Below are positions 1 to 64,000 of a DNA stretch of 64,000 nt, one piece after another (the stretch's first letter is position 1; each line of letters starts with the position of its first letter). Under the pieces are notes generated by a model. It was not told the origin of the DNA. It searched no databases and saw only the letters and a program-made list of their open reading frames with translations. The position numbers and the translations under genes are program-made. This DNA comes from an uncultured Acidobacteriota bacterium (GTDB lineage: Bacteria; Acidobacteriota; UBA6911). The DNA lies in assembly GCA_963809485.1 (NCBI GenBank), contig CAWEJX010000007.1:32001-96000 (forward strand), read 5' to 3'.

Positions 1-270
1 ACCGACCAGACATAGATAAACCAGTTTGCACCAACCAGCAGGGCGGCAATGAAATAAATTCGCTGCACTTTGCGGTCGGATGCCAGTGCGCGCAATGCCG
101 ACAGGTTGCGGCAGGCAAAGAGGATGACAGCGAGCAGGATGAACGACCAGGCGATGCGATGCCCCAGCAGTTGTATTGCAGGCACGTGCCTGAAGCCACT
201 TCCAGTAGATCGGGAACAAGCCCCAGATTAAATAGGCGCCCGCGGCGTAAAATAAACCTTTCCTGTCCAT
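1..270 (-). CDS. rarD: EamA-family transporter RarD, 5' part (runs off window; +1 frameshift near 189-190)
   Basis: Manual translation MDRKGLFYAAGAYLIWGLFPIYWKWLQ; removing one base continues HVPAIQLLGHRIAWSF...NWFIYVWS, typical RarD motifs. Confidence 0.8.
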   Translation of the reverse strand, partial: MDRKGLFYAAGAYLIWGLFPIYWKWLQARACNTTAGASHRLVVHPARCHPLCLPQPVGIARTGIRPQSAANLFHCRPAGWCKLVYLCLVG

Positions 271-408
271 AATAGTGGCCGGGATTCATTTCAATCTGCG
301 GACGTGTCCATTCCGCAAACGCGTTCCATCCCCGGCGTTCGCCTTTCCTGCCTTTCCGAACTCCGCCAAGGATTGGACGGAACAGGAATTCAAAAATCCG
401 GATGAAAC

Positions 409-647
409 CTATTGCCCATACCGCTTTTTATAAAACTCGATCTGCTGCTCGATTTGCTCCCGCGTCAGCCCATCGATTCATTTGTGATGGTCGGACTTCA
501 TCAGGTCCGATGTAATTCCGGGCATTGGACGCATTGGCTGCCTTCCCTGGAAATTGCAGGCTTCGAGCCCGATTCCAGTGCTTGCCCGCATAAAAGTGGA
601 ACAGACAGGAACAAAACGCAAAAGGCCGGGAAAGGAATTCTTTTCAT
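409..647 (-). pseudogene. Internally deleted remnant of a secreted, probably multiheme cytochrome c (HAO-like) gene
   Basis: GAGGGG RBS, signal-peptide-like MKRIPFPAFCVLFLSVPLLCGQA, then SREGSQCVQC; another frame gives the tail DLMKSDHHK*IDGLTREQIEQQIEFYKKRYGQ-stop; family recalled from motif only. Confidence 0.4.
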
Positions 648-711
648 CAGCAAGCCCCTCAATTATTCCGGCCATTTCTAACGCATTCAATCTTTCGGCA
701 CAAGGGAATAT

Positions 712-787
712 AAAAAAACAGCCGCGCATTCCACGAATTTCGCTGCATCCCTCACGGGATCAGCGAAATTCGTGGAATGCGCGGCTG
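712..787 (-). terminator. Long-stem intrinsic terminator of the TonB receptor gene
   Basis: 27-bp perfect inverted repeat CAGCCGCGCATTCCACGAATTTCGCTG plus inner ATCCC/GGGAT stem, followed by a T7 tract on the minus strand. Confidence 0.75.
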
Positions 788-821
788 CCTTTAAAACCCT
801 TCTAAAACAAATCCGATCGCT

Positions 822-3800
822 TTAGAAGTTCACGCGCGCGGTTATCTGGAAGGTGCGGGTGCCGACCTTGTTATCCAGATAGCCGAATGGGTTGGCATTG
901 TTGATATCCACAATCGGGGGCTGAGCGACGATGATGCGCATGCCCGAACCGAACGACTGGTATGATGGTACCGGATGGTTGAAAAGGTTGTTCGCATCCA
1001 AACGGATCTGGAAATTGGTGCTCTCCGTGATCCGGACTCCCTTGGACATCGCCATGTCCAGGGTCCATTCTCCGGGCCCATCCATCCTGTTCCGGCCGAA
1101 ATTGCCCTGTGTGCCGGGCTTGGGATTTTGGAAAATGACCTGACCAGTGTCATCGGCGATCGCCTGGAGCGTACAGATCGATTGCAGATCCGCGGAGATA
1201 GAAGAGCACTGCGGATCCTTAATGGTGTGGTATTTATTGGCGAAATAGTTGCCCGCCGCGGCGCCATGCGGCCAATATACACCCACGGAGTCAAAGTCGA
1301 ATTGCCCGACCATGTCCGGAACCCCATTGGCATAAAGCATACTCTGCGCTGTCACGCTAAGGGGTGTCCCAGTCCTGAGGTTGAGAATCCAGCTTCCCTC
1401 CCAATTCTCGATAAGTTTCGCCAGAACTCCGGTACTGCTGCTTCCGAACTTCTGACCCGGACCAAAGGGCAATTGGAAAGTGCCATAGGTGACAAACACA
1501 TGGCTGCGGTTGCCCGCCAGTACCGTATAGTCGCCGCGCCTGTTCAAAGGATCCGTTTCAGTTCCCGCATAGCCCAGGTTTTTCGACCATGTGTATGTTC
1601 CCGTTAAGCTTATGCCGTGAGTCGGGCGCAGGGTAACCTGAGCCTGTAACGAATGGTAATTTGCACTGTCGGAGTTGGACCGATAGTTTGCGTTGTTGAA
1701 CTGCGGATTGGTCTTGATGTAATTCTCCGGGTAATTCCCGCTGCCTCTCAACCAATCGCCGGGAGTAGCGCCCAGGTAATTGATCGAGTTGGCAAGGCTG
1801 GCATAGTTTCCGTTTGCGAGAAGATTCCGGACAAAACTATAGACCCCGATCTGATAGGCCATGTCCCAGGAGTTTCGCAGGAATGAGGCCCCGCTCTGAG
1901 CGCCCCGCACCGAGGACAACATGTCGTCCAGCAGCGCGGATTCGCCGCCGGCGCGCGCCGAATCGAATGCCTGGCGCAGCCCATTAGTCGTGAAATTGGG
2001 AGGATTGATGTTTGTGGTTCCCAACATCTTGCGGCTTAGGGTTCCGATGTACTTGAAGTCTACCGCCAGGTTTGAAGTGATGTTGCGCGAAATAGCCAGA
2101 GTCAGGTTCTGGATGTACGGCGTTTTATAGTTCGGGTCAAAGGCGGAAATATTCATGGCCCGGTCTGTGAGTGGAATCGGTGTCATCGGCGCGATACCCG
2201 CAGGGATCGGCACCGGACTGACCAGCGATGCCAAGTTCAGGTACGGTTTCGTCACCGGATCGCCGGAATAGCTCGCCATATAGGTGCTGCCCGGCGGTGT
2301 GCCGAGCGTATCCGCTATATTCGAAACACGGGCAGCCGGCATATAGCTGATCTGATAGCCTCCGCGAACAGTCGTTTGGCCCTTGCCAAGCCAGGGAAGC
2401 TGCCAGGCAAAGCCTATCGCGGGACCGAAATTATTCATGTCCTTCTCATAAACGCTCATGTCGGAATTGGGTGAGTTTGGCCCGACAAAGATCGACCGGG
2501 TCAAATCGGAGCGATCGCCGGGCTGCCAGAAAGCTTCCTCCCAGCTTCGTCCCGAGATTCCAAAAAGCGCAGCGCCTCCGCCTTCGAGACCGGCCGTCAT
2601 TCCTGATTTGATAAAGGGGACTCCATAGTAATCCCAACGGAGCCCGAGGTTGAGCGTAAGATCGGGGTGGATTTTCCAATCATCTTTGAAGAAGAAAGCC
2701 CACTCGTTCTGATGGAAGTCGCGAATAGGATAATCCTCTTCCAGGTAGTTGCTCCAATCGGTCTGGGTAGGCGAGTTCAGGTAATAATACTGCCTCATGC
2801 TCGCAATGGACCCGGACAGGAAATTCAGGAGACTCCCCATGTTTTGCTGGTTCCCCGCGTAAATGCCTGCAAGTCCCGGGATCAGGAATGGCGTGATTCC
2901 ATTCGGAGAGTATGGCGAAGCCCCGCCCGCCGCGAATGGCGTAGGAACAAGGCTCTGCCACGACGCGTTCATCACCCAGCCGACGGCTCCGTAAGAACCG
3001 GAGGAGCGGTACTCACCGCCGAACTTGAATGAATGCTCGCCCTTTGTCCAGGTGAGCGTGTCGCCGAATGTCCACCTCGAGCTTGTGTCGAAGCCGTCAT
3101 AGGAGAGCATGCCCCGGCCGCCGAAGGGGTTGCTTGGCGTACCGGCCGCCGCGTTGGGCGGACAATAGGGGAAACAGTCCGGGCTGAAATTGACGTTGGT
3201 GTCTCCCGGACCGACGATCATCGGCTGGCCGTTGACCTTGGGCAGGAGCGCGATCATCTTGTCCTTGACATCGGGATTCTTCAACGGCGAGAGGATGTTG
3301 TTCCCATTCCTCATCATTCCGGCACGGGCTTCATTGAGCAGCGTCGGCCTGAATGTGGATACCAGATTGACCGTGAAGACCTGTGGCCGGCGTTCGACCT
3401 TGCCTCCATAGGAGTTTTCAGGCCAGTTGGCAAACGTGTCGTCCGCCCAGTTGTTTTCATAGCTCCACGATCCGTTGACCCTGTGGTTCTGATTGAAATT
3501 GTGATCGATGCGGACGTTGATCTGCTTGCGCTGGGTGTCCTCGCCGACTCCGTAGAGGTTGTCGGCTCCTCTTATTGTCTGATTCCAGCGGGATCCCGCC
3601 GTATTCAAACCATCTCCAACCTCGTAGTTGTTCACCTTGGGCATAATGTTTATGAAATTGGAGATGTATCCGGTCGGATCCATGCCGTTCCGGTAGGCAT
3701 CCCAGGGTGCGCCTTGCACCACGGCGTCCGAGCAGTCCGGCTGGGTGGGTGTGTTCATAAGGGGCCCAAACACACTGGCATAGCGAAGAATGCCATTGTG

Positions 3801-4943
3801 AGGCCCGCTGTTCGGATCGCTGGGATTGAGATACGGTATGTATTGGGCTGTCGGCGTTCCGTCGGCATTGACGACTCTGACCGTCGGATTGCTGCCACCG
3901 GTCGTAGCTTGGAAGACGTTCCCGTTGCTCCAGTTGTCGTAATACCTGAAGATCCCTCTCTGCGCGCAGGGCGTTAGCGAAAGCGATTGCCTTGCATAAC
4001 GCTGGCGAGCAAACTGCTGATCCCAGAGCGCGAAGAAAAACGTCTTGTTTTTGACAATGGGTCCGCCGATGCTAAGGGTGTATTCCTGCAGGTTCCTCCA
4101 CGGGGCATTGATGCCGCTGCGATTGTTCGACCATGTATTTGGATCCAGGAATGAGTTTTGCCCGTTGTAGGCTATCGCTCCGTGGTACTCGTTCGATCCG
4201 GCTTTTGTTTGAACCTGAACCTGACCGTTGCCTCGTCCCGCTTCGGCGTCAACCGGCGCGAGAACCATGCGAACCTCGCCAACCAGGTCGGGATTAAGCC
4301 TCGTGGCGGAATTGATGCCGGTTGGCCAGCGGACATCGCTCATCGGGATGCCGTCCCTTTGAACGTTAACCATCGCAGGGCTGACTCCGGCGAAGGTTGT
4401 GCCTCCGCCTCCCAATCCCATGCCTTCTCCAAATATGGCGTCGTTGGTCTGAATGACTCCGCCCATCACCTTTGACAGGTCGAGCACGTTCTGGCTTGTC
4501 AGGGGCAGCTGTCGTACTTCGTTTTCAGGAAGAACGTCGCCAACCGATGAGCTGGATTCCAGCAGCAGCCGGTCTCCTGCAACACTGACTTCAACCGTTT
4601 CCTGTATTTGCCCTACGTCCAGTTTGAAGTTAAGTCTTAACTGGGCAGCGTTACCCAACTGGACATCCGTGAATGTCCGAGTCTGAAAGCCTTTCATCTC
4701 GGCACTGACCTTGTAAACTCCCGGCAGGAGGCTGGAAAAATTATAGACTCCCGCGCTGTTCGAAACAGCGTTCACGACAACGCCCGTCGCAGTGTTTGCG
4801 GCTGTTACCGTCACTCCGGGCAAAACACCTCCCGAAGGATCCGTAACAGTCCCACTAATGCTGGCATTGCTCGACTGGCCGAACGCCTGGGTGGCTGTCA
4901 CAAGCAAAAAGAGCGAAAGCAACGCTCCAAGAAAACGTTTCAT
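822..4943 (-). CDS. TonB-dependent receptor-like outer-membrane protein with N-terminal carboxypeptidase-regulatory domain (Oar-like)
   Basis: Signal peptide MKRFLG..AFG, ISGTVTDPSGGVLPGVTV, FFKDDWKIHPDLTLNLGLRWDY, NNFGPAIGFAW, C-terminal RVNF; GGAGG RBS. Confidence 0.9.
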   Translation of the reverse strand: MKRFLGALLSLFLLVTATQAFGQSSNASISGTVTDPSGGVLPGVTVTAANTATGVVVNAVSNSAGVYNFSSLLPGVYKVSAEMKGFQTRTFTDVQLGNAAQLRLNFKLDVGQIQETVEVSVAGDRLLLESSSSVGDVLPENEVRQLPLTSQNVLDLSKVMGGVIQTNDAIFGEGMGLGGGGTTFAGVSPAMVNVQRDGIPMSDVRWPTGINSATRLNPDLVGEVRMVLAPVDAEAGRGNGQVQVQTKAGSNEYHGAIAYNGQNSFLDPNTWSNNRSGINAPWRNLQEYTLSIGGPIVKNKTFFFALWDQQFARQRYARQSLSLTPCAQRGIFRYYDNWSNGNVFQATTGGSNPTVRVVNADGTPTAQYIPYLNPSDPNSGPHNGILRYASVFGPLMNTPTQPDCSDAVVQGAPWDAYRNGMDPTGYISNFINIMPKVNNYEVGDGLNTAGSRWNQTIRGADNLYGVGEDTQRKQINVRIDHNFNQNHRVNGSWSYENNWADDTFANWPENSYGGKVERRPQVFTVNLVSTFRPTLLNEARAGMMRNGNNILSPLKNPDVKDKMIALLPKVNGQPMIVGPGDTNVNFSPDCFPYCPPNAAAGTPSNPFGGRGMLSYDGFDTSSRWTFGDTLTWTKGEHSFKFGGEYRSSGSYGAVGWVMNASWQSLVPTPFAAGGASPYSPNGITPFLIPGLAGIYAGNQQNMGSLLNFLSGSIASMRQYYYLNSPTQTDWSNYLEEDYPIRDFHQNEWAFFFKDDWKIHPDLTLNLGLRWDYYGVPFIKSGMTAGLEGGGAALFGISGRSWEEAFWQPGDRSDLTRSIFVGPNSPNSDMSVYEKDMNNFGPAIGFAWQLPWLGKGQTTVRGGYQISYMPAARVSNIADTLGTPPGSTYMASYSGDPVTKPYLNLASLVSPVPIPAGIAPMTPIPLTDRAMNISAFDPNYKTPYIQNLTLAISRNITSNLAVDFKYIGTLSRKMLGTTNINPPNFTTNGLRQAFDSARAGGESALLDDMLSSVRGAQSGASFLRNSWDMAYQIGVYSFVRNLLANGNYASLANSINYLGATPGDWLRGSGNYPENYIKTNPQFNNANYRSNSDSANYHSLQAQVTLRPTHGISLTGTYTWSKNLGYAGTETDPLNRRGDYTVLAGNRSHVFVTYGTFQLPFGPGQKFGSSSTGVLAKLIENWEGSWILNLRTGTPLSVTAQSMLYANGVPDMVGQFDFDSVGVYWPHGAAAGNYFANKYHTIKDPQCSSISADLQSICTLQAIADDTGQVIFQNPKPGTQGNFGRNRMDGPGEWTLDMAMSKGVRITESTNFQIRLDANNLFNHPVPSYQSFGSGMRIIVAQPPIVDINNANPFGYLDNKVGTRTFQITARVNF

Positions 4944-5551
4944 CGCTAAATCCCTCCACTTGTGAACAACACGTATCCATGTCTGCTTAGACACAGAGGC
5001 TAACCTGTATTCAGATCCGTCTCACGGGCATTGGAACCGACCGCGTCGTGGGGAATTGCGGAATTATAGAACCGGATTTTGCGGTGTTTAACCCGTACTC
5101 TGCCACGAATCTGAAAAGGCAGATAATCCAATTCGTACGAGCTGCGCGGCCAGGAAAGCGCGGCAAATACAATGGTTTAAAGACAACCCTTCTAGGCAAA
5201 TCGATCGAAAACCGCGGCGGAACCGCCGGTTTATCACAGTCTCTCTTCGGCAGAGTTCCGTTCGAGCTTTCGATTAAATAGTTTACGCGCTAGAAATATC
5301 CTTACCCTGTCGCAAAAACAAGCATATTCGCTTAACATTTTGGTGAATTTCTAACATTTTAGTTGATTCTGCCATCCTTGTGCAGCATTTCGGAGGAAAT
5401 TGTATTTATTACGGCGTTTGGGTTGAGAATTTCAGCGAGCAGCATTCGGTTCGTGCGGGGCAATATTGATCGTTTTTAATGCTGAAATGCTCCCACTCAG
5501 GCCCTCAAGAAACCAGTGTGAGGCCGCTCTGTTGTCGGCGTAAATCCAGCC

Positions 5552-6049
5552 TTACCACCAGATCGGGTGGTTCTTCCAGCCTTCCATCGACCGGCCCGGA
5601 CCCTCGAACCAGTACTCTTTGCCGTCCATGACCTTATGGAACCGCGGGCCGAGGTGAATCGCCTGGAATACAAGTGGTTTGTTTACCACCCTGAAATTCA
5701 GCGGCGTGTGCAGGAATCCCTTGGGTATGAAAACAAAGGTGGGCTTGGTGATGAGGTGCTTCTCCCTCTCCGGACCCAGCCAGAGGTCGATTTCGGCATC
5801 GAAACTGCTGAAAACATCCGGGAACTGAGCGCCCAGGAAGGCGAAATATTCGTCGCAATCGTGATAGTGCGGCGCTCTTTCCATGAATGTGGGCTTGGCG
5901 ATCACTTGCCAACCCATGTTGATGTTGGCTCCGGGAATCTGGTGTGCGCCTCTGAAGTATGCCGAAGGACTGGCGAGGTAGTCGATCGCCAGATGCATTT
6001 CGTCTTTTATTCCGGTAAACAGCAGATGTGAGTATTTCAGTTCCGCCAC
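5552..6049 (-). CDS. Cupin-like hypothetical protein
   Basis: PHYHDCDEY and VFIPKGFLHTP motifs; GGAGG RBS before a GTG start. Confidence 0.7.
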   Translation of the reverse strand: MAELKYSHLLFTGIKDEMHLAIDYLASPSAYFRGAHQIPGANINMGWQVIAKPTFMERAPHYHDCDEYFAFLGAQFPDVFSSFDAEIDLWLGPEREKHLITKPTFVFIPKGFLHTPLNFRVVNKPLVFQAIHLGPRFHKVMDGKEYWFEGPGRSMEGWKNHPIWW

Positions 6050-6280
6050 TGTGCCCTCCTTTGTATGTATGATGAGACCAATGTCTACAAACTATACTCG
6101 GTCCCGGTCAAAAACAAGCCGGCTTTTGGGGATTGAAGGAATTGCTGCCTTCCGGCAAGGCCCGGCGGATGTGCTATTCCGGCTATGGTGTTTATTGGGA
6201 TTCGTTCGGCTGAGGCGCCCGTCGAAATCCGAAAAGCTGTCAGGTTCCCGGGCTATGGTACGGCAGGGGGGATGCGCGCT

Positions 6281-9232
6281 TTACCTTGTCAAAGATTTAA
6301 GCTCGTTCCATTTTTGCCGGAAATTCTCGGCACTCTGGGCATCGGGAAACTTGAAGCTTTGGAACTGCCGGCTGTCCGAAGCGTATAGCAGATCCAAGGA
6401 TTTTCCTTCGCTGCGGGCTTTGAGCTGGCTGAAAGGAACCCGGAATCCATGCGATCCCGAGGATGGTTTGAACGACACGTCTGAATAGCTGATGGACAGC
6501 ACTCCGCGGCAGTTGCCCCTCAGGATGCCGTGAGGGTGATCCACGGCATAGCGGTAGACAGCCTCCATGGCATTTCTCAGACTCAGCAGTTCCCTGTCCG
6601 CTTCGGCCATCGGGCGCATGTTTTTTTTGGCCAAGTCGTATACCAGCGACACCCCCTGGTTCTCAAAAAATTCCTGGTTCCTGGAAACCACGATGTTGCC
6701 GTCGGACTCGATGGCGATGGTATGGCTGCCAATTGCGATACTCTCGCTGCCTATTTCCCCGTCGTTGCCAACCGGCTTTCCATCCAGAAGAAGTGTCCCT
6801 CTGCCTCCGAGTCGGTACACTGTCAGCGTGGCCCTGGCCGTCGCTCTCCGCGCTTCGACCTGCCTGCGCAGTTCGGCGATACCCGGATCTGCGGGATTGA
6901 TCCGCTCCACAGCGGCAAGGGCGCCCAAGGCGTCCTGATAGCGGCTTTCCGCCATCGCCGTCGAATATGCCCTCAAGCCGCGTTGTATTTCCTGGACCCG
7001 CCCATTGAAATCCCGCGCGCGGAAGCTGCCGGGATCTTCTGCCATCCAGCCGCTCAGCGCACTGCCGGCTTCATTGTACTTCCCAAGGGCAAAGAGCTCG
7101 GTTACTTTTTGGTTCCATTCCTCTTCCCGCTTCTGAATGGCCTTTTGCTGTTCCTCTTCCTGTCGTGCCCGTTCCTGCATTTCACTGGCGTTTTTGGATT
7201 GCCAGCGCCTGCGCAGCGCGATCACTTCGCGCGAATTCGGATATGCCCGCTGCAGCTTATCAAGTTCCGCTTTTGCGGGAGGCAGCTTGCCGGTGCTGAT
7301 GAGAGAGGAAATCCGGGCAATCTGTTTTTGCAGCGCCGGATCGGCGGCATTCTCCCGATTCGCCCCCTGGGATTCCTCGATCTCTTTCAAAGCAGCACCG
7401 GCAGCTTCGTTGCCGGGATCAATCTCCAGGATCCTCCGAAGAAGGACCTTGCTCTCCTCGAGGCGGTTCATGGACGCCAATGTGCGAGCCTCACTCATCA
7501 ATATAGATACCGCGTTTCGATCTGAGGACTGCTGTGTTGCGTCCGACGCCGGTCCGGCTCCTGCCGATTGAAGCGCCGCCTGCTGGGCCCCCGTCGAATC
7601 CGCCGATGTCCGGGCGTTCTGTATGCGCCCCGAAAAAACCTTTTGCAGAGACGCAGCCGCGCCGTTTCTGAGAGCGACATATATCGTCAATGCAATTAAT
7701 ATGATAAACAGCAGCGCTATGGCCGAACGATAGATTAGCCGTGGAAGGCTTCCGTCCTTCCACGAAAACAGGGGTTCCGGAGCGTTGTCCTCATCCGGCG
7801 CGTCCACCGGATTCTGCAAACCCTCCTCCGGCGACACCGGGTCAGCTTCGCGTAGCTCCGCGGAGGCCTTGTTCACCTCTTCCCTCAAAATTGCGGGAAT
7901 GTCTGCAGGCCGGCTGGGTTCGGGGGCTGCACCGGGTATGCTTCCCGGAGGAAGGGCAGCGTCTTCGGGCGTTTCGTTTCCACTCTGTTGAACTTGCGCC
8001 GTTTCGGGCGGTTCAGCAGCCGTCGCCGGAACGGCAAAAACCGGCATGCCCTCGTTGGGCGGTTCCTGCTCCTCCCCATCACACGGCAGCCCGGGTGGAG
8101 GCGGATTTTCCATGGGAGGCGCAACAGGATCCTCAGCCTTCGCGGAAAACCGGATATGTTCCGGCACCAGCGCCTGAGGAGCAACGGCAGCTTCCTGAAT
8201 TGCGGGGTACTGCCCGATCAGGTCCGTCATCAAGCGGTCCAGAGAGGCATAGTCGGGAGATTCCTGCCCGTTCAACAGCCTGGTTGCGTCCCGCAGAAGC
8301 TTGACGGTGCTTTCGGAAGCGTTCGTTTGTGCCGCCGCTTTTTTCAAAGGAGCCAGGGAGGCGTGAAGTTCGGCAAGCATGAGCCGTGTGTCCTCGGCAA
8401 GATCTTTTACAAGATCTCTGCAAGCCATGGAAACTTCGTCCATGTCCCTATAGCGGTCCTTGGGATCCCTTTCCAGGCATTTTTTCAATATCGGCCAAAT
8501 GCCCGGGGGCTCATCGGGGAACTGTTCGAAGGTAGGGATCTCCGTATCCTGCAGAATGTTGTCCAGGGCCTTATTGCTGTTGGGATCGTGAAACGGGTGA
8601 AGGTATGTGATCAGCTCGTAGAAGATGGTGCCCGCAGAGAAGATCTCGGACCGCTCATCGCACCCCTTGTTTTGTATCTGCTCCGGAGACAGGTAGATGG
8701 GCACGCCGTAGCGGACGCCGGGATGAGGGAGGTGTTTCGCCAGGGCATCGGCCACGGCAAAATCCCTAATTTTCACACCGCCGTCGGCAGTCAGGTGAAT
8801 TTTGGCCGGAGTCAGGTTGCGGTGCAGAACTCCGTTCTTATGCGCGTGGCATAACCCTTCTGCCACCTGGATCATTATCGAAAGCTTCGCCTCCACAGAC
8901 ATGGCGGGCTTTCGCGTGATCAGGCTCTGAAGGCTGTTGCTGCCGAGAGACTCCATCACAATGTACGGAGCGTGCTCCTCTTTGCCGAATTCGTATACGG
9001 CAGCAATGTTCACATGCCGCAGGGCTGCAATAGACCGGCACTCCCGGAAGAAGATTTCCTCGGCTTTTTCGTTCCATTTGGTGCCATCCCATAGGGTTCG
9101 AACCACAACAGCCCGGCCAAGATCCGGATCCAGACCTCTGTAAACCGGACCCAGGGAACCTTCTCCCACTTTTTCCATGAGCATATATTTCCCGAAGTTA
9201 CGGGTAGGCTCGGCTAGGGCGGATATCCCCAT
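6281..9232 (-). CDS. Membrane-anchored Hanks-type Ser/Thr kinase-like protein (probable pseudokinase) with TPR-like and PEGA-like C-terminal region
   Basis: GEGSLGPVYRG loop, HVNIAAVYEFG, YIVMESL, YLSPEQI; Pro/Ala-rich linker; TM helix AIALLFIILIALTIYVAL. Confidence 0.85.
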   Translation of the reverse strand: MGISALAEPTRNFGKYMLMEKVGEGSLGPVYRGLDPDLGRAVVVRTLWDGTKWNEKAEEIFFRECRSIAALRHVNIAAVYEFGKEEHAPYIVMESLGSNSLQSLITRKPAMSVEAKLSIMIQVAEGLCHAHKNGVLHRNLTPAKIHLTADGGVKIRDFAVADALAKHLPHPGVRYGVPIYLSPEQIQNKGCDERSEIFSAGTIFYELITYLHPFHDPNSNKALDNILQDTEIPTFEQFPDEPPGIWPILKKCLERDPKDRYRDMDEVSMACRDLVKDLAEDTRLMLAELHASLAPLKKAAAQTNASESTVKLLRDATRLLNGQESPDYASLDRLMTDLIGQYPAIQEAAVAPQALVPEHIRFSAKAEDPVAPPMENPPPPGLPCDGEEQEPPNEGMPVFAVPATAAEPPETAQVQQSGNETPEDAALPPGSIPGAAPEPSRPADIPAILREEVNKASAELREADPVSPEEGLQNPVDAPDEDNAPEPLFSWKDGSLPRLIYRSAIALLFIILIALTIYVALRNGAAASLQKVFSGRIQNARTSADSTGAQQAALQSAGAGPASDATQQSSDRNAVSILMSEARTLASMNRLEESKVLLRRILEIDPGNEAAGAALKEIEESQGANRENAADPALQKQIARISSLISTGKLPPAKAELDKLQRAYPNSREVIALRRRWQSKNASEMQERARQEEEQQKAIQKREEEWNQKVTELFALGKYNEAGSALSGWMAEDPGSFRARDFNGRVQEIQRGLRAYSTAMAESRYQDALGALAAVERINPADPGIAELRRQVEARRATARATLTVYRLGGRGTLLLDGKPVGNDGEIGSESIAIGSHTIAIESDGNIVVSRNQEFFENQGVSLVYDLAKKNMRPMAEADRELLSLRNAMEAVYRYAVDHPHGILRGNCRGVLSISYSDVSFKPSSGSHGFRVPFSQLKARSEGKSLDLLYASDSRQFQSFKFPDAQSAENFRQKWNELKSLTR

Positions 9233-9368
9233 AATGTATGCACTCCTTCTTTATAGATTGCGTCTTATTAGTTTTCGGCCGGCATGAGTTAGAGATTGGT
9301 GACGGCCATCACTTCTTCGAAAACCAGTTATTGGGGGCCTTTTCCCGTTTTCATTGTGGAAAACCATC

Positions 9369-9574
9369 AGTCAGGTACCTCCGGCAAAGCCGGAGGCTTG
9401 AAAGATTTGAACCGCTCAAAGCGGTTGGAGGAGTTACGCCGGCCTTGAATGCTGACTTACGCGGGCAAAAGCCGACCTTCGCCGAAGAAATCGGCGTTTG
9501 TCAGCGTTTTAAAATACGGAGCTGTCAAACTCTTTAAGTCTCCCGGCAGAGCCGGGGGTTTGCCAATGTAATTA
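9369..9574 (-). mobile_element. Non-autonomous IS200/IS605-ended element (PATE/MITE), short copy
   Basis: AGTCAGGTACCTCCGGCAAAGCCGGAGG...AACCGCTCAAAGCGGTT...CCCGGCAGAGCCGGGGG...GTAATTA, near-identical to ends at 27847-28245 and 48061-48463; no target duplication. Confidence 0.8.
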
Positions 9575-9579
9575 AAAAC

Positions 9580-9617
9580 AAAAAACGCCGCAGATTACGC
9601 GGATCCGCGGCGTTTTT
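9580..9617. terminator. Intrinsic terminator, likely bidirectional, downstream of the SDR gene
   Basis: AAAAACGCCGC...GCGGCGTTTTT. Confidence 0.7.
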
Positions 9618-9647
9618 GGCTTTTCCTGATTGTCGATCGCTGACCGT

Positions 9648-10547
9648 CTATCCGATATTTTGGGCGGCCTTCCTGGTTTTTCTCAGTTCCTCGCGACGCG
9701 ACCGCTCAAATTCCAGTCTGGGGGCGGGAGCCTCCTCATCCGGGAGCGAATCCAGGGCTTCATCGAATATCTCGCGCAGCTCTTCCTTGAATTCCGGATG
9801 ACTGAAAATGTAGAGTGCATTGCGCCGGATACCCGCCAGCACCTTCTCGCCTGCCTCTTCGGGATCCATTCCGGCCTTGTGTATCTCGGGCAGTACATCC
9901 ATGGTTTTTTGGCTCCTTGCGGTGTTTTCCGGGGACGCGAGACGCTTCGGGCGGGTTTTTTCGCTTTCATAGATCGCACTATTAATCAGCCCCGGACAGA
10001 AAACGGAGACACCAATGTTATATCGATAGAGGCTGAACCTGAGCGCCTCGCTGAGTCCGCGCACTCCAAATTTCGAGGCCGTATAGATGCCGGCGCCCGC
10101 ACTGGGCAGAAAGGCAGCCATGGAGGCGGTGTTCACGATATGGCCGCCCTCGCCGTGTTTTCGGATGCGAGGCACGAAAGTCATGACTCCGTTGACCACT
10201 CCGCCAAAATTAACGCCCATGACCCAGTCCCAATCGTTGTAAGTGCACTCCTCGATCGGCACGAAGAGGTTGACACCGGCGTTGTTGCACACGACGTGGA
10301 CCTTGCCGAACACGCGTTCCGCCTCGTCCGCCGCCCGCGAAAAAGCCTGGCGATCGGTAACGTCAAGGCGCACGGCGTGGATATTCCGGTTGTTGCCGAA
10401 ATAGGCCATCGCTCGGTCGAGACTGTCCTGCCGGATATCGGCAATCACGACCTTCATGCCGTTCTTCAGGAATGCCTTCGCCATCCCGAAGCCCGTGCCG
10501 TTGGCGCCACCTGTCACAAATGCCAGTTTGCCTTCCACATTCTTCAT
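9648..10547 (-). CDS. SDR-family NAD(P)-dependent oxidoreductase
   Basis: TGGANGTG, NNAG, S..YTASK catalytic motif. Confidence 0.92.
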   Translation of the reverse strand: MKNVEGKLAFVTGGANGTGFGMAKAFLKNGMKVVIADIRQDSLDRAMAYFGNNRNIHAVRLDVTDRQAFSRAADEAERVFGKVHVVCNNAGVNLFVPIEECTYNDWDWVMGVNFGGVVNGVMTFVPRIRKHGEGGHIVNTASMAAFLPSAGAGIYTASKFGVRGLSEALRFSLYRYNIGVSVFCPGLINSAIYESEKTRPKRLASPENTARSQKTMDVLPEIHKAGMDPEEAGEKVLAGIRRNALYIFSHPEFKEELREIFDEALDSLPDEEAPAPRLEFERSRREELRKTRKAAQNIG

Positions 10548-11025
10548 GAGATCCTCCATGCTGCAAAGCCATGTGGCTTAGATATTTTTAAAATTGTAGC
10601 ATATTTAAAAATAACAGGATCCGGAGCAAGCCTTCCAAATTCAGAGCCCGGGTTGGCTGATTTCAGGCATAGTGAATGGATTCGTTTTAAGCAATGTATC
10701 GCCGGAAATTCAGTACCGCAATATATGGTTGATTGTGGAGCGAAACAGAGGCATTAATTACTTCTCTTCGGGCTTGGACCTGACCATTGTCCCGGTTCTG
10801 CAGGCATAAGGCAACGCCGCCCGCATCCGACCCGGGATTCAAGCCGGATTCCGGTTTTTGGGGCGATGACCTGGTATCGCTATTGGATGTTGGTTAATGC
10901 AAACCCTGCCGCCGAAGGCCTTGGGGGTAGGTCTTCCGGAAGGAAGGGGATATTCCGGGGGAATGATCTGGTTTTCATCGTCAACCCATTCAGGCCCGCG
11001 GACGATCGGTCGAAAGGAGCAACCT

Positions 11026-12624
11026 ATGAAACGCTTAAGTTTAGTAGTGCTGGTTTTTAGTCTATTCTGTATATCCGCCGCCATCTCTGCGGCGCAGTCC
11101 AATCCGCAGGCGCCGGCCTCGAGCGTCATCAGCAAGTCCACCAAAGCCATCGGCTACGATGTCGGGGGCGGTTCGACCAAAGTCAGCATGAAGGCAACGA
11201 GTTTGATGCCTCGAAGCTCCGGAGAGGCCAAGGTCGAAGCCAAAAAGGGAATCACCAATATCGAGCTCAAAATCCTTGGCCTGGACCAGCCAACCAGGCT
11301 GGGCACGGAGATGTTGACCTACGTGCTTTGGGCCGTGTCTCCCGACGGGCGCACAAGCAATATAGGCGAGCTTCTGATCGATAAAAACGGGAAGGGCGAA
11401 TTAAAAGCCACGACGCAGCTTCAGACATTCTCACTGATTGTCACAGCCGAGCCCTACTTCGCGGTTCGCAGGCCCAGCGAGCTTGTGGTGCTGGAGAATG
11501 AAGTGCTGAAGAAAACAGAGGGCAAGATTTTCCCGGTCAACGATTACCAACTGATGAAGCAAAACCAGTACAAGAAGATGGGCAATCCTCTGGCCCTGTC
11601 TCTGGATTTGAAGAATGTCCCCCTGGAGATGTATGAAGCGCGCAACGCGGTGGATATTGCAAAATCAAACCATGCAGATACGGACGCTTCCGAGATTTTC
11701 ACCAAAGCCGAAGCCAGCCTGAAAATGGCGGAAAATGCACTGACCCGAAAAGCCGATAAACAGGAAATTATCACCAGGGCGAGGGAAGCAGTCCAGTTTT
11801 CGGAAGACGCCCGAGCGCTTGCAGTCGAACGGCAGGAGGAAAAACTCATAGCGGCAGAGAAGGAAGCGGCAGCGGCGAAGGCCAAAGCGGCCGCCGAAGC
11901 CAAGGCGGCGGCGGAGGCGGCAGAAGCCAAACGAAAAGCTGATGAGGAGGCCCGCCGGCAAGCTGAATTGGCTGCGGCGAGGGAAGCTCAGATGAAGGCG
12001 GAAGCGGAAGCGGCGGCCCTGAAGGCCAAGGCAGAAGCCGACGCGGCGGCAGCCAAGGCTGAGGCAGAACAGGCGGCTCTAAAAGCCAAGGCCGAAACAG
12101 AACAGGCAGCCTTAAGAGCCCAGGAAGAAGCTGCCAAGGCGGAAGCCGACAAGGCCCGTCAAGAAGCGGAGAGAGCCGAGCGCGAAAAGCAGGAGCTTCG
12201 CGCCAAGCTTCTGGATCAGTTCAACCGCATCCTGGAAACAAAAGATACCCCGCGGGGGCTGGTAGTCACGATGGCCGACGTTTTATTCGACACCGGCAAG
12301 TATAATCTCCGGTCCGAAGCGCGCGAGAAGCTGGCCCGCCTCTCCGGCATAGTCCTGGCTCATCCCGGGCTCATCCTGCAGGTGGAGGGGCACACCGACA
12401 GTACAGGCGGCGACGAACTCAACCAGAAGCTGTCGGAACAGCGGGCCGAAGCCACCCGGGATTATCTGATTCAGCAGGGATTGGCTGCGGACAACATCAC
12501 CGCGGTCGGTTTCGGCAAAACCATGCCCGTGGCGGACAATAGCACAGCCGCCGGACGGCAGAAAAACCGGCGCGTCGAGATCATCGTCGGGGGAGAGGTG
12601 ATCGGGGCGAAAATCGGCCGATAG
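11026..12624 (+). CDS. OmpA-family protein with DUF4398-like and Ala/Glu-rich coiled-coil region
   Basis: AAGGAG RBS, signal peptide, LFDTGK..VEGHTDSTG..NQKLSEQRA..NRRVEI. Confidence 0.9.
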   Translation: MKRLSLVVLVFSLFCISAAISAAQSNPQAPASSVISKSTKAIGYDVGGGSTKVSMKATSLMPRSSGEAKVEAKKGITNIELKILGLDQPTRLGTEMLTYVLWAVSPDGRTSNIGELLIDKNGKGELKATTQLQTFSLIVTAEPYFAVRRPSELVVLENEVLKKTEGKIFPVNDYQLMKQNQYKKMGNPLALSLDLKNVPLEMYEARNAVDIAKSNHADTDASEIFTKAEASLKMAENALTRKADKQEIITRAREAVQFSEDARALAVERQEEKLIAAEKEAAAAKAKAAAEAKAAAEAAEAKRKADEEARRQAELAAAREAQMKAEAEAAALKAKAEADAAAAKAEAEQAALKAKAETEQAALRAQEEAAKAEADKARQEAERAEREKQELRAKLLDQFNRILETKDTPRGLVVTMADVLFDTGKYNLRSEAREKLARLSGIVLAHPGLILQVEGHTDSTGGDELNQKLSEQRAEATRDYLIQQGLAADNITAVGFGKTMPVADNSTAAGRQKNRRVEIIVGGEVIGAKIGR

Positions 12625-12659
12625 CAGGGGCATAATCCGCAAATGAAATGAACCCGGAT

Positions 12660-12833
12660 TATTGTACCAATTCGGCCCGCAGCACCGGACCGGCTCTCTT
12701 TGCGGGAGGCTGGGCATTGCAGCAACTCTGGCTCTTTTGGGTAGCGCCGATCATAGGCGCCGCTCTCGCGGGATTCGCCTATAGAGCCATAGCGTCTGAG
12801 CCCGCCGCGGCCGAAAAGGCCAAAGCGGCGTAA
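12660..12833 (+). pseudogene. aqpZ: Aquaporin Z C-terminal remnant
   Basis: (N)[34 protein letters not shown] matches the segment after the second NPA motif of AqpZ; the 5' three quarters are absent. Confidence 0.8.
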
Positions 12834-12973
12834 TTCTTATATCCGGGATCGGGATCCAGGCCGCGGACTGCGCGAAATTTGCATGCCATGTATATTTTGT
12901 GCAAACACGCGCCATCCGCGGCCTTTTTCTTGACAGACCCGAGAATTGTGACTTCACTGCGGCAAACGATCTG

Positions 12974-13798
12974 CTATTTCCTGCGGAAGCACCTGCAGAT
13001 GGAGAATACAGTCAGTCCTGCCAGCAACAGGCCTAAGGTAGCCGGTTCCGGCACGACAAGATCGCTCATATGCGGATATATGACAAAGGGAGGATAGTAA
13101 TCATAGGGCTCAACCGGCGGAGGTAATATCGGCAGATTGGTAGTGATGGGAGGAATTGCCGGAGCATCCAAGGGAGAAAATTCCTTTAGTTCCAATCCGG
13201 ACTCCGGCAGGATTTCCACTCTTGGTGGTTCGTATGGCTGAACAACCGCAATTTCAAAGATCGCGACATCCGGTTCTTCATCGGATACGGGCGCCTGGGG
13301 CAATACTGAGATTCTATTTCCACAGCGGGCGCGCGCAAAATCGCGGCCGTCAGTCATCAAGGCTTCCCCCTTGGCAACTTTGATGGTTTTCTTAGTCCAG
13401 AAAACCTTGTCCCCCAAACGATAGGAGACATGAACCATCTTGTCCGCCTCGGATCTTACAGCCCTGGCTTGATTGACAGCGAAATCGGCAAAATGATTGG
13501 CGACAACCCGGTCCTCGCCCATTCTGGCTGCCAGTTCCTGCCGGCTGTAGGCCCCTCCGGGTATTACGGAATAGGGGTAAACAACGCGTTCGTATTTCGC
13601 GGGCTGGAGCCCGGGAGCCGTTTCCGGGACTGTAATTGCGGGCGGAGCAGCGAGTCTCATCGATATGGGAAATTTTCTGAATCCTTCTGTAAACAAACAC
13701 CAGAGAAAGCAGACAGATGCGCCCACCAGGAAAAGCACGAGCACTTTGTGCTTTTGAAAAAAGTTCCGTCTTCTGGCTACCCTCTTCCGAACGTACAC
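12974..13798 (-). CDS. PEP-CTERM sorting-domain protein
   Basis: C-terminal VPEPATLGLLLAGLTVFSICRCFRRK; N-terminal TM segment; RARCGNRIS motif. Confidence 0.85.
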   Translation of the reverse strand: MYVRKRVARRRNFFQKHKVLVLFLVGASVCFLWCLFTEGFRKFPISMRLAAPPAITVPETAPGLQPAKYERVVYPYSVIPGGAYSRQELAARMGEDRVVANHFADFAVNQARAVRSEADKMVHVSYRLGDKVFWTKKTIKVAKGEALMTDGRDFARARCGNRISVLPQAPVSDEEPDVAIFEIAVVQPYEPPRVEILPESGLELKEFSPLDAPAIPPITTNLPILPPPVEPYDYYPPFVIYPHMSDLVVPEPATLGLLLAGLTVFSICRCFRRK

Positions 13799-14042
13799 CG
13801 CTTTCCTTGCCTCGGCCGTCGTACGGTTATAGGCCCCATAACCGTTGATTAAGCCTCAAATGGATGCAAACCCTGCCCCACCCATTCTTATTATTAAATA
13901 TCGGTAAGTTGCAGCAGGCAATCCAACAAAATCCGCAACAATCCCGTCCTTTTCCAAATAGCCTGGACGTTTAATTTATCTAATCTAGGGCCTGTCCCAT
14001 CCCGATAAGAATAGACATAACGACCAGACTAAGGGTTCGCGT

Positions 14043-14822
14043 ATGAGAGTTGGGCATTCACTCAAGGCGCTTGCAAAACTGCTTCTGGCTGCCGGTCTAT
14101 GCATTCCACCAGCCTGCCCATGGCTTTGTGCTCCTGGGTTCTGCGCTGAGGGGCTGGCCAACCCTGCAATCGCGCTGGACCCTGAACCGGAGCAGTCTCT
14201 GGAGCAGGAGTTGCTCACACTGACCAATCAAAAGAGAGCCGAGCAGGGGCTCCCGGCCTTGATCCCGGATGAGGCGCTTGTGCGGATTGCCCGCCAGCAT
14301 TCCATCGGCATGGCAGAACAAGGATTCATCAGCCACGAACTGCCATTTGGCGATCTCAGGACAAGAATGAGCCGGGCCGGCTACCCGCATCTGGTCGCCA
14401 GAGAAAATGTCGCAGTTGCCCCTACAGTTCTTAAAGCCCAAAATGCCCTGGTCGAGAGCCCCGGACATAAAAACAACATACTCGCCCGGGATGTTACGCG
14501 TGTGGGCATCGGCATCGCTCGGTGCAAGCCGCCATTCGAAAAAGAACTCTTTATCACCGAAATCTTTGCGGACCCGCGAGAGGAACTGCAGGCAGCCGCA
14601 TTGCAGAATCTTTATATGAACCAGGTCCAGGACTCTGCCCATCAAATGGGAGCCCATCAAATGGGAGCCCATCGAATGGGAGCCCAGCCAATCCGTTCAC
14701 CCGGACCCCAGAGAAGTTCTTTTACAATTTTTGACTTTGATTTGACATTGGCATTCCAGCACTCTGCTATAAATAATATAGGTCCAGACCCCGGAATGGT
14801 GCGGGTGAGGGAATCCTTCTAA
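14043..14822 (+). CDS. CAP (SCP/PR-1) domain secreted protein; C-terminus probably degenerate after the tandem repeat
   Basis: NQKRAEQGLPAL, ARQHSIGM, ENVA, SPGHKNNIL, VGIGIA. Confidence 0.8.
   Translation: MRVGHSLKALAKLLLAAGLCIPPACPWLCAPGFCAEGLANPAIALDPEPEQSLEQELLTLTNQKRAEQGLPALIPDEALVRIARQHSIGMAEQGFISHELPFGDLRTRMSRAGYPHLVARENVAVAPTVLKAQNALVESPGHKNNILARDVTRVGIGIARCKPPFEKELFITEIFADPREELQAAALQNLYMNQVQDSAHQMGAHQMGAHRMGAQPIRSPGPQRSSFTIFDFDLTLAFQHSAINNIGPDPGMVRVRESF
14637..14686. repeat. 15-bp tandem repeat x3.3 with palindromic units
   Basis: GCCCATCAAATGGGA x2, GCCCATCGAATGGGA, GCCCA; encodes AHQMG-AHQMG-AHRMG. Confidence 0.9.
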
Positions 14823-14853
14823 TAAAAGGATGCGCCACTTCCGGGGCGGATCC
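14781..14853 (+). ncRNA. Putative small structured RNA (unassigned)
   Basis: Extended -10 TGCTATAAAT at 14765-14774 and TTGACA at 14742; nested stems GGTCC/GGATC, CCCCGGAA/TTCCGGGG, TGGTGC/GCGCCA, ATCCTT/AAGGAT. Confidence 0.3.
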
Positions 14854-14901
14854 AATTACTCGCAAATCCCCTTCCGATTCCATATTTCGCGATTAAATAT
14901 C

Positions 14902-14935
14902 TTCCGGCAGAGCCGGAGGCTTTCCCATGGGAGTC
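14902..14935 (-). repeat. Degenerate end hairpin of the IS200-like element
   Basis: TTCCGGCAGAGCCGGAGGCTTTCCCATGGGAGTCA resembles CCCCCGGCAGAGCCGGGGGTTTACCAATGTAATTA. Confidence 0.5.
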
Positions 14936-15020
14936 AATTTGCCGGACTGCCGGGTGCCCGGCATATCCTCCTCTTCGCGCAGAAAAAAAACGGCGACACG
15001 GCCCGGCGCTTGTGCGTCCG

Positions 15021-15620
15021 CTACAGTTTGCCTTTGCCCTGCCTCACGAGGACAGGCTCTTCCTCTGTAAGGTCGATGATCGTCGAGGGCTCCAAACCTC
15101 CGGGTCCCGTATCAAGGAAAAGATCCACAATATGCGTGAAGGTTTTGGCGATTTCTTCCGGATCGCTGAGAAAACTCTGATCCTGCAGCGAAGCGCTTGT
15201 GCTGATGATGGGCCGTCCGAATTCGGCAAGCAACGCCTGGCATACCACATTGTCCGGCACCCGGATGCCTACGGTCTTTCTTTTTTCCAGCAGGATCCTG
15301 GGAACCTGTTTGGTGGCATTCAGAATGAACGTATAGGGACCCGGGAGGAGATGGCGCATGATCTTGTATGCGGAATTGGACACATACGCGTACTCCGAAA
15401 TGTGCTGAAGATCGGGGCAGATGAAGCTGAGCAGCTTGCGTTTGTCGTTTCCTTTGTTTTGATAAATCTTCTCGACAGCATTCTTGTTGAGAAGATCACA
15501 GCCCAGCCCATAAACGGAATCTGTAGGATAGATGAGAAGCCCGCCATTGCTCAGAACATCGGCCGCCATCTTCAGGTACCGGCCCTGCGGATTCTGCGGA
15601 TGAATTTGTAATCTTTTCAT
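15021..15620 (-). CDS. Sua5/YciO/YrdC-family protein (threonylcarbamoyl-AMP synthase-like)
   Basis: IHPQNPQGR, YPTDSVYGLGC, LPGPYTFIL, TVGIRVPD, ISTSA, EPSTIIDL. Confidence 0.9.
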   Translation of the reverse strand: MKRLQIHPQNPQGRYLKMAADVLSNGGLLIYPTDSVYGLGCDLLNKNAVEKIYQNKGNDKRKLLSFICPDLQHISEYAYVSNSAYKIMRHLLPGPYTFILNATKQVPRILLEKRKTVGIRVPDNVVCQALLAEFGRPIISTSASLQDQSFLSDPEEIAKTFTHIVDLFLDTGPGGLEPSTIIDLTEEEPVLVRQGKGKL

Positions 15621-15964
15621 AAGGGTCAATAGTTTAATCCAGGGGCCGCATTCCTGGCACTCACAAAATGGCATTTCAGGATTTCCGCCGCACAAAAATA
15701 TCACAGCACGGCCGATGTTGGACCGGCATTCTTCGGCATCCCGGGCACTTTTGTGATGTCGCATTCCAATCCGCCAGGGGCTTGGAGAATTGTCCTGAGG
15801 CCGCCGGTGCGTAAGACAGCCTGTGAATTCGCGATGAGCTGAACCGGCCGGCCTTCTCGTGACGGTGATGGGAAAGACTGCCGAAGTGCCCATTTCCCGT
15901 GTCTTACGCTTGGGGCCCATGCCCGCCTCCGGCACCCTGTGCAAAGGCTGCAGGAAAACGCCTG

Positions 15965-16612
15965 CTAATCGCCCTGCTTCCAGTCCCGGATGAAGTGCCG
16001 CTGGTCTTCAGTTTCCGGAGAGGCGATACGAGCATGGGCTTCATTGCGCCGGAGCTTCGCGATCAAGCGGATTGCATCCTGGCCGGACGCAATCCCATGC
16101 CGGACGAGCCAGCATCCCACGACCGTCCCTGTTCTCCCTATCCCTCCCAGGCAGTGGACGTATGCAGGAAAACCGCTGATGATGGCGCCGTCGACAGCGT
16201 CCAGGATCTCCTCCATCTCCGAACGCGATGGAGTGCTCAGGTCGGCGACCGGCATGCGGCGGCATATAATCCGGAAGCGTCTGCCTACGAATTGCGTGAG
16301 CAGATCCACGTACGGGATCAGGGGCTGGCCGAATAAATTGCGGTCTCCCTCCATGGTCAGATCCACAAAACATCGGATCCCCGCAGCAAGGAATGCGCGC
16401 AGCTTTTTTTCAGCTTCCGGAATAACCGGATCGCCCGGATAGGCGCCGGCCAGGAATCTTCCGGAAAGGACCCAGTAGGACCGGTCGAACGGCGTGGGCG
16501 CCGTCTCCAGGCTGGCGGCTTTGAGCACCTCTGCAGACAGGGAGCTTTCCCGGGCAGCGTCCCCTGCGGCCCGGCCCGAAAGGCATCCGCGATCGCCTTG
16601 CGCCGTATTCAT
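15965..16612 (-). CDS. Dual-specificity/protein-tyrosine phosphatase
   Basis: CX5R signature VHCLGGIGRTG. Confidence 0.88.
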   Translation of the reverse strand: MNTAQGDRGCLSGRAAGDAARESSLSAEVLKAASLETAPTPFDRSYWVLSGRFLAGAYPGDPVIPEAEKKLRAFLAAGIRCFVDLTMEGDRNLFGQPLIPYVDLLTQFVGRRFRIICRRMPVADLSTPSRSEMEEILDAVDGAIISGFPAYVHCLGGIGRTGTVVGCWLVRHGIASGQDAIRLIAKLRRNEAHARIASPETEDQRHFIRDWKQGD

Positions 16613-16789
16613 ATCGAATTTCCTATAGTATCAAAGAAAGGGGGAACCCCTGGCGTTTGTTCAACAGCTATTACTGCCGCAGCATCCGTTTTGTTTCATC
16701 CCTGACAAAATCCTGGGGCGCGGGAGTCCATCAACTTCCTGTTTGCATTTCCGCGGTGTTGTGCGGGATACTGAACCGGAGTGAACCTT

Positions 16790-17845
16790 ATGTCCGCGGA
16801 ACAGAAAACCGTACTCGTACTCTATAATCAAATCGAAAAGGACGAATACGAGGAATTGCGCCAGATCGATCCGGCGTCGCTCGACTTCACGCCGCATTAT
16901 ACCATTCACGTGGCAACCGTGCAGGAAGAGTACGACGCGATCGTGAATGCGCTGCGCCGGGAAGGCTTCGACGCAAACGGCGTCAATCTCAAAGATGACC
17001 TGGCCGAGCTTCTTGCGCGGCTCACCAGGAATCCTCCCGATGTCGTGTTCAACCTGGTCGAATTCTTTCACAACGATTTGAACCATGAATCAGCCATCGC
17101 GAGCTTCTATGACCTCTTCCGCGTGCGCTATACGGGCGCCTCGGCCTTCTGCCTCTCGCTGTGCAGACGCAAGGGATTGACAAAGCAGGTGCTGCTCCAA
17201 AGCGGAATGGCGACGCCGCATTTTCGAATACTCAAAGAACCGTCCATGGATCGCAGCCATGGCTTGCGCTATCCGCTGATTATCAAGCCGGCCCGCCAGG
17301 ATGGAAGCACGGGGGTGGACACCAATTCCGTCGTTTACGACTACACTCACCTGCGACCCCAGCTTGAAAACGTTTATGCCCGCTTCGGGGCACCGATACT
17401 CGTAGAGGAATTCATCCAGGGAAAAGAGCTGCATGTTTCGGTGCTGGGAAACAATCCGCCGGAGGTGCTGCCGGTCCTCGAATACGACTTTTCGGAGCTC
17501 CTCGAGGGCCATCCGCCTCTGATCACCTACGACGTGAAGTGGAATCCCCTTGCCGCGGCGTACCACCGGGTGCACTCGCGCTGCCCTGCCGAAATAGACG
17601 GCAGGACTGAAATGCTCGTAAGGGACCAAGCGCTCGCAGCTTACGCCGCCACCTATTGCCGCGATTACGCCCGTCTCGACCTGCGGCTGGGCAGCGACGG
17701 CGTGCCGTACATCCTGGAGGTGAACCCCAACCCGGATCTTACCGAAGGTGTTTCTTTCATGCAGTCCGCGGAGAAAGCCGGCCTCGGCTTTTCGGAGACG
17801 CTTCGCCGGATCGTCTCTTTTGCTTTCGACAGGGGAATGGAATAG
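16790..17845 (+). CDS. D-Ala-D-Ala ligase-like ATP-grasp protein
   Basis: PDVVFNLVE, YTGA, IIKPARQDGSTG, VEEFIQGKE, YARLDLR, EVNPNP. Confidence 0.88.
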   Translation: MSAEQKTVLVLYNQIEKDEYEELRQIDPASLDFTPHYTIHVATVQEEYDAIVNALRREGFDANGVNLKDDLAELLARLTRNPPDVVFNLVEFFHNDLNHESAIASFYDLFRVRYTGASAFCLSLCRRKGLTKQVLLQSGMATPHFRILKEPSMDRSHGLRYPLIIKPARQDGSTGVDTNSVVYDYTHLRPQLENVYARFGAPILVEEFIQGKELHVSVLGNNPPEVLPVLEYDFSELLEGHPPLITYDVKWNPLAAAYHRVHSRCPAEIDGRTEMLVRDQALAAYAATYCRDYARLDLRLGSDGVPYILEVNPNPDLTEGVSFMQSAEKAGLGFSETLRRIVSFAFDRGME

Positions 17846-18059
17846 CCTTTACGGGATTCCGCTCCAAGCGTCCGTTTGCGCGTCACTCGATTGAGCCGCT
17901 GATATGTGCCGGCATGAGCCCATGAGGTGCTTCCGATGCCGCAAGAGAGTGGTCCCTGTCTATGGGCACAACAGCAACCGATGAAAGATAAAATCAATTT
18001 CATGCGTCATAAATATTCCTGCAGCTTTGGGAGCCGCATAATATCGAATGACGAATTCC

Positions 18060-19162
18060 CCCTCACAACCTCCGGCCTGGTCTGCTTTGAGGCGGGGACA
18101 ACATCTCCGGCCAATGTAAACGTAGCCTGCGAAGGGGAACGTTACGGATACACGAAAAACAACGCCGGATTCGAGGCTGGATACCGGCTCACCCCCGGAA
18201 ACCGCCTGAGCGCAAACTACGATTACCTGGATATCAACCGCGACAGGTTCGACTCCGAGGAAACCGGGGAAAATAAGGTTTTCGTGCAATGGTCCAACAC
18301 GTCGCTGGATGCCTTGACAGCGCGCTTCAAATATCAATACACCCGCCGGCGGTCCGAATTCCTTACGGATAACGCCGGCTTCGACGCCAACTCCCCTTAC
18401 TACCTGGAGCGCTTCAACCGCTCCTTCGATGTCGCCAACCTGAATCAGCACCTCGTCAAGGCATACTTCGACTGGACGCCCGTGAAGTTCCTCGATTTCG
18501 GCTTTGAAGCCTACTACAAGAAAAACGATTACCAGGACTTCGTTCTGGGCAGGATGAACGACCACCGGAAGGAGTTCTACGGCAGCATCTCTTATGGCGA
18601 TCCGGAGAAATTCCGTTTAACCCTGTTCGGTGACATCGAGTTCATCAACTACGACTCGTACCATCGGACTGTCAACGCCGGCACATGCCCGCCAACCTCT
18701 CCCGACTGCTTTGATCCGAACACCCCTCCGACCACAACCGCGTTTAACTGGGGCGCGAAGCTCAAGGACAAAAACTGGACGGTGGAGTTCGGCGCCGACT
18801 GGCCGGTGATGGAAAAACTCATTCTCAGGGGTTCCGCGATTTACCAGGAGACCCGGGGCTGGGTGGATTTCCAGTCTCAGACGCTCGCGGATGGCACGCC
18901 GGCCGCCCTGTTGTATCCGATCAACGCTTACGACAACACTCAGCGCTGGTCGGTCAATCCGCGCGCCGTCATCAGCATCGTCCGGAATGTCGAGCTGACC
19001 TTGGGTTACGCGTTCGACAAGTACGATTACAAAGACACGCAATTGGAGGGGTACCAGTACACGATCGGCACGGGAACGACCACGAGCTATCTGAACGGCG
19101 TCTACGCGTTCCCCAACTACACGGCGCATATTGCATACGGCACGATGCGGTATCGCTTCTAG
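18060..19162 (+). pseudogene. MtrB/PioB-family outer-membrane beta-barrel, C-terminal half only
   Basis: Amphipathic aromatic beta-strands, RSFDVAN, YKKNDY..LGR, YLNGVYAFPNYTAH..YRF end; no signal peptide, upstream part of the ORF looks non-coding; start boundary approximate. Confidence 0.65.
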
Positions 19163-19188
19163 TTCGAACATCTTTGGGGGATTTCGAG

Positions 19189-19359
19189 GTTCAACCGCTC
19201 AAAGCGGTTGAAGGAGTTACGCTGGTCTTGAACGCTGACTTACGCGGGCAAAAGCCGATGAGGCGCTTCCGATCCCCGCCGAACAGATCGGCGTTTGTCA
19301 GCGTATCTCAGCGTTTCAAAATACGGAGCTGTCAACTCTATGAGACCCCCGGCAGAGCC
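19189..19359 (-). mobile_element. IS200-like non-autonomous element interrupted by the IS4 element (continues at 21743-21772)
   Basis: AACCGCTCAAAGCGGTT...GCAAAAGCCGATGAGGCGCTTCCGA...CCCCCGGCAGAGCC, resumes after the IS as GGCAGAGCCAGGGGTCTACCAAT. Confidence 0.8.
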
Positions 19360-21742
19360 CTCGCTGCGGGACACAGTTGACACTGTGGGTGTTTGATGCT
19401 ATACATAACCCATGCGACTGTGTGGGCGCGAGTTCAGCGCGGAGGTAATTGCCCAGATTGGAGGGATCTTGAGTGCCAATCCCTCTTTGTCTCGTTGTGC
19501 CCTGTCTCAGCGCGTTTGCGAGCTTCTGCAGTGGAAATCGCCTAACGGCAAAATCAAGGAGGTTAGTTGCAGAAAAGCGCTGCTTGAATTGCACCGCCGC
19601 GGTTTTCTCAATCTGCCGGCGGCTGCGGAATCCTGTTTCAATCGATCTAGCTCCAAGCCGCCGCCTGATCTAATGGCTGATGTGTCTGAGCTAGAATGCA
19701 CTCTGGATGAACTCGGTAAGATAAGCATTGCTCCTGTCTCCAGCCGCTACAGCAAGGCGTCGAAGATATGGAATACTCTCGTGGAGCAATTCCATTATTT
19801 GGGCAAAGGGCCTCTGTGCGGCGCACAGATTCGCTACTTGGTAGAGAGTTCAGAACATGGGTTTGTTGGAGCACTGGCTTTCAGCGCTGCACAGTGGCGG
19901 TTGAAGAAACGAGATAAATATATTGGCTGGACCGAGGCAGCTCGACGTGCCAATCTGAATCTGGTTGTTTGTAATAGCCGATTTCTGATTTTGCCCGGCG
20001 TGCACGTTCCGAACCTGGCTTCGCATGTACTGAGCCAGTGTCTGGGCCGGCTGGCGGATGACTGGGTAGACCGCTATAATTACCGGCCGGTGTTGGTCGA
20101 GACCTTTGTGGACCCGAGCCGTTTTGTCGGGACGTGCTATCGAGCGGCTAATTGGTTGCATGTCGGGCAGACAGCGGCGGAGGATACGGCGTATCCCAAC
20201 GGGAAGGTAGCAAAAGGGCCCAAAGACATCTACTTGTATCCGCTCCGTGGCGATTGGCAAAAGGTGCTAAGTACGGAGCCGAAGGTAGTGCTGGGAAACA
20301 CGCCGCAGTTCGAAGCCCCAGACGACTGGACCGAAGAAGAATTCGGGCGGGTGCAGTTTTTCGATCAACGGCTCAAATCCCGGCTGTTCACGTTGGCGGC
20401 GGATTTTTTTGCGCAACCTGGGGAACTGATTCCGCAGGCATCCAGCGGCTCGAAAGCAAAGACAAAAGCAGCGTACCGATTTTTTCAGAATGACAACGTG
20501 GATATGCAGAAGCTACTCAGACCGCACATTGAGTCGACCATTGAACGGCTGCGTACGCATAAGGTGATACTGGCGGTACAGGACACGAGTTCGCTGAACT
20601 ACACCGCGCACCCACCTGAGGGAGTCGGTCCAATCAATAACAGTCAGAATAGCGCCATGGGGCTGGAGCTTCACGACACGATGGCGTTTACTCCCGAGGG
20701 CATACCGCTGGGACTGCTCGACGTGCAATGTTGGGCGCGGGATCCGAACGACGTGGGCAAAAAGCGCCGCCGCCACCAACTGCCGATCGAAGCCAAAGAA
20801 AGCAAGAAATGGCTGGTGAGTTACCGAGCCGTAAGCGAGGTACAAAAGATCTGCTCGGATACGATGCTTGTGAGCGTCGGCGATCGAGAGGCCGACATCT
20901 ACGAGCTGTTCCATGAAGCCGCACAGGATACATCAGGTGCGAAGCTGCTAATCCGTGCCGATCGCGCTCGAAATCGAGCGGTCATCGAGGAGGACAATAA
21001 GGAAGAACTGTGGAAGAAGATGGAGGGAGAGCCCGTAGCTGGATTGGTCGATGTCGCAGTCCCGCGTCGAGGTTCGAGCCCAGCTCGGACAGCTAAGATT
21101 CAAGTGAGGTTTTCCCGAATAATGCTCAACCCACCGTCAAAAAGCAAGCTCCCAGCCTTGAGCGTATGGGCGGTGTATGCGCGGGAAGTCGACTATGGCG
21201 TCGAAGTCAAAGAACCTATTGATTGGATGCTTTTGACTTCAGTCAAGACAGAGAGCTTTGAAGATGCTTGCGAGCGACTGAGTTGGTATGCCCGACGTTG
21301 GGGAATTGAAGTATATCATCGCACGATAAAAAGCGGATGCCGTATCGAGGATCGTCGGTTGGATGATGCCGAGAGCATTCAGGCTTGCCTAGCAATCGAC
21401 CTTGTGGTGGCTTGGCGAGTCTACTGGCTTACTATGGTGGCCCGAGAAAAACCGGAGACACCGTGCAATCAAATACTCAGTGAAGATGAATGGCATGTGC
21501 TGAGCGCCTGGGCAACAGGCAAGATTGCCGATACAGTTCCCAGTACCAAACAGGCGATGCACTGGATTGGCAAACTGGGTGGTTGGCTGAGCAGAGGGAA
21601 AACTGACAATCCGGGTACAACATGTATGTGGAGGGGGCTGGGCCGTCTGCCAAGCATGGCGCAAGGATATCGGCTGGCTCTACAGATTCATGGAGTGAGG
21701 GCTGGCCCTTGAGCCACAGTCTCACCTGTGGGGTACAGCGAG
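19360..21742 (+). mobile_element. IS4-family (IS50/Tn5-like) insertion sequence, 2383 bp
   Basis: Imperfect 29-bp TIRs CTCGCTGCGGGACACAGTTGACACTGTGG / CCACAGTCTCACCTGTGGGGTACAGCGAG; 9-bp target duplication GGCAGAGCC at 19351-19359 and 21743-21751. Confidence 0.92.
19412..21712 (+). CDS. IS4-family transposase with N-terminal DUF4338 (DruA-like) domain
   Basis: N-half NSRFLILP..NLASHVL..LVETFVD..GTCYRAANW; C-half AVQDTS, VGDREADIYE, YARRWGIEVYHRTIKSGC (DDE/YREK), KLGGWL..PG dimerisation tail. Confidence 0.9.
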   Translation: MRLCGREFSAEVIAQIGGILSANPSLSRCALSQRVCELLQWKSPNGKIKEVSCRKALLELHRRGFLNLPAAAESCFNRSSSKPPPDLMADVSELECTLDELGKISIAPVSSRYSKASKIWNTLVEQFHYLGKGPLCGAQIRYLVESSEHGFVGALAFSAAQWRLKKRDKYIGWTEAARRANLNLVVCNSRFLILPGVHVPNLASHVLSQCLGRLADDWVDRYNYRPVLVETFVDPSRFVGTCYRAANWLHVGQTAAEDTAYPNGKVAKGPKDIYLYPLRGDWQKVLSTEPKVVLGNTPQFEAPDDWTEEEFGRVQFFDQRLKSRLFTLAADFFAQPGELIPQASSGSKAKTKAAYRFFQNDNVDMQKLLRPHIESTIERLRTHKVILAVQDTSSLNYTAHPPEGVGPINNSQNSAMGLELHDTMAFTPEGIPLGLLDVQCWARDPNDVGKKRRRHQLPIEAKESKKWLVSYRAVSEVQKICSDTMLVSVGDREADIYELFHEAAQDTSGAKLLIRADRARNRAVIEEDNKEELWKKMEGEPVAGLVDVAVPRRGSSPARTAKIQVRFSRIMLNPPSKSKLPALSVWAVYAREVDYGVEVKEPIDWMLLTSVKTESFEDACERLSWYARRWGIEVYHRTIKSGCRIEDRRLDDAESIQACLAIDLVVAWRVYWLTMVAREKPETPCNQILSEDEWHVLSAWATGKIADTVPSTKQAMHWIGKLGGWLSRGKTDNPGTTCMWRGLGRLPSMAQGYRLALQIHGVRAGP

Positions 21743-21790
21743 GGCAGAGCCAGGGGTCTACCAATAGAATCAACTCCCGGAACTATAAAA

Positions 21791-22504
21791 ATGCGTTTGA
21801 TGATCAGTGTTGTGTCGGGGGCGGAAGCGCGCGAAGCCCTCTCGGGAGGCGCCGAGATCCTGGACGTCAAGAATCCCGCAGAAGGCTCGCTGGGCGCCCA
21901 ATCCCCCCGGATTATTCGCGAGATCAGGGATCTATGCCGCGGGAAAGCAGATCTCAGCGCGGCGATCGGCGACATGCCCAATCTGCCCGGCACGGCAGCA
22001 CTTGCAGCCCTGGGGGCCGCAGCATGCGGTGCCGATTATGTTAAGGTCGGCCTGTTTGGGCCGCGCAACGAAACGGAAGCCCTCACGATGCTCGGCGAAG
22101 TGAAGCTGGCCGTGGCGGAGCTGCCGGTATCGGTCATCGCCGCAGCGTACGCCGACTTCGGCCGCGCCGGCACCCTGGATCCGGAATGCCTGCCGCGCCT
22201 GGCTGCGAAGGCGGGCATCCGAGGGTGTCTGCTGGATACGGCCATCAAAGACGGACACACGCTACTGGATTTTCTTGCGCCGGAAACGCTGCGCCGCCTG
22301 GCGGATCAAGCCCATGAAGCCGGCCTGCTGTTCGCGCTGGCCGGAGCTCTGCGCGAACAGGATCTTTCCCTGGCCTGTGAATTGGGGGCGGACATAGCGG
22401 GGTTGCGTACCGCCGCATGCCGGGATAATCAGCGCGACGGAATCCTCGATGCGCACCGCGTTCGGCGGCTGCACCAGGCCATTCGCGGGCGGGCAGCTAC
22501 TTAA
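21791..22504 (+). CDS. mfnB: (5-formylfuran-3-yl)methyl phosphate synthase (orf22)
   Basis: GAEILDVKNPAEGSLGA, SAAIGD, DYVKVGL, LDTAIKDG, ALAGAL, GLRTAAC. Confidence 0.9.
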   Translation: MRLMISVVSGAEAREALSGGAEILDVKNPAEGSLGAQSPRIIREIRDLCRGKADLSAAIGDMPNLPGTAALAALGAAACGADYVKVGLFGPRNETEALTMLGEVKLAVAELPVSVIAAAYADFGRAGTLDPECLPRLAAKAGIRGCLLDTAIKDGHTLLDFLAPETLRRLADQAHEAGLLFALAGALREQDLSLACELGADIAGLRTAACRDNQRDGILDAHRVRRLHQAIRGRAAT

Positions 22505-22610
22505 CCACAATCCTTAACGCGAATTTTCCCTCAACATTTCCATGAGCAGCTCGTATTTGAGCCTGTCTGCTTGCGCAACCGGGCGCAGGTTTGGAGCAAT
22601 AATGGGTATC

Positions 22611-22645
22611 CTCCGGCAGAGCCGGTAGATCTCCTAACGCATTAG
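22611..22645 (-). repeat. Degenerate end hairpin of the IS200-like element
   Basis: CTCCGGCAGAGCCGGTAG...GCATTA. Confidence 0.4.
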
Positions 22646-22698
22646 CGTTCACCGGCGTCTGTTTCAGCGCATGTCGGCGTCGCCTGGTCTTTGAGCAG

Positions 22699-23403
22699 TC
22701 AGACTGTGTGAGCCTCCAGAGAAGCTGGGGGAATCGCTGATGTATTTATGCAGGTACCGGTTGTCCGGCCCGTATCCATCAGTTCAACCAACCGTTCGGG
22801 ATGCAAACCGCTGACCACCCATGTTTCGAGCGGAGTGCGGGCCAGGAAACGGGACAGCTGCCGGTCCACTCCCCCGTCAATCCTTGCCAGTTGATCCACG
22901 GTCAATTCCGCAATCAGCTCATCCGGGTGACCTGATGAATTTTTGTCCTTCAAAATTCCATCGACATCCTTGAGCAAAACAAGCCGCCGGCAGCCGGTCG
23001 CATACGCCACCCACGCGGCAATCGTGTCGGAGGTGACCTCCCAGGAATGCGGAAGCGGGTCGGCATGAATGATCTCCGCAGAAGGCAGCAGGATCGACGG
23101 ACTGCCGGACTCGGCAATCCGTCGGGCTTCGGCCAGATTCTTCACCCTCGAGCTGCCTGGGATCAGCTGACTCAAAACATATCCGTACTGGTCCATGGCA
23201 AGCAATGCCATGCAATGAGCGGTGCTTTCAGAGAGAGTGTACCGGGCGTAAATCTTCCGGACCAGGTCGGCGAATTCGCCTCCGCCCGGCACGACCAGCA
23301 GCGGACGGCGCTGGCCCAGGCGCGATATTTCCAGGCACAGGGCGGCCAGCCCATTGCCGCGGCTCAAACTGCCTCCAATTTTTAAAATCGCGTCCAGGCT
23401 CAT
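22699..23403 (-). CDS. mfnE: Amino-acid-kinase-family protein (orf21/MfnE-like)
   Basis: KIGGSL, VPGGGEFAD, AHCMALLAMDQYG, PHSWEVTSDTIA, LLKDVDG; ATGA overlap with the upstream gene. Confidence 0.75.
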   Translation of the reverse strand: MSLDAILKIGGSLSRGNGLAALCLEISRLGQRRPLLVVPGGGEFADLVRKIYARYTLSESTAHCMALLAMDQYGYVLSQLIPGSSRVKNLAEARRIAESGSPSILLPSAEIIHADPLPHSWEVTSDTIAAWVAYATGCRRLVLLKDVDGILKDKNSSGHPDELIAELTVDQLARIDGGVDRQLSRFLARTPLETWVVSGLHPERLVELMDTGRTTGTCINTSAIPPASLEAHTV

Positions 23404-24450
23404 AATGCTTCTGCTTTCATATGCCCGGCCAGCAGGTATGCCGCTGCAAGACAGGGAGCAACCGACAACTCCTCCGCTCCCCAATTACCCGCCGGATGCC
23501 GGATTTCAAGCCCAAGGCCGGCCGCAGCAGCTCTGGCAAGAAACGCCCCCGAACCCAGCGCCACCACGGGATGATGGCGCAATCCCGGCAGCCGGCCGAT
23601 GACCTGGCTCAAGCCCTCCTGAATCTGAACCACCTGCCGGGCGTGAATATATCTGGCCAATTCGTCGATCTCAGTTTCCGAAAGCATTTCCGTGTCAGCA
23701 CATACTAGGCGCGCAAGGCGTCTGCGGGATGAGTCAAGGGAAGGCGGTTTCCCATCGGGTGTCGGGCAGGTATAGTCCTTCGTGAGCAAATGACCCAGTA
23801 TCAGGTTCACATCCCCGCTGATCGCAAAGTATTCAGAGGATACACGGCAGAAGCTGCCTGCGACCGGAACAGAGTGAACGATCGCCGCCAGGTTTGTGCG
23901 TAAAGCGCCCGTATAGACAAGCTCGCCCGACGACAGGCGCTCCAGGTCCGTCCGTCCGATGACTTTCACCTGGCCGTCCAGGACAGGCAGTATGTCGGTG
24001 GTGGTGCTGCCCACGTCCACAATCAGGCAATCGGGGAATCGAATTCCGATCCATTGAGCGGACGCCAGCCAGTTCGATGCCGCAAAATCCAGCGGGCGGG
24101 TTCCGCGCTTCGTCCAGGGAGACGAATTCACCGGAGAGGCTCAGCGCATAGCAAGCAATCCCGGGAGAGCAGGTTTCCGCGCAATCCAGCACGAAAAGCA
24201 CTCCCTCGCGCTTTGTGGCAAATATGTCCGACAACTCGGCTGTCATGGTTACGGCAGCCGCTCGAGGCGGAGCACCTGCGGATATTTCAGTGAAGATCCC
24301 GCGCATCGCCTCAGCAAGCCTTTCCTTTTCACGCCAGATCTCGAGCGGCTGCACGGCGGTCCGCATCAGGTCCGGCTGACCCCGCTCCAGCCCTAAAAAT
24401 GCGGCTTTGACATTAGCCGCCCCGATATCCCAACCAACATAGCCGATCAT
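23400..24450 (-). CDS. mfnF: Hydantoinase/oxoprolinase-like H4MPT-linked protein (orf9/MfnF-like), split by a +1 frameshift near 24101
   Basis: GWDIGAANVK, AVTMTAELSD in one frame; AASNWLAS, DVGSTTTDI, ELVYTGALRT, SEYFA, RLARLVCAD in the other. Confidence 0.8.
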
Positions 24451-24465
24451 TGCAGTCCGCCGCCA

Positions 24466-25539
24466 TTATTTGTTCGCTGATAAATCCCAGGAAGCTGGAT
24501 CGTCCTTTTTTATCACAGCCCGGCCCACAAGCGGAACGCGATCGGGCAGGCTTCCTTGCATGCACGAGTCCCATATTGCGCGGGCCAGATTGATCCCCGC
24601 AACCCGGCGAAGCCCGATGTATGAAGTCGTAAGGCGCGGATTGATCTCAATCAGCCAGGCACCTCTGTCTTTCAGCACAAGGTCAACGCCGGCATATCCC
24701 TTCATGCCCGGGATCAGTCTTGCGGCCGAACAGGCCAGCTCCAGGGCATACTCGTCCGCGGTATGATTAAGGGGCACTTCGCTCCCCAGGTACCGGAACA
24801 CGGCTCCGTTTTCGATCAGCTGGCGGTTCAGGCTCAAAGGCAGGCAGCGGTCCCCGGCAATCAACATAGACACGCTGGCATGGATCCCGCTCATCATGGA
24901 TTGTAGTAGAATCTGCCTGCGGCGTGTCACCCGGCGGATCAGCGCCAGGGCAGCAGGCATGTCTGAAAAGGAGTCAATCCGGCAGACGCCCTCGCAGCCG
25001 ACGCCGTCCAATGGCTTTATTACCAGGGGCAAACACATTTGCTCCGCTATGCGGCGGGCGGAGGCAAAGCTGGCGGCATGGCTTTCAGGTGCCGGCAACT
25101 CTGCGTCGCGGAAAATCCTGGCGCAGGACCCCTTATCTCCCGCCACGGCGACCGCCGCGGAACTGGAACCCAGCACAGAAATTCCAACCCTTTCCGCATG
25201 CGCCGTAAGCTTTTTCAGGATGCCGTTTGTTTCCGGAGCTATAATAATTACGGCATCGCAGCGCTGGAGCAGGGAGAGATAGACGGTTTCGTAATCGCCG
25301 GGGGAAACCCCAACCACCTCGTCAGCCGGCAGAGTCGCCCGGTTCAGGTTTGGGATTTGTTCCTCGAAACGAGGATCGAGGACACTGATTGTGCGCACTG
25401 CTCCCCAACGGCTAAAATCCGTCAGGACGGCCCAGAGCATGCCCAGCGCTTCGGAGGCCAGCCCGGGGGTCAAGCTCCCTTCCGGACAGCCTCCTCCGGT
25501 GAAGAATTCATAAACCAGGACCCTTGCAGGAGCAGTCAT
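24466..25539 (-). CDS. mfnD: ATP-grasp tyramine-glutamate ligase-like protein (MfnD-like)
   Basis: VLVYEFFTGGG, IIAPETNG, KPLDGVGCEG, PLSLNRQ, GYAGVDL, IEINPRLTTSYIGL. Confidence 0.8.
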   Translation of the reverse strand: MTAPARVLVYEFFTGGGCPEGSLTPGLASEALGMLWAVLTDFSRWGAVRTISVLDPRFEEQIPNLNRATLPADEVVGVSPGDYETVYLSLLQRCDAVIIIAPETNGILKKLTAHAERVGISVLGSSSAAVAVAGDKGSCARIFRDAELPAPESHAASFASARRIAEQMCLPLVIKPLDGVGCEGVCRIDSFSDMPAALALIRRVTRRRQILLQSMMSGIHASVSMLIAGDRCLPLSLNRQLIENGAVFRYLGSEVPLNHTADEYALELACSAARLIPGMKGYAGVDLVLKDRGAWLIEINPRLTTSYIGLRRVAGINLARAIWDSCMQGSLPDRVPLVGRAVIKKDDPASWDLSANK

Positions 25540-26287
25540 GCGTCTTATTCCCGTCATCGATTTGCTGGATGGCCAGGCTGTGCACGCCGTTATAGGCAAG
25601 CGAGAGCATTACAGGCCCGTGAAGAGTGTGCTATGCGATACACCCGATCCTTTTGAAGTCGCTACGGCTTTCCGCGACCGTCTGGGATTGAACGAGATCT
25701 ACATCGCCGACCTGGATGCCATTCAGGGCGCCCGACAGGTCAATCATCGCGAAATGATTGCAGCTCTTGCCGGCGAAGAAGACCTTAATATTATCCTGGA
25801 TGCGGGAGTTTCAGATGTGGAAAATACAAGGACCTGGCTCGATCTTGGCGTCCGCAAAGTTGTGATCGGGGCCGAAACACTTCGCACCTGGGATGCGCTG
25901 CAGGATATTCCCGCAAAAGTCGACAGAGACCGCCTGATCTTCAGCCTGGATTCCCATGCCGGCAAGATCCTGTCTCAATCCCCGGCACTGGCCGCACTGT
26001 CTCCCATGAAAGCGCTCGAGCATTTACAGGCTGCGGGCTGGCAGGAGGTGCTTCTGCTGGACCTCAGGCTTGTGGGAAGCGGGGAAGGTGTGGATCGAAA
26101 GCTGGCATCGGAAGCACGCAGGAATTTCCCGGATCTGAGCCTCCTGGTCGGGGGAGGGTTAGCCCGGCCCGAGGAACTGGCCGAGCTGGAAGCCATGGGA
26201 GTAGCGGGGGTTCTCGCGGCGACCGCTCTTCACTATGGGACGATTACGGCGCAACACTTGGCCGCTCTGGTCCGGAATCCCTCCTGA
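25538..26287 (+). CDS. HisA/HisF-related TIM-barrel protein (orf17 of H4MPT clusters)
   Basis: IPVIDLLDGQAVHA..GKREHYRP, YIADLDAI, LLDLRLVGSGEG, GGG; AGGAG RBS inside mfnD. Confidence 0.85.
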   Translation: MRLIPVIDLLDGQAVHAVIGKREHYRPVKSVLCDTPDPFEVATAFRDRLGLNEIYIADLDAIQGARQVNHREMIAALAGEEDLNIILDAGVSDVENTRTWLDLGVRKVVIGAETLRTWDALQDIPAKVDRDRLIFSLDSHAGKILSQSPALAALSPMKALEHLQAAGWQEVLLLDLRLVGSGEGVDRKLASEARRNFPDLSLLVGGGLARPEELAELEAMGVAGVLAATALHYGTITAQHLAALVRNPS

Positions 26288-26358
26288 TAGACGTTCCCCA
26301 CCTTCGCCTGCTTTTCGGTCCGGGCAGGCAAATGTGGAGAACGTCACCGGATAATTCC

Positions 26359-26871
26359 TTATTTGTACGCAGCAAAAGGATGCGCTACTTCGCCCTTCTT
26401 TTTCAGGATTTCAGCGACCTTCGGCTCTCCGGCCACCGCCCGCTGAATAGCAAGTTTGGTCGCTTCGTAGTTGTATTTCTGGATTTTGGCGTCATCCTTC
26501 GCTTCCCAATGGATGAACACGCCTACGAGGATAAACACATTCTCCGCCTCTGCTTTGGTGATCGTGCCTTCCTCGACGCAATCGGCAACCGCCATGGCCA
26601 CCGCCCGCTGCGCCGGGCCGAACATCTGAACCGCCTGAGTGGCGTTTTTGATGGTGACTTTGTTGAACATCACGGTGTGAGGCTTGCACACCAGGTTCGG
26701 TGCAATCACTGCCAGCAGAGCCGTGAAACCATCCTTGTTGTTGGTGAGGGTATTGCAGAACGCCGTCTCGGCAGCGCTGCCGCGCGGCCCCATCAACAGG
26801 TCGATATGAGCGACTTCATTCCCCTCGCCGACCAGGGCTTCTCCTACCATCACCTGAGTTACTTTTGCCAT
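26359..26871 (-). CDS. fae: Formaldehyde-activating enzyme
   Basis: [53 protein letters not shown]; AGGAGG RBS. Confidence 0.96.
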
Positions 26872-26964
26872 GCTTCTATCCTCCTATAATATGGAATGAG
26901 ACTGGATTGGACCCGGCCATCCAAAGAACTATCCAAGAGAACTATTTTACGGCTTGGTGCAGGA

Positions 26965-26993
26965 TCTATATATCGATCGGCATTTTTTGTCAA
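26965..26993 (-). promoter_or_regulatory. Putative sigma70 internal promoter for fae
   Basis: TTGACA-N17-TATAGA on the minus strand; imperfect direct repeat ATAGTTCT(C)TTGG x2 downstream at 26919-26945. Confidence 0.55.
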
Positions 26994-27847
26994 CACGAAA
27001 CCCGCCCTTCAAACAATGCGAGGAAGATAGCCGCGGCAGTCAGATCAGCGGCAGTCCCGGGATTCAGTTCGTGGGCCGGATCGCGCAGTCCCCGGTCCAT
27101 TTCCGCCAGTTCCGCCCGACCCCCGGGAGTGAAGACGCCGCCCCGCGCCAGAACTTCTCCGGCCCAGAGGGAAACCCGCCGCGCTTCCTCAATGCCCTTT
27201 TTGCGCGCGATGAGGGTATCCGGAACCCGGCTGAGAACGGTCAGGAAGGCTTGCACAACCGCAGCGGAAAAACCAGCTCCGCGGGATGAGGCTTCTTTCA
27301 GGGCCGGAAGGCCGATTTCAAATGTGATTGCATAGCCGGTGACATATTCCCGGGCTACCGCATCGCGCTCCCGGGCCAGAGACATGGCCTGCAACAAGGT
27401 AACCGACGGTTCTTCTGCGATGTCTGCTTGCGGGACATGGCCCAGACCCGCAGGCTGCGCAAGCCTGATGGCGGCGTATGCAAGCCGGGCATCTTCCACG
27501 GTAAGCGAATCCAGGACAGCGCCCAGGTTCTGCCGGAGATCCTGCACGCAGTCTGCCGATGCCATGCAGGCCTTGACGAGCGGAACCAGCAACAGGACCA
27601 TGCCCAGGTTCGTGTTGGATCGCACACTCCTGCGCGTATCTGCAACGGCCTGAAGGACTGTGTGCCCGACCCCCATCGGGCCCGCATTCTCGAGCGCCGG
27701 CCCGATGGCAATGGCGCTGACAAGAAAATCTTCCAGCGTCGTGTCCGGAAAATCATGCGAGCGGTTTACGTTGCCGGGCTTGGGCGCACAGGCCTCCAAA
27801 ATGCAGGCCATTTGCGCAAGCCGGGAGATCCGTTTCTCAGTATTCAT
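26990..27847 (-). CDS. CitG-like triphosphoribosyl-dephospho-CoA synthase family protein (orf7)
   Basis: LEACAPKPGNV, NTNLGMVLL, PDTLIARK, NPGTAADL. Confidence 0.88.
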   Translation of the reverse strand: MNTEKRISRLAQMACILEACAPKPGNVNRSHDFPDTTLEDFLVSAIAIGPALENAGPMGVGHTVLQAVADTRRSVRSNTNLGMVLLLVPLVKACMASADCVQDLRQNLGAVLDSLTVEDARLAYAAIRLAQPAGLGHVPQADIAEEPSVTLLQAMSLARERDAVAREYVTGYAITFEIGLPALKEASSRGAGFSAAVVQAFLTVLSRVPDTLIARKKGIEEARRVSLWAGEVLARGGVFTPGGRAELAEMDRGLRDPAHELNPGTAADLTAAAIFLALFEGRVSC

Positions 27848-28245
27848 AATTACATTGGTAAACCCCCGGCTCTGCCATGGGACTCAAAGAGTTTGACAGC
27901 TCCGTATTTTGAAACGCTGAGAAACGCTGATAAAAGCGCTGACAAACGCCGATTTGTTCGGCGAGGGTCGGCGAGCAAAAGCCGATGAGGCGCTTCCGAT
28001 GGAGTTTTCTGCGGCGGCACTGTGGCAAACGCCCGGTTTCTCATCCCCTTCATCTCCTTGCCGCACGGCGCTTGCCACAGTGCCGCCGCAGAAAACTGTC
28101 CAGCGCGGAGCGCTGGCCCCTGCGGGGATCGGAAGCGCCTCATCGGCTTTTGCCCGCGTAAGTCAGCGTTCAAGACCGGCGTAACTAGTCCAACCGCTTT
28201 GAGCGGTTCAAATCTTGCCTACGGCTTTGCCGGAGGTACCTGACT
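27847..28245 (+). mobile_element. IS200-like non-autonomous element, full-length ~400-bp copy
   Basis: TAATTACATTGGTAAACCCCCGGCTCTGCC...AACCGCTTTGAGCGGTT...GGCTTTGCCGGAGGTACCTGACT; reverse complement of 48061-48463. Confidence 0.85.
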
Positions 28246-29126
28246 CATGGGCAAGTGGTCCGGCGCAACACGAAATCGACGATCCGCCCGGCGATATCCT
28301 GGCCCGTGGTTTTTTGCAGCCCGCGCCAGCCGGGGATGCTGTTGATTTCCACGACGTAGGTCCGGCCGTCTTCAGCCCTCATCAGATCCACCCCGGCGTA
28401 ATCCAAATCAAGGCAGCGCGCCGCCTCAAGCGCCATCCCCTTCATCTCGGCGCCAAGCTCTAACGCTTCCACCTTTGCGCCCTGCGAGCAATTGGTCTTC
28501 CATCCTGTCCCGCGGCGGACCATGGCGGCCACGATCTCGCCTCCCACAATAAAAGCTCGCACATCCTCCTGGAAGTGCGGCAGGTACTCCTGGAGATAAT
28601 AGATGAACCGGTTCAGTTCCCACGCCCGCAGCACGCGATAGGCGGTCTCCTCGTCCGATATCCTCACCATTCCTTTTCCCTCGGATCCGAACAGAGGTTT
28701 CAGGATGACATCTCCCATTTCATGGAAAGCGGAAAGAGCCGATTCGAAATCCTCCGTCACGACAGTGCGCGGAGTCGGAATGCCCGCATCGGCCAGAAGG
28801 AAGGAGGTGTAGTATTTGTCCACCGTGCGTTCGATTGATGAAGCGGAATTAACCACCCGTACGCCGAGGTTTTCCAGACGATGCAACGCGTCCATGCGGA
28901 AGATGATCTGTTCGAGGGAGCCCGTCGGGATGGTGCGGACAAGAATAGTTCGGCAGTCCTCCAGGCATTCTCCGCGGGCACCGAGAGCCGGCCGCCCGCC
29001 GATGCGTCCGGCCAGCCGCGCGATCGGGAAAAAGGCCGCCTCGCACCCCCGGCTGCGAATGGCGCCCTCGAGAGCCTGCACGTGATAGCCCCGTTGGGAT
29101 GAAACAATTCCTATTTTAGCCGGCAT
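28245..29126 (-). CDS. RimK-family alpha-L-glutamate ligase (orf5/MyfA-like)
   Basis: GSLEQIIFRMDALH, VDKYYTS, KPLFGSEGKG, WKTN, YAGVDL, EINSIPGW. Confidence 0.9.
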   Translation of the reverse strand: MPAKIGIVSSQRGYHVQALEGAIRSRGCEAAFFPIARLAGRIGGRPALGARGECLEDCRTILVRTIPTGSLEQIIFRMDALHRLENLGVRVVNSASSIERTVDKYYTSFLLADAGIPTPRTVVTEDFESALSAFHEMGDVILKPLFGSEGKGMVRISDEETAYRVLRAWELNRFIYYLQEYLPHFQEDVRAFIVGGEIVAAMVRRGTGWKTNCSQGAKVEALELGAEMKGMALEAARCLDLDYAGVDLMRAEDGRTYVVEINSIPGWRGLQKTTGQDIAGRIVDFVLRRTTCP

Positions 29127-29129
29127 GGC

Positions 29130-30092
29130 TCAACCTTCCACCAGGGAAGCCCTGAGCAAAGAAGGATTCATATGGCCGGCACGGAAAATGCGGCCGGATT
29201 TCAGGTTGTTGATCTCAACCCGGGCAGGGCTGAAAAGCATGGGGTCGATCTGAAAGAAATCTCCGTTATACCGCTTAAAGAGTTCATGGAAGGGCGTGCC
29301 ATAGTCCCGGGACCCTGTCGAAGGAACTCTATCGACCAAGGCTGCCAGCTCCTCATCATCGGCAAGAACAGTGAAATAGACCTGACTGCCATAGAGGATG
29401 GCGTCATTGGTCCGCCCGATGGCACGAAGGTCGTCTGAGGCTACCGGCGCCAAAGGGCACAGGCCGAATGCCGCTGTTACCTTCCGGACATCAAAACCCA
29501 GCTCCACAAGCTTGTGCAAACCCGTCTCCAAGGCTCGTGCAGCGATCTGTATGGAACCCACCAGGGAGGCCGTCGGAGCAATCAACAGGATTGTTTGCTC
29601 CGGCTTCACTCCGCACTTCTCCGCCACGAAGGCAGCCACATTCTCGCCCGGCAGCTCGCGCCCTTCCATTGTCAATACCGCCACCTCGGCCCGGTCCCGA
29701 TATCCCAGCTTCTGATAGATATCCTCGCCGGCGTAAAGCGCGCGCGCCGGGCCCGATCCGATGGCGAAGTAACCGCCTTGTTTGATGGCCCACCCTGCGT
29801 ACTGCGAAGCCATGCAGGCGATGTGTGGAAGACTTGCCGTAACCGCCACGGCCGGGAGACGGAAGCCGTCATCCCCGATTCCATAAGACTGCTGCGTGAA
29901 GGCAACCTGGCCCAACCCTCCCATGCTTACACGGGCGAACAGGCGACCGGCCTCCATACTGCCGGGCGCATCGATCCCGGCATCAAGCACCGTGGAACCG
30001 TTCTTCAGGCGCCTCGAGCTGAGGCCGAGCGCTTCGCAATCATCAAGCATTTGTTGTACAATCGCGGCGGCCCGCTTGTTAACGCTGATCAT
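29130..30092 (-). CDS. mch: Methenyl-H4MPT cyclohydrolase
   Basis: ACMASQYAGW, GSGPARA, APTASLVGSIQIAARALE, HK, GRTNDAILY, IDPMLFSPA. Confidence 0.96.
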   Translation of the reverse strand: MISVNKRAAAIVQQMLDDCEALGLSSRRLKNGSTVLDAGIDAPGSMEAGRLFARVSMGGLGQVAFTQQSYGIGDDGFRLPAVAVTASLPHIACMASQYAGWAIKQGGYFAIGSGPARALYAGEDIYQKLGYRDRAEVAVLTMEGRELPGENVAAFVAEKCGVKPEQTILLIAPTASLVGSIQIAARALETGLHKLVELGFDVRKVTAAFGLCPLAPVASDDLRAIGRTNDAILYGSQVYFTVLADDEELAALVDRVPSTGSRDYGTPFHELFKRYNGDFFQIDPMLFSPARVEINNLKSGRIFRAGHMNPSLLRASLVEG

Positions 30093-30888
30093 GGATCAGG
30101 ATCTCCCCTTTGCCCAGCCGGTTAAAATCTCCGCTGTAACGATGGAAACAGGCGCTCATGAAATTCTCTGGGACTGCCAGCTCCTGGTCCTTCAGATCCC
30201 GGAAAATCATTTTTAGAAAATCCGGCTGATACCTGCAATCATAGCGGTAGCCGGGCAGCAGCTCCGCCGGCCGGAAAGTAACGATGGTGCCGCGCACCAG
30301 GCCCGCACCGGGGCGGAGCCCCAGCTTGCCGAAAACAATTATGGATCCCGCGATCATGGCCAGGCCGGTGAAATCCCCCGCGTTGCCCTTAATGACAATG
30401 AGGCCCCGGCGCATCATGGCGCCCGTTTCGTTGCCGGCGCTGCCTTCGACCAGGATCAAACCTCGCCTCATCCCCCGCCGGCTGCCTCGCAGGGCGCCGC
30501 CCAGGGCATGGCCGGCATCCCCATGTATATGGATCTTCCCGCCCGTCATCTCCGCGCCGGCGCAATCTCCTGCATTCCCGAATACGTGGATTTCGCCCCC
30601 ATGCATTTCTGCGCCCAGGTGCGTCCCCACATGGCCATTGACCACAACTTTTCCCTGCGTCATACGGGCAGCGATGTTTTTGACGCGGCTCAGGTCGCCA
30701 TTCAGGACGATTTCGAGCGACCCGTCACCTGCCACATCGAAAAAATCCCCAAGGCGGGCCGGTTCATTGCCGTGCGCCACCATCAGGCGGGCAATTTCAG
30801 CAGCCTGCCTGCCGTCGAGATTTTCCGGCCTTATCGCTTCAGCCTCCAGCAGCGCCCGGGGCTGCGACCTAAGCGTCAAAACAGTCAT
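30079..30888 (-). CDS. fhcC: Formylmethanofuran dehydrogenase / Fhc subunit C
   Basis: GXGXG beta-helix repeats (GAEMHGGEIHVFGNAG), LGDFF, GKGEI. Confidence 0.92.
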   Translation of the reverse strand: MTVLTLRSQPRALLEAEAIRPENLDGRQAAEIARLMVAHGNEPARLGDFFDVAGDGSLEIVLNGDLSRVKNIAARMTQGKVVVNGHVGTHLGAEMHGGEIHVFGNAGDCAGAEMTGGKIHIHGDAGHALGGALRGSRRGMRRGLILVEGSAGNETGAMMRRGLIVIKGNAGDFTGLAMIAGSIIVFGKLGLRPGAGLVRGTIVTFRPAELLPGYRYDCRYQPDFLKMIFRDLKDQELAVPENFMSACFHRYSGDFNRLGKGEILIHDQR

Positions 30889-31784
30889 CGCGAAGTTCCC
30901 TTTTCCAGAACCTTGTGAAGATGGAATTTATATTTACCCAGATTCCCCCCATAGTTTCCCGCCGCGATCCGGAGGATGCCGTCAATGCAGGCTGCCTGGA
31001 TTCCCACGCGCGTCGCCTGCTCGATCGCCGGGACGTCCAAACCGTCTATCACTATCTCCATCACCGAATTCACCTCTTCCGGAAGAGCCGAAGAAACCAG
31101 GCTGCGCAGGCTGGGGCAATAGGCGTCATTGGTTGAGGCTTTCAGAAATTTATAGCGCGAGCCGACTTTGCTTCCGCTGCGCACAATTCCTCCCGGGAAA
31201 GGCAGTATGACCCCCGGGACACGCTGCATCGCCTCCGCCGCGAGTTCCGCTGCACGCAGAGTAGCGGGAAGATCGCTGCCCAGGATCAGGATATTGCCGC
31301 CGCCGATCGCGCGTTGAACTCCAAATTTTTCTTCAACCAGGAACTCCCCCTCCATAACCGGGATGCGCCAGTACCGGCGGCCGCCAATGACTTTGCTGAT
31401 CTGGAAACTGTCCCCGAAAAAGCGCAGTTGCCCCCCGACGGAGACTTGCTCTTCCGCCTTCAGCCCGTTGAAGCAGGCTGTGGTCGGACATGTCAACACG
31501 CACTGCCCGATGCGGCTGACAAGGTGGCTCGCCAGCGCTTCTTTGGAGGGCGCGAACAGCAAGGCACTCACGCCGGGCCTGCCGTCGGGCGTCTGCTCCA
31601 ACTCCGACTCGATGCCGGCTTCGCATCCACAGCCGATGACGGAGGTGGCAAAACCCGTCATCCGGACTGCGGCCTCGCGTGCCCATTTTCCATTTATGGC
31701 TGTGATCAGGATACGTGCGCCCCACATGCCGAAGGCTTCGGCGAACGTATCCTCGATTTCCACTCCGTTTATGTGCTTTCCCAT
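30885..31784 (-). CDS. ftr: Formylmethanofuran:H4MPT formyltransferase (Ftr/FhcD)
   Basis: IEDTFAEAF, GFATSVIGCGCEAGIE, TPDGRPG, RIGQCVLTCPTT, SGSKVGS, GNYGG. Confidence 0.96.
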   Translation of the reverse strand: MGKHINGVEIEDTFAEAFGMWGARILITAINGKWAREAAVRMTGFATSVIGCGCEAGIESELEQTPDGRPGVSALLFAPSKEALASHLVSRIGQCVLTCPTTACFNGLKAEEQVSVGGQLRFFGDSFQISKVIGGRRYWRIPVMEGEFLVEEKFGVQRAIGGGNILILGSDLPATLRAAELAAEAMQRVPGVILPFPGGIVRSGSKVGSRYKFLKASTNDAYCPSLRSLVSSALPEEVNSVMEIVIDGLDVPAIEQATRVGIQAACIDGILRIAAGNYGGNLGKYKFHLHKVLEKGTSR

Positions 31785-31943
31785 ATCCTTCCATCCCGAC
31801 AACTAACGGCTAACGCAGAGGCGGCCGGAAGGCCGTCGCAGTTGAAACGCCGGAGGATTTTCCCGGGCGGCCTTCGTACCGCCCGTAAGATAACCGATCA
31901 CGAGCTTTGGGGCAGTTCCCGGAGGAAATCCGTCTACCCATTA

Positions 31944-33569
31944 TTATGCCGTCACCGGGACTTGCCGCGGCCTCGGCAGGTAGTGCTCCGTTTGCACCGG
32001 ATAGTTTTCAAATTCAATCGTGTAGTAATTCCTGAAATGCTCCCGGATATCCTTCTCGATATCCGGATCATACCCGGGCGAAACGAAGAGAGTCCTGCCG
32101 TATGTCTCCTGGCGAATGTGGCCTTCCTCCACCAGGACCAGCCCTGCCTTGATGACATACCGGGGATTGGCGAACATCTGCTCCTTGTCGTCGTTATTGT
32201 CATAAATGGTGATATCGGCATCGGCGCCAACTCCCAGGTGCCCTTTGTGCGAAAGTCCAAGCAGGCGCGCAGGGCCCGCCCTGGTTATTATGGCGATTTC
32301 CGAGAGCGAATATTCCCGGTCGTGATCGGGCAGGGTGGTTTTGGCAATCGCCTTGGGATTCACCTTCTTCAAAGTCTCGCGCCGGTACTCGCGGTCCATG
32401 AGCAGGCGGATGATCTGCGGATAGGCGACAAAGGAGGCGCCGTTGGGATGATCCGTGGACAGGGCGATACGCCAGGGATCGCGCACCAGCAGGAACCACT
32501 CCAGGCCGATCGCCCATTGCGTGGTGTGCACGTGGTTTTTGTCTTTGTATTCAACCGGCACTATGCCGCAGCCTTCTTCGTTCTCCACGTCCACATTTAC
32601 CCACTTCCGCCCGCTGATCTGATGCAGCATGTAAGCCAGCGGGCTGTCGCCGGTCATTGAAGTCGTGTCGCCGAACATGACCTGGCCGATATCAACGGTA
32701 AGGTTCGGGTGCGTGTTCACATATTCCGCCAGTTCCGGGACCCGTGAGGTGAACAGCCCGCCCGGACGCCCTCCATAGCTGTGGAACTGGACGTGCGCCA
32801 GGTGGCCGCGCCGGCCGTCCAGCGCTTGCATGGTATCCATTGTGGTTTTCCAGTTGCCGGCGACTCCCAGATTATTGCAATGGATGTGCGCGCAGTGCGG
32901 CAGGTGCAGATCCATGCTCGCTTCAGTCAGCGATTGGATAATCTGGCGCGGCGTTACACCAAACCCGCTCACCTCATCGTCGATAGTGTGGGCGTTTCCC
33001 CCGGATTTCCACAGCTCGACCCCGCCCGGGTTCACCAGCTTTACCGCAAATCCGCGCGTCGCCTGCAGCAGCCAGGCGATGTAATGGCGGACCTTTTCGC
33101 GCTCCCCGGCGGCGATCTGCCGCATGATGAATTCGTTGTTCCCCATCAGCACCATGAAACCCTTGTCAATGACGGGGGTATCCATGAACTCTTCATGGGC
33201 ATGGCGCGCCACCATGGGTGGGACCGCCGCATCCATGGCTGTGGTATAGCCCATTGCGGCATAGCGATAGCCCGTAGCAAAGGTGGATGGCACAGTCCTG
33301 CCGGCACCCGAGCGGGTGACCGGTGTGCGCGACAGGGGCGCCAGGCGGTTGTCTTCCGGCCGCATTTTTCGCGCAATATTGACCTTGGGCCCCGCTATAT
33401 GGCAGTGCATGTCCACCCCGCCGGGCATAACTACCATCCCTGCCGCATCGATGGTTCTTCCGCCGGCATCGGAAGCCGCGATTTGCCCATCCTTGACGAA
33501 GATATTGCGGACCTCGCCGTTGATGCCGTTGATCGGGTCGTAGACTTCGCCATTTATGATTTTCAGCAT
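31944..33569 (-). CDS. fhcA: Formylmethanofuran dehydrogenase / Fhc subunit A (amidohydrolase)
   Basis: DMHCHIAG, KLVNPGG, HIHCNNLG, HLAHVQF, QWAIGLE, TDHPNG, TRAGPA; metal ligands appear intact. Confidence 0.95.
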   Translation of the reverse strand: MLKIINGEVYDPINGINGEVRNIFVKDGQIAASDAGGRTIDAAGMVVMPGGVDMHCHIAGPKVNIARKMRPEDNRLAPLSRTPVTRSGAGRTVPSTFATGYRYAAMGYTTAMDAAVPPMVARHAHEEFMDTPVIDKGFMVLMGNNEFIMRQIAAGEREKVRHYIAWLLQATRGFAVKLVNPGGVELWKSGGNAHTIDDEVSGFGVTPRQIIQSLTEASMDLHLPHCAHIHCNNLGVAGNWKTTMDTMQALDGRRGHLAHVQFHSYGGRPGGLFTSRVPELAEYVNTHPNLTVDIGQVMFGDTTSMTGDSPLAYMLHQISGRKWVNVDVENEEGCGIVPVEYKDKNHVHTTQWAIGLEWFLLVRDPWRIALSTDHPNGASFVAYPQIIRLLMDREYRRETLKKVNPKAIAKTTLPDHDREYSLSEIAIITRAGPARLLGLSHKGHLGVGADADITIYDNNDDKEQMFANPRYVIKAGLVLVEEGHIRQETYGRTLFVSPGYDPDIEKDIREHFRNYYTIEFENYPVQTEHYLPRPRQVPVTA

Positions 33570-33594
33570 GATTCGGACTCCTCCACACCGGCCA

Positions 33595-34776
33595 TCAGAA
33601 TTTACCACGAGGAGGGCTGGCCAAACTCTCATTTTTGGGCAAGATTTCTGTCCTCAGCTTTCCGGCCTGGGCGATCATTGCACCAAGCATTTCGTCATAT
33701 GTGGGACAAGCGGCCAGGATCGTGCAGATGGGGCCGCCCCTGGGCAGTATTTCGCCGGCTGCCGGGACATCCCGTATTGCCCTTGCCGTCCATTTCCGGG
33801 TATCGGGAGCGATGGCGTCCGATTCGGCAAACAGGATCGCCTTCCCGAAGAATTCTCCGCCCGCTGCCCGGGCCGCAAGGTCGAAATCGGGAAGCTTGCA
33901 TTCCAGCACCGCCTGAAGGTGAAGGCGAAAAACAGGCAGGCCATAGGCCTGCTCCACCAATTCCATGGAGGCCGAATAGCGCGGGTTGACCTCGGTCAGC
34001 CATACCTGACCGCAGCTCAGGATGAAATCGATTCCATTAACGCCGATCAGACCATATTCCCGGGTAAGGAATCCGGCCAAGCGTCTCACCTGATCGAGAA
34101 TCGCAACGCCCGTCTCGGGATGGCAGAATTCAGGAAGAGGCAAGACATTTCCGCAGTAGCGGAATCCACGGGCACCAAACTCCGGAGTGCCTACCAGCTG
34201 CGCCGCAATCCCAAGGACGACACATTCCTGGCCATTGGCCACGAAAGAGGCGGAACAGGGCTTCCCGGGAACATATTTCTGGAGGTAAAAAGGATCACGG
34301 GGGGCCTTATTTCGTTTCAGGAAAGCTATTCCATGGCCTCCCCCGCTCAACGGCGGTCTTATAAGCCAGCAGCGGGCAGGGTCAGCTTCGCTCATCCGGC
34401 CGGCGAAGAGCGTTTGGGGGACCCGGAATCCGGCTGCTTCAAGTTTTTCGTACAACGTCGCCCAGTGGCGAACGGACTCGATCGTCTCGGGAGAATTCCC
34501 GATCACGCGGCATCTGGCAGCGAACCTGCGGATGATTTCGGGGTGATTTTCCAGGTTGGAGGTATAGGCGACACTGTCAAAATTGAGGCGCCCGCTCTTC
34601 TCATAAAGCGACGCTGCGCTATACGGGACATGGAAATCGTAGCGCAGCGAGCGGGATTCGGTCAAGGATTTCAGATCCTGATCCCCGTAGGCGTCCAGCG
34701 CGATCACCGAATAGCCGCTGCGCACTGCAGACTCAGCCATGGCGCGAACGCTTATCCCAACGACCAGGATCTTCAT
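33595..34776 (-). CDS. ATP-grasp protein (orfY/MyfB-like)
   Basis: GISVRAMAESA..DAYGDQD, GGGHG, FRYCGN, GVNGIDF, EVNPRYSAS, DVP..PICT. Confidence 0.85.
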   Translation of the reverse strand: MKILVVGISVRAMAESAVRSGYSVIALDAYGDQDLKSLTESRSLRYDFHVPYSAASLYEKSGRLNFDSVAYTSNLENHPEIIRRFAARCRVIGNSPETIESVRHWATLYEKLEAAGFRVPQTLFAGRMSEADPARCWLIRPPLSGGGHGIAFLKRNKAPRDPFYLQKYVPGKPCSASFVANGQECVVLGIAAQLVGTPEFGARGFRYCGNVLPLPEFCHPETGVAILDQVRRLAGFLTREYGLIGVNGIDFILSCGQVWLTEVNPRYSASMELVEQAYGLPVFRLHLQAVLECKLPDFDLAARAAGGEFFGKAILFAESDAIAPDTRKWTARAIRDVPAAGEILPRGGPICTILAACPTYDEMLGAMIAQAGKLRTEILPKNESLASPPRGKF

Positions 34777-34905
34777 CGTATGCCTTTTCGCCGGGAAAGG
34801 AGGCCATCCGTCCGGCTTCAGCCTTGCTGTTTTTGTCTCCGGATTCCCGGTTCGCTTTTCTTACAGGCTTCCTGCTGCGGTGAATCCCGGCGCGCCGCCG
34901 AAAAC

Positions 34906-35820
34906 TCAGACAAGCTGTCTGGCAATGCCGTAGACGCCTTCGGTGTCCAAAACCAGGTCGTTTCTTTCGAACAACCGGGCGATGCATGCCTTGTGGACTT
35001 TCATCTTTGGATTGCCGATGGCGAGTGCCCCCAGCGCCCGCTTGCCGCCGTATTCGGCAAAGTCATCCCCGGGTTTGATACCCTCGATGGCCAGCGGCTC
35101 CGTCAGGTTGAAATCCAGCAGCCATTTCACGTTGACCCGTTTCGACCATGAATCCGTCGGGATCATGCGCAATCCGGCCGGGCCCGCCGCCACCACGATC
35201 TCCGCCTGATCCAGCATCGCATCCAGCCCGTCAAGGTCGGCCACATCTTTGATAGAAAGCCCTCCCCCGGCATTTGCGCAGGAACTGACACGGAAGGCTT
35301 CGGCGGCTTTGTGCCCGCTTTCCAGGGTTCGCCGCGCCAGCTCGGAATTGTAGCGCGTCCCCAGCAATTGGGGCGGGATGGAAGTGAGGTGCACGCGGCA
35401 ACCTTCGCCCGCTAGCAGAACTGCAGCCCGCAATCCCACCGGGCCGGGCCCGATCACCAGGGCCACCTTCCCTCGCAGCTCCGCCTGACGGGCCAGTTTG
35501 GCAACGGCAGTGGACGCCGTGGTGTTGCAGCCGTTGGAATCGAGCATGAGCGAGATTTTGAACGGACCGAAAAAGGTCTTGCGGGCTTCGGCCAGCAGTT
35601 GTTCGCCTGCATCCACATCCGAGCCGCCGATCCACACTGCCAGGTCCTTGAGGTCCGGGATGCCGCGGGTGAAAAACGCGCTCAGGATCAGTCCACGCAC
35701 ATCGGAAGGCGCAATCCCGCCGTAGCTCTGCACGATATCCGCTCCGGCATCGTAAGCGACAATGCAGTCAAAAGTGCTGGGGAATTTGTCGTTGTCCAGT
35801 TGAATCAGAATTTTTTTCAT
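34906..35820 (-). CDS. mtd: NAD(P)-dependent methylene-H4MPT dehydrogenase, MtdA/MtdC-like
   Basis: KILIQLD..PSTFD.IVAYDAGAD, FTRG, FFGPF..MLDSNGCNTTA, GPVG, GALAIGNPKMKVHKAC. Confidence 0.9.
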   Translation of the reverse strand: MKKILIQLDNDKFPSTFDCIVAYDAGADIVQSYGGIAPSDVRGLILSAFFTRGIPDLKDLAVWIGGSDVDAGEQLLAEARKTFFGPFKISLMLDSNGCNTTASTAVAKLARQAELRGKVALVIGPGPVGLRAAVLLAGEGCRVHLTSIPPQLLGTRYNSELARRTLESGHKAAEAFRVSSCANAGGGLSIKDVADLDGLDAMLDQAEIVVAAGPAGLRMIPTDSWSKRVNVKWLLDFNLTEPLAIEGIKPGDDFAEYGGKRALGALAIGNPKMKVHKACIARLFERNDLVLDTEGVYGIARQLV

Positions 35821-35844
35821 GCCGCATCCTTTGGCTGCAGGAAT

Positions 35845-35990
35845 CAAGAAGCCTGAAGCCTGAAGTTAGAAGCCGGAAGAGAAGATTGATTATCCCGATG
35901 CATCACCAGGTAGCGGAAGCGTGACAGCCGTGACCGTCAACCGGAAGGCTATTCCGGCTGCCGATTTCTGACTCCGGGCTCTTTGCTTCT
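35845..35990. repeat. Degenerate heptamer (GAAGCCT-type) repeat with loose inverted partner in the mptG-mtd spacer
   Basis: CAAGAAGCCTGAAGCCTGAAGTTAGAAGCCGGAAG ... TTTCTGACTCCGGGCTCTTTGCTTCT. Confidence 0.4.
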
Positions 35991-36053
35991 ATGATGAACC
36001 AGATTCAGACCAGGCCCCGAATAACGGAATGCGGCCGCAAGTTCGTGAGGCAC

Positions 36054-37055
36054 TCAGGCATGCTTTCGCACCTGCGCTCCCCGGTTTTGGGGCTGTACGC
36101 AGAAGATCTCGCCTCCACCCAGGCTATCCAGTAAAACCTTTACTTCCTTCACCAGTCGCAAGGCTTTCATTTTCCCGTCCACGAGGCCGTAAACTGCCGG
36201 GCCCCAGGAGCTTTGCCCGGCTCCCAAGGCTCCCCGATCAATCATGAAACCGATCATTTTTTCGGAAATGGAATTGGAAAAACGTCCGCCTTGAACGGAT
36301 GCGAAAAAGTCTCCGACCATGCGCTGGATGTCCGTCAATGCCTGCCCAAAACTAACGGCATCCTTCTCCACCAGTGCCGGCAGCATCTTCATCAGCAGCA
36401 GACGGCTGCTTTTCTCGGCCAGCCGAGCCGGAGCCGGAGGCAATTGCTGAAAAGCGATATTTTCCTTCTCCCCGCTGAAGCCTTTGTCTGCCTTCGGGAT
36501 AACTGTTACGAAATACCAGCTCTTTGGCACCGGGTGCCGGAACAAAACAGGAGGGATGCTGTTTTTTTCCATCCGCCCGGTAAGTCCATCGATTTCGGCG
36601 GGCGCAGGCAGGCCGGAGAGCAGACGGTGTCCGCCATCCAAAACGAAGCCCCCGCGATGGAAGGTTGCGATGCCGATTCCCGAACGCATGCCTCTTCCCA
36701 CTGCCAGCGCGATTTCCCGGGTGCTGAGCCGCAAGCCGGCCAAGGCAGCGAGAGCCGTGCCCACTGCCATGCCTATCTGGGTTCCCGATCCCAGCCCGAC
36801 ATGAGAAGGAATACCAGTCTCCAGATTCAGGCGCGCTCCGGAAGGAGCGCCATAGTGCCGGATAAAACGCCGGGCGTATTCGGCAACCCGCTCGGATTCC
36901 TGACCCTCGGCCAGAAGCCCGTCCGCACTGTCGGCTTTCAGTATCAGATGCGGCTGGGTTATGGCCAATCCGATGCTGCCGTATAGCCGGCCCTGCTCCC
37001 CATTGTTGTCCAGCAGGCCCAGATGGAGGCGTGCGCAGGTTCTGACCTCAATCAT
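36054..37055 (-). CDS. mptG: Beta-ribofuranosylaminobenzene 5'-phosphate synthase (GHMP fold)
   Basis: ARLHLGLLD, HVGLGSGTQ, GRG.RSGIG, GGFVLDGG, GQSSWGP. Confidence 0.93.
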   Translation of the reverse strand: MIEVRTCARLHLGLLDNNGEQGRLYGSIGLAITQPHLILKADSADGLLAEGQESERVAEYARRFIRHYGAPSGARLNLETGIPSHVGLGSGTQIGMAVGTALAALAGLRLSTREIALAVGRGMRSGIGIATFHRGGFVLDGGHRLLSGLPAPAEIDGLTGRMEKNSIPPVLFRHPVPKSWYFVTVIPKADKGFSGEKENIAFQQLPPAPARLAEKSSRLLLMKMLPALVEKDAVSFGQALTDIQRMVGDFFASVQGGRFSNSISEKMIGFMIDRGALGAGQSSWGPAVYGLVDGKMKALRLVKEVKVLLDSLGGGEIFCVQPQNRGAQVRKHA

Positions 37056-37626
37056 CCCTTCCCCTTTTTTGCAACGTAATCGCAAATTTTGCGACGTAAT
37101 CGTGAACCAGCCGGAAGGCCTCCTTTTCATCCTCACCGCCGGTCTTCTCAACTATTTCACTATAATATACCAGCCTTTCAGCCATAATCCTCCGATCGAT
37201 CTGCTCCAGGCGGGTAGCCAAAATGGTTGCCTCGATCACGGCACTGCCTGCCCGGCAAAATCCCAAAAAATCCTTTTTCCGGCCTCTGTGCAGCACCTGG
37301 CACCGCAGCTCTGCCCGCTCTTCGGTGCCTTCAGAGGAGACCAGCGCCATCTCCAGCCAGGAGCAGGCTCCCTCGAATACCGCACCGGGAATAACAAGGG
37401 CCGGGAAATGGCCGGGGACTTCTTTGTACAATCCGCACCGGACATACGCCAGAGCATTGTCTGTCAGACTGGCCACGCCGTATCCGCTTCTGAGCAAATT
37501 CCTGCACGTGCGTGTATTTCGAAATGGGCGCACGATGACAAAATCCTCTCCCCACACAAGGCCCATCGGCGCGAAATTCGGGCTGCCTGCTTCATCGAGG
37601 GTCGAAAAGATAGTCTCAACAATCAT
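37048..37626 (-). CDS. DUF447-family protein (orf19)
   Basis: IVETIFST, NFAPMG, PF..TRT..NL, RA..AVIEATILATR. Confidence 0.85.
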   Translation of the reverse strand: MIVETIFSTLDEAGSPNFAPMGLVWGEDFVIVRPFRNTRTCRNLLRSGYGVASLTDNALAYVRCGLYKEVPGHFPALVIPGAVFEGACSWLEMALVSSEGTEERAELRCQVLHRGRKKDFLGFCRAGSAVIEATILATRLEQIDRRIMAERLVYYSEIVEKTGGEDEKEAFRLVHDYVAKFAITLQKRGRDD

Positions 37627-37686
37627 AGGATATGCTGTTGCTGGCAGCGGCAGCATCCTGCCGCGGGATTGCGCAAGAAATTAGGG

Positions 37687-39006
37687 CTAGGGAACCAGAT
37701 AGCCCCAGCGCAGGCCTTCTTCCTGCGTATATTTTTTCCCGAGCTGCACTGCCAGAAGCGCTTTCTGCAATTCCTTGCCCAGATAAAACGCATACGACGG
37801 ATCCTCAATCTTCATCCTCTTGAAGATCGCCCGGATGTCCCTATCCTTGAAAAAGAGCCGGTTGTTGAACACGTAGATAGTATCCCGGTCGGTGAAAATG
37901 CGATAGTTCCCGTCGCGCACTTTCGCCTGCATTTTGCGCAGTTCGCTCTCACTGAAAGCATCGAATGGGGGATCCTTCACCGTAATCAGCCTGTCATCCA
38001 GGTGTTTGGGCAACAGCTTGTTTTCAAAAGCATAAAACATGAGCCTCCGGGCGATATCGAGCTCCTGAACCGCTCCGCGCGCCCAGCTGGCCACCTCGGT
38101 GGTCAATACATAATCTATCTCCAGTTCCGTGGCGATGGCAGCCAGCACGGCCGTGACTCCGGTGCTGTCGGCCGCCGTAAGCTCCGTGACATTGCCCAAT
38201 CCCATGAGCATCTCGGCCCGCGGATATTTGCGGCGCACAGCGATGAAATTTCCTATCGATTCGGTGAAGCCGAAACTGATCGGATTCAACACGGGATCGA
38301 TGATGTAAGGAACGTTCCATGCTTCAAGCCGGGCGATATTTTCCTCCAGGGAATCCATGCGCTTGCCGAAATCCGGGATGACCACAACCTTGCAGCGCAC
38401 GCGGCGCGCAAGCTCCAGGTTTTGGGAATTGACGCTAAGCAGAAAGTCCGCTCCCGCCCGGTCTGCTTTCAGGACATCATCGGCGTTGAAAGAATCCACG
38501 CTTACCAGGAAGCCCCTCTCCTTTAAAGCGCGAACGACAGTTTCTATTTCAGAGAATCCTCCCTCCAGGGGGCAACCCAAATCTATGACATCCGCCCCGC
38601 CGGCTTTGAAATAGGAGGCCCGCTCCAGTATCCCGTCCAGGCTGAGCTGGTGGGCATCGACGATTTCCGCCATGATTTTCGCGCGGTGAGCGCCATACCC
38701 GGCAGGCTGATGAGTTCTGCCCAAGAAGGACGGGATATCCTTCAGGCTTTTGGGGCCGCGGATCACTTCAATCTTAAGCTTGGCCGCGATGAGCTCCGTG
38801 TCCCCTTTACACAGTCCAGGAATCACAACGGTATCGCAGCCCATGGAATCTTCCAGGTGCCTGGCCGCAAAACGTGTATCCATCAGGGCAGCGACGGAAA
38901 TGGGCAGGATGGCGAGCCTGTATTCGATGCCGGGAGTCATTCCGTCAAGAGTGTCGCCAAGCGAAGGGGCAGCCAGCTTGCCCGTTACAAACAGGTAGCG
39001 AGGCAT
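37687..39006 (-). CDS. Dihydropteroate synthase-like H4MPT biosynthesis protein (orf20)
   Basis: LFVTGKLA, ISVAALM, GADVIDLGC, MGLGNVTELTAADSTG, AFYLGKELQKA..LGKKYTQE. Confidence 0.9.
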   Translation of the reverse strand: MPRYLFVTGKLAAPSLGDTLDGMTPGIEYRLAILPISVAALMDTRFAARHLEDSMGCDTVVIPGLCKGDTELIAAKLKIEVIRGPKSLKDIPSFLGRTHQPAGYGAHRAKIMAEIVDAHQLSLDGILERASYFKAGGADVIDLGCPLEGGFSEIETVVRALKERGFLVSVDSFNADDVLKADRAGADFLLSVNSQNLELARRVRCKVVVIPDFGKRMDSLEENIARLEAWNVPYIIDPVLNPISFGFTESIGNFIAVRRKYPRAEMLMGLGNVTELTAADSTGVTAVLAAIATELEIDYVLTTEVASWARGAVQELDIARRLMFYAFENKLLPKHLDDRLITVKDPPFDAFSESELRKMQAKVRDGNYRIFTDRDTIYVFNNRLFFKDRDIRAIFKRMKIEDPSYAFYLGKELQKALLAVQLGKKYTQEEGLRWGYLVP

Positions 39007-39512
39007 CGCTCCAACTCCTCCCGGCTGCCGGCGACATGAACTCCGGCGAAGGTTTTGAGTTTTTCCGAATTTTCGAGATCGATCGGCCGTGGAAATATCC
39101 TGACCGTTGCTCCGTGCGTGTCCAACGAATCCACTTCGGTGACCAAATCCGTGGGGTAAACGATAACCGGCACCCGGGATTTGCCGGCTTGCGCAAACAG
39201 ATTGGTTACCAGGGTGTCGGAGATGCCGTGAACAAATTTCGCCACGGAGTTCGAAGTGGCCGGAGCAATTACCAGCACCGAGTACATGCCGCTGTAAAAG
39301 CGCGCCACCAGAGGCGAGCTGGCCTTCCCCTCGCGATAGGTCCGGATATTGGGAATATCGATGCGCACGCTGAGTTTGTATTTTTGCATCACTTCATCGC
39401 CGGCCCGGGAAAGGAATACATCCACTTTCGGTTGTTTCAGGAGCACCTGGACACAATCCTCGAGGCCGTGCCCCGCACCTGTAATTGCCCACGCAATATG
39501 TTTTTCAGCCAT
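38985..39512 (-). CDS. AfpA/DmrB-like flavoprotein (putative dihydromethanopterin reductase)
   Basis: AWAITGAGH, APATSNSVAKFVHGISDTLVTNLFAQAGK, PRPIDLEN. Confidence 0.85.
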   Translation of the reverse strand: MAEKHIAWAITGAGHGLEDCVQVLLKQPKVDVFLSRAGDEVMQKYKLSVRIDIPNIRTYREGKASSPLVARFYSGMYSVLVIAPATSNSVAKFVHGISDTLVTNLFAQAGKSRVPVIVYPTDLVTEVDSLDTHGATVRIFPRPIDLENSEKLKTFAGVHVAGSREELERCLATCL

Positions 39513-39637
39513 AAGACCTCCTCACAGGCCTCTTGAGGTTTTGCAGGCCGCAATATCAAGAATGACACAAAGCACCTTCATTTTGCTACCCGCGCATCTG
39601 AGCGACAATAACCGTTTCTATTTGCGGCGGCTGTTTG

Positions 39638-39693
39638 CAGGTATCACACCCGCAAAGCCGGGGCCCTTGATTTATGAGCCGCTCAAAGCGGCT
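39638..39693 (-). repeat. Degenerate end of the IS200-like element
   Basis: CAGGTATCACACCCGCAAAGCCGGGG...GAGCCGCTCAAAGCGGCT aligns with CAGGTATCTCCGGCAAAGCCGGAGG...GAACCGCTCAAAGCGGTT. Confidence 0.6.
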
Positions 39694-39704
39694 TGTACCT
39701 TATT

Positions 39705-39781
39705 GTCGGGATCGCAATCGGCTTCGGTATCGATACAGCCTTTCGTTTCCCGATTTCGACTCCGATCTCGATTCCGACCCC
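39705..39781. repeat. ATCG-rich hexamer-periodic inverted repeat (REP-like)
   Basis: GTCGGGATCGCAATCGGCTTCGGTATCG ... CGATTTCGACTCCGATCTCGATTCCGAC. Confidence 0.6.
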
Positions 39782-40010
39782 AATAGCCCCAGCGGCTGCA
39801 GCGCCGAAAATTCCTGCATAAGATACAATTGAAACACATCGCTCAAAAATTTCTTTAATATCATGGAGGCGCTTACAGCTCCGGTGGTTCGTACCTTCAT
39901 TTTTCCTGACGCCCGCAAAAAAAATCAAGTTTGCGGGGGACTAACCGTCTACAATGGATTCAAGCAGAGTTGTGGATCAGCAAATTCGCAGGCGCAAACG
40001 GAAACGATAA

Positions 40011-40493
40011 ATGCTCGATGCGGCCGCGGTCATCATAGGAATTGTTCTGATGCTCCTCGGACTGGCCGGAAGCATCCTCCCGATGCTTCCGGGGCCGCCG
40101 CTCAATTTTGCCGGCCTGCTGCTCCTGGCCGTATCCAGACACTTCTCCCCGCCGTTGACACCGGCTCTCATCATCATCCTGGGCATCGTCATGGTTCTGG
40201 TGGCTGTCATGGACCACATAATTCCGCTGATGGGCGCCAGAAAATACGGAGCGTCGAAATGGGGAATCTGGGGTTCCGTGCTGGGTATGCTGATCGGCAT
40301 GTTCGGTTCGCCCCTTGCCATGCTGGCGGGAGGCTTTGCCGGAGCCGTGATAGCCGAGTGGTTTGTACATAAGAAAAAAAAGGAAGCTCTCAAAGCAGGG
40401 TGGGGCGTAATGGTGGGAACCCTGTTTGCCACAATTCTGCGGTTGGGCGTCGCAGGGATTATGACCTACTATTTTATCATGGCAATATTGTAA
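40011..40493 (+). CDS. DUF456-family membrane protein
   Basis: GLAGSILPMLPGPPL, GARKYGASKWGIWGS, FAGAVIAE. Confidence 0.88.
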   Translation: MLDAAAVIIGIVLMLLGLAGSILPMLPGPPLNFAGLLLLAVSRHFSPPLTPALIIILGIVMVLVAVMDHIIPLMGARKYGASKWGIWGSVLGMLIGMFGSPLAMLAGGFAGAVIAEWFVHKKKKEALKAGWGVMVGTLFATILRLGVAGIMTYYFIMAIL

Positions 40494-40627
40494 GCAGGCG
40501 CGGGCAAATCGTGTAAGCCGCGCTGACTTTAGTTTGTTTTGAGGCGGGTCCCAATAACGGAAAAAATGGAACGTTTGCACATTGAACGTTGCATGCAGGC
40601 ATATCGAGTGCTCAAGAACGGGATGTC

Positions 40628-40759
40628 CGGAAGCGCCTCATCGGCTTTTGCTCGCCGACCCGCGCCGAACAAATCGGCGTTTGTCAGCGCTTTTGTCAGC
40701 GTTTCTCAGCGTTTCATAATACGGAGCTGTCAAACTCTTTGAGCCCCCCGGCAGAGCCG
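40628..40759 (-). mobile_element. Partial copy of the IS200-like element
   Basis: CGGAAGCGCCTCATCGGCTTTTGCTCGCC...TCAGCG repeats...ACGGAGCTGTCAAACTCTTTGAGCCCCCCGGCAGAGCCG. Confidence 0.8.
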
Positions 40760-40783
40760 TCCTCACCTAAATCCAGCCAGGCA

Positions 40784-41869
40784 TCATTTCAGCCTAAGCA
40801 TGGTGTCTTCCGAGGAATTTCCCAGCAGAAGACGGTGCCAGGCACCGCCACGGCTGGTTTGAATCCGCTCCAAAGTGCCCGCAGCGGTTACAGCCTCTCC
40901 GGCTTGCGCCTGCTCGCAAAACCTGCCCCGGAACGACACAATCTCGGTCAGAGTGTCAACCGGCGTCCCATTGAGGAAACGCACGCCTGAAATATTGTAC
41001 CGGCAAGGAGTAAAAATCGCCTCCCGGTCATCCACGATGGACGCGGTAATGACTGCCTGTCCCATCGGGGCGTAGCGCAATTGCCCATAGGCCGGGCCCG
41101 TCTCGCGGATCCCTTTGATAAACCGGACAAAATAGGGGCGCGCCCGGAAAACGCCCTGGTTCACCTTGCGGTTTTCCAGCTGCACAAATTCGTCAAACGG
41201 CATGCGAGTGTCGGCGGTCCGTTGCGCATAAAGCTCTCTGACGCCCTGAGCATCAAGCCGGCGCAGTTCTGCAACGGAAGGCTCGTCCAGCAGTCTTTGA
41301 AGAACCCTGTAAGCTTTGCGGCAGTTTTGCGCCCCGAACACGGCGATATCCAGGTCCGATTCTGCGGTGTGCATCCCGATAAGCAGGGACCCCGTAATCC
41401 CGAGGCCCGACCATGGTATCCCGGCTTCTTTGCGCAGCAGTCGGGCGAACGCAGCCGCATCCTCTTCGGGCCCCTGGAGGCCGCCCGCTTTCACAAGCTC
41501 CATGAGCCGCGCGCGGGGATCATAGATTCTCTGAACCAGGAATCTGGGAACACTTTGCAGTGTGGTTCCGAAAACCGCGTCGTAGACAAGGTAGTGAGAG
41601 TTCCCTCCAAGAAATTCCTCCTGTTCGGAGAAATGGTATAAGCGCCGGAACAGCACTCCGCCCTTCTTTCTAATCCCGCGCTGCGCATCCGGGGCATAGC
41701 GCAGAACCGCTATCCAGCGGTCTTCCGGGTGCTCCCAACCCTTGACTGCGAAAAACAGCCGTTCACGGGTTTCCAGATAAAAACTCTCGACCGCCTCCAC
41801 GGAGGCAGCCCGAGGATTCCTAAACCGGTTGTCAGGCGTCATCCCTTGTTTGTTCCCATCGTGCTTCAC
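40784..41869 (-). CDS. Pol-beta-superfamily nucleotidyltransferase-like protein (archaeal COG1665-like)
   Basis: FFAVKGWEHP..LRY, GITGSLLIG...SDLDIAVFG, SFRGRFCEQA; start uncertain. Confidence 0.75.
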   Translation of the reverse strand: MKHDGNKQGMTPDNRFRNPRAASVEAVESFYLETRERLFFAVKGWEHPEDRWIAVLRYAPDAQRGIRKKGGVLFRRLYHFSEQEEFLGGNSHYLVYDAVFGTTLQSVPRFLVQRIYDPRARLMELVKAGGLQGPEEDAAAFARLLRKEAGIPWSGLGITGSLLIGMHTAESDLDIAVFGAQNCRKAYRVLQRLLDEPSVAELRRLDAQGVRELYAQRTADTRMPFDEFVQLENRKVNQGVFRARPYFVRFIKGIRETGPAYGQLRYAPMGQAVITASIVDDREAIFTPCRYNISGVRFLNGTPVDTLTEIVSFRGRFCEQAQAGEAVTAAGTLERIQTSRGGAWHRLLLGNSSEDTMLRLK

Positions 41870-41932
41870 GCAAGCGCGGGGAAACCGCCCTGGTGCAGCG
41901 TCCGGCCGGGTTCTGCGGCATGGTTCTCCGAT

Positions 41933-42415
41933 TTACATGAAGGCCTTGATCAGCTCGGTCTGAATGGATTTAAGACTTGAATTTGCCTGATCCAGTTCCG
42001 CGATCTTTGTCTCGAGAGCGCGTATCAGGGCGCGCTTCTCGAGGCCGTTCTTGACCGCCACCAGCAGGTTGTCGTTGTCCCAGGGTTTTTCGATGTACTG
42101 GTAAAGGCCCACGGTATTTATAGCCCGGATTGCGTTTGCCTTGTCCGCGTATCCGGTCAGAAGCACGCGCACCGCCTGCGGCTGTATTTCCTTAAACCGG
42201 GAGAGAAACGTGATTCCATCCATTTCAGGCATCAGGTAATCCGTAATAACCAGATCAATTGCCCGGCTCCCGGCATCCGCAAGTGCGGCGCTGGCTGAGG
42301 TGTGGACGATGACGCTGTAGTCAGACCGCAGAAGAAACAGGTTGCGCAACGCTATCGTCACAAGCTCCTCGTCATCCACAATCAGCACGGTCGGCCTGTA
42401 TTCATCCATCGTCAT
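41933..42415 (-). CDS. Response regulator receiver with short coiled-coil tail
   Basis: LIVDDE, ITDYLMPEMDG, LLTGY, EKPW. Confidence 0.92.
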   Translation of the reverse strand: MTMDEYRPTVLIVDDEELVTIALRNLFLLRSDYSVIVHTSASAALADAGSRAIDLVITDYLMPEMDGITFLSRFKEIQPQAVRVLLTGYADKANAIRAINTVGLYQYIEKPWDNDNLLVAVKNGLEKRALIRALETKIAELDQANSSLKSIQTELIKAFM

Positions 42416-42446
42416 TCTCCGCTTCAGGATACCACTCCATTTTCAG

Positions 42447-42878
42447 CTAGGCATCTTTGTCCAAAGCCACGGCGAGTTCGCGCAGTCGCTGGACCAGGTT
42501 ATTGAACAATCCTGCCGTAAGCTCGACATGATCCGCAAGGACATCGTAAAAATCTTCACGCGGGACAAACAGCAGGCGCGACTCTTCGACTGTTTCCGCC
42601 GTTGCCAGGCGCGGCTCGCTGTTGACAAGAGCCCACGCTCCGAATGTGCCCTGGGGCAAGACCCGGTCCAGAAAACGCCCGGCCCGGCTCATGCGCACGG
42701 AGCCCGAAACGACTATGTAAAGCCCGTCGGGAGGATCTCCTTCCGCATAAAGCCTGTGCCCGGGAGGGAAGGTGATTTCCTGCGTGATCGCCGCAAGATA
42801 CGACAGCTGTTCCAAAGTGACCTGCGAAAAAAGATCAACGTCCTGAAGGAACAGGGTTTTTTCCAAATTTGTCAGCAT
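42447..42878 (-). CDS. Stand-alone cyclic-nucleotide-binding-domain protein
   Basis: LEKTLFLQDVDLFS, EGDPPDGLYIVVSG, FG..AL..EPRLATA; AAAGGA RBS. Confidence 0.88.
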   Translation of the reverse strand: MLTNLEKTLFLQDVDLFSQVTLEQLSYLAAITQEITFPPGHRLYAEGDPPDGLYIVVSGSVRMSRAGRFLDRVLPQGTFGAWALVNSEPRLATAETVEESRLLFVPREDFYDVLADHVELTAGLFNNLVQRLRELAVALDKDA

Positions 42879-45660
42879 AGGGAAGTCCTTTCGTGTTCGT
42901 TGCTGATATTCGATCGAGCGCCCAACCGGCCATTTCACGGACATGCGGATCCCGGTTCCGCAGCAGCTGCCGGCAGATGGGCTCCATATCACGGTTGCGC
43001 TCTGACCCGACGGCATACAGCGCACAGGTCCTGAGCCATGGATCCGGCTGCTCCAGGAGCATACTCAGTGCCTCGTTCTTCGCGGGCACATTCAGGCTGA
43101 AAAAGCGCGCTGCCCGTGCGAGCAGCCGCTCAGGGGATTCCTCTTCCAGCAGGGGCATGATAAGCGGCTTGAAATCCTTTCCCAGAATGTTTTCCAGAAA
43201 TTCAAGCGCGGAAGCCCGCCGCGCCCTGTCCTGTCTCTGCAAGGCGGAATATGCGAAATAAATATCCCTCTGCGGGTAGATGAGCCCAAGAAGTCTGAAA
43301 ACAATTTCCAGCTGTTCGGCCAGGCGCTCCCGCAAAATTCTTCCCACCAGGCTGCCCTCAGTCCTGCTTCCGTTGGCTTCGAACGCCCGGCTCAGCGCCA
43401 GTTCTTCATAATACGCCATGATCTGGGCAACGGCGTGCACCTCGATGAACCGATGATGGCCGGGCAGGTCGGGATTTCCGGCATGCATCCGGCTCAAGGC
43501 TTTGACGATCAAGTATTTCAGTCGAAAATCGCCGGCATTGAGATTTTCCACCAGGCTTCCGCCCGCGGACGCATCCGGAATACGCCCCAAAATCCAGGGG
43601 ATTTCCCTGCGAACGGCCGGATCCCGGTTCTCATCGGCTAGCGCAGCGGAAAGATCGGCGACGATCCTTGTCCCGAAAAAGACCAGCGCCTGCCGGCATG
43701 CAGGCCTCAGCTCCCTGTTCGACAATAGCGGCAGGATCTCGGGCACAAGCTCCAGGCGCCCCGTTTGTCCGGATGCCATAACCGCCGCGGCCACTACCTC
43801 CGGACGCGGATCCCTCAGAAGCTGATGCAAAAAGGGCACGGACAGGGCTTCGGGGAGCCGGCCAGCCAGCCGGGCTGCCGCTTCATGCGCCGTGACGGAT
43901 TCAATCCCGTCTATGGACAGAAGGCTCCGGATCAGCTCCATGGATGGCCGGAAGGTCAGATCAGGCAGGACGGCGGCACAGCGGCCGGCTGCGATTCGAA
44001 TATGAGGATTCCGGTGCCTCAACAGCTCCTGAAGCCGGCCGGCCGTCCTGTCCGGATCGTGGAGGCACAGATACTCCATCGCCGCCGCACGGACCCCCTC
44101 CGATGAATCCTCCAGCAGGGCTTCCGCATCCGCTGCACGGCTGCCCGGCAATGCCTGCAGCGTGCGGGCCGCCTCCGCCCGCACGAGGGAGGATGGATGT
44201 TTCAGCAGGGGCAGCAGTTGAGGCGAAAAATCGTATTCCCGGGCCGATTGGAGCAGTCCCAGGGCGTACAGGACCTGCCGCTCCTGCGGACTCTCCAGCG
44301 CCGAGACCAGCAGATGAAGAGACGCGGGATCGGTGACATAACGGTTGATTTCGGACAAGTCCACGTCACGGAGGGTCAGCTGCTGCCGGAAGGCTTCCAC
44401 ATAACTCCTGCGCAGTTTCAGCGCAATTATGGCGCTTGCGACGGTCAAGGCGGCCACTATCAGCGCCGTGCCCTTCAAGCCGAGCGGCATGTAGCGGGAG
44501 GTCAGCGCAAGAATGATAAAAGCCGCGATAGCCTTGCCGGCACGATCCGCGAACACGTCTATGAACAGTTTGACCCTCCTGCGCATGCCAGCAGAAAGCG
44601 GCAGGTAAAGCAGTTCGGAACCGGTGCGATTTATGGAGTAGCGGAACACCGAGTCGCATCCGAGCGCAACTGCGGCCGATCTGAGCGAAGGGGCGAGGAA
44701 AACACCCAGAGAGGAGATCCCCAGACCGACCGGCAGGAATAAGACGGCAGCCCAGATGCCCAACCGCTGGATAACGAAATGAGTCACACCCATCTGGATC
44801 CCGATGCCGATCAGGCTGGTTACCCAGTTCAGCCGTGCGCGGAAGGATTTGATCTCAGATTCCATGAGCTGTTTCGGCAGGTTTTTGAAATTCTCCTGGG
44901 CCGCATAGTCCAGCTGCCAGTCCGCAATCTGCGAAGCGATCATCGTCAGGAGCATCAGAAGGATCATGAGCCTGAGCAGCCGGGAGCCGGACACGGTTCG
45001 GAACATGTCCCGCGTTCTTCCGGAGGAATCAAAACCCCTTGCGGACTCCCTGGCTGCAATTACGTTCCGCAGGCGGTGCCGCCATACGACCCGGGCCAGC
45101 GCGATCAAAGCGAGGCAGAGGACGGCGCAGATGTTCAGCATCGTGGCCGTGCTTTGGTGTTTCAGAAGGTCCGTGATCAGGCTGCCCGCAATAGCGCCCG
45201 CAAGAGCGCCCGCGCCGAGCAGTCCGTAAATTCGCTTGGCCTGACGGCCGTCAAAAACATACCCTGCAAGCAGCCAGAATTGGGCGACGCAGAGCACGGA
45301 AACAATCTGCACAAACATAAAATAGACGTAAGGCATAAAAGGAAGCTGCCTGGCAATCGCCCACTGCAAAAGAAGCAGGCTCCCAATGACTCCCAAATGC
45401 GTCGATGTCACCAGGCCAACCGCCGACAGGCGGCGGCCCAATTTGTGCACCAGAAAGATCAGCGGGCCGGCAATCAACGCGGTCAGCAGATAGGCTTTCG
45501 GCAGGTCGCTCGCGGGGATTTCGCTCAGGAACAAGGCGCTGCGCAGGGGCTTAAGGATGTAATTGAAAGCCATCAGGCTGAAAATATAGGAGAACATGAG
45601 GCTCGTGGCCATGCTCTCCCCGGGCCTGATCTGCCGGAATTTGCCGATCCTTTCGAGCAT
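42835..45660 (-). CDS. Npt/TLC nucleotide-transporter-like MFS domain fused to HEAT repeats
   Basis: YILKPLRSALF, QFW...RQAKRIYG, RYSINRT..ELLYLPL...KLFID...R; C-terminal HEAT repeats. Confidence 0.88.
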   Translation of the reverse strand: MLERIGKFRQIRPGESMATSLMFSYIFSLMAFNYILKPLRSALFLSEIPASDLPKAYLLTALIAGPLIFLVHKLGRRLSAVGLVTSTHLGVIGSLLLLQWAIARQLPFMPYVYFMFVQIVSVLCVAQFWLLAGYVFDGRQAKRIYGLLGAGALAGAIAGSLITDLLKHQSTATMLNICAVLCLALIALARVVWRHRLRNVIAARESARGFDSSGRTRDMFRTVSGSRLLRLMILLMLLTMIASQIADWQLDYAAQENFKNLPKQLMESEIKSFRARLNWVTSLIGIGIQMGVTHFVIQRLGIWAAVLFLPVGLGISSLGVFLAPSLRSAAVALGCDSVFRYSINRTGSELLYLPLSAGMRRRVKLFIDVFADRAGKAIAAFIILALTSRYMPLGLKGTALIVAALTVASAIIALKLRRSYVEAFRQQLTLRDVDLSEINRYVTDPASLHLLVSALESPQERQVLYALGLLQSAREYDFSPQLLPLLKHPSSLVRAEAARTLQALPGSRAADAEALLEDSSEGVRAAAMEYLCLHDPDRTAGRLQELLRHRNPHIRIAAGRCAAVLPDLTFRPSMELIRSLLSIDGIESVTAHEAAARLAGRLPEALSVPFLHQLLRDPRPEVVAAAVMASGQTGRLELVPEILPLLSNRELRPACRQALVFFGTRIVADLSAALADENRDPAVRREIPWILGRIPDASAGGSLVENLNAGDFRLKYLIVKALSRMHAGNPDLPGHHRFIEVHAVAQIMAYYEELALSRAFEANGSRTEGSLVGRILRERLAEQLEIVFRLLGLIYPQRDIYFAYSALQRQDRARRASALEFLENILGKDFKPLIMPLLEEESPERLLARAARFFSLNVPAKNEALSMLLEQPDPWLRTCALYAVGSERNRDMEPICRQLLRNRDPHVREMAGWALDRISATNTKGLPYADKFGKNPVPSGR

Positions 45661-46127
45661 CGATCTCCTCTGCACCCCCGAAAACCGGAGTGCTCAGACG
45701 GCGCAACGTGTTTCCGCTCTCATTCCGGATTCCGCAACCAGCCCATTTCCTGCACCCCATCCGGGCGGCATGCGGTTCCCGGCGCTCCAAAGCTCCGTGC
45801 GGTGAGTTCCAGATATCATTTCATGCCCCCCCAGGCCGGAGGATCGCCGGACTGATCCGGGACCCGGTTTTGATGTCCACAGGCGGGCGTAAGGTTAGGA
45901 GCGAGAAGCACCTGAACAAACCCGGGCTTCTCGAGGAATAGCGGGCAAGGATTTCGAGGTGAGGGGGAGACCCGGTCCCTCCAGACTACGCCCAATAACA
46001 CTAATGTAATATCGCCAGCGGCGTTTGTGAAACGCCCCTGTCAAAAAATATGCAAGCCGGGAAGCCACAGGCCCTTGCCTTTCCTGATGCATCATGAAAT
46101 TCTTACTCTATTGGTGGCCTGTGGCCT

Positions 46128-48023
46128 ATGGAGAAAAAAACACCGGCTCTGCATTCGGAGAAGGACGAGCGCAAATCCGCCGAGGAGGAATTGCAGCGGG
46201 AGCGCAATTTTGTTTCGGCAGTGCTCGACATCCAGGGCACGCTGGTGGTTGTCCTGGACACCGCCGGGAGAATCATCCGTTTCAACCGGGCCTGCGAACA
46301 GACTACAGGGTTTAGCTTCGATGAGATCAAAGGCCGGCCCTTCTGGGAGATATTTCTGGTGCCCGAGGAGGTGGAGCGGATCCGCGGGGTTTTCGAACAG
46401 TTGCGCTCGGGCAATTTCCCCAACAGCGCGGAAAATTTCTGGCGGACCAGAAATCGCGGCCTCAGACTGATATCATGGTCCAATACCGCCATGGTCGACA
46501 CAGCAGGTACTGTCGAATATGTGATCGCCACCGGCATCGACATCACCGACAGGCGCAGAGCCGAAACGGAACTGGGGAGAGCCCACGTTCAGCTGGAGCA
46601 GCGAATCGCGAAACGGACGGCCGAGCTGGCGGCCATCAACGAGCAGCTGCTGGAAGCCGAAAGAAAGCTGCGCAGGCAAAACGAAATTCTTGCCAGACTG
46701 GTGCGATACCAGGCTCCCGAAGAGGACGACGGCACCGGCATGCGGATCCTTACGGAGGCCGCTACGGAAGCCCTCGAGGTGGAGCGGGCATCGGTCTGGC
46801 TTTTCAATGACGGGTTTTCGAGCATCGTCTGCCTGGACCTCTTCGAGAGAAGCCCTTACAGGCACTCGAGCGGAAATGAGCTCGCCGCGGTCGATTACCC
46901 GGAATATTTCAAGGCCCTCGCGGAACAGCTGGCCATTGCTGCGGATGATGCACGCAGGGACCCGCGCACCAGCGAATTCACCCCTTCTTATCTGAATCCG
47001 TTGAAAATCACCTCCATGCTCGACGCCCCGATCTGGGTCGGGGGCCAAATGGTCGGGGTTCTTTGCCACGAACATGTCGGCGAAGCGCGCCATTGGACTC
47101 TGGAAGAACAGCAGTTCGCCGCATCCCTGGCGGATTACGCCTCACTGATCCTTGAAGCTCAGCACCGGCGCCGCGCCGAAGCTGAACTGCAGCAGGCGCA
47201 CGCTCAACTCGAGCGGCGCGTGGAAGAGCGCACCGCCCAACTGCGCGCGGCACAGGCTCAGCTGGTCCAGTCGGAGAAAATGGCCTCCCTGGGCATGCTG
47301 GTGGCCGGGATCGCACACGAAATCAATACTCCCGTAGGCGCCATTCAAAGCATGCACGATACGCTTCAGCGGGCAGTTCAAAAACTAAAGGGACTGCTTG
47401 ACCCGGTCTGCCGGCGCGGTGAGTCCGATGGCGCCGCGATCGAGACAATCATGAGCATAATCGAGGATGCCACCCTGGTGATCGCATCCGGTTCCGGCCG
47501 GGTCGCCGACATCGTGCGGCGGCTGAGGAGCTTTGCACGGCTGGATGAGGCAGAACTTAAAATAGCGGACATCCACGAAGGATTGGAAGATACCATGGCG
47601 CTCCTTCACCATGAGATCAAGCACGGAATCACGGTCAAAAGAAAATATGGCGACATCCCTCCGTTTGCGTGCTACCCCGGACGGCTCAACCAGGTCTTCC
47701 TCAATATCCTGATCAACGCCCGGCAGGCAATCGCGGGGCAGGGTGAGATTTCCGTTACGACGTACCAGGAAGGCAATCGGGCCGTTGTAGAGATTGCCGA
47801 CAACGGGTCCGGAATAGCGCCCGAACACCTGAGCCGCATTTTTGATCCGGGCTTCACGACCAAAGGAGCCGGCGTCGGAACAGGCTTGGGCTTGTCGATA
47901 TGCTATCAGATCATCGGGGATCATCACGGAGAGATCCGCGTTTCGAGCGAGGTCGGCAAGGGGACGGTCTTCAGGATTATCCTGCCGATGAATTTGAAGC
48001 CGAATTCCGGATCTTCTGTTTAG
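46128..48023 (+). CDS. PAS-GAF sensor histidine kinase
   Basis: PAS (FNRACEQTTG), GAF (SMLDAPI..GVLCHEH), H-box AGIAHEINTP, NQVFLN, DNGSG, FTTK..GTGLGL. Confidence 0.93.
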   Translation: MEKKTPALHSEKDERKSAEEELQRERNFVSAVLDIQGTLVVVLDTAGRIIRFNRACEQTTGFSFDEIKGRPFWEIFLVPEEVERIRGVFEQLRSGNFPNSAENFWRTRNRGLRLISWSNTAMVDTAGTVEYVIATGIDITDRRRAETELGRAHVQLEQRIAKRTAELAAINEQLLEAERKLRRQNEILARLVRYQAPEEDDGTGMRILTEAATEALEVERASVWLFNDGFSSIVCLDLFERSPYRHSSGNELAAVDYPEYFKALAEQLAIAADDARRDPRTSEFTPSYLNPLKITSMLDAPIWVGGQMVGVLCHEHVGEARHWTLEEQQFAASLADYASLILEAQHRRRAEAELQQAHAQLERRVEERTAQLRAAQAQLVQSEKMASLGMLVAGIAHEINTPVGAIQSMHDTLQRAVQKLKGLLDPVCRRGESDGAAIETIMSIIEDATLVIASGSGRVADIVRRLRSFARLDEAELKIADIHEGLEDTMALLHHEIKHGITVKRKYGDIPPFACYPGRLNQVFLNILINARQAIAGQGEISVTTYQEGNRAVVEIADNGSGIAPEHLSRIFDPGFTTKGAGVGTGLGLSICYQIIGDHHGEIRVSSEVGKGTVFRIILPMNLKPNSGSSV

Positions 48024-48060
48024 GCTGCATGTCCGTCAACAGATTCCCGGCAGAGTTGGG

Positions 48061-48463
48061 AGTCAGGTATCTCCGGCAAAGCCGGAGGCTTGAAAGATTT
48101 GAACCGCTCAAAGCGGTTGGAGGAGTTACGCCGGTCTTGAACGCTGACTTACGCGGGCAAAAGCCGATGAGGCGCTTCCGAGCCCCGCAGGGGCCAGCGC
48201 TCCGCGCTGGACAGTTTTCTGCGGCGGTTCTGTGGCAAGCGCCGTGCGGCAAGGAGATGAAGAGTAGGAGAAACCGGGCGTTTGCCACAGTGCCGCCACA
48301 GAAAACTCCATCGGAAGCGCCTCATCGGCTCTTGCTCGCCGACCCTCGCCGAACAAATCGGCGTTTGTCAGCGCTTTTATCCGCGTTTCTCAGCGTTTCA
48401 AAATACGGAGCTGTCAAACTCTTTGAGTCCCCCGGCAGAGCCGGGGCTTTACCAATGTAATTA
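48061..48463 (-). mobile_element. IS200-like non-autonomous element, full-length ~400-bp copy
   Basis: AGTCAGGTATCTCCGGCAAAGCCGGAGG ... CCCCCGGCAGAGCCGGGG..ACCAATGTAATTA with nested internal inverted repeats. Confidence 0.85.
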
Positions 48464-48564
48464 GCGATGCATTCAGGCGCCGGATGCTTGGCGCTGCTCT
48501 AGATTCCTTTGCCGCGGGATTGATGTAGCCGCCCGGTCGCTTTACTCCTATAATCGCCGTTTAT

Positions 48565-50628
48565 ATGCAGAAAGACCTGTTGCTTCCGCCGAGTGAGATT
48601 CCGCAAAAAAAAGCCTGGAAATCCTGGAAAGGAATCGTGCTCGCTGCCTTTGTGCTTGCGCTTGTCTTCAACCGATGGCTGCCGGATATCCTGCTTGCGG
48701 TGTTTTATATCGCGGGAACGGCCGTAATTCTCAACTTGCTTTTTCACCTGCTCCGCCGTTTCAGGAACAAGGTTTTCTGGCGCGTGCGCCACCGCATCCT
48801 CGGCTCATTTATATTCGTGGGTTTCATTCCCCTCCTGGTCCTTTTCGGTGTCGCCTATCTCTCCATCTACCTGCTGCTGGGCCAGCTGTCGGCTCATTAC
48901 CTGCATGCTTCGCTGGACGAATTGAATCAGGAAGTCACTCGAATCAACACGGACCTAGGGCATCGGATTGCTCCACCGGCAGCTGGCGATGCCTTCCGTA
49001 AGGCGGCGGAAAAGGAATTCGAGGCAAATGCGGCAGCCTTCCCGAAGCTTGCAGCCCTGCTGTTGCGCAGGCAGCGTGAGGGCTCGTGGGAAAAGATCGG
49101 GAGCAATGATACCCAGGGAATCCTCGATGAATCCGCTGCTCCCGCTGCGGACAAGTGGCTGCAGGGCAAAACGGCTTTCGAGGGCCTGCTCCTTTTAAAG
49201 GAAACCGGTTTGCTGACTTCCCTCAGGCCGGCGTCTTCCGTCCCGGGTGCTTACCTTGCCGTTTTTGCGCCCCTCGACCTGCACGTCGAAGAAAGGCTCC
49301 GGCGGGAGAAGAACATATACCTGGCATTATCGGGGATGGGCACGACAGAGGTCCTGCAGAGAGAGGACGGCATTACGGTCCGGACGCGAAACGAAGGCGC
49401 CGGCAGCAGCGAAGCCGAAAGGAGCGCCGAAATCGGCGCCCTCAAAGAGCAGCTCAAGACCGACACCCGGAGGATGATCATCTGGGCGGCCGTGCTGGAA
49501 TGCCGGGACTATATAACCGGGGAAACGAAACCTCTCGGGCTCGGAGTCATTCGCGTCCCGCTTGAGACACTTAATCTGGCTTATCTATCAGGTGTCGGCA
49601 ACTACAGCACCGGCCAGTACATTCTGAAGGGCATTCTGGTTCTCCTTGCGGTGTTTGTTCTGGCGGAACTGGTCTCCCTCCTGATAGGAATCACCATCAG
49701 CCGGCGCATTACGCGTTCGGTGCACGACATGTACCTCGGCACAATGGCTTTAAAGGATGGGAACCTGCAGTATCAGATCCCGGTGCGAAGGAATGATCAG
49801 CTGGGGCTGCTGGCTCATTCTTTCAACCAGATGAGCTCCTCGATAACCCGGCTAATGGAAGAGGTGAGCGAAAAGAAAAGGCTGGAACAGGAACTGGAGA
49901 TCGCGCGCGAGGTGCAGGCTGCGCTGTTCCCCAAGCAGCTGCCGCATCCGCGCGGTCTCTCGCTTTTCGGAGGCTGCGAGCCGGCGCGCGTCGTCAGCGG
50001 CGATTACTATGATTTCATACACGAAGACGATGCCCGGCTCCATATTGTTGTCGGAGACATCAGTGGAAAAGGGATCTCCGCTGCGCTGCTCATGGCCAAT
50101 CTCCAGGCGGCCATGCGCAATCAGCTTTCAACCTTCCACAATGCCGATCCGGCCGAAATTGAACGCCGGCTTTCGGCCGTCCTGGAACAGCTGAACACCC
50201 AGATCTTTCTGAACAGCCCGAGAGAGAAATACGCGACCCTGTTTGCGGGAAGGTATGATGCCGAGTCCCGCAGGCTTTGCTACTGCAACGCCGGACACCT
50301 TCCGCCTGTTCTGCTCCGCCGCGGCGAGGTGGTACGCCTCGAGGGCGGCGGTACGGTACTCGGCCTTTTCGAGAGCGCCTCCTACAAAGCCTCATCCACG
50401 GAGCTGGAGGCCGGAACGGTCCTGGCAATTTTTTCCGACGGCATCACCGAGGCCGTCAACGATGCGGACGAAGAATTCGGCGAAGAACGCCTGGTGGAAG
50501 CGCTTCGGGCATCGGTGTCCCGAGCTCCCGAGGGTATCTACCGGCACGTAATCGAGCAGGTGCGGCTCTGGCAGGGCAATCTGAAGCAGCACGACGACAT
50601 CACATTGATCGTCGGGAAAGTGGAATAG
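48565..50628 (+). CDS. Membrane HAMP + SpoIIE/RsbU (PP2C) phosphatase
   Basis: DQLGLLAHSFNQM, AREVQ, SGDYYDF, GDISGKG, NAGH, SDGITE, DDIT. Confidence 0.92.
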   Translation: MQKDLLLPPSEIPQKKAWKSWKGIVLAAFVLALVFNRWLPDILLAVFYIAGTAVILNLLFHLLRRFRNKVFWRVRHRILGSFIFVGFIPLLVLFGVAYLSIYLLLGQLSAHYLHASLDELNQEVTRINTDLGHRIAPPAAGDAFRKAAEKEFEANAAAFPKLAALLLRRQREGSWEKIGSNDTQGILDESAAPAADKWLQGKTAFEGLLLLKETGLLTSLRPASSVPGAYLAVFAPLDLHVEERLRREKNIYLALSGMGTTEVLQREDGITVRTRNEGAGSSEAERSAEIGALKEQLKTDTRRMIIWAAVLECRDYITGETKPLGLGVIRVPLETLNLAYLSGVGNYSTGQYILKGILVLLAVFVLAELVSLLIGITISRRITRSVHDMYLGTMALKDGNLQYQIPVRRNDQLGLLAHSFNQMSSSITRLMEEVSEKKRLEQELEIAREVQAALFPKQLPHPRGLSLFGGCEPARVVSGDYYDFIHEDDARLHIVVGDISGKGISAALLMANLQAAMRNQLSTFHNADPAEIERRLSAVLEQLNTQIFLNSPREKYATLFAGRYDAESRRLCYCNAGHLPPVLLRRGEVVRLEGGGTVLGLFESASYKASSTELEAGTVLAIFSDGITEAVNDADEEFGEERLVEALRASVSRAPEGIYRHVIEQVRLWQGNLKQHDDITLIVGKVE

Positions 50629-50817
50629 GATCAGCGATCGTCAGCGCCTTTTTCGGCACATGTCGGCGCCATTTTATCCCGGGATTTTCATACTTCCTGA
50701 ATCCCGGATCACCAGACGGAAGGAGCAGAAGACCTCAACCCCAGGGGTTCGAAAATGCCCCGGAAGCAAAGCGATCCCTGCCCCCTGTTAATCCATCCGG
50801 AACCGGACAGTCTCCCC

Positions 50818-51894
50818 TTACCAGCGGATGGTCACGTTGTACGAGCCACTATTGTCGCGGTAGTTGTCGTCGTTGACGCCTATCAGCAGCCGGCCGTATT
50901 CGTTCCGTTCTGTGTACGCGCGATTACGCGAACCGATGTACAGGGGCTCGGAGTCGCGCCCGTCACGGTAGCGAATCCTGGCAATGACCGCACCAACGCC
51001 CGCATCCTTGATCGGGTAGGTCGAGCTGCTGAGATTGGCGCTTCGGTTGCCGTTCGGGCCTGTGGAGCGCCCAACGCCGTATTCAATCTGACCTTCCACC
51101 GTAATCTCAACCATCATATTGGGTTCGAGGTCAATGCCCGTGTCGGTCCACGCCTGGTTGGCGTAAAGGGTGATGGTTTTTTCGCGGCCCTGCGCGGGAG
51201 TTGTTGAACGGCGGTTCCCATCGTCGTCCGAAAAGCCGCTATCGCGACTCACGGAGACATTGACGCGAAAAGCCCCGCGTGAATTCGCCATGCTCCCATG
51301 ATTGATCGTGAAATAGAGGACGCCGTCCCGGTCCGCCACAAATTCACTCGAACGGCCTACATAGATAGGGGACGAACCGAAGCCCTGCCCGATGGTGGCG
51401 ATCAGCGCGCCGTCGTTTTCGTTCGGCATGGGCGCATTCCGATCCCGTTGCCCGCGCAAACCGTCCGCACTCACCGTCGTGCGGCCGTCCAGAGTCACGG
51501 TTCCGCTGGCTTCCACCCGCACCTGCTGGCCTTCATAAACTTCAATCGGGGAACGAACCCACCGGCTTCCCAGATTAACATCGAAGCTTTCGGAAGTCTC
51601 CCATTGGCCCCGCCCCGAAAAGGTGGAAGCATCCCCTTCCCGCCGATATTCGGAGTCGCGCGGTCCCGGTTGGGCCGTGGAGCGGTCCAGAACCAGTCGC
51701 TCCACGCGTTCGGTCTTGAATTTGACCCGGTTGCCGTTGGTCAATTCAAAGATAAACTCGCCATTTTCATATCCAAGGAGAGTGCCTTTCCGCTCCCTAG
51801 CGTTTTTAAGATAAATCGTGTCGGCCAGGGCTGCGCCCGTCACGAACAATAGCAGTACAAGCGTGATCGCAGATTTTCGCATCATCCAATTCAT
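50818..51894 (-). CDS. Secreted protein with two LecA/PA-IL-like beta-sandwich repeats
   Basis: Signal peptide; repeated W..T/S.I.....G..GA(L/V)IA.I....YVG....G.L...(I/V)N...N.G motif. Confidence 0.65.
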   Translation of the reverse strand: MNWMMRKSAITLVLLLFVTGAALADTIYLKNARERKGTLLGYENGEFIFELTNGNRVKFKTERVERLVLDRSTAQPGPRDSEYRREGDASTFSGRGQWETSESFDVNLGSRWVRSPIEVYEGQQVRVEASGTVTLDGRTTVSADGLRGQRDRNAPMPNENDGALIATIGQGFGSSPIYVGRSSEFVADRDGVLYFTINHGSMANSRGAFRVNVSVSRDSGFSDDDGNRRSTTPAQGREKTITLYANQAWTDTGIDLEPNMMVEITVEGQIEYGVGRSTGPNGNRSANLSSSTYPIKDAGVGAVIARIRYRDGRDSEPLYIGSRNRAYTERNEYGRLLIGVNDDNYRDNSGSYNVTIRW

Positions 51895-52117
51895 CCGCCG
51901 CCTGAGACTTGATGGGTCTCAGGAACGAATGCCTCCGCAAAATAGTTCTCCTGCCTGATGAATCGACACATTGTCCAGCAAACCCCTGATTTTCTGAAGT
52001 ATAGCACAAGAACGGGATTATGCGGCCGAGCGCAGACCTCCCCCTAACCGACAAAATTTGAGCTCATTTTGCACCGGCAAGCTGTATGATATGAGAAATT
52101 GATTCCCGGAGGCATTC

Positions 52118-52540
52118 ATGGCTACAAAAACCGTATTGCTTGTTGACGACGACCAGGATTTGATCGACATCTATAAAACCATTCTCGAACACGCGGGCTT
52201 TACGGTCCTTACCGCGGCCAACAGCGCGCAAGCCTTGCCTATTGCGACCTCAAAACCAATCGATGTTGCTGTCCTGGATGTAATGATGGATACACCCACC
52301 GAGGGATTTGAACTTGCACGCGCAATGCGGCAGAATGAGAAGACCAGTCGTATCCCGCTCCTGATGCTGACCTCTGTCAACACTCACAATGAGGAGATAG
52401 GCTCTTTCGTGCGCTTCTCGGACCGCGACCGCGATCATACATGGCTGCCAGTGGATCGTTTTCTGGACAAGCCTATCAAGCCTGAGGATCTCGTCGCCAT
52501 CGTCCGTACGCTTTCCGGCGCGTGGTCCTTTTCCCGCTGA
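52118..52540 (+). CDS. Single-domain response regulator
   Basis: LLVDDD, LDVMMD..EGF, LMLTS, WLPVDRFLDKP. Confidence 0.92.
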   Translation: MATKTVLLVDDDQDLIDIYKTILEHAGFTVLTAANSAQALPIATSKPIDVAVLDVMMDTPTEGFELARAMRQNEKTSRIPLLMLTSVNTHNEEIGSFVRFSDRDRDHTWLPVDRFLDKPIKPEDLVAIVRTLSGAWSFSR

Positions 52541-52875
52541 TCCGGGCAGAGGCGATAAATAAACTCGCAATACTCAAATCCTCTGCGAGAGTCACGGAGT
52601 TTGATAGTTCCAGGATTATTGAACGCCGATATACGCTGAATAAACGCTGCTCAATAATACAATGGTTGGCGTTCAAGCGCCGATGAAACTATCGCATCAC
52701 AGCATATCCGCGATGGCTACCCGTTTCAGCCTACGGGCCTGAGTCAATCATTCTGAAACCTGAAATCCCTGATCCTCAAACCAGTCCATTAATATTGCCT
52801 GAGCCGCAGCGATGAGAAAGCTGTGAAAGAAGCAGAGTAATTAACCAGCCTCCCCCATAAACTATTGATATAAAT

Positions 52876-52999
52876 AGTCAGGCACCTCCGGCAAAGCCCA
52901 AGGCTTGAATGATTGGAACCGCCCAAAGCGGTTGGAGGCGTTACGATGGTCTTGAACGCTGACTTACGCGGCAGAGCCGTGGGTTTATCAATGGAATTA
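52876..52999 (-). mobile_element. Internally deleted copy of the IS200-like element abutting the rex promoter
   Basis: AGTCAGGCACCTCCGGCAAAGCC...AACCGCCCAAAGCGGTT...GCTGACTTACGC|GGCAGAGCCGTGGGTTTATCAATGGAATTA. Confidence 0.75.
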
Positions 53000-53009
53000 A
53001 ATTTTTTTA

Positions 53010-53054
53010 TTGACAAATACTGTGAAATATTTCACAATGCGTATTGTTTCACAA
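53010..53054 (+). promoter_or_regulatory. sigma70 promoter overlapped by Rex operator(s)
   Basis: TTGACA at 53010, CACAAT 17 bp later; CTGTGAAATATTTCACAA (53020-53037) matches Rex consensus TTGTGAA-N4-TTCACAA at all but one position; second TTCACAA half-site ends at 53054. Confidence 0.85.
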
Positions 53055-53068
53055 AGGAATGATTCAAA

Positions 53069-53719
53069 GTGAAGGCAGTGCCGCATCGAACGGTTGGCAG
53101 GCTCACGCTTTACTGGCGGACGCTTAGGGATATTGCCCGCGGGGACCAAAGCCATATCTATTCCCATTTTCTCGCCTCCCGATGCGGCGTGACTGCCGCC
53201 CAGGTGAGACGTGACCTCATGGTACTCGGCTATACGGGAACCCCTGCCCGGGGCTATGATGTCCGCAAACTCAAGGATCATATTGAAGCCTTCCTTTTCC
53301 CGGCTGAGGAGCAAAAGGCCGTGCTGGCAGGCGTCGGCAATATCGGCCGCGCCCTGCTGAAGTTTTTCAGCGCACGGCGTCCCGCACTTCGCATTGCAGC
53401 CTCTTTTGAAACCAATCCCGATAAATTCAACCGCGTGATCCAGGGCTGCCCTTGCCATTCCATCGAGAAGGCCGAGGGCATCATCCGTGATCTGGGCGCT
53501 ACGGTTGGGATTATGGCCGTTCCGGACGAGGAAGCCCAATTCGTGGCTGATGTATTTGTAGCCTCAGGCATACGCGGGATTCTGAACTTCGCCCGTGCTC
53601 CGCTGAGCGTCCCGCCCGGTGTTTATGTCGAGGATATTGATTTAGCCATGTCCATGGACAAGGTAGCGTATTTCGCGCGCCAGTCCCTGAAGTCGGACAG
53701 ATCAAAGGCAGTTCATTAA
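53069..53719 (+). CDS. rex: Redox-sensing transcriptional repressor Rex
   Basis: TVGRLTLY, AQVRRDL, GYDV, GVGNIGRAL, GILNFA. Confidence 0.93.
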   Translation: MKAVPHRTVGRLTLYWRTLRDIARGDQSHIYSHFLASRCGVTAAQVRRDLMVLGYTGTPARGYDVRKLKDHIEAFLFPAEEQKAVLAGVGNIGRALLKFFSARRPALRIAASFETNPDKFNRVIQGCPCHSIEKAEGIIRDLGATVGIMAVPDEEAQFVADVFVASGIRGILNFARAPLSVPPGVYVEDIDLAMSMDKVAYFARQSLKSDRSKAVH

Positions 53720-53731
53720 GGAGATCGATCT

Positions 53732-54205
53732 ATGAACGACGTGGATACCATTCTGCAGAAGCACCCGCGAGCCGGGCGCGATGCACTCATTCCTATTCTT
53801 CAGGAAGTTCAGGAGCAGCAGGGATTCATTTCGCGCGAGGCGGTCGTCCGCATCAGTAAGCACCTTAACCTGCCTGCCAGCAAGCTTTACGGGGTCGCGA
53901 CCTTTTATAACCAGTTCCGTTTTCACCCCAAAGGCAAATACCACATCATGGTCTGCCGCGGCACGGCCTGCCATGTCAAAGGGTCCAACAGGGTGCTGGA
54001 AATGGCGCAAAAACTGCTGAAGCTGAAACCGGGCCAGACGTCCAGGGACCGCCTTTTCAGCCTCGAGGTTGTTGCTTGCATGGGAGCTTGCGGCTTGTCT
54101 CCGGTTATGAACCTCAACGGAGAGTTCTACGCCAAAGTCACCCCTAAAAAAATCGTCAAAATCATACAGGAATGTAGGGAAACGGAGTCCAAAAATGGGC
54201 ACTAA
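53732..54205 (+). CDS. hydC: NuoE/HydC-like [2Fe-2S] subunit
   Basis: LIPILQEVQ, GVATFYNQF, CRGTACH, CMGAC. Confidence 0.92.
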   Translation: MNDVDTILQKHPRAGRDALIPILQEVQEQQGFISREAVVRISKHLNLPASKLYGVATFYNQFRFHPKGKYHIMVCRGTACHVKGSNRVLEMAQKLLKLKPGQTSRDRLFSLEVVACMGACGLSPVMNLNGEFYAKVTPKKIVKIIQECRETESKNGH

Positions 54206-57200
54206 TTCAGAATACTCAAAAATGGACAATTCCGGCAAATGCTGGATCGATTTCCACGAGGTTTCCGACAGCCTGCTGGCCGATCTCAAAGCGGAGCCTT
54301 TTTTAAGCGCCCGGGCAAAGGGAGCAAAGGTAACAGCATCGGTACTGGCCGGTTTGAGGCGCGAGTCCGTCGAGCGCCCCGTGATTTTTGTGGGTGCAGG
54401 CACCTGCGGGCTGGGTGCGGGAGCTGCCAAAACAATCGCGGCCGTTAAAGACTTCCTCGCGCAGCATCAGCAAACCGCCGATGTCGTCGAGGTCGGCTGC
54501 AACGGAATGTGCTCGGACGAGCCCATCGTCGACATCCAGGTCCCCGGCCGGGCTCGCGTCAGTTTCGGCACGATCACCGGAGACAAAGTGCCTGGACTGC
54601 TCGAAGCCGTACTCCTGCAGAACCGCATCCCCGCAGAACTGGTTCTCGGTCAGTACCGCTCGACCTGCGCAAAACCGTGGGAGGGTGTCCCATCTTTGGA
54701 TGAGCACCCCTTTCTTGCGCACCAGGTCCGCGTGGTTCTGGCAACCAGCGGCATTATCGATCCGGGAAATATCTCCGAATACATTGCCCGAGGCGGTTAC
54801 AGTTCCATTGCCAAGGTTCTGAGGACCATGACCCCGGAGCAGGTCTGCGACCAGATTGAAGCCAGCGGGCTCCGGGGACGCGGCGGCGGCGGATTCCCTA
54901 CCGGCAAAAAATGGAAGTTCGCCCGGGCCGCTGTCTCGGATCAGAAATACCTGATCTGCAACGCGGACGAGGGGGATCCCGGAGCTTTCATGGACCGCGC
55001 CGTCTGCGAAAGCGATCCGCACCGGCTGCTGGAGGGCATGCTGATCGCGGCCTATGCCATCGGCGCCACCAAGGCCTACATTTATATCCGCGCCGAATAT
55101 CCGCTGGCGATCAAGCGCCTCAACGAAGCCTTTGAACAGGCCGAAGCCTGCGGCCTGATCGGCTACAACATTCTCAACAGCGGCGTCGATCTCTCAATCA
55201 AACTCAAAATGGGGGCGGGCGCTTTTGTGTGCGGGGAGGAGACCGCGCTCATCCACTCGATCGAGGGCAAGCGCGGCATGCCGCGCCCCCGGCCTCCTTT
55301 CCCGGCCGTTCAGGGGCTTTTCGGCAGGCCGACGGTCATCAACAATGTTGAGACCCTGGCCAACCTGCCCCTGATCATGGATCACGGCCCGGACTGGTAT
55401 GCCGCGATGGGAACCCAAGGCAGCAAAGGAACGAAGGTATTCGCTCTTTCCGGAATGGTGCGGCGGACGGGTCTGGTTGAAATTCCGATGGGGACCTCCC
55501 TGCGCGAAGTCGTCTTCAATATCGCCGGCGGAATCCCCAATAACAAGAAATGCAAAGCCGTACAGATCGGCGGTCCTTCGGGCGGGTGCGTGCCTGAGGA
55601 ACACATGGACATACGCACGGACTACGAAGAGCTCAAGCAGTTCGGCACCATCATGGGATCCGGCGGTCTGGTTGTGGTCGACGAGTCCACGTGCATGGTC
55701 GATTTTGCCAAGTTTTTCATGGAATTCATCCAGAACGAAAGCTGCGGCAAATGCATCCCATGCCGCGAGGGTACGCGCCGGATGCTCGAGATCCTCGAAG
55801 CGGTGACCCGCCCGCGCCGTAAAGAGGACGACCTCGACGCTTTACTGCGCGTCCAGGGGATCATGCACCTGCAGAAGCTTGGGGAAACCATACGCGCCAC
55901 AAGCCTGTGCGGCCTGGGCCAGTCTGCCCCCAATCCTGTGCTGAGCACGCTCAAATGGTTCCGCGACGAGTACGAGGCTCACATATTCGAGCGCCGCTGC
56001 CCGTCCGGTTCCTGTAAAGAGCTGGTGGGAGCTCCCTGCCAGAACGGGTGCCCGATCGGGACCGAAGTCTGGCGTTATGTCGCCCATATTTCGCGGGGAG
56101 AGTACGACGATGCATACCGCGTCATCCGCGAAGCCAATCCGTTCCCGTCCGCCTGCGCCCGTGTATGCCATCATCCCTGCGAACAGGTTTGCCGCGCCGG
56201 CGCAACCGGAGGCGAGCCGATCGCGATCCGGACGCTCAAGCGCTTTGTGGTCGACACGGTGACTCCGCCCGATAAACTCGCGGTCCTGATGACTCGCTCG
56301 GATGCAGCCCGTATCGCCGTAATCGGCGCCGGGCCGGCGGGCCTGACGGCCGCCAATTCCCTTTCAGTCCTCGGCTATAAGGTCACCCTGCTCGAACGTG
56401 AGGCACAGGCCGGAGGGATGCTTTTCGCCGGGATCCCAGAATACAGGCTTCCCCGGGAAGGGATCCGGAAGGAAATCGCGGCTCTGATGAATCCCAACAT
56501 CGACGCGAAGTTCGGGCAAGCCCTGGGCCGCGACTTCACGATCGACAAGCTGTTAGAGGATGGCTATAAAGCCGTATTCATCGCCACAGGATCGCACCTC
56601 AGCAAGAAACTCGACCTGCCCGGGCGAAGACGTACCCGGGATCCTGCCCGGCATCGAGTTCCTCAAGGCATATAACCTGCACGGCAAATCTCTCGCGCGC
56701 GGGCACGTGGGGATCGTTGGCGGCGGCAACTCGGCCATGGATGCGGCCCGTGTGGCGATCCGCCAGCAGGGTGTGGAAAGCGTCACCGTATTTTACCGCC
56801 GCACGCGGGACAACATGCCCGCCTACAGGGAGGAGGTCGAAGCCGGGCTGGCTGAAGGCGTTATCCTGGAAACGCTGGTCACGCCCGTGGCCGTTCTCAG
56901 CAAGGACGGCCATCTGATCGGCATTCGCTCCCTTCGCAACGAACTGGGCGCCCGGGATTCCTCGGGCCGCCGCAGGCCCGTACCCATCAAAGGCTCCGAA
57001 TTCGACACAGCCCTGGACACGCTGATCGTGGCTATCAGCGAGGAACCCGAATCCGCCGGCCTGGAAGAGATCGGACGGACAAAATGGGGCACGATTGCGA
57101 TCAATTCCGAGTCGTTTATTACCGATCGGCCCGGCGTTTTCGCCGGCGGCGACGTGGTGACCGGCCCGAGCACCGTGATCGCCGCAATCGCCGTAGGCAA

Positions 57201-57468
57201 GCAGGCAGCAACGATGATCGACCGCTACGTTTCCGGCAAGCTTATGAAGGTACTGCCCAAGGTCAAGCTCCCTTCCGTCTATGTGGAACCGTATATGGAT
57301 GTGGACGAGGAAACCGGTGAAGTCTTCCGGCTGGAGGTGCCGTTACTCCCTGTGATAGAGAGGAAGAAATGTTTCGCCGAAGTGGAGTTGTGCCCCACCG
57401 AGCAGCAGGCCCTCGCAGAAGCGCGGCGATGCGCGCGCTGCGATCTGGACTTCACACAAGTGCAGTGA
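54195..57468 (+). CDS. hydB: NuoF/HydB-like flavoprotein fused to a GltD/NfnB-like FAD oxidoreductase; +1 frameshift near 56622-56624
   Basis: Thioredoxin-like FeS (GTCG..GCNGMC), GRGGGGFPTG, NADEGDPG, GAFVCGEET, CGKCIPC..C, then PCQNGCP..VCHHPCE..C, GAGPAG; second frame GEDVPG, GGGNSAMD, YRRTR, FAGGD, EARRCARCD. Confidence 0.88.
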
Positions 57469-57497
57469 CCGTATCGACACATGGATTGAGGTGACAC

Positions 57498-59213
57498 ATG
57501 ATAGAAATGCAAGTGGATGGCAGGATGATTGAAGCCCGGGAAGGCGAGACGATCCTCTCGGCCTTGAAACGGGAAGGAGTTCATGTCCCGACGCTGTGCA
57601 GCATGGAAGGGCTTCTGCCGAGCGGCGCATGCCGGATGTGCATAGTGGAAATGGAGGGGCCGGGCAACTTTGTCCCCGCATGCTCCTTTCCGGTCGCCCC
57701 GGGGATGAAGATTCTGACACGGTCGCCGAAAGTGCTGGACGCCCGCAGGACGATCGTGGAATTGCTTCTCAGCAATCACCCGGATGACTGCCTGTACTGC
57801 TCCCGGAGCGGGAAATGCGACCTGCAGAAGCTCTCCCAGGACATGGGCATCCGCGAGCGTCTGTACCGCGGCAAGCGGAATGAAAGGGAGAAGGACGTAT
57901 CCGGACCCATTATCCGGGATCCCGATAAATGCATCCTGTGCGGCCGCTGCGTACGCATTTGCGAAGAAGTCCAGGCCGTCGGCGCCATCGATTTTGTCGG
58001 CCGCGGCTCCAAGGCGTACATCGGCACCGCATTCGACCAGGGATTGAATATATCGACGTGCATCAACTGCGGGCAGTGCATCGTAGCTTGCCCGACAGGC
58101 GCCCTCAGCGAGCGCTCGTACCTGGAGCCCGTTATTGCGGCTCTTGCGGATCCCGAAAAGCTGGTCGTTGTCCAGCACGCGCCCTCCGTCTCCGTCTCTC
58201 TGGCGGAGGAATTCGGAATGGAGCCCGGCCAGGATGTCGACGGAAAAATGGTAGCCGCCCTCAGGCGGGTGGGATTCCACCGGGTTTTCGACACGTCTTT
58301 CGCCGCGGATCTGACCATCATGGAGGAAGCTTCCGAGCTGGCTCAACGGATTCAGCAGGGAGGCAGGCTGCCGATGTTTACCAGCTGTTCCCCGGGCTGG
58401 ATCAAGTTCGTAGAGCAGTTTTATCCCGAATTCATCCCCAACCTCTCAACCTGCAAAAGCCCTCAGCAAATGCTGGGAGCCGTCATAAAGAGCTATTTCG
58501 CCAGCCGCGAGTCGATCGACCCGTCCCGCATCATCAGCGTTTCCATCATGCCCTGCACTGCCAAAAAGTTTGAGAGCGGCAGGCCTGAAATGGCGCCGGA
58601 GCATATCCCGGATGTGGATTATGTGCTCACGACCCGCGAATTGGGACAGCTGCTGCGCATGTGCGGCGTTGATCTGCCGGCGGTTGAGCCGCAGACCGCC
58701 GACACGCCTTTCGGCGAGCGTTCCACCGCCGGCAAAATCTTCGGTGCCAGCGGCGGAGTTATGGAAGCCGCCATCCGCACGGCACATTTTCTCCTGACAG
58801 GCCAGGAGCTGGCCAAACTCGAAATGCAACCGATTCGGGGCCTGAAAGGAGCCAAGGAAATCCGCGTAAAAATCGGTGACCTGGAAGTCGGAGCCGCCGT
58901 CGCCAGCGGTCTGGGCAACGCCCGCAAACTGCTGGATCAGATCCGGGCGGGCCGGAAAGACCTGCACTTTGTCGAAATAATGACCTGTCCCGGCGGATGC
59001 ATCAACGGAGGAGGCCAGCCGATCGGCGCCGATCCCAATGCGGTCCGCGCCCGAATGCAGGCGCTGTACAAAATCGACCAGACCGAAAAAGTCAGGGTCA
59101 GCCACAGGAATCCCTATATTACCCGGCTTTACGAGGAGTTCCTGGGCAAGCCGCTGGGCGAGAAGAGCCATCACCTTCTTCATACTCACTACACCTCCAG
59201 GGAAGTCCTATAA
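57498..59213 (+). CDS. hydA: [FeFe]-hydrogenase catalytic subunit, group A multimeric type
   Basis: [2Fe-2S], HxxxCxxC, 2x[4Fe-4S]; H-cluster motifs TSCSPGW, MPCTAKKFE, EIMTCPGGCINGGGQP; LLHTHY tail. Confidence 0.96.
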   Translation: MIEMQVDGRMIEAREGETILSALKREGVHVPTLCSMEGLLPSGACRMCIVEMEGPGNFVPACSFPVAPGMKILTRSPKVLDARRTIVELLLSNHPDDCLYCSRSGKCDLQKLSQDMGIRERLYRGKRNEREKDVSGPIIRDPDKCILCGRCVRICEEVQAVGAIDFVGRGSKAYIGTAFDQGLNISTCINCGQCIVACPTGALSERSYLEPVIAALADPEKLVVVQHAPSVSVSLAEEFGMEPGQDVDGKMVAALRRVGFHRVFDTSFAADLTIMEEASELAQRIQQGGRLPMFTSCSPGWIKFVEQFYPEFIPNLSTCKSPQQMLGAVIKSYFASRESIDPSRIISVSIMPCTAKKFESGRPEMAPEHIPDVDYVLTTRELGQLLRMCGVDLPAVEPQTADTPFGERSTAGKIFGASGGVMEAAIRTAHFLLTGQELAKLEMQPIRGLKGAKEIRVKIGDLEVGAAVASGLGNARKLLDQIRAGRKDLHFVEIMTCPGGCINGGGQPIGADPNAVRARMQALYKIDQTEKVRVSHRNPYITRLYEEFLGKPLGEKSHHLLHTHYTSREVL

Positions 59214-59284
59214 TGGATGCGGGCGGCTTCCGGGAGCCGCTTGTATCACCCCGGGGAGTGAAACAGGCAAGGGAGATTACGAGA

Positions 59285-59701
59285 GTGAAAAAGAAAATAC
59301 TGGCAGTGGACGACGATGTGGATCTTCTCGAACAGATGACGGCCGTGCTGGCTGCAGAGGGCTACGACGTGACCACGGCCGAAGGGCAGTCGGCCGGCGA
59401 GGAAGCCTTGCTCCGGATGAAGCCTGATCTTGCCATCCTGGATCTTATGATGGAAGAGAAGGATTCCGGCTTTGTGCTCAGCTACCAGATCAAAAAGCTT
59501 TACCCGGCTACTCCGGTAATTTTGCTGACTGCCGTCGCCGGGGCGACGGGATTAAGCTTCAGCACTCAGCATCCGGAAGAGCAGTCCTGGATCAAGGTGG
59601 ATAAAATTCTGGACAAACCCGTTCGGCCGGAGCAGCTCAAGTCCGAGGTTCGCCGCCTTCTCGGAGAAGCGCCGGAAGGCAAAGCGGGCGGTCACTCTTA
59701 A
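59285..59701 (+). CDS. Single-domain response regulator
   Basis: GTG start; LAVDDD, LDLMME..SGF, LLTAV, WIKVDKILDKP. Confidence 0.9.
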   Translation: MKKKILAVDDDVDLLEQMTAVLAAEGYDVTTAEGQSAGEEALLRMKPDLAILDLMMEEKDSGFVLSYQIKKLYPATPVILLTAVAGATGLSFSTQHPEEQSWIKVDKILDKPVRPEQLKSEVRRLLGEAPEGKAGGHS

Positions 59702-59719
59702 GCGCTATATAGGACAACC

Positions 59720-61717
59720 ATGCAAGGTGCATGCTTCGTACAGACAATAAAAGAACGGTGCCGCGTCTGTTATACCTGCGTTCGGGAATGCCCGGCCAAA
59801 GCTATTGGAATTTCCGACGGCCAGGCCCGAGTCATCCCGGAACGCTGCATAGGCTGCGGCAACTGCGCGCGCGTCTGCAGCCAGGGCGCCAAAAAAGTCC
59901 TGGACGGCACCTGCGAGGTTACGCGCCTACTCCAGGAATCCGCAAAAGTGGCCGCCATCATCGCGCCGAGCTTTGCGGCCGAGTTTGAAGAGTGCGGGTA
60001 CGAAAAGGTCGTCGGGATGCTGCGCGCCTTGGGATTTGCCTACGTCCACGAAGTCGGTTTCGGCGCCGACCTGGTCGCCCGGCGCTACCGAGAGCTTCTG
60101 GAAAAAGACACCGAAGCCAATTACATTGCCACAACCTGCCCGGCCTTGGTCGGGTACGTGGAGCGCTATTATCCGGATCTGGTACCCCGGCTGTCACCGA
60201 TTGTATCCCCCATGGTTGCCATGGCGCGTGTCCTGAGGCGTCTCTACGGACCGGACATTCCGGTCGTTTTCATTGGTCCGTGCATCGCGAAAAAGGGAGA
60301 GGCCGCCAGCGAGGCGCTGGAAGGCGAGGTCGCAGCCGTGCTTACCTTCGCCGAACTCCGGCAGATGCTGTCGCAAGCCTCCATTGAACACGAAAAAGCC
60401 GAACCCGGGGACTTTGATCCCCCGTGGAGCGGCCCCGGCGGGCTGTTCCCGATCAGCCGCGGACTGCTCCAGGCTGCCGGCATCAAGGAGGACCTGATGG
60501 ACGGCCAGGTGATGGCAACCGATGGCCGCACCAACTTTGTCGAAGCGATCCAGGCCGTCGCTTCAAACAGCCTGGATGTGCGCCTGCTGGAGGTCCTGTG
60601 CTGCAACGGCTGCGTCATGGGTGCCGGCATGACCACCAGCTCAAATCTCTTTCAGCGCCGCAGCCTGGTGGGCCGCTATGTCCAGCAGCACTGGTCGGAA
60701 TTTCGTAAAGAACAATGGGAACACGACATGGCCAGGTATTCCGACGTGGACCTCGAGCGGAACTTCCGCGCCTACGACCAGCGCGTTGCCCAGCCTTCCC
60801 GCGCCGAAATCACCGCCATTCTTGCCCGGATGGGCAAATTGAAGCCGGAGGACGAACTGAACTGCGGCGCCTGCGGCTACGATTCCTGCGTACAGCACGC
60901 CATCGCAATCCATCGTCACCTGGCAGAGACGGAAATGTGCCTGCCCTACACAATCGAAAAGCTGCGCGACACCGTCAAAGAACTTGCGGTCTCGCACGAG
61001 CAGCTCGTCAGCACCCAGGAGGCCCTCATGCATTCGGAGCGGCTCGCGAGCATGGGGCAATTGGCCGCAGGCGTAGCCCACGAGGTCAACAATCCCCTCG
61101 GCATCGTCCTGATGCATTCCTACATGCTGCTCGAGCAGGCAAATAAATTCCCGGAATGGAAAGAGGACCTCGACATGATCGTCGAGCAGGCCGACCGGTG
61201 CAAAAAGATCGTCATGCGCCTTCTGCATTTCGCCCGGCAAAACAAGGCCGTCTTCCGGAATGTGGACCTCTACAAACTGGTTCAGCACACGGTCAAGACC
61301 TACCCGTTCCCCTCCAGGGTTTCGGCGCGCGTGGAGACGACCTCCGGCGATCCGCATGTCGACCTGGACCCGGACCAGATCAACCAGGTTTTCACGAACC
61401 TCTTCAGCAACGCCTGCGATGCGATGCCGGACGGCGGCGAGCTCATAGTTGCCGTCGGAGGCAACACGGACCAGGTTTGGTTTTCAGTCAAAGATACGGG
61501 TACGGGTATTTCCAAGGAAAGCCTTGGAAAGATCTTTGAACCATTCTTCACCACAAAACAGATAGGCAAAGGGACCGGCCTTGGACTTGCGGTCAGCTAC
61601 GGCATTGTCAAGATGCACCGCGGCCAGATTTCCGCCGTGTCCAACAAAGATCCAGCTGCAGGGCCGACAGGAACCACTTTCACGGTCAAGCTTCCCCGGA
61701 AAGCTCCTGACGAATAG
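59720..61717 (+). CDS. Putative sensory (group C) [FeFe]-hydrogenase fused to histidine kinase
   Basis: 2x[4Fe-4S]; divergent H-cluster motifs [26 protein letters not shown]; Fe[12 protein letters not shown]; H-box [10 protein letters not shown]; HATPase G-boxes. Confidence 0.9.
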
Positions 61718-61750
61718 AACGGACATACATAAATGACAGAGGAGAGCGTT

Positions 61751-62134
61751 ATGGCAAAAATACTGCTTGTAGACGACGACCAGGATCTGATCGAAATGAA
61801 TAAGACCATACTGGCGCAGCGCGGCCACGTGGTGACCGTGGCATACTCTGCTGCGGAAGCCCTCAAAACCATCCAGACCGTCGCGCCTGACCTGGCGGTG
61901 CTGGACGTGATGATGGAAGACAAAACAGCCGGGTTCGACCTCGCCCGGAAGCTGCATGCGCAATTCCCCAAGATGCCGATGATCATGCTGACCGGGATTC
62001 GCAAGGAGATGGATCTCGGTTTCGGTTTCGAACCCGACGAGACCTGGCTGCCGGTCAGCAAGTTCATGGAAAAGCCGGTGAATCCGCGGATTCTCGCGGA
62101 GGAAGCAGAGAAGCTTTTGGCCGCAAACAGATAA
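61751..62134 (+). CDS. Single-domain response regulator
   Basis: LLVDDD, LDVMME..AGF, IMLTG, WLPVSKFMEKP. Confidence 0.92.
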   Translation: MAKILLVDDDQDLIEMNKTILAQRGHVVTVAYSAAEALKTIQTVAPDLAVLDVMMEDKTAGFDLARKLHAQFPKMPMIMLTGIRKEMDLGFGFEPDETWLPVSKFMEKPVNPRILAEEAEKLLAANR

Positions 62135-62339
62135 CCCAGTGGCTGTCGCCCCCTGAAACCCCTTCGCGCGCAGCGCTTGATGGAATTCGAAACCATCACA
62201 CCGCGCCCGGGGATTTGGAAACCGGGATTCATGTCTGCACCTCGGTTCGAAGCTGGAAACTCTGAACTGGGAACCGAATTTCTTAAACTATTCAGATATG
62301 AGATTTTATTAGTAAGCATATAAAGAGCGGAAGGTCGAC

Positions 62340-63485
62340 GTGGAAACACTAAACGTCATCGTGGTGGATGACGAATACGGCATGCGGCGGGGCGCCGAGC
62401 GGGTATTGAAGGACCTCACTCTCACACTGCCCGATATCAACGGCGAGGTCAAATTCGCTGTCCGCACGGCTGCGAGCGGAAAGGAACTGGAGGAGAAGCT
62501 GGCGTCGGCTCCTGCGGACATACTCCTCCTGGATCATATCCTGCCCGATACTACGGGGCTGGATATTCTCGACCGTCTCGGGCACGAGTCGCTGGATCTA
62601 TTGACCATCATGATCACGGCCTACGCTTCGCTGGAAACCGCCGTGACTGCCACCCGCCGCGGCGCCTATGATTTCCTGGCCAAGCCGTTCACGCCCGAAG
62701 AACTGCGCGGCGCCGTACGCAAGGCCGCCCGCCACCTTATTCTGCAGCGCCAGGCCCGCCGGCTTGCCGAAGAGAAGCGGCAGGTCCGGTTCCAATTCAT
62801 ATCCGTGCTCGCCCACGAGATGAAAGCCCCCATCGCGGCAATTGAAGGGTACCTTCAAATGATCCGCGAGCGCGCGATGGGCGACAGCCTGGTCGCCTAC
62901 GACCGAATGGTGGACCGGTCCCTGATCCGTATCGACGGCATGCGCAAGCTGATCGGGGATCTTCTGGACCTGACCGCCATCGAGTCCGGCCAGAGGCAGC
63001 GCACCCTCGTGACGCTGAACCTCGCCGAGGCCGCCCGCCAGGCGGTCGAAAACATGAAACCGGAGGCCGCCCGCCGCGACATACAGGTTGATATGAGCGT
63101 TCCGGATGGTCTGAACCTTGAGGCGGACAAGACGGAGATCGATATGATCTTCAATAATCTTGTTTCCAACGCCATCAAATATAACCGGGATCACGGGCGC
63201 GTTAAGGTAACCATAAGCCAGTCCGGGGATGAAATCCGCGTTCAGGTCAAGGACACAGGAATCGGCATGACCCCGGAGGAATGCAAGCGCCTGTTCAAGG
63301 ATTTCTCACGTATCAAAAACGATAAGACGCGCAACATCCTCGGCAGCGGCCTGGGCCTGTCCACCCTCAAGAAACTGGTCACGCTGTATAGCGGGGATAT
63401 TTCCGTCGAAAGCAAGCCCGATGTCGGCAGCACCTTCACGGTCCTGCTCCACAAAATCCAAAGGCCGGGAAATGAACAGGGATGA
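62340..63485 (+). CDS. Hybrid receiver-histidine kinase
   Basis: VVDDE, LLDHILPD, KPFTP; LAHEMKAP, NLVSNAIKYN, DTGIG, GSGLGL. Confidence 0.92.
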   Translation: METLNVIVVDDEYGMRRGAERVLKDLTLTLPDINGEVKFAVRTAASGKELEEKLASAPADILLLDHILPDTTGLDILDRLGHESLDLLTIMITAYASLETAVTATRRGAYDFLAKPFTPEELRGAVRKAARHLILQRQARRLAEEKRQVRFQFISVLAHEMKAPIAAIEGYLQMIRERAMGDSLVAYDRMVDRSLIRIDGMRKLIGDLLDLTAIESGQRQRTLVTLNLAEAARQAVENMKPEAARRDIQVDMSVPDGLNLEADKTEIDMIFNNLVSNAIKYNRDHGRVKVTISQSGDEIRVQVKDTGIGMTPEECKRLFKDFSRIKNDKTRNILGSGLGLSTLKKLVTLYSGDISVESKPDVGSTFTVLLHKIQRPGNEQG

Positions 63486-64000
63486 AATCCTCGCATGGCT
63501 GCTCGAAGAGAATCCGGACCGCCTGGAGACGCTCTGGAGCCTTGCCGACGGCGTTCGCCGTGACCATGTCGGGGATTCCGTTCACATCCGCGGCCTGATT
63601 GAGTTCTCAAACTATTGCAGGAGCAACTGCCATTACTGCGGGATGCGCAGCGGGCGCAGATCCCTCGCCCGGTACCGGATGACGCAGGATGAAATCCTTG
63701 ATTCAGCCCGGGAGGCCATGGCGCGGGGATACGGCACCGTCGTAATGCAATCGGGCGAAGATCTCCATCTTGAGGTCGAGTGGCTGGCAGGCGTTATCAA
63801 AAAGATCAAGCGGGAGACCCCGCTGGCCGTCACCCTGAGCCTGGGAGAGCGGGCACTGGAGGAACTTGCGCGATTGCGGGAATCCGGCGCGGATCGCTAT
63901 TACCTTCGTTTTGAAACTTCGGACAGGCTCCTGTGGAAAAGGATTCATACTTCAGACACCAGAGGTGTGCTCCATCGCCTGGATTTGCTTCCCCGTATAA
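63472..64000 (+). CDS. hydE: [FeFe]-hydrogenase maturase HydE (radical SAM), runs off window
   Basis: Manual translation MNRDEILAWL...RGLIEFSNYCRSNCHYCGMR...TVVMQSGED...TLSLGE...GADRYYLRFETSD; open to the window edge. Confidence 0.88.
   Translation, partial: MNRDEILAWLLEENPDRLETLWSLADGVRRDHVGDSVHIRGLIEFSNYCRSNCHYCGMRSGRRSLARYRMTQDEILDSAREAMARGYGTVVMQSGEDLHLEVEWLAGVIKKIKRETPLAVTLSLGERALEELARLRESGADRYYLRFETSDRLLWKRIHTSDTRGVLHRLDLLPRI

Follow-up and report, generated by a model that had tools for sequence, protein, structure and literature searches.

A selenocysteine-containing FwdB encoded at a second locus as the probable partner of an acidobacterial formyl-methanofuran dehydrogenase island

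A nearly complete H4MPT/methanofuran C1 cluster of an acidobacterial genome contains genes for subunits A and C of a formyl-methanofuran-processing enzyme, and no gene for subunit B stands beside them. Is the enzyme B-less, or is B supplied from elsewhere? We analyzed the window, i.e., the whole stretch of 64,000 nucleotides (C7:32001-96000), and the remainder of the genome. Pfam and NCBIfam scans located fae, mtd, mch, ftr, fwdA/fhcA, and fwdC/fhcC at 21.7-39.5 kb of the window. The other genes listed below are 11 cofactor genes, in good agreement with the near-complete cluster and about 12 such genes described in the first-pass annotation.

21728..22504, + strand: mfnB, (5-formylfuran-3-yl)methyl phosphate synthase (methanofuran biosynthesis); PF04476 241 bits; NF002575 234 bits, below its cut-off
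22699..23484, - strand: mfnE-like amino-acid-kinase-family kinase; PF00696; NF040622 MfnE E 1e-38, below its cut-off
23400..24450, - strand: mfnF-like gene/TIGR03123 'H4MPT-linked C1 transfer pathway protein', split between two frames, with the shift at about 24100
24466..25599, - strand: ATP-grasp ligase, MfnD-like; PF02655 and PF18301; NF040722 E 1e-31
25538..26287, + strand: HisA/HisF-family protein, TIGR00734 type; PF00977; TIGR00734 E 3e-35
26359..26871, - strand: fae, formaldehyde-activating enzyme; PF08714 237 bits
26990..27847, - strand: CitG-family triphosphoribosyl-dephospho-CoA-synthase-like protein; PF01874 255 bits
27848..28244, no strand: repeated element of roughly 400 bp, MITE-like, between the CitG-like gene and mptN; many C7 copies, 83-96% identity
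28245..29126, - strand: mptN, H4MPT:alpha-L-glutamate ligase-like; NF040720 281 bits; TIGR00768 205 bits
29130..30092, - strand: mch, methenyl-H4MPT cyclohydrolase; TIGR03120 403 bits
30079..30888, - strand: fwdC/fhcC, island copy of subunit C; TIGR03122 260 bits
30885..31802, - strand: ftr/fhcD, formylmethanofuran:H4MPT formyltransferase; TIGR03119 427 bits; single copy in the genome
31944..33569, - strand: fwdA/fhcA, amidohydrolase subunit A; TIGR03121 758 bits; single copy in the genome (tblastn)
33595..34776, - strand: orfY-type ATP-grasp protein; PF02655
34906..35847, - strand: mtd, NAD(P)-type methylene-H4MPT dehydrogenase (Mtd family); PF09176 Mpt_N 91 bits
36054..37151, - strand: beta-ribofuranosylaminobenzene 5'-phosphate (beta-RFAP) synthase (H4MPT biosynthesis); TIGR00144 215 bits
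37687..39006, - strand: dihydropteroate-synthase (DHPS)-like, TIGR00284 type; TIGR00284 E 1e-57, below its cut-off; PF20123
38985..39512, - strand: AfpA/MJ0208-like flavoprotein (dihydromethanopterin reductase-like); PF02441; TIGR02700 and TIGR02699 E 1e-31, below their cut-offs

The island order fwdA, ftr, fwdC places the Ftr (FhcD) gene with those of A and C, and the closest solved structures to the window FwdA were the archaeal FwdA/FmdA chains 8rja_A and 5t5i_A. The stop codon of orfY occupies 33597-33595 and the likely fwdA ATG, preceded by a GGAGGA box, lies at 33569; the gap of 25 nt confirmed the spacing of approximately 25 bp reported earlier. TIGR03123 positions 1-109 of the mfnF-like gene were matched in ORF 23833-24450 and positions 106-326 in ORF 23400-24131, and the gene has one additional base compared with relatives L017 and L015. 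A genuine frameshift, as opposed to an assembly error, could impair the synthesis of methanofuran. In L017 the distance from the CitG-like gene to mptN is 7 nt; here the repeat of approximately 400 bp separates them. An IS4 transposase and a repeated element were observed at or within the island.

FwdB was searched for in the whole genome. TIGR03129 yielded 17 matches, none of which (0/17) fell in the window, and tblastn with FwdD and the Cys-type FwdB of relatives as queries gave no match on C7, so the reported absence of B and FwdD from the window was upheld. Only one match exceeded the family cut-off of 328 bits: C20:176334-177587, on the minus strand, with 504 bits and one in-frame TGA. 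The operon around it has the order fwdD, small UGA-containing ORF, fwdB(Sec), and fwdC. Read through the TGA, this FwdB has CTFCGCTCDD near its N-terminus and SSL-U-HGP with U at the metal-ligand position, aligned to X of chain 9sfi_Q. Its C9, C12, C14, C16, and C35 were invariant in 6/6 aligned sequences; we take them to be the [4Fe-4S] cluster ligands, as in the solved archaeal enzyme. The FwdD gene (L009:10860-11207, minus strand) matched PF01568 (E 1e-10) and NF042908 (E 1e-20, below its cut-off), and the FwdC encoded beside fwdB (TIGR03122, 274 bits) is 49% identical to the island copy. Thus fwdC occurs twice in the genome and fwdA, ftr, and mch once each, all three in the window; no second fwdD or Cys-type fwdB was found elsewhere in the genome. 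The first-pass annotation had offered either a B-less hydrolase or a B from elsewhere, with a genome-wide search for FwdB and FwdD named beforehand as a decisive check. The presence of both genes on C20 refutes the B-less option and bears out the other: the 'missing' B of the island is a selenocysteine protein encoded elsewhere in the same genome.

The features expected of a bacterial selenoprotein, namely a UGA kept in relatives, a downstream hairpin, and Sec machinery, were all found for the C20 fwdB. The genome contains tRNA-Sec, selA, selB, and selD, as well as moaA, and nearly all members of the genus carry Sec machinery. Of 80 related loci, 79 have TGA at the UGA site and the remaining one has TGC, and the reading frame is conserved downstream. 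A hairpin 18 nt past the UGA had 95.5% of cells paired across 35 sequences; it showed almost no covariation and had no folding advantage over shuffled sequence (z -0.08), and its support is conservation.

The distribution of fwdB was investigated in 30 species genomes of the genus. A TGA-free (Cys-type) fwdB lies immediately upstream of fwdA in 18 genomes; five, including the source genome, have a TGA-fwdB on a contig other than that of fwdA and none upstream of fwdA; and seven have neither gene. Cys-type and Sec-type fwdB occurred together in no genome (0/30), and no in-island genome had a second fwdB (0/18). From the 18, 14 in-island B sequences were extracted, and the two inspected in alignment have TSV-C-HGP. 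In L014 and L015, fwdD-fwdB is located between orfY and fwdA, an arrangement also described for most relatives, and fwdD was present in the two Cys-type islands inspected. Four Sec-type islands inspected have no fwdD-fwdB at this position. Two of the four, G005 and G013, also lack the island fwdC, which leaves the distal C as the sole C for their A. The source genome and one sister genome have two C copies, one per locus.

Here, we propose a bacterial H4MPT/methanofuran formaldehyde-oxidation island that ends in a redox-type formyl-methanofuran dehydrogenase (Fwd/Fmd) encoded at two loci, a model that we consider very probable. Among solved chains, the C20 FwdB matched archaeal FwdB/FmdB best (E 2e-118 to 2e-95) and the FhcB of M. 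extorquens (6s6y_B) only with E 5e-14. Since it is much nearer to archaeal FwdB, with E 1e-110 and below, than to this cofactor-less FhcB, a redox dehydrogenase is most likely, not a hydrolase. The Fwd/Fmd features found were a Mo/W-bisPGD-family B with Sec-His, an N-terminal [4Fe-4S] cysteine motif, a separate FwdD, an amidohydrolase A, and a GXGXG C. FwdF/FwdG-type ferredoxin subunits or another electron partner were not found among the ORFs flanking either locus, and no electron-partner gene was widely common to the 83 loci clustered. Membership in Fhc, in which B is a scaffold only, with no pterin cofactor or metal ligand, was rejected, and the earlier 'Fhc' label with it, as the present B retains both Sec-His and the Fe-S motif, and FwdD is encoded alongside.

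In the proposed pathway, Fae, Mtd, Mch, and Ftr would convert formaldehyde to formyl-methanofuran, which the island-encoded FwdA would hydrolyze to formate; FwdB and FwdD from C20 would oxidize formate to CO2 at a selenocysteine-ligated Mo/W-pterin centre, and an acceptor would receive the electrons by way of the [4Fe-4S] cluster of FwdB. Homology and gene counts suggest that the island A assembles with the D, B, and C of C20, and the split enzyme may retain the formate tunnel of the solved archaeal enzyme. The reaction presumably runs in the direction of oxidation. Formaldehyde oxidation had already been suggested as the role and is reasonable; no mer was found in the search, and PQQ methanol dehydrogenase gave no match above its cut-off.

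Could the loci instead encode two enzymes, the island FwdA-Ftr-FwdC acting as a B-less formyltransferase/hydrolase that releases formate and the C20 FwdD-FwdB(Sec)-FwdC as a stand-alone selenium formate dehydrogenase? The loci are unlinked, the source genome and one sister keep a C at each, and formate is an intermediate of the Fhc and Fwd mechanisms alike, all of which would suit such a division. It is nevertheless improbable: G005 and G013 retained the distal C alone, A without B or B without A was found in 0/30 genomes of the genus, and the C20 operon appears from gene order to have descended from fwdD-B-A-C operons, A following B directly in 48 of the 80 loci related to it. Decay of the pathway, with the D-B deletion and the mfnF-like frameshift as gene-loss steps and a C20 operon unrelated to island function, is quite unlikely. 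The remaining island genes are all open frames with full-length family matches, the same layout with intact genes exists in 5 species genomes, and assemblies often contain erroneous single-base indels, although the frameshift, the IS4 transposase and repeated element, and the absence of fwdA and fwdB from 7/30 genomes would fit decay.

We give hardly any credence to a third explanation, that the C20 locus was mis-binned from another organism, or that translation really stops at the TGA and fwdB is a pseudogene, leaving the complex truly B-less. The estimated contamination of 7.3% and two near-identical D-B-C loci labelled Chloroflexi point that way, but C20 is the largest contig (1.36 Mb), its tetranucleotide correlation with C7 is 0.996, and a named sister record is collinear with it for 17 kb at 81-90% identity. 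In addition, TGA-fwdB lies off the fwdA contig in 5/5 such genomes with no second fwdB in the other 18, the four Sec-type islands inspected lack fwdD-fwdB between orfY and fwdA, and both the frame past the TGA and the TGA itself (79/80 loci) are conserved. The sequence evidence indicates that the C7 and C20 loci are from one and the same organism.

Trees of FwdA and FwdB were built with FastTree. The 14 Cys-B rows of the genus grouped in a clade of their own with support 100; the source genome's Sec-B fell inside an 82-row Sec clade, and the window FwdA inside the genus clade (18 rows). By these trees FwdA is native, and Sec-B belongs to a distinct Sec clade that is widespread in bacteria. In the FwdA tree, the four Sec-type genomes included stand at three places, whereas their Sec-B form one clade; hence, several transfers or losses are needed. 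We infer that the island's native Cys-type D-B gave way to a Sec-type D-B-(A)-C module from a different Fwd lineage, and that this module lost its own A. The evidence leans slightly toward this foreign module (FwdD, a small UGA-containing peptide gene, FwdB, and FwdC) having replaced the native Cys-type FwdD-FwdB and now working with the native FwdA and Ftr. If true, this would be a natural subunit swap, and the hydrolase and redox halves of Fwd would be exchangeable across lineages with A and B only about 50-55% identical.

These results remove a false lead, as there is no B-less formyl-methanofuran enzyme here, and add a further case, from soil and wetland-type Acidobacteriota, of an archaeal-style enzyme that should carry formaldehyde carbon to CO2 and not release formate. 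In the literature examined, we found no bacterial enzyme of this type that had been tested biochemically. Close relatives with the Cys-type in-island or the Sec-type distal module are directly comparable, which bears on the selenium-versus-sulfur question and on the modularity of the complex. The organism had been called an anaerobic acidobacterium: the nearest named records fit the acidobacterium, and 'anaerobic' has half support, the [FeFe]-hydrogenase set within the window arguing for it and a haem-copper oxidase subunit I-like gene on C21 (641 bits) against.

Sec-FwdB, bacterial FwdB, and the pathway in Acidobacteria MAGs are already published; only the two-locus, mixed-origin layout is new. 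Like archaeal W/Mo FwdABCD(FG) (5t5i, 8rja, 9sfi, 9sw6, and 7bkb), the present system encodes A, B, C, and D, and it has its best solved matches for A and B there; in both, FwdB combines the [4Fe-4S] cysteine motif with a Sec/Cys-His metal site. Unlike it, the present system has two loci, no FwdF/FwdG polyferredoxin genes at either, and, in the manner of bacterial fhc clusters, an Ftr gene flanked by those of A and C. The surrounding fae and NAD(P)-type mtd, together with the lack of mer, point to oxidation and not CO2 reduction. The formyltransferase/hydrolase complex FhcABCD of Methylorubrum extorquens (6s6y), reportedly the subject of work by Hemmann and colleagues in 2019, shares the bacterial H4MPT formaldehyde-oxidation context and the clustering of ftr with the A and C genes. 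Its FhcB has no pterin cofactor (Table 1 in Wells et al. 2023, PMC10100899), whereas B here keeps Sec-His, with FwdD beside it.

In the available part of Kim et al. (2016, PMC4807772), a Sec-containing bacterial subunit B preceded by fwdD is described for P2 and a Lake Washington fosmid, and some organisms have both Sec and Cys forms. The source genome likewise has Sec-B after fwdD, and numerous Planctomycetota loci share the broad Sec clade into which this B falls; the source genome differs in that its Sec operon (D, small ORF, B, and C) lacks A, which the H4MPT island would supply, and the two forms coexist in no genome of this genus. The earlier view of a lineage not usually associated with the pathway is weakened by a preprint (Yadav et al. 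2021, bioRxiv 10.1101/2021.04.09.439258) that reports H4MPT-linked formaldehyde oxidation from MAGs of the acidobacterial genus UBA6911. As far as the accessible text of that preprint goes, the pathway is present in some but not all UBA6911 species, upstream C1 oxidation genes are absent, and an [FeFe] hydrogenase is described as well. The present genome resembles them in being acidobacterial, in carrying a pathway found in only part of the species, and in its [FeFe] hydrogenase. The difference lies in the endpoint: in the accessible text, formate is the end product and the word 'formylmethanofuran' is absent, whereas the redox Fwd proposed here would continue to CO2.

The ORFs of the H4MPT/methanofuran C1 island at 21.7-39.5 kb of the window were scanned against Pfam and NCBIfam, and Fae was searched genome-wide. 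The scans confirmed the genes listed in the first-pass annotation, namely fae, mtd, mch, ftr, subunits A and C, and the cofactor genes.

C1 enzyme and subunit genes of the island (window coordinates)
26359-26871, minus strand: fae, C1 enzyme (Pfam/NCBIfam scans and genome-wide Fae search)
29130-30092, minus strand: mch, C1 enzyme (Pfam/NCBIfam scans)
30079-30888, minus strand: subunit C, fwdC (TIGR03122, 260 bits)
30885-31802, minus strand: ftr/fhcD, C1 enzyme (Pfam/NCBIfam scans)
31944-33569, minus strand: subunit A, fwdA (TIGR03121, 758 bits)
34906-35847, minus strand: Mtd-family dehydrogenase, C1 enzyme (Pfam/NCBIfam scans)

Eleven methanofuran/H4MPT biosynthesis genes were assigned by the same scans: mfnB, mfnE-like, mfnF-like/TIGR03123, MfnD-like ATP-grasp, HisA/F-like, CitG-like, mptN, orfY, beta-RFAP synthase, DHPS-like, and AfpA-like flavoprotein. 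FwdB profile search and tblastn detected neither a B nor a D subunit gene in the window, and the orfY stop codon (33597-33595) is separated by 25 nt from the probable fwdA ATG (33569), which has a GGAGGA box in front. Both the lack of B and D in the island and the spacing of about 25 bp had been noted from the sequence at first pass.

Several other features were observed in and around the island. In the mfnF-like gene (23400-24450, minus strand), one extra base near 24100 relative to two relatives breaks the coding sequence into two frames; its alignment with one relative's island (L017), 1090 nt long and containing one gap, showed 87% identity, and the extra base may be an assembly indel or mark a real pseudogene. 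The CitG-like gene and mptN are separated by a repeated element of approximately 400 bp (27848-28244) that contains an inverted repeat; copies with 83-96% identity are numerous elsewhere on the same contig (C7), and the element is missing from the corresponding site in a sister genome. Directly upstream of mfnB, a 766-residue protein combining an N-terminal DruA (Druantia) domain with an IS4/Tn5-type transposase is encoded at 19412-21712 (plus strand), and an MtrB/PioB-type outer-membrane beta-barrel (PF11854), a type of protein that serves extracellular electron transfer, at 17927-19162 (plus strand).

For the missing subunit, the first-pass annotation had offered two readings, a B-less FhcA-Ftr-FhcC hydrolase or a B subunit supplied from elsewhere. 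The window corresponds to C7:32001-96000 of the genome assembly (6.04 Mb, 21 contigs, 95.7% complete, 7.3% contamination). When this whole genome was searched with TIGR03129, the FwdB model, a single match exceeded the cut-off (504 bits); it lies at C20:176334-177587 (minus strand) on another contig and has one in-frame TGA. When TGA was read as selenocysteine (U), the protein contained the N-terminal cysteine motif CTFCGCTCDD and SSL-U-HGP; its full length would be about 442 residues, with Sec at residue 114. Its best matches among solved structures were the archaeal FwdB/FmdB chains 9sfi_Q (2e-118), 8rja_B, and 5t5i_B (2e-110), and 9sfi_Q has X exactly where the C20 protein has U; in contrast, the match to 6s6y_B, the cofactor-less FhcB of M. 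extorquens, reached only 5e-14. Directly upstream of fwdB is fwdD (Molydop_binding domain; NF042908), and directly downstream is a second fwdC (TIGR03122, 274 bits). By tblastn, fwdA, ftr, and mch are each present in one copy, all in the window, and fwdC in two; no additional fwdD or fwdB of the Cys-type, with cysteine in place of selenocysteine, was found in the genome. The B-less complex is therefore abandoned in favor of a B subunit from elsewhere, as the C20 locus fills the gap with both fwdB and fwdD. We concluded that the enzyme belongs to the Sec-type Fwd group of bacteria and is not a minimal Fhc.

Searches for FwdB and FwdA covered each of the genus's 30 species genomes.

Layouts of fwdA and fwdB in the genus
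18 genomes: fwdB without a TGA, immediately preceding fwdA on one contig
5 genomes: TGA-containing fwdB on another contig than fwdA (G000, the genome containing the window, and its relatives G005, with two copies, G006, G013, and G041)
7 genomes: neither fwdA nor fwdB
0 genomes: both types of B

In two relatives' islands (L014 and L015), the order is orfY, fwdD, fwdB, fwdA, ftr, fwdC, mch, with B reading TSV-C-HGP. In the four Sec-type islands examined, fwdA directly follows orfY, and those of G005 and G013 also have no fwdC. This either/or layout counts against mis-binning of the C20 locus. The GC contents of C7 and C20 were 0.562 and 0.556, respectively, with a tetranucleotide correlation of 0.996, and a named sister record aligns collinearly to C20 across its 17 kb (81-90% identity). 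selA was found in 28 of the 30 genomes, the two misses being the least complete assemblies (76% and 71%); thus, the type of B does not track Sec capability.

The genome encodes tRNA-Sec, selB, selA, and selD, and moaA is also present. selD itself (C8:80982-81905, plus strand) contains an in-frame TGA, indicating the selenoprotein form of selenophosphate synthetase. In a set of 80 related loci retrieved from public genomes by means of a FwdB alignment, the corresponding fwdB codon was TGA in 79 and TGC in one. A hairpin of 7 bp with an AGUU loop lies 18 nt after the fwdB UGA. Across 35 sequences, pairing holds in 95.5% of cells and the CAG-TTG codons within the hairpin are invariant, with almost no covariation. 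The single-sequence fold of this stretch was no better than shuffles (z -0.08), so that conservation alone points to the hairpin. An Rfam scan of the fwdB region with E up to 1 returned no SECIS family and just a chance-level sRNA match. Among public sequencing runs with the fwdD-B-C stretch, no RNA run was listed, and the best DNA runs shared at most 0.21 of sampled words.

Between fwdD and fwdB lies a small ORF of 68 codons (C20:177637-177843, or 10638-10844, minus strand, of the fetched C20 stretch L009) that likewise contains an in-frame UGA, at L009:10676-10674, along with a conserved motif, PRRIRGSxxGxxLG-U-[TA]F. The strict pattern occurs in 47 of 83 rows, with TGA in every one, and further rows visibly have the ORF but miss the pattern. 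The ORF is absent from both Cys-type islands checked (n = 2), and its comparison with Pfam and NCBIfam gave chance-level matches only and no family. The short hairpin after its UGA shows compensatory changes at two of four pairs. The ORF may encode a small selenoprotein subunit, or it may act as a selenium-sensing leader of fwdB.

In the archaeal enzyme solved by Wagner and colleagues in 2016, FwdA reportedly interconverts formyl-methanofuran and formate, and FwdB paired with FwdD does the same for formate and CO2 at a pterin metal centre. By analogy, the island FwdA would catalyze the former step and the C20 FwdB, together with FwdD, the latter. Considering the presence of fae, NAD(P)-type mtd, mch, and ftr, while mer was not found and no PQQ methanol dehydrogenase scored above the cut-off, the gene content suggests that the pathway likely runs from formaldehyde to CO2. 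The formaldehyde-oxidation role proposed at first pass is thus retained as likely, with CO2 replacing released formate as the end product.

Neither an FwdF/FwdG-type subunit nor another redox partner was found among the ORFs flanking either locus. When the ORFs of 83 related loci were clustered, no shared electron-transfer neighbour emerged: no cluster occurred in more than 17 loci besides B, D, the A/C cluster, Ftr (22 loci), and one cluster of short ORFs in all 83, presumed to be opposite-strand overlaps. The window also contains, 15-20 kb downstream, an [FeFe]-hydrogenase set that includes a NuoF-like subunit.

Hydrogenase region (window coordinates)
53069-61717, plus strand: Rex-like regulator, then hydrogenase set
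54195-56675 and 56560-57468, plus strand: NuoF-like/GltD-like flavoprotein, possibly split between ORFs
57498-59213, plus strand: [FeFe]-hydrogenase
59720-61717, plus strand: hydrogenase-like domain fused to histidine kinase

This set makes a ferredoxin-linked metabolism plausible, and its link to the formaldehyde pathway is speculation. The organism had been described as probably anaerobic, which the hydrogenase set partly favors; however, a CoxA-like gene on contig C21 (641 bits, just below the cut-off) argues against a strict anaerobe.

The Sec-type B of this genome shares 54-56% identity with the Cys-type B of the genus and 65-76% with Sec-type B of Planctomycetota, Vicinamibacteria, Rokubacteria, and other MAGs. 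Quick FastTree trees without AU tests were built for B (96 rows) and A (71 rows), in which named rows that may duplicate DNA of the genus genomes were not counted as independent. In the B tree, the 14 in-island Cys-type rows of the genus formed one clade (support 100), and five Sec-type rows with the D-B-C layout, together with two rows labelled Chloroflexi, fell inside an 82-row Sec clade. In the A tree, the window FwdA grouped within the clade of the genus (18 rows, support 100), intermixed with A of Cys-type genomes; the four Sec-type genomes took three places, but a single origin is compatible with the starred branches. The usual order in the wider Sec clade is fwdD, fwdB, fwdA, fwdC. A directly follows B in 48 of 80 loci and lies elsewhere in the examined stretch in 10; another 10 have no A within 2.5-8 kb downstream of B, 6 end at a contig edge, and B followed by C without A occurs only in L023-L028. 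We infer that the genus acquired a D-B-A-C module of the Sec type, which shed its own A and took the place of the native Cys-type D-B, in one or more transfers and losses. Two of the L023-L028 loci, L025 and L027 (labelled Caldilineaceae/Chloroflexi), carry an A-less fwdD-B(Sec)-C and are sister to the acidobacterial Sec-type rows; only the operon matches our genome at the DNA level, suggesting either transfer between phyla or mis-binned contigs.

Parts of this system are already known, as far as the cited texts cover them: bacterial FwdB, Sec-type FwdB, and H4MPT-linked formaldehyde oxidation in acidobacterial genomes. Wells et al. (2023, PMC10100899) give a bacterial share of 27% of FwdB homologues, a 2026 selenoproteome review (PMC13188914) includes FwdB among experimentally verified selenoproteins and discusses it with regard to methanogens, and the preprint of Yadav et al. 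(2021) reports H4MPT-linked formaldehyde oxidation, without upstream C1 genes, in some genomes of the acidobacterial genus UBA6911. The statement of Chistoserdova (2016, PMC5020050) that fwdD is missing from Planctomycetes and Proteobacteria is superseded by Kim et al. (2016), Wells et al. (2023), and the related loci found here. Keyword searches, which do not prove absence, returned no description of an A-less D-B-C operon paired with an island devoid of D and B. Kim et al. (2016, PMC4807772) describe a Sec-containing fmdB in Rhodopirellula sp. P2 and include Acidobacteria in their tree legend. The operon of that strain is fmdD-B-A-C, whereas the C20 operon is D-B-C without A. What is new here is a minor point, the two-locus layout of mixed origin, conserved in five of the 23 species of the genus that carry the pathway.

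Follow-up and report, generated by a model that had tools for sequence, protein, structure and literature searches.

A candidate Rex-controlled operon joining a putative electron-bifurcating [FeFe]-hydrogenase with a kinase-fused sensory hydrogenase and its receivers

Introduction

Sensory [FeFe]-hydrogenases are common in anaerobes. The kind of protein considered here has already been catalogued: HydDB lists group C1 as 'histidine kinase-linked (putative)' with an 'undetermined' role (PMC5037454), which agrees, as does the other literature that we searched, with the statement of an earlier note on this DNA that such enzymes have no defined output pathway. According to the accessible text of PMC11406978, proteins of Hydrogenedentota that carry an H-domain and HATPase_c were assigned to C1, and 21 of 53 lie beside A3 genes. 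A preprint on Elusimicrobia describes, in its accessible part, a group C enzyme fused to a kinase, with Rex and a trimeric group A enzyme as its neighbours (10.1101/765248). The locus described here likewise ties an H-domain protein to a histidine kinase, next to putative group A3 hydrogenase genes. Its wiring, that is, a partner set of receiver-only (REC-only) and receiver-kinase (REC-HK) proteins, a Rex operator, an insertion in HydB and a predicted docking on it, was not found in the literature searched.

Two further systems are close to the sensory hydrogenase-kinase of this locus (HydHK). TmHydS of Thermotoga maritima and TamHydS of Thermoanaerobacter mathranii are described with N-terminal [4Fe-4S] motifs, changed CpI positions and an extra C-terminal [4Fe-4S] motif, all of which HydHK shares (accessible text of PMC10055695 and PMC13104023). 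In these enzymes, however, a PAS domain follows the C-terminal cluster, and the link is to phosphatases or there is no kinase link at all, whereas in HydHK the kinase helix continues directly from the cluster motif. In the HoxJ/HoxA system of the [NiFe] regulatory hydrogenase the metal centre and the family are unrelated to HydHK, sensor and kinase are two distinct proteins, and a DNA-binding regulator of the NtrC type provides the output. In outline it is alike, as a hydrogenase-like sensor acts through a histidine kinase on hydrogenase genes (HydDB group 2b, PMC5037454).

Here, we propose that one Rex-controlled operon holds an electron-bifurcating-type [FeFe]-hydrogenase, HydABC, together with its own H2-sensing signalling unit, whose output would be exerted by the receiver REC2 on HydB; we hold this to be a real possibility, somewhat short of an even chance, and we infer the mechanism in all its steps. 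The locus and its 51 relatives, from at least a dozen phyla, would offer a concrete, testable circuit, with NADH/NAD+ (via Rex) and H2 (via HydHK) as inputs, and transcription and possibly direct enzyme control as layers.

Organisation of the locus

The window, that is, the whole stretch of DNA that was analysed, is 64 kb long. Open reading frames, Pfam and NCBIfam bore out the ten-gene order given by the earlier note, with all ten genes on the + strand and at or near the positions that it had listed:

52118-52540, +, REC1, single-domain receiver, 140 aa; Response_reg (Pfam, 7.9e-18) as sole domain
53069-53719, +, rex, redox-sensing repressor, 216 aa; Put_DNA-bind_N and CoA_binding (Pfam), NF003995
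53732-54205, +, hydC, NuoE-like [2Fe-2S] subunit, 157 aa; PF01257 (6e-51), NF005722 (146.7 bits against 141)
54195-57468, +, hydB (GltD fusion); Trx-like Fe-S N-terminal domain, NuoF core, Fer4_20 (DPD_II), GltD-like FAD/NAD(P) domain (Pyr_redox_2)
57498-59213, +, hydA, catalytic [FeFe]-hydrogenase subunit, 571 aa; NF040763 (823.7 bits against 765)
59285-59701, +, REC2, core single-domain receiver of the module, 138 aa; D53, T82, K111, W102
59720-61717, +, hydHK, 665 aa; two Fer4, Fe_hyd_lg_C, PF04060 FeS, HisKA, HATPase_c (Pfam)
61733-62134, +, REC3, paralogous single-domain receiver, 133 aa; clade of 7 rows, support 96
62135-62339, no strand, non-coding gap between REC3 and REC-HK, 205 nt (16 nt in L001); no Rfam match
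62340-63485, +, REC-HK, N-terminal receiver, HisKA and HATPase, 381 aa; H-box LAHEMKAPI, N, G1 and G2 boxes
63472-64000, +, hydE, radical-SAM maturase, 5' part only (window end); best match TIGR03956 (151 bits against 254.6)

REC1 and rex are 529 nt apart, with a promoter in between. REC2 starts at a GTG (59285) preceded by GGGAGA, and the hydE frame opens at 63421 with its likely start at ATG 63472. We collected 51 loci with a full-length HydHK from genome contigs of at least a dozen phyla. The same gene order was found in them, and because it recurs in this way it is beyond chance. hydA lies directly 5' of HydHK in 40 of 49 loci, and a REC-only gene adjoins HydHK in 42 of 49.

The hydrogenase HydABC

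HydA carries the motifs TSCSPGW, MPCTAKKFE and EIMTCPGGCINGGGQP, that is, H-cluster motifs, together with an N-terminal Fe-S chain and a small-subunit-like C-terminus. It matched T. kivui HydA1 (8a6t_A) with 647 bits, and TSCSPGW is common to it and A. woodii HydA1 (7q4v_A). HydB scored 554-615 bits against solved [FeFe] HydB chains (7q4v_B 615.2, 8a6t_B 606.2, 7p5h_B 554.1), and its top match overall was subunit B of a [NiFe] hydrogenase (7t2r_B, 638 bits). By these scores the enzyme resembles the electron-bifurcating HydABC of T. kivui (8a6t), A. woodii (7q4v) and T. maritima (7p5h). At the gene level the marks of group A3 are present, namely the HydA motifs and an operon shared by NuoF-like HydB and NuoE-like HydC, so that HydABC is probably of the electron-bifurcating type, with putative bifurcation between NAD(P)H and ferredoxin. 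The HydB C-terminus, in which DPD_II and a FAD/NAD(P) domain replace the B3/B4 clusters, fits sub-type I BfuB as described in the accessible text of PMC11406978. In comparison with the solved HydB chains aligned, a 9-residue insertion (discussed below) and a frameshift are peculiar to HydB here. The frameshift is located as follows:

56616-56625 (about), +, one-base insertion in hydB, in the run CCCGGGC, from alignment to relatives

The extra base, in CTGCCCGGGCGAAGAC, splits hydB over two frames (54195-56675 and 56560-57468). It is missing from all four relatives aligned, as a 1-nt gap, and is private to the window: in a 97%-identical relative (P0126) the gene is intact with 1090 aa, and intact frames of 1082-1090 aa occur in four of the loci (L001, L009, L014, L028).

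Rex and its candidate operator

Rex scored 190.5 bits against NF003995 (NCBIfam, cut-off 126) and has the winged-helix N-terminus and the Rossmann domain. Its role as the local transcription factor, which had been claimed from the gene content, is strengthened by the elements found 5' of rex and by the boxes upstream of rex in relatives:

53010-53038, +, sigma-70-like promoter, TTGACA, 17 nt, CACAAT; 10 of 12 matches, best scoring promoter
53020-53037, +, candidate Rex operator, CTGTGAAATATTTCACAA; one mismatch to the consensus TTGTGAANNNNTTCACAA
53048-53054, +, further Rex half-site, TTCACAA

The candidate operator, compared with the consensus quoted in PMC6391272, overlaps this promoter and lies 32 nt 5' of rex. 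The 51 loci hold 22 Rex boxes with at most two mismatches in 910,092 bp. Of these, 13 precede rex at a distance of 28-138 nt, and they come from 12 of the 24 related loci that bear rex. Rex would occupy the operator inside the promoter, as judged from the sequence, and a rise in NADH would release it, as expected from the family. The Rex regulons of Caldicellulosiruptor (Firmicutes) are similar in their 18-bp consensus, in rex autoregulation and in their hydrogenase and maturase targets (PMC6391272, accessible text), whereas here, in Acidobacteriota and many other phyla, the hydrogenase operon itself begins with rex.

Receivers and the course of the signal

As the earlier note had read them, the receivers lack a DNA-binding output: none of the four has a second Pfam domain, except for the kinase part of REC-HK. 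The single-domain receivers of the loci form one clade (support 94), with the receiver of REC-HK outside it. Within this family the clade of REC2 holds 37 rows (support 95), and REC1 belongs, by alignment and tree, to the hydrogenase-linked REC-only family on a long branch. The receiver of REC-HK matched LuxO, NtrC, FixJ, AtoC and NtrX best, while the kinase of HydHK matched AtoS and ZraS best (NCBIfam). The NtrC-type regulators of L048 and L056 also find their best match within the window in the receiver of REC-HK. From these likenesses, HydHK (NtrB/AtoS/ZraS-like) most likely feeds the NtrC-like receiver of REC-HK, and the PhoR-like kinase of REC-HK would then set the phosphorylation state of REC2; the order of the two steps is a presumed one. 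The layout is thus kinase, receiver-kinase and receivers, with no HPt between two receivers. No Pfam match to an Hpt domain was obtained in any of the eleven products scanned, therefore this is not a canonical His-Asp-His-Asp phosphorelay. In the earlier interpretation, then, the part on Rex is supported, the word phosphorelay is loose, and a post-translational output on the hydrogenase agrees with computation only, namely with the predicted REC-HydB docking, the kinase-linked HydB insertion and the co-occurrence of REC with hydABC presented below. An output on maturation, which the note had also raised, is conceivable.

The output could also be transcriptional. HydHK or REC-HK would then phosphorylate a DNA-binding regulator whose gene lies beyond the window, most likely a sigma-54 activator of the NtrC type, and the single-domain receivers would be modulators only; we consider this possible and rather doubtful. 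The AtoS/ZraS-like kinase core of HydHK speaks for it, and so do the neighbours in several relatives: a REC-AAA+-HTH_8 gene directly follows HydHK in two Clostridia loci (L048, L055), L008, L011 and L056 carry NtrC-type genes within about 6 kb, and L009 carries a REC-HTH_8 gene. Moreover, in two Bacillota loci (L058, L059) this sensor forms one protein with a sigma-54 AAA+ domain and HTH_8, and since it drives sigma-54 transcription factors there, a transcriptional output may be the ancestral or an alternative state. However, in 44 of 47 loci HydHK (or its REC) is followed by a REC-HK and not by a DNA-binding regulator. The large ORFs of the entire window yielded neither a sigma-54 AAA+ domain nor a DNA-binding response regulator, and the 10 kb downstream of the module in the closest relative (L001), which encode Lyase_1, HydF, a molybdopterin oxidoreductase and one protein without a Pfam match, hold no sigma-54 AAA+ domain either. 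The -24/-12 pattern (at most one mismatch) gave a single match in the window, at 51036 and not at the operon, against 5.1 expected.

Predicted docking of REC2 on HydB

Single-domain receivers are known to act by docking, CheY on the flagellar switch and DivK on kinases, with contact through the face beside the phospho-Asp. The target proposed for REC2 is a different one, the NADH-binding subunit of a hydrogenase, and we know of no precedent for such a subunit as the target of a single-domain receiver. The predicted site is:

55839-55877, +, HydB residues 549-561 (ALLRVQGIMHLQK), insertion in the N3-type cluster domain

Complex prediction with HydB(1-600), HydC and REC2 gave a score of 0.62, while the best of three controls gave 0.00. 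Among solved complexes 116 of 157 attain this mark, against 2 of 215 mismatched pairs; these counts hold only roughly here, since the tool was calibrated in another way than this job was run (three chains, own alignments). The runs agreed in at least 95% of contacts, with a partner pLDDT of at least 84. All predicted REC2 contacts fall on HydB 541-561 and 594-598; HydB was cut at residue 600 and HydA left out, so the contacts at 594-598 border on the truncation and the site might be hidden in the holoenzyme.

The site coincides with a feature linked to the kinase. An insertion of 8-10 residues is present in 36 of the 39 HydB genes directly upstream of HydHK vs none of the 14 other HydB-like genes of the loci, and the three solved chains that were aligned (7t2r_B, 9n5u_B, 9bov_B) lack it. 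On the side of the receiver, Trp102 is kept in 39 of 41 RECs adjacent to the kinase, the two exceptions (L020, L021) belonging to a lineage whose HydB has no insertion, and the Trp is absent from all seven RECs that precede hydC in insertion-less second operons. REC2, which is not DNA-binding, would thus dock via the face beside its phospho-Asp, including Trp102, on the HydB insertion in the [4Fe-4S] N3-type domain, and would throttle or redirect the hydrogenase post-translationally. Our proposal, a tentative one, is that a CheY-like protein serves as a phosphorylation-controlled accessory subunit that gates the electron flow of a bifurcating hydrogenase, docked on a dedicated HydB insertion beside the N3-type cluster and with its state set by an H2-sensing kinase cascade. 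Such docking, if real, is not universal, since the RECs that precede hydC lack the Trp and their HydB lacks the insertion. The joint loss of Trp and insertion amounts essentially to one event (Thermoleophilia) and one paralogous clade, the interface residues D60 and G62 are generic to receivers, and a search for true fusions of REC with HydA, HydB or HydC found none. The insertion, Trp102 and the REC/hydABC co-occurrence could all mark a single cassette that was passed on whole, by descent or by transfer.

The single-domain receivers might otherwise be phosphate sinks or buffers for both kinases, as in other multi-kinase networks, with the docking a false positive and the correlations a product of common descent. 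Three paralogous REC-only genes within one locus would suit such a role, the docking job lies outside the calibration of the tool, and the correlations are not significant when phylogeny is considered: the HydHK tree gives two independent contrasts on well-supported branches, too few for a sign test to become significant. Sinks would be expected to accompany the kinases, yet a REC-only gene stands beside HydHK in 39 of 39 loci with adjacent hydA vs 1 of 8 without, being missing from the other seven. REC-only genes also travel with hydC, which they precede in second operons, and the predicted interface coincides with the kinase-linked insertion and a family-specific Trp. We therefore judge sinks to be unlikely.

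Residues that may serve as mutation targets are HydB 549-557 and R552, and D53 and W102 of REC2. Provided that the docking is real, fermenters and syntrophs would have a way to adjust their H2 production to the partial pressure of H2 in a matter of seconds, and single-domain response regulators would gain a new class of target. If true, this would be the first two-component system whose output controls a hydrogenase, or flavin-based electron bifurcation, directly, and the widespread group C1 'sensory' hydrogenases would gain a defined output.

HydHK as a putative H2 sensor

We examined residue conservation over 32 HydHK sequences of 40-97% identity. Eight N-terminal Cys, the H-cluster ligands C140, C188, C295 and C298, and K191 are invariant, and so are the C-terminal C382, C385, C390 and C407, His454 and the N, G1 and G2 boxes. 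The H-cluster cysteines align to the motifs of T. maritima HydA and lie in variant motifs (TTCPA, GPCIAKK, LCCNGC). By the same alignment the positions of CpI C299, M353 and M497 are T139, G186 and L293 in HydHK, and these three positions deviate in TmHydS as well (PMC10055695, accessible text). HydHK would thus bind an H-cluster with sensory-type surroundings, and from the conserved ligands and the substitutions we infer that it is a putative H2 sensor. By its likeness to the architecture called C1 in the accessible part of PMC11406978, it is probably a histidine kinase-linked sensory enzyme of group C1.

It is improbable that HydHK, instead of sensing H2 as such, signals the redox poise of the cell (ferredoxin or NAD(P)H) by way of its Fe-S chain, or is not matured: the two N-terminal [4Fe-4S] motifs and the C-terminal four-Cys motif are invariant and the authors of PMC11406978, in its accessible text, hardly found P1-P3 motifs in group C1, but the four H-cluster cysteines and K191 are as invariant in their variant motifs, maturase genes follow the module in the window, L009 and L014 (hydE/G/F) and in L001 (HydF, behind a Lyase_1 gene), and related sensory enzymes bind a working H-cluster (PMC10055695, accessible text).

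HydHK departs from the HydS type (PAS- or phosphatase-linked, group C3/D) in that a PAS after the C-terminal [4Fe-4S] motif is absent: Pfam gave no PAS match in HydHK, and its AlphaFold2 model (mean pLDDT 81.5) has helices only, with no PAS-like strands, over residues 300-407. The kinase domains are clear (HisKA 2.2e-11, HATPase_c 6.4e-24), and the kinase core matched the REC-HK hybrid LvrB of Leptospira (8vc9) with 81.7 bits. In the model a single helix spans residues 408-472, so that C407, the last Cys of the accessory cluster, would begin a long helix reaching the phospho-accepting His454. Through this helix, the redox state set by H2 would therefore tune autophosphorylation directly, without a PAS domain.

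A gene with HAMP and PP2C domains was also seen upstream of the operon (48565-50628); a homologue lies near the module in two of the 51 loci (L027, L033).

Layout of the hydrogenase locus

Open reading frames (ORFs) and matches to Pfam and NCBIfam bore out, on the plus strand, the gene order that the earlier note had read from position 52118 to the end of the window.

Genes of the hydrogenase locus
52118-52540, +, REC1, single-domain receiver (ORF, Pfam)
53069-53719, +, rex (NCBIfam score above the family cut-off)
53732-54205, +, hydC (ORF, Pfam, NCBIfam)
54195-57468, +, hydB (ORF, Pfam, NCBIfam)
57498-59213, +, hydA (above the NF040763 cut-off; 647 bits to T. kivui HydA1)
59285-59701, +, REC2, second receiver (start GTG behind GGGAGA)
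59720-61717, +, HydHK, hydrogenase-kinase (ORF, Pfam)
61733-62134, +, REC3, third receiver (ORF, Pfam)
62340-63485, +, REC-HK, receiver-kinase hybrid (ORF, Pfam)
to the window end, +, hydE, 5' half only (ORF, Pfam, NCBIfam)

Since the genes from rex to hydE overlap or are separated by spacers of 12-29 nt, the sole exception being 205 nt before REC-HK, they likely form one transcription unit. The 205-nt gap (62135-62339) is AT-richer, and L001, the closest relative found in our genome scan, has 16 nt there. Neither an Rfam match nor a promoter-like site was called in this gap, and the Rfam scan of 51500-64000 with E up to 0.1 gave no match.

In line with the earlier note, Pfam assigned no DNA-binding output domain to the receivers. 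Among the large ORFs in the 64-kb window, we found neither a sigma-54 nor any other type of DNA-binding response regulator, and a sigma-54 promoter scan of the window gave 1 match vs 5.1 expected. The note had also proposed a phosphorelay. However, Pfam found no HPt domain in the locus products, thus the layout is that of a kinase cascade and not of a canonical phosphorelay. The observation made in the note is confirmed with amendments, and its interpretation is partly supported.

HydHK retains a predicted, variant H-cluster site

Alignment of HydHK to T. maritima HydA revealed the motifs TTCPA, GPCIAKK and LCCNGC, which retain the lone Cys preceding Pro, the Cys-x2-Lys and the final two Cys. 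In the same alignment, T, G and L stand where CpI has C299, M353 and M497, and a passage of PMC10055695 reports deviations at these three positions in TmHydS, the sensory hydrogenase of Thermotoga maritima. All predicted cluster ligands and kinase motifs are kept in 32 aligned HydHK sequences (40-97% identity). A remark in part of PMC11406978 holds that the P1-P3 motifs can hardly be found in group C1, the putative histidine kinase-linked class of HydDB; the variant motifs of HydHK answer it, as, judged from the alignment, P1-P3 are present in this group in variant form.

The AlphaFold2 model of HydHK (mean pLDDT 81.5, pTM 0.58) adopts a hydrogenase fold, and its top Foldseek matches are [FeFe]-hydrogenases. 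Because residues 300-407 were modelled as helices only, HydHK would have no PAS domain. In the model, one helix (408-472) links C407, the last Cys of the PF04060 motif, to His454.

The catalytic hydrogenase and a break in hydB

Pfam places Fer4_20 and then a GltD-like FAD/NAD(P) domain after the NuoF core of HydB, an arrangement described as sub-type I BfuB in a section of PMC11406978; such GltD-fused hydB genes occur in 8 of the 46 loci with enough flank (loci from the best 80 of at least 597). One extra base in CTGCCCGGGCGAAGAC, at window positions 56616-56625, puts this fusion gene in two frames. The base is missing from all four relatives compared, whose ORFs are intact (1082-1090 aa), and a database protein 97% identical to the window HydB is an intact 1090 aa. 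The break is thus private to the window sequence: either the gene was recently mutated or inactivated, or the sequence contains an error. Programmed frameshifting was set aside, as the four relatives and the 97%-identical protein are in frame.

The P1 motif of HydA reads TSCSPGW and not TSCCP (window 58380-58400, HydA residues 295-301). Of the 56 HydA genes in the loci, 47 carry this type of P1, as does the solved A. woodii HydA1, and the same Cys-to-Ser change is noted for Ignavibacterium in PMC3362086.

A Rex operator precedes rex

The sequence CTGTGAAATATTTCACAA at 53020-53037 lies 32 nt before rex, within the best sigma-70-like promoter of the region, and has one mismatch to the Rex consensus quoted in a passage of PMC6391272. 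The operator was found using a pattern with a 4-nt spacer; the pattern with a 6-nt spacer stayed at chance level (17 matches vs 17.1 expected). At up to 2 mismatches, 22 Rex boxes were present in 910,092 bp of 51 related loci, and 13 of them, spread over 12 of the 24 rex-carrying loci, were located 28-138 nt upstream of rex. Two further boxes of this stringency lie 39-56 nt upstream of hydC.

The module recurs across phyla

The earlier note had proposed a comparison of the neighbourhood across genomes. Scanning one genome for each species returned the 80 best of at least 597 confirmed loci, a top-scoring and not a random sample, and the module recurred in 51 of them, each with a full-length HydHK. 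Gene calls were anchored on tblastn matches, since antisense ORFs in GC-rich loci misled a longest-ORF-first approach. These 51 loci belong to Acidobacteriota, Planctomycetota (including a Kuenenia MAG), Myxococcota, Verrucomicrobiota, Elusimicrobiota, Ignavibacteriota, Bacteroidota, Actinomycetota, Fibrobacterota, Hydrogenedentota, Spirochaetota, Bdellovibrionota and Bacillota. The HydHK tree is incongruent with the phyla, which fits transfer of the module as a cassette.

Where flanks sufficed, hydA was directly upstream of HydHK in 40/49 loci, and hydB, hydC and rex were found upstream in 31/39, 32/39 and 22/39, respectively. A REC-only gene adjoined HydHK in 42 of 49 loci and REC-HK followed downstream in 44 of 47. 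The genes beyond REC-HK varied: an aspartase-like lyase (whose ORF may also hold hydG), hydF and unrelated genes in L001; hydG, lyase and hydF in L009; hydE, hydG and hydF in L014; unrelated genes in L028; and hydG further downstream in L024. No DNA-binding regulator was found within 10 kb after the L001 module.

Receivers, possible signal pairing and other outputs

In a quick tree with SH-aLRT support only, the single-domain receivers of the loci formed one clade (support 94), apart from the REC of REC-HK. Sub-clades comprised the REC2 type (37 rows, support 95), the REC3 type (7 rows, support 96), receivers placed directly before hydC of second hydrogenase operons (7 rows, support 98) and receivers between rex and hydC (3 rows, support 98). 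Their common trait is a lengthened alpha4 region, TG..F......W.KAD..L.KP. The second operons (REC-hydC-short hydB of ~400 aa-long hydA of ~650-790 aa) lie beside the module in L020, L021, L023, L041, L042, L045, L024 and L008, and their receiver, a clade of its own, overlaps or abuts hydC.

The REC of REC-HK resembles NtrC-family receivers, and the HydHK kinase resembles AtoS and ZraS, likenesses that are weak, family-level and far below curated cut-offs. As hints, they suggest that HydHK may signal to REC-HK.

Eight loci carry REC-PAS-HK in place of REC-HK. In two loci from Clostridia (L048 11931-13277 and L055 12578-13939), an NtrC-type sigma-54 activator follows HydHK instead of REC-HK, and there is no single-domain receiver. 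NtrC-type genes also lie near the module in L008, L011 and L056, and L009 has a REC-HTH_8 gene. In two Bacillota loci (L058 9965-12223 and L059 2108-4318), a HydHK-type sensor module (two Fer4, H-domain and PF04060 Fe-S motif) continues directly into sigma-54 AAA+ and HTH_8 in one fused chain, and the product would be a hydrogenase-like enhancer-binding protein of the one-component type. Other receiver fusions include one to a formate/nitrite transporter directly upstream of HydHK (L008 8664-9956, Myxococcota) and one to a glycine-cleavage H-protein domain (L011 2099-3937).

A predicted docking site for REC2 on HydB

Complex prediction with HydB(1-600), HydC and REC2, each supplied as an alignment, scored 0.62 against 0.00 for the best control. 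The mark of 0.62 is reached by 116/157 solved complexes and 2/215 mismatched pairs, counts that are only rough for such a three-chain job. At least 95% of contacts agreed between runs and partner pLDDT was at least 84. All contacts on the HydB side fall at 541-561 and 594-598, and those of REC2 at 58-68 and 84-103, the face beside Asp53, Trp102 included. To our knowledge, there is no solved receiver-NuoF complex for the prediction model to have remembered.

In the alignment with the three solved chains, residues 549-558 of HydB stand out as an insertion. Of the 39 HydB directly upstream of HydHK, 36 have a spacing of 44-46 residues across it (45 in the window; L039, with spacing 45 and HydHK cut by the contig end, was excluded); in all 14 other HydB-like genes of the loci, which lack the insertion, the spacing is 36 residues. 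Trp102 is present in 39/41 HK-adjacent receivers. Those that lack it are from L020 and L021 (Thermoleophilia), where HydB has no insertion, and the 7 receivers preceding insertion-less second operons lack it as well. Trp102 was counted by gene position, as nearest-HydB pairing wrongly joins L042 and L045 to their second operons.

A REC-only gene lies beside HydHK in 39/39 loci with adjacent hydA vs 1/8 without (Fisher p = 1.3e-7, uncorrected; 47 loci, 4 of the 51 being dropped for short flanks), and REC-HK is retained in both kinds of loci. On the HydHK tree, hydA adjacency changes 6 times and REC adjacency 5 times. The phylogenetically corrected test had no power, with only 2 independent pairs on well-supported branches, so the link between REC-only genes and hydABC is suggestive only.

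All three correlations (co-occurrence, insertion and Trp102) could be cassette markers, and the interface residues D60 and G62 are generic receiver residues. Moreover, since the modelled HydB ended at residue 600 and HydA was absent, the predicted site may be covered in the holoenzyme. A Rosetta-stone search of longer proteins found no true fusion of REC2 with a hydrogenase subunit, an outcome that the tool deems weak evidence. Seven proteins were found, and the three that combine REC and hydrogenase domains (database proteins P0246-P0248) were rejected, as their sequences resemble neighbouring genes joined by read-through or frameshifted calling. The post-translational output on the hydrogenase proposed earlier has computational support in part, from the predicted docking, the insertion, Trp102 and the co-occurrence, and this reading is now tied to specific, falsifiable residues.

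Comparison with known systems

Group C1 genes next to A3 genes or Rex are mentioned in passing for Elusimicrobia (in part of 10.1101/765248) and Hydrogenedentota (in part of PMC11406978). The PAS domains of the characterised sensory enzymes TmHydS and TamHydS, the latter from Thermoanaerobacter mathranii, set them apart, and no output is defined for them either. The main text of the articles searched describes neither the partner set of REC-only and REC-HK nor the operator, the insertion in HydB or an output by docking. The kind of locus seen here is catalogued but unstudied, and the wiring of this one differs from every characterised H2-sensing system.

Other genes in the window

Just upstream of the hydrogenase locus, 46128-50628 (+) encodes a PAS-GAF histidine kinase and a HAMP-PP2C (SpoIIE) phosphatase; a homologue of the latter also occurs near HydHK in L033 and, in L027, immediately upstream of rex. 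By Pfam, 21728-37151 holds a tetrahydromethanopterin/methanofuran-type C1 gene set, notable in a likely Acidobacteriota genome: 4-HFC-P synthase, MCH cyclohydrolase, RimK and ATP-grasp ligases, and CitG-like, amino-acid kinase and GHMP kinase genes. The 766-aa product of 19412-21712 (+) joins a DruA-like N-terminal region to Tn5-type transposase DNA-binding and dimerisation domains. Finally, 42835-45675 (-) encodes a 946-aa protein that is rich in HEAT repeats and weakly matches TLC ATP/ADP transporters, and a further single-domain receiver (41933-42415, -) adjoins it.
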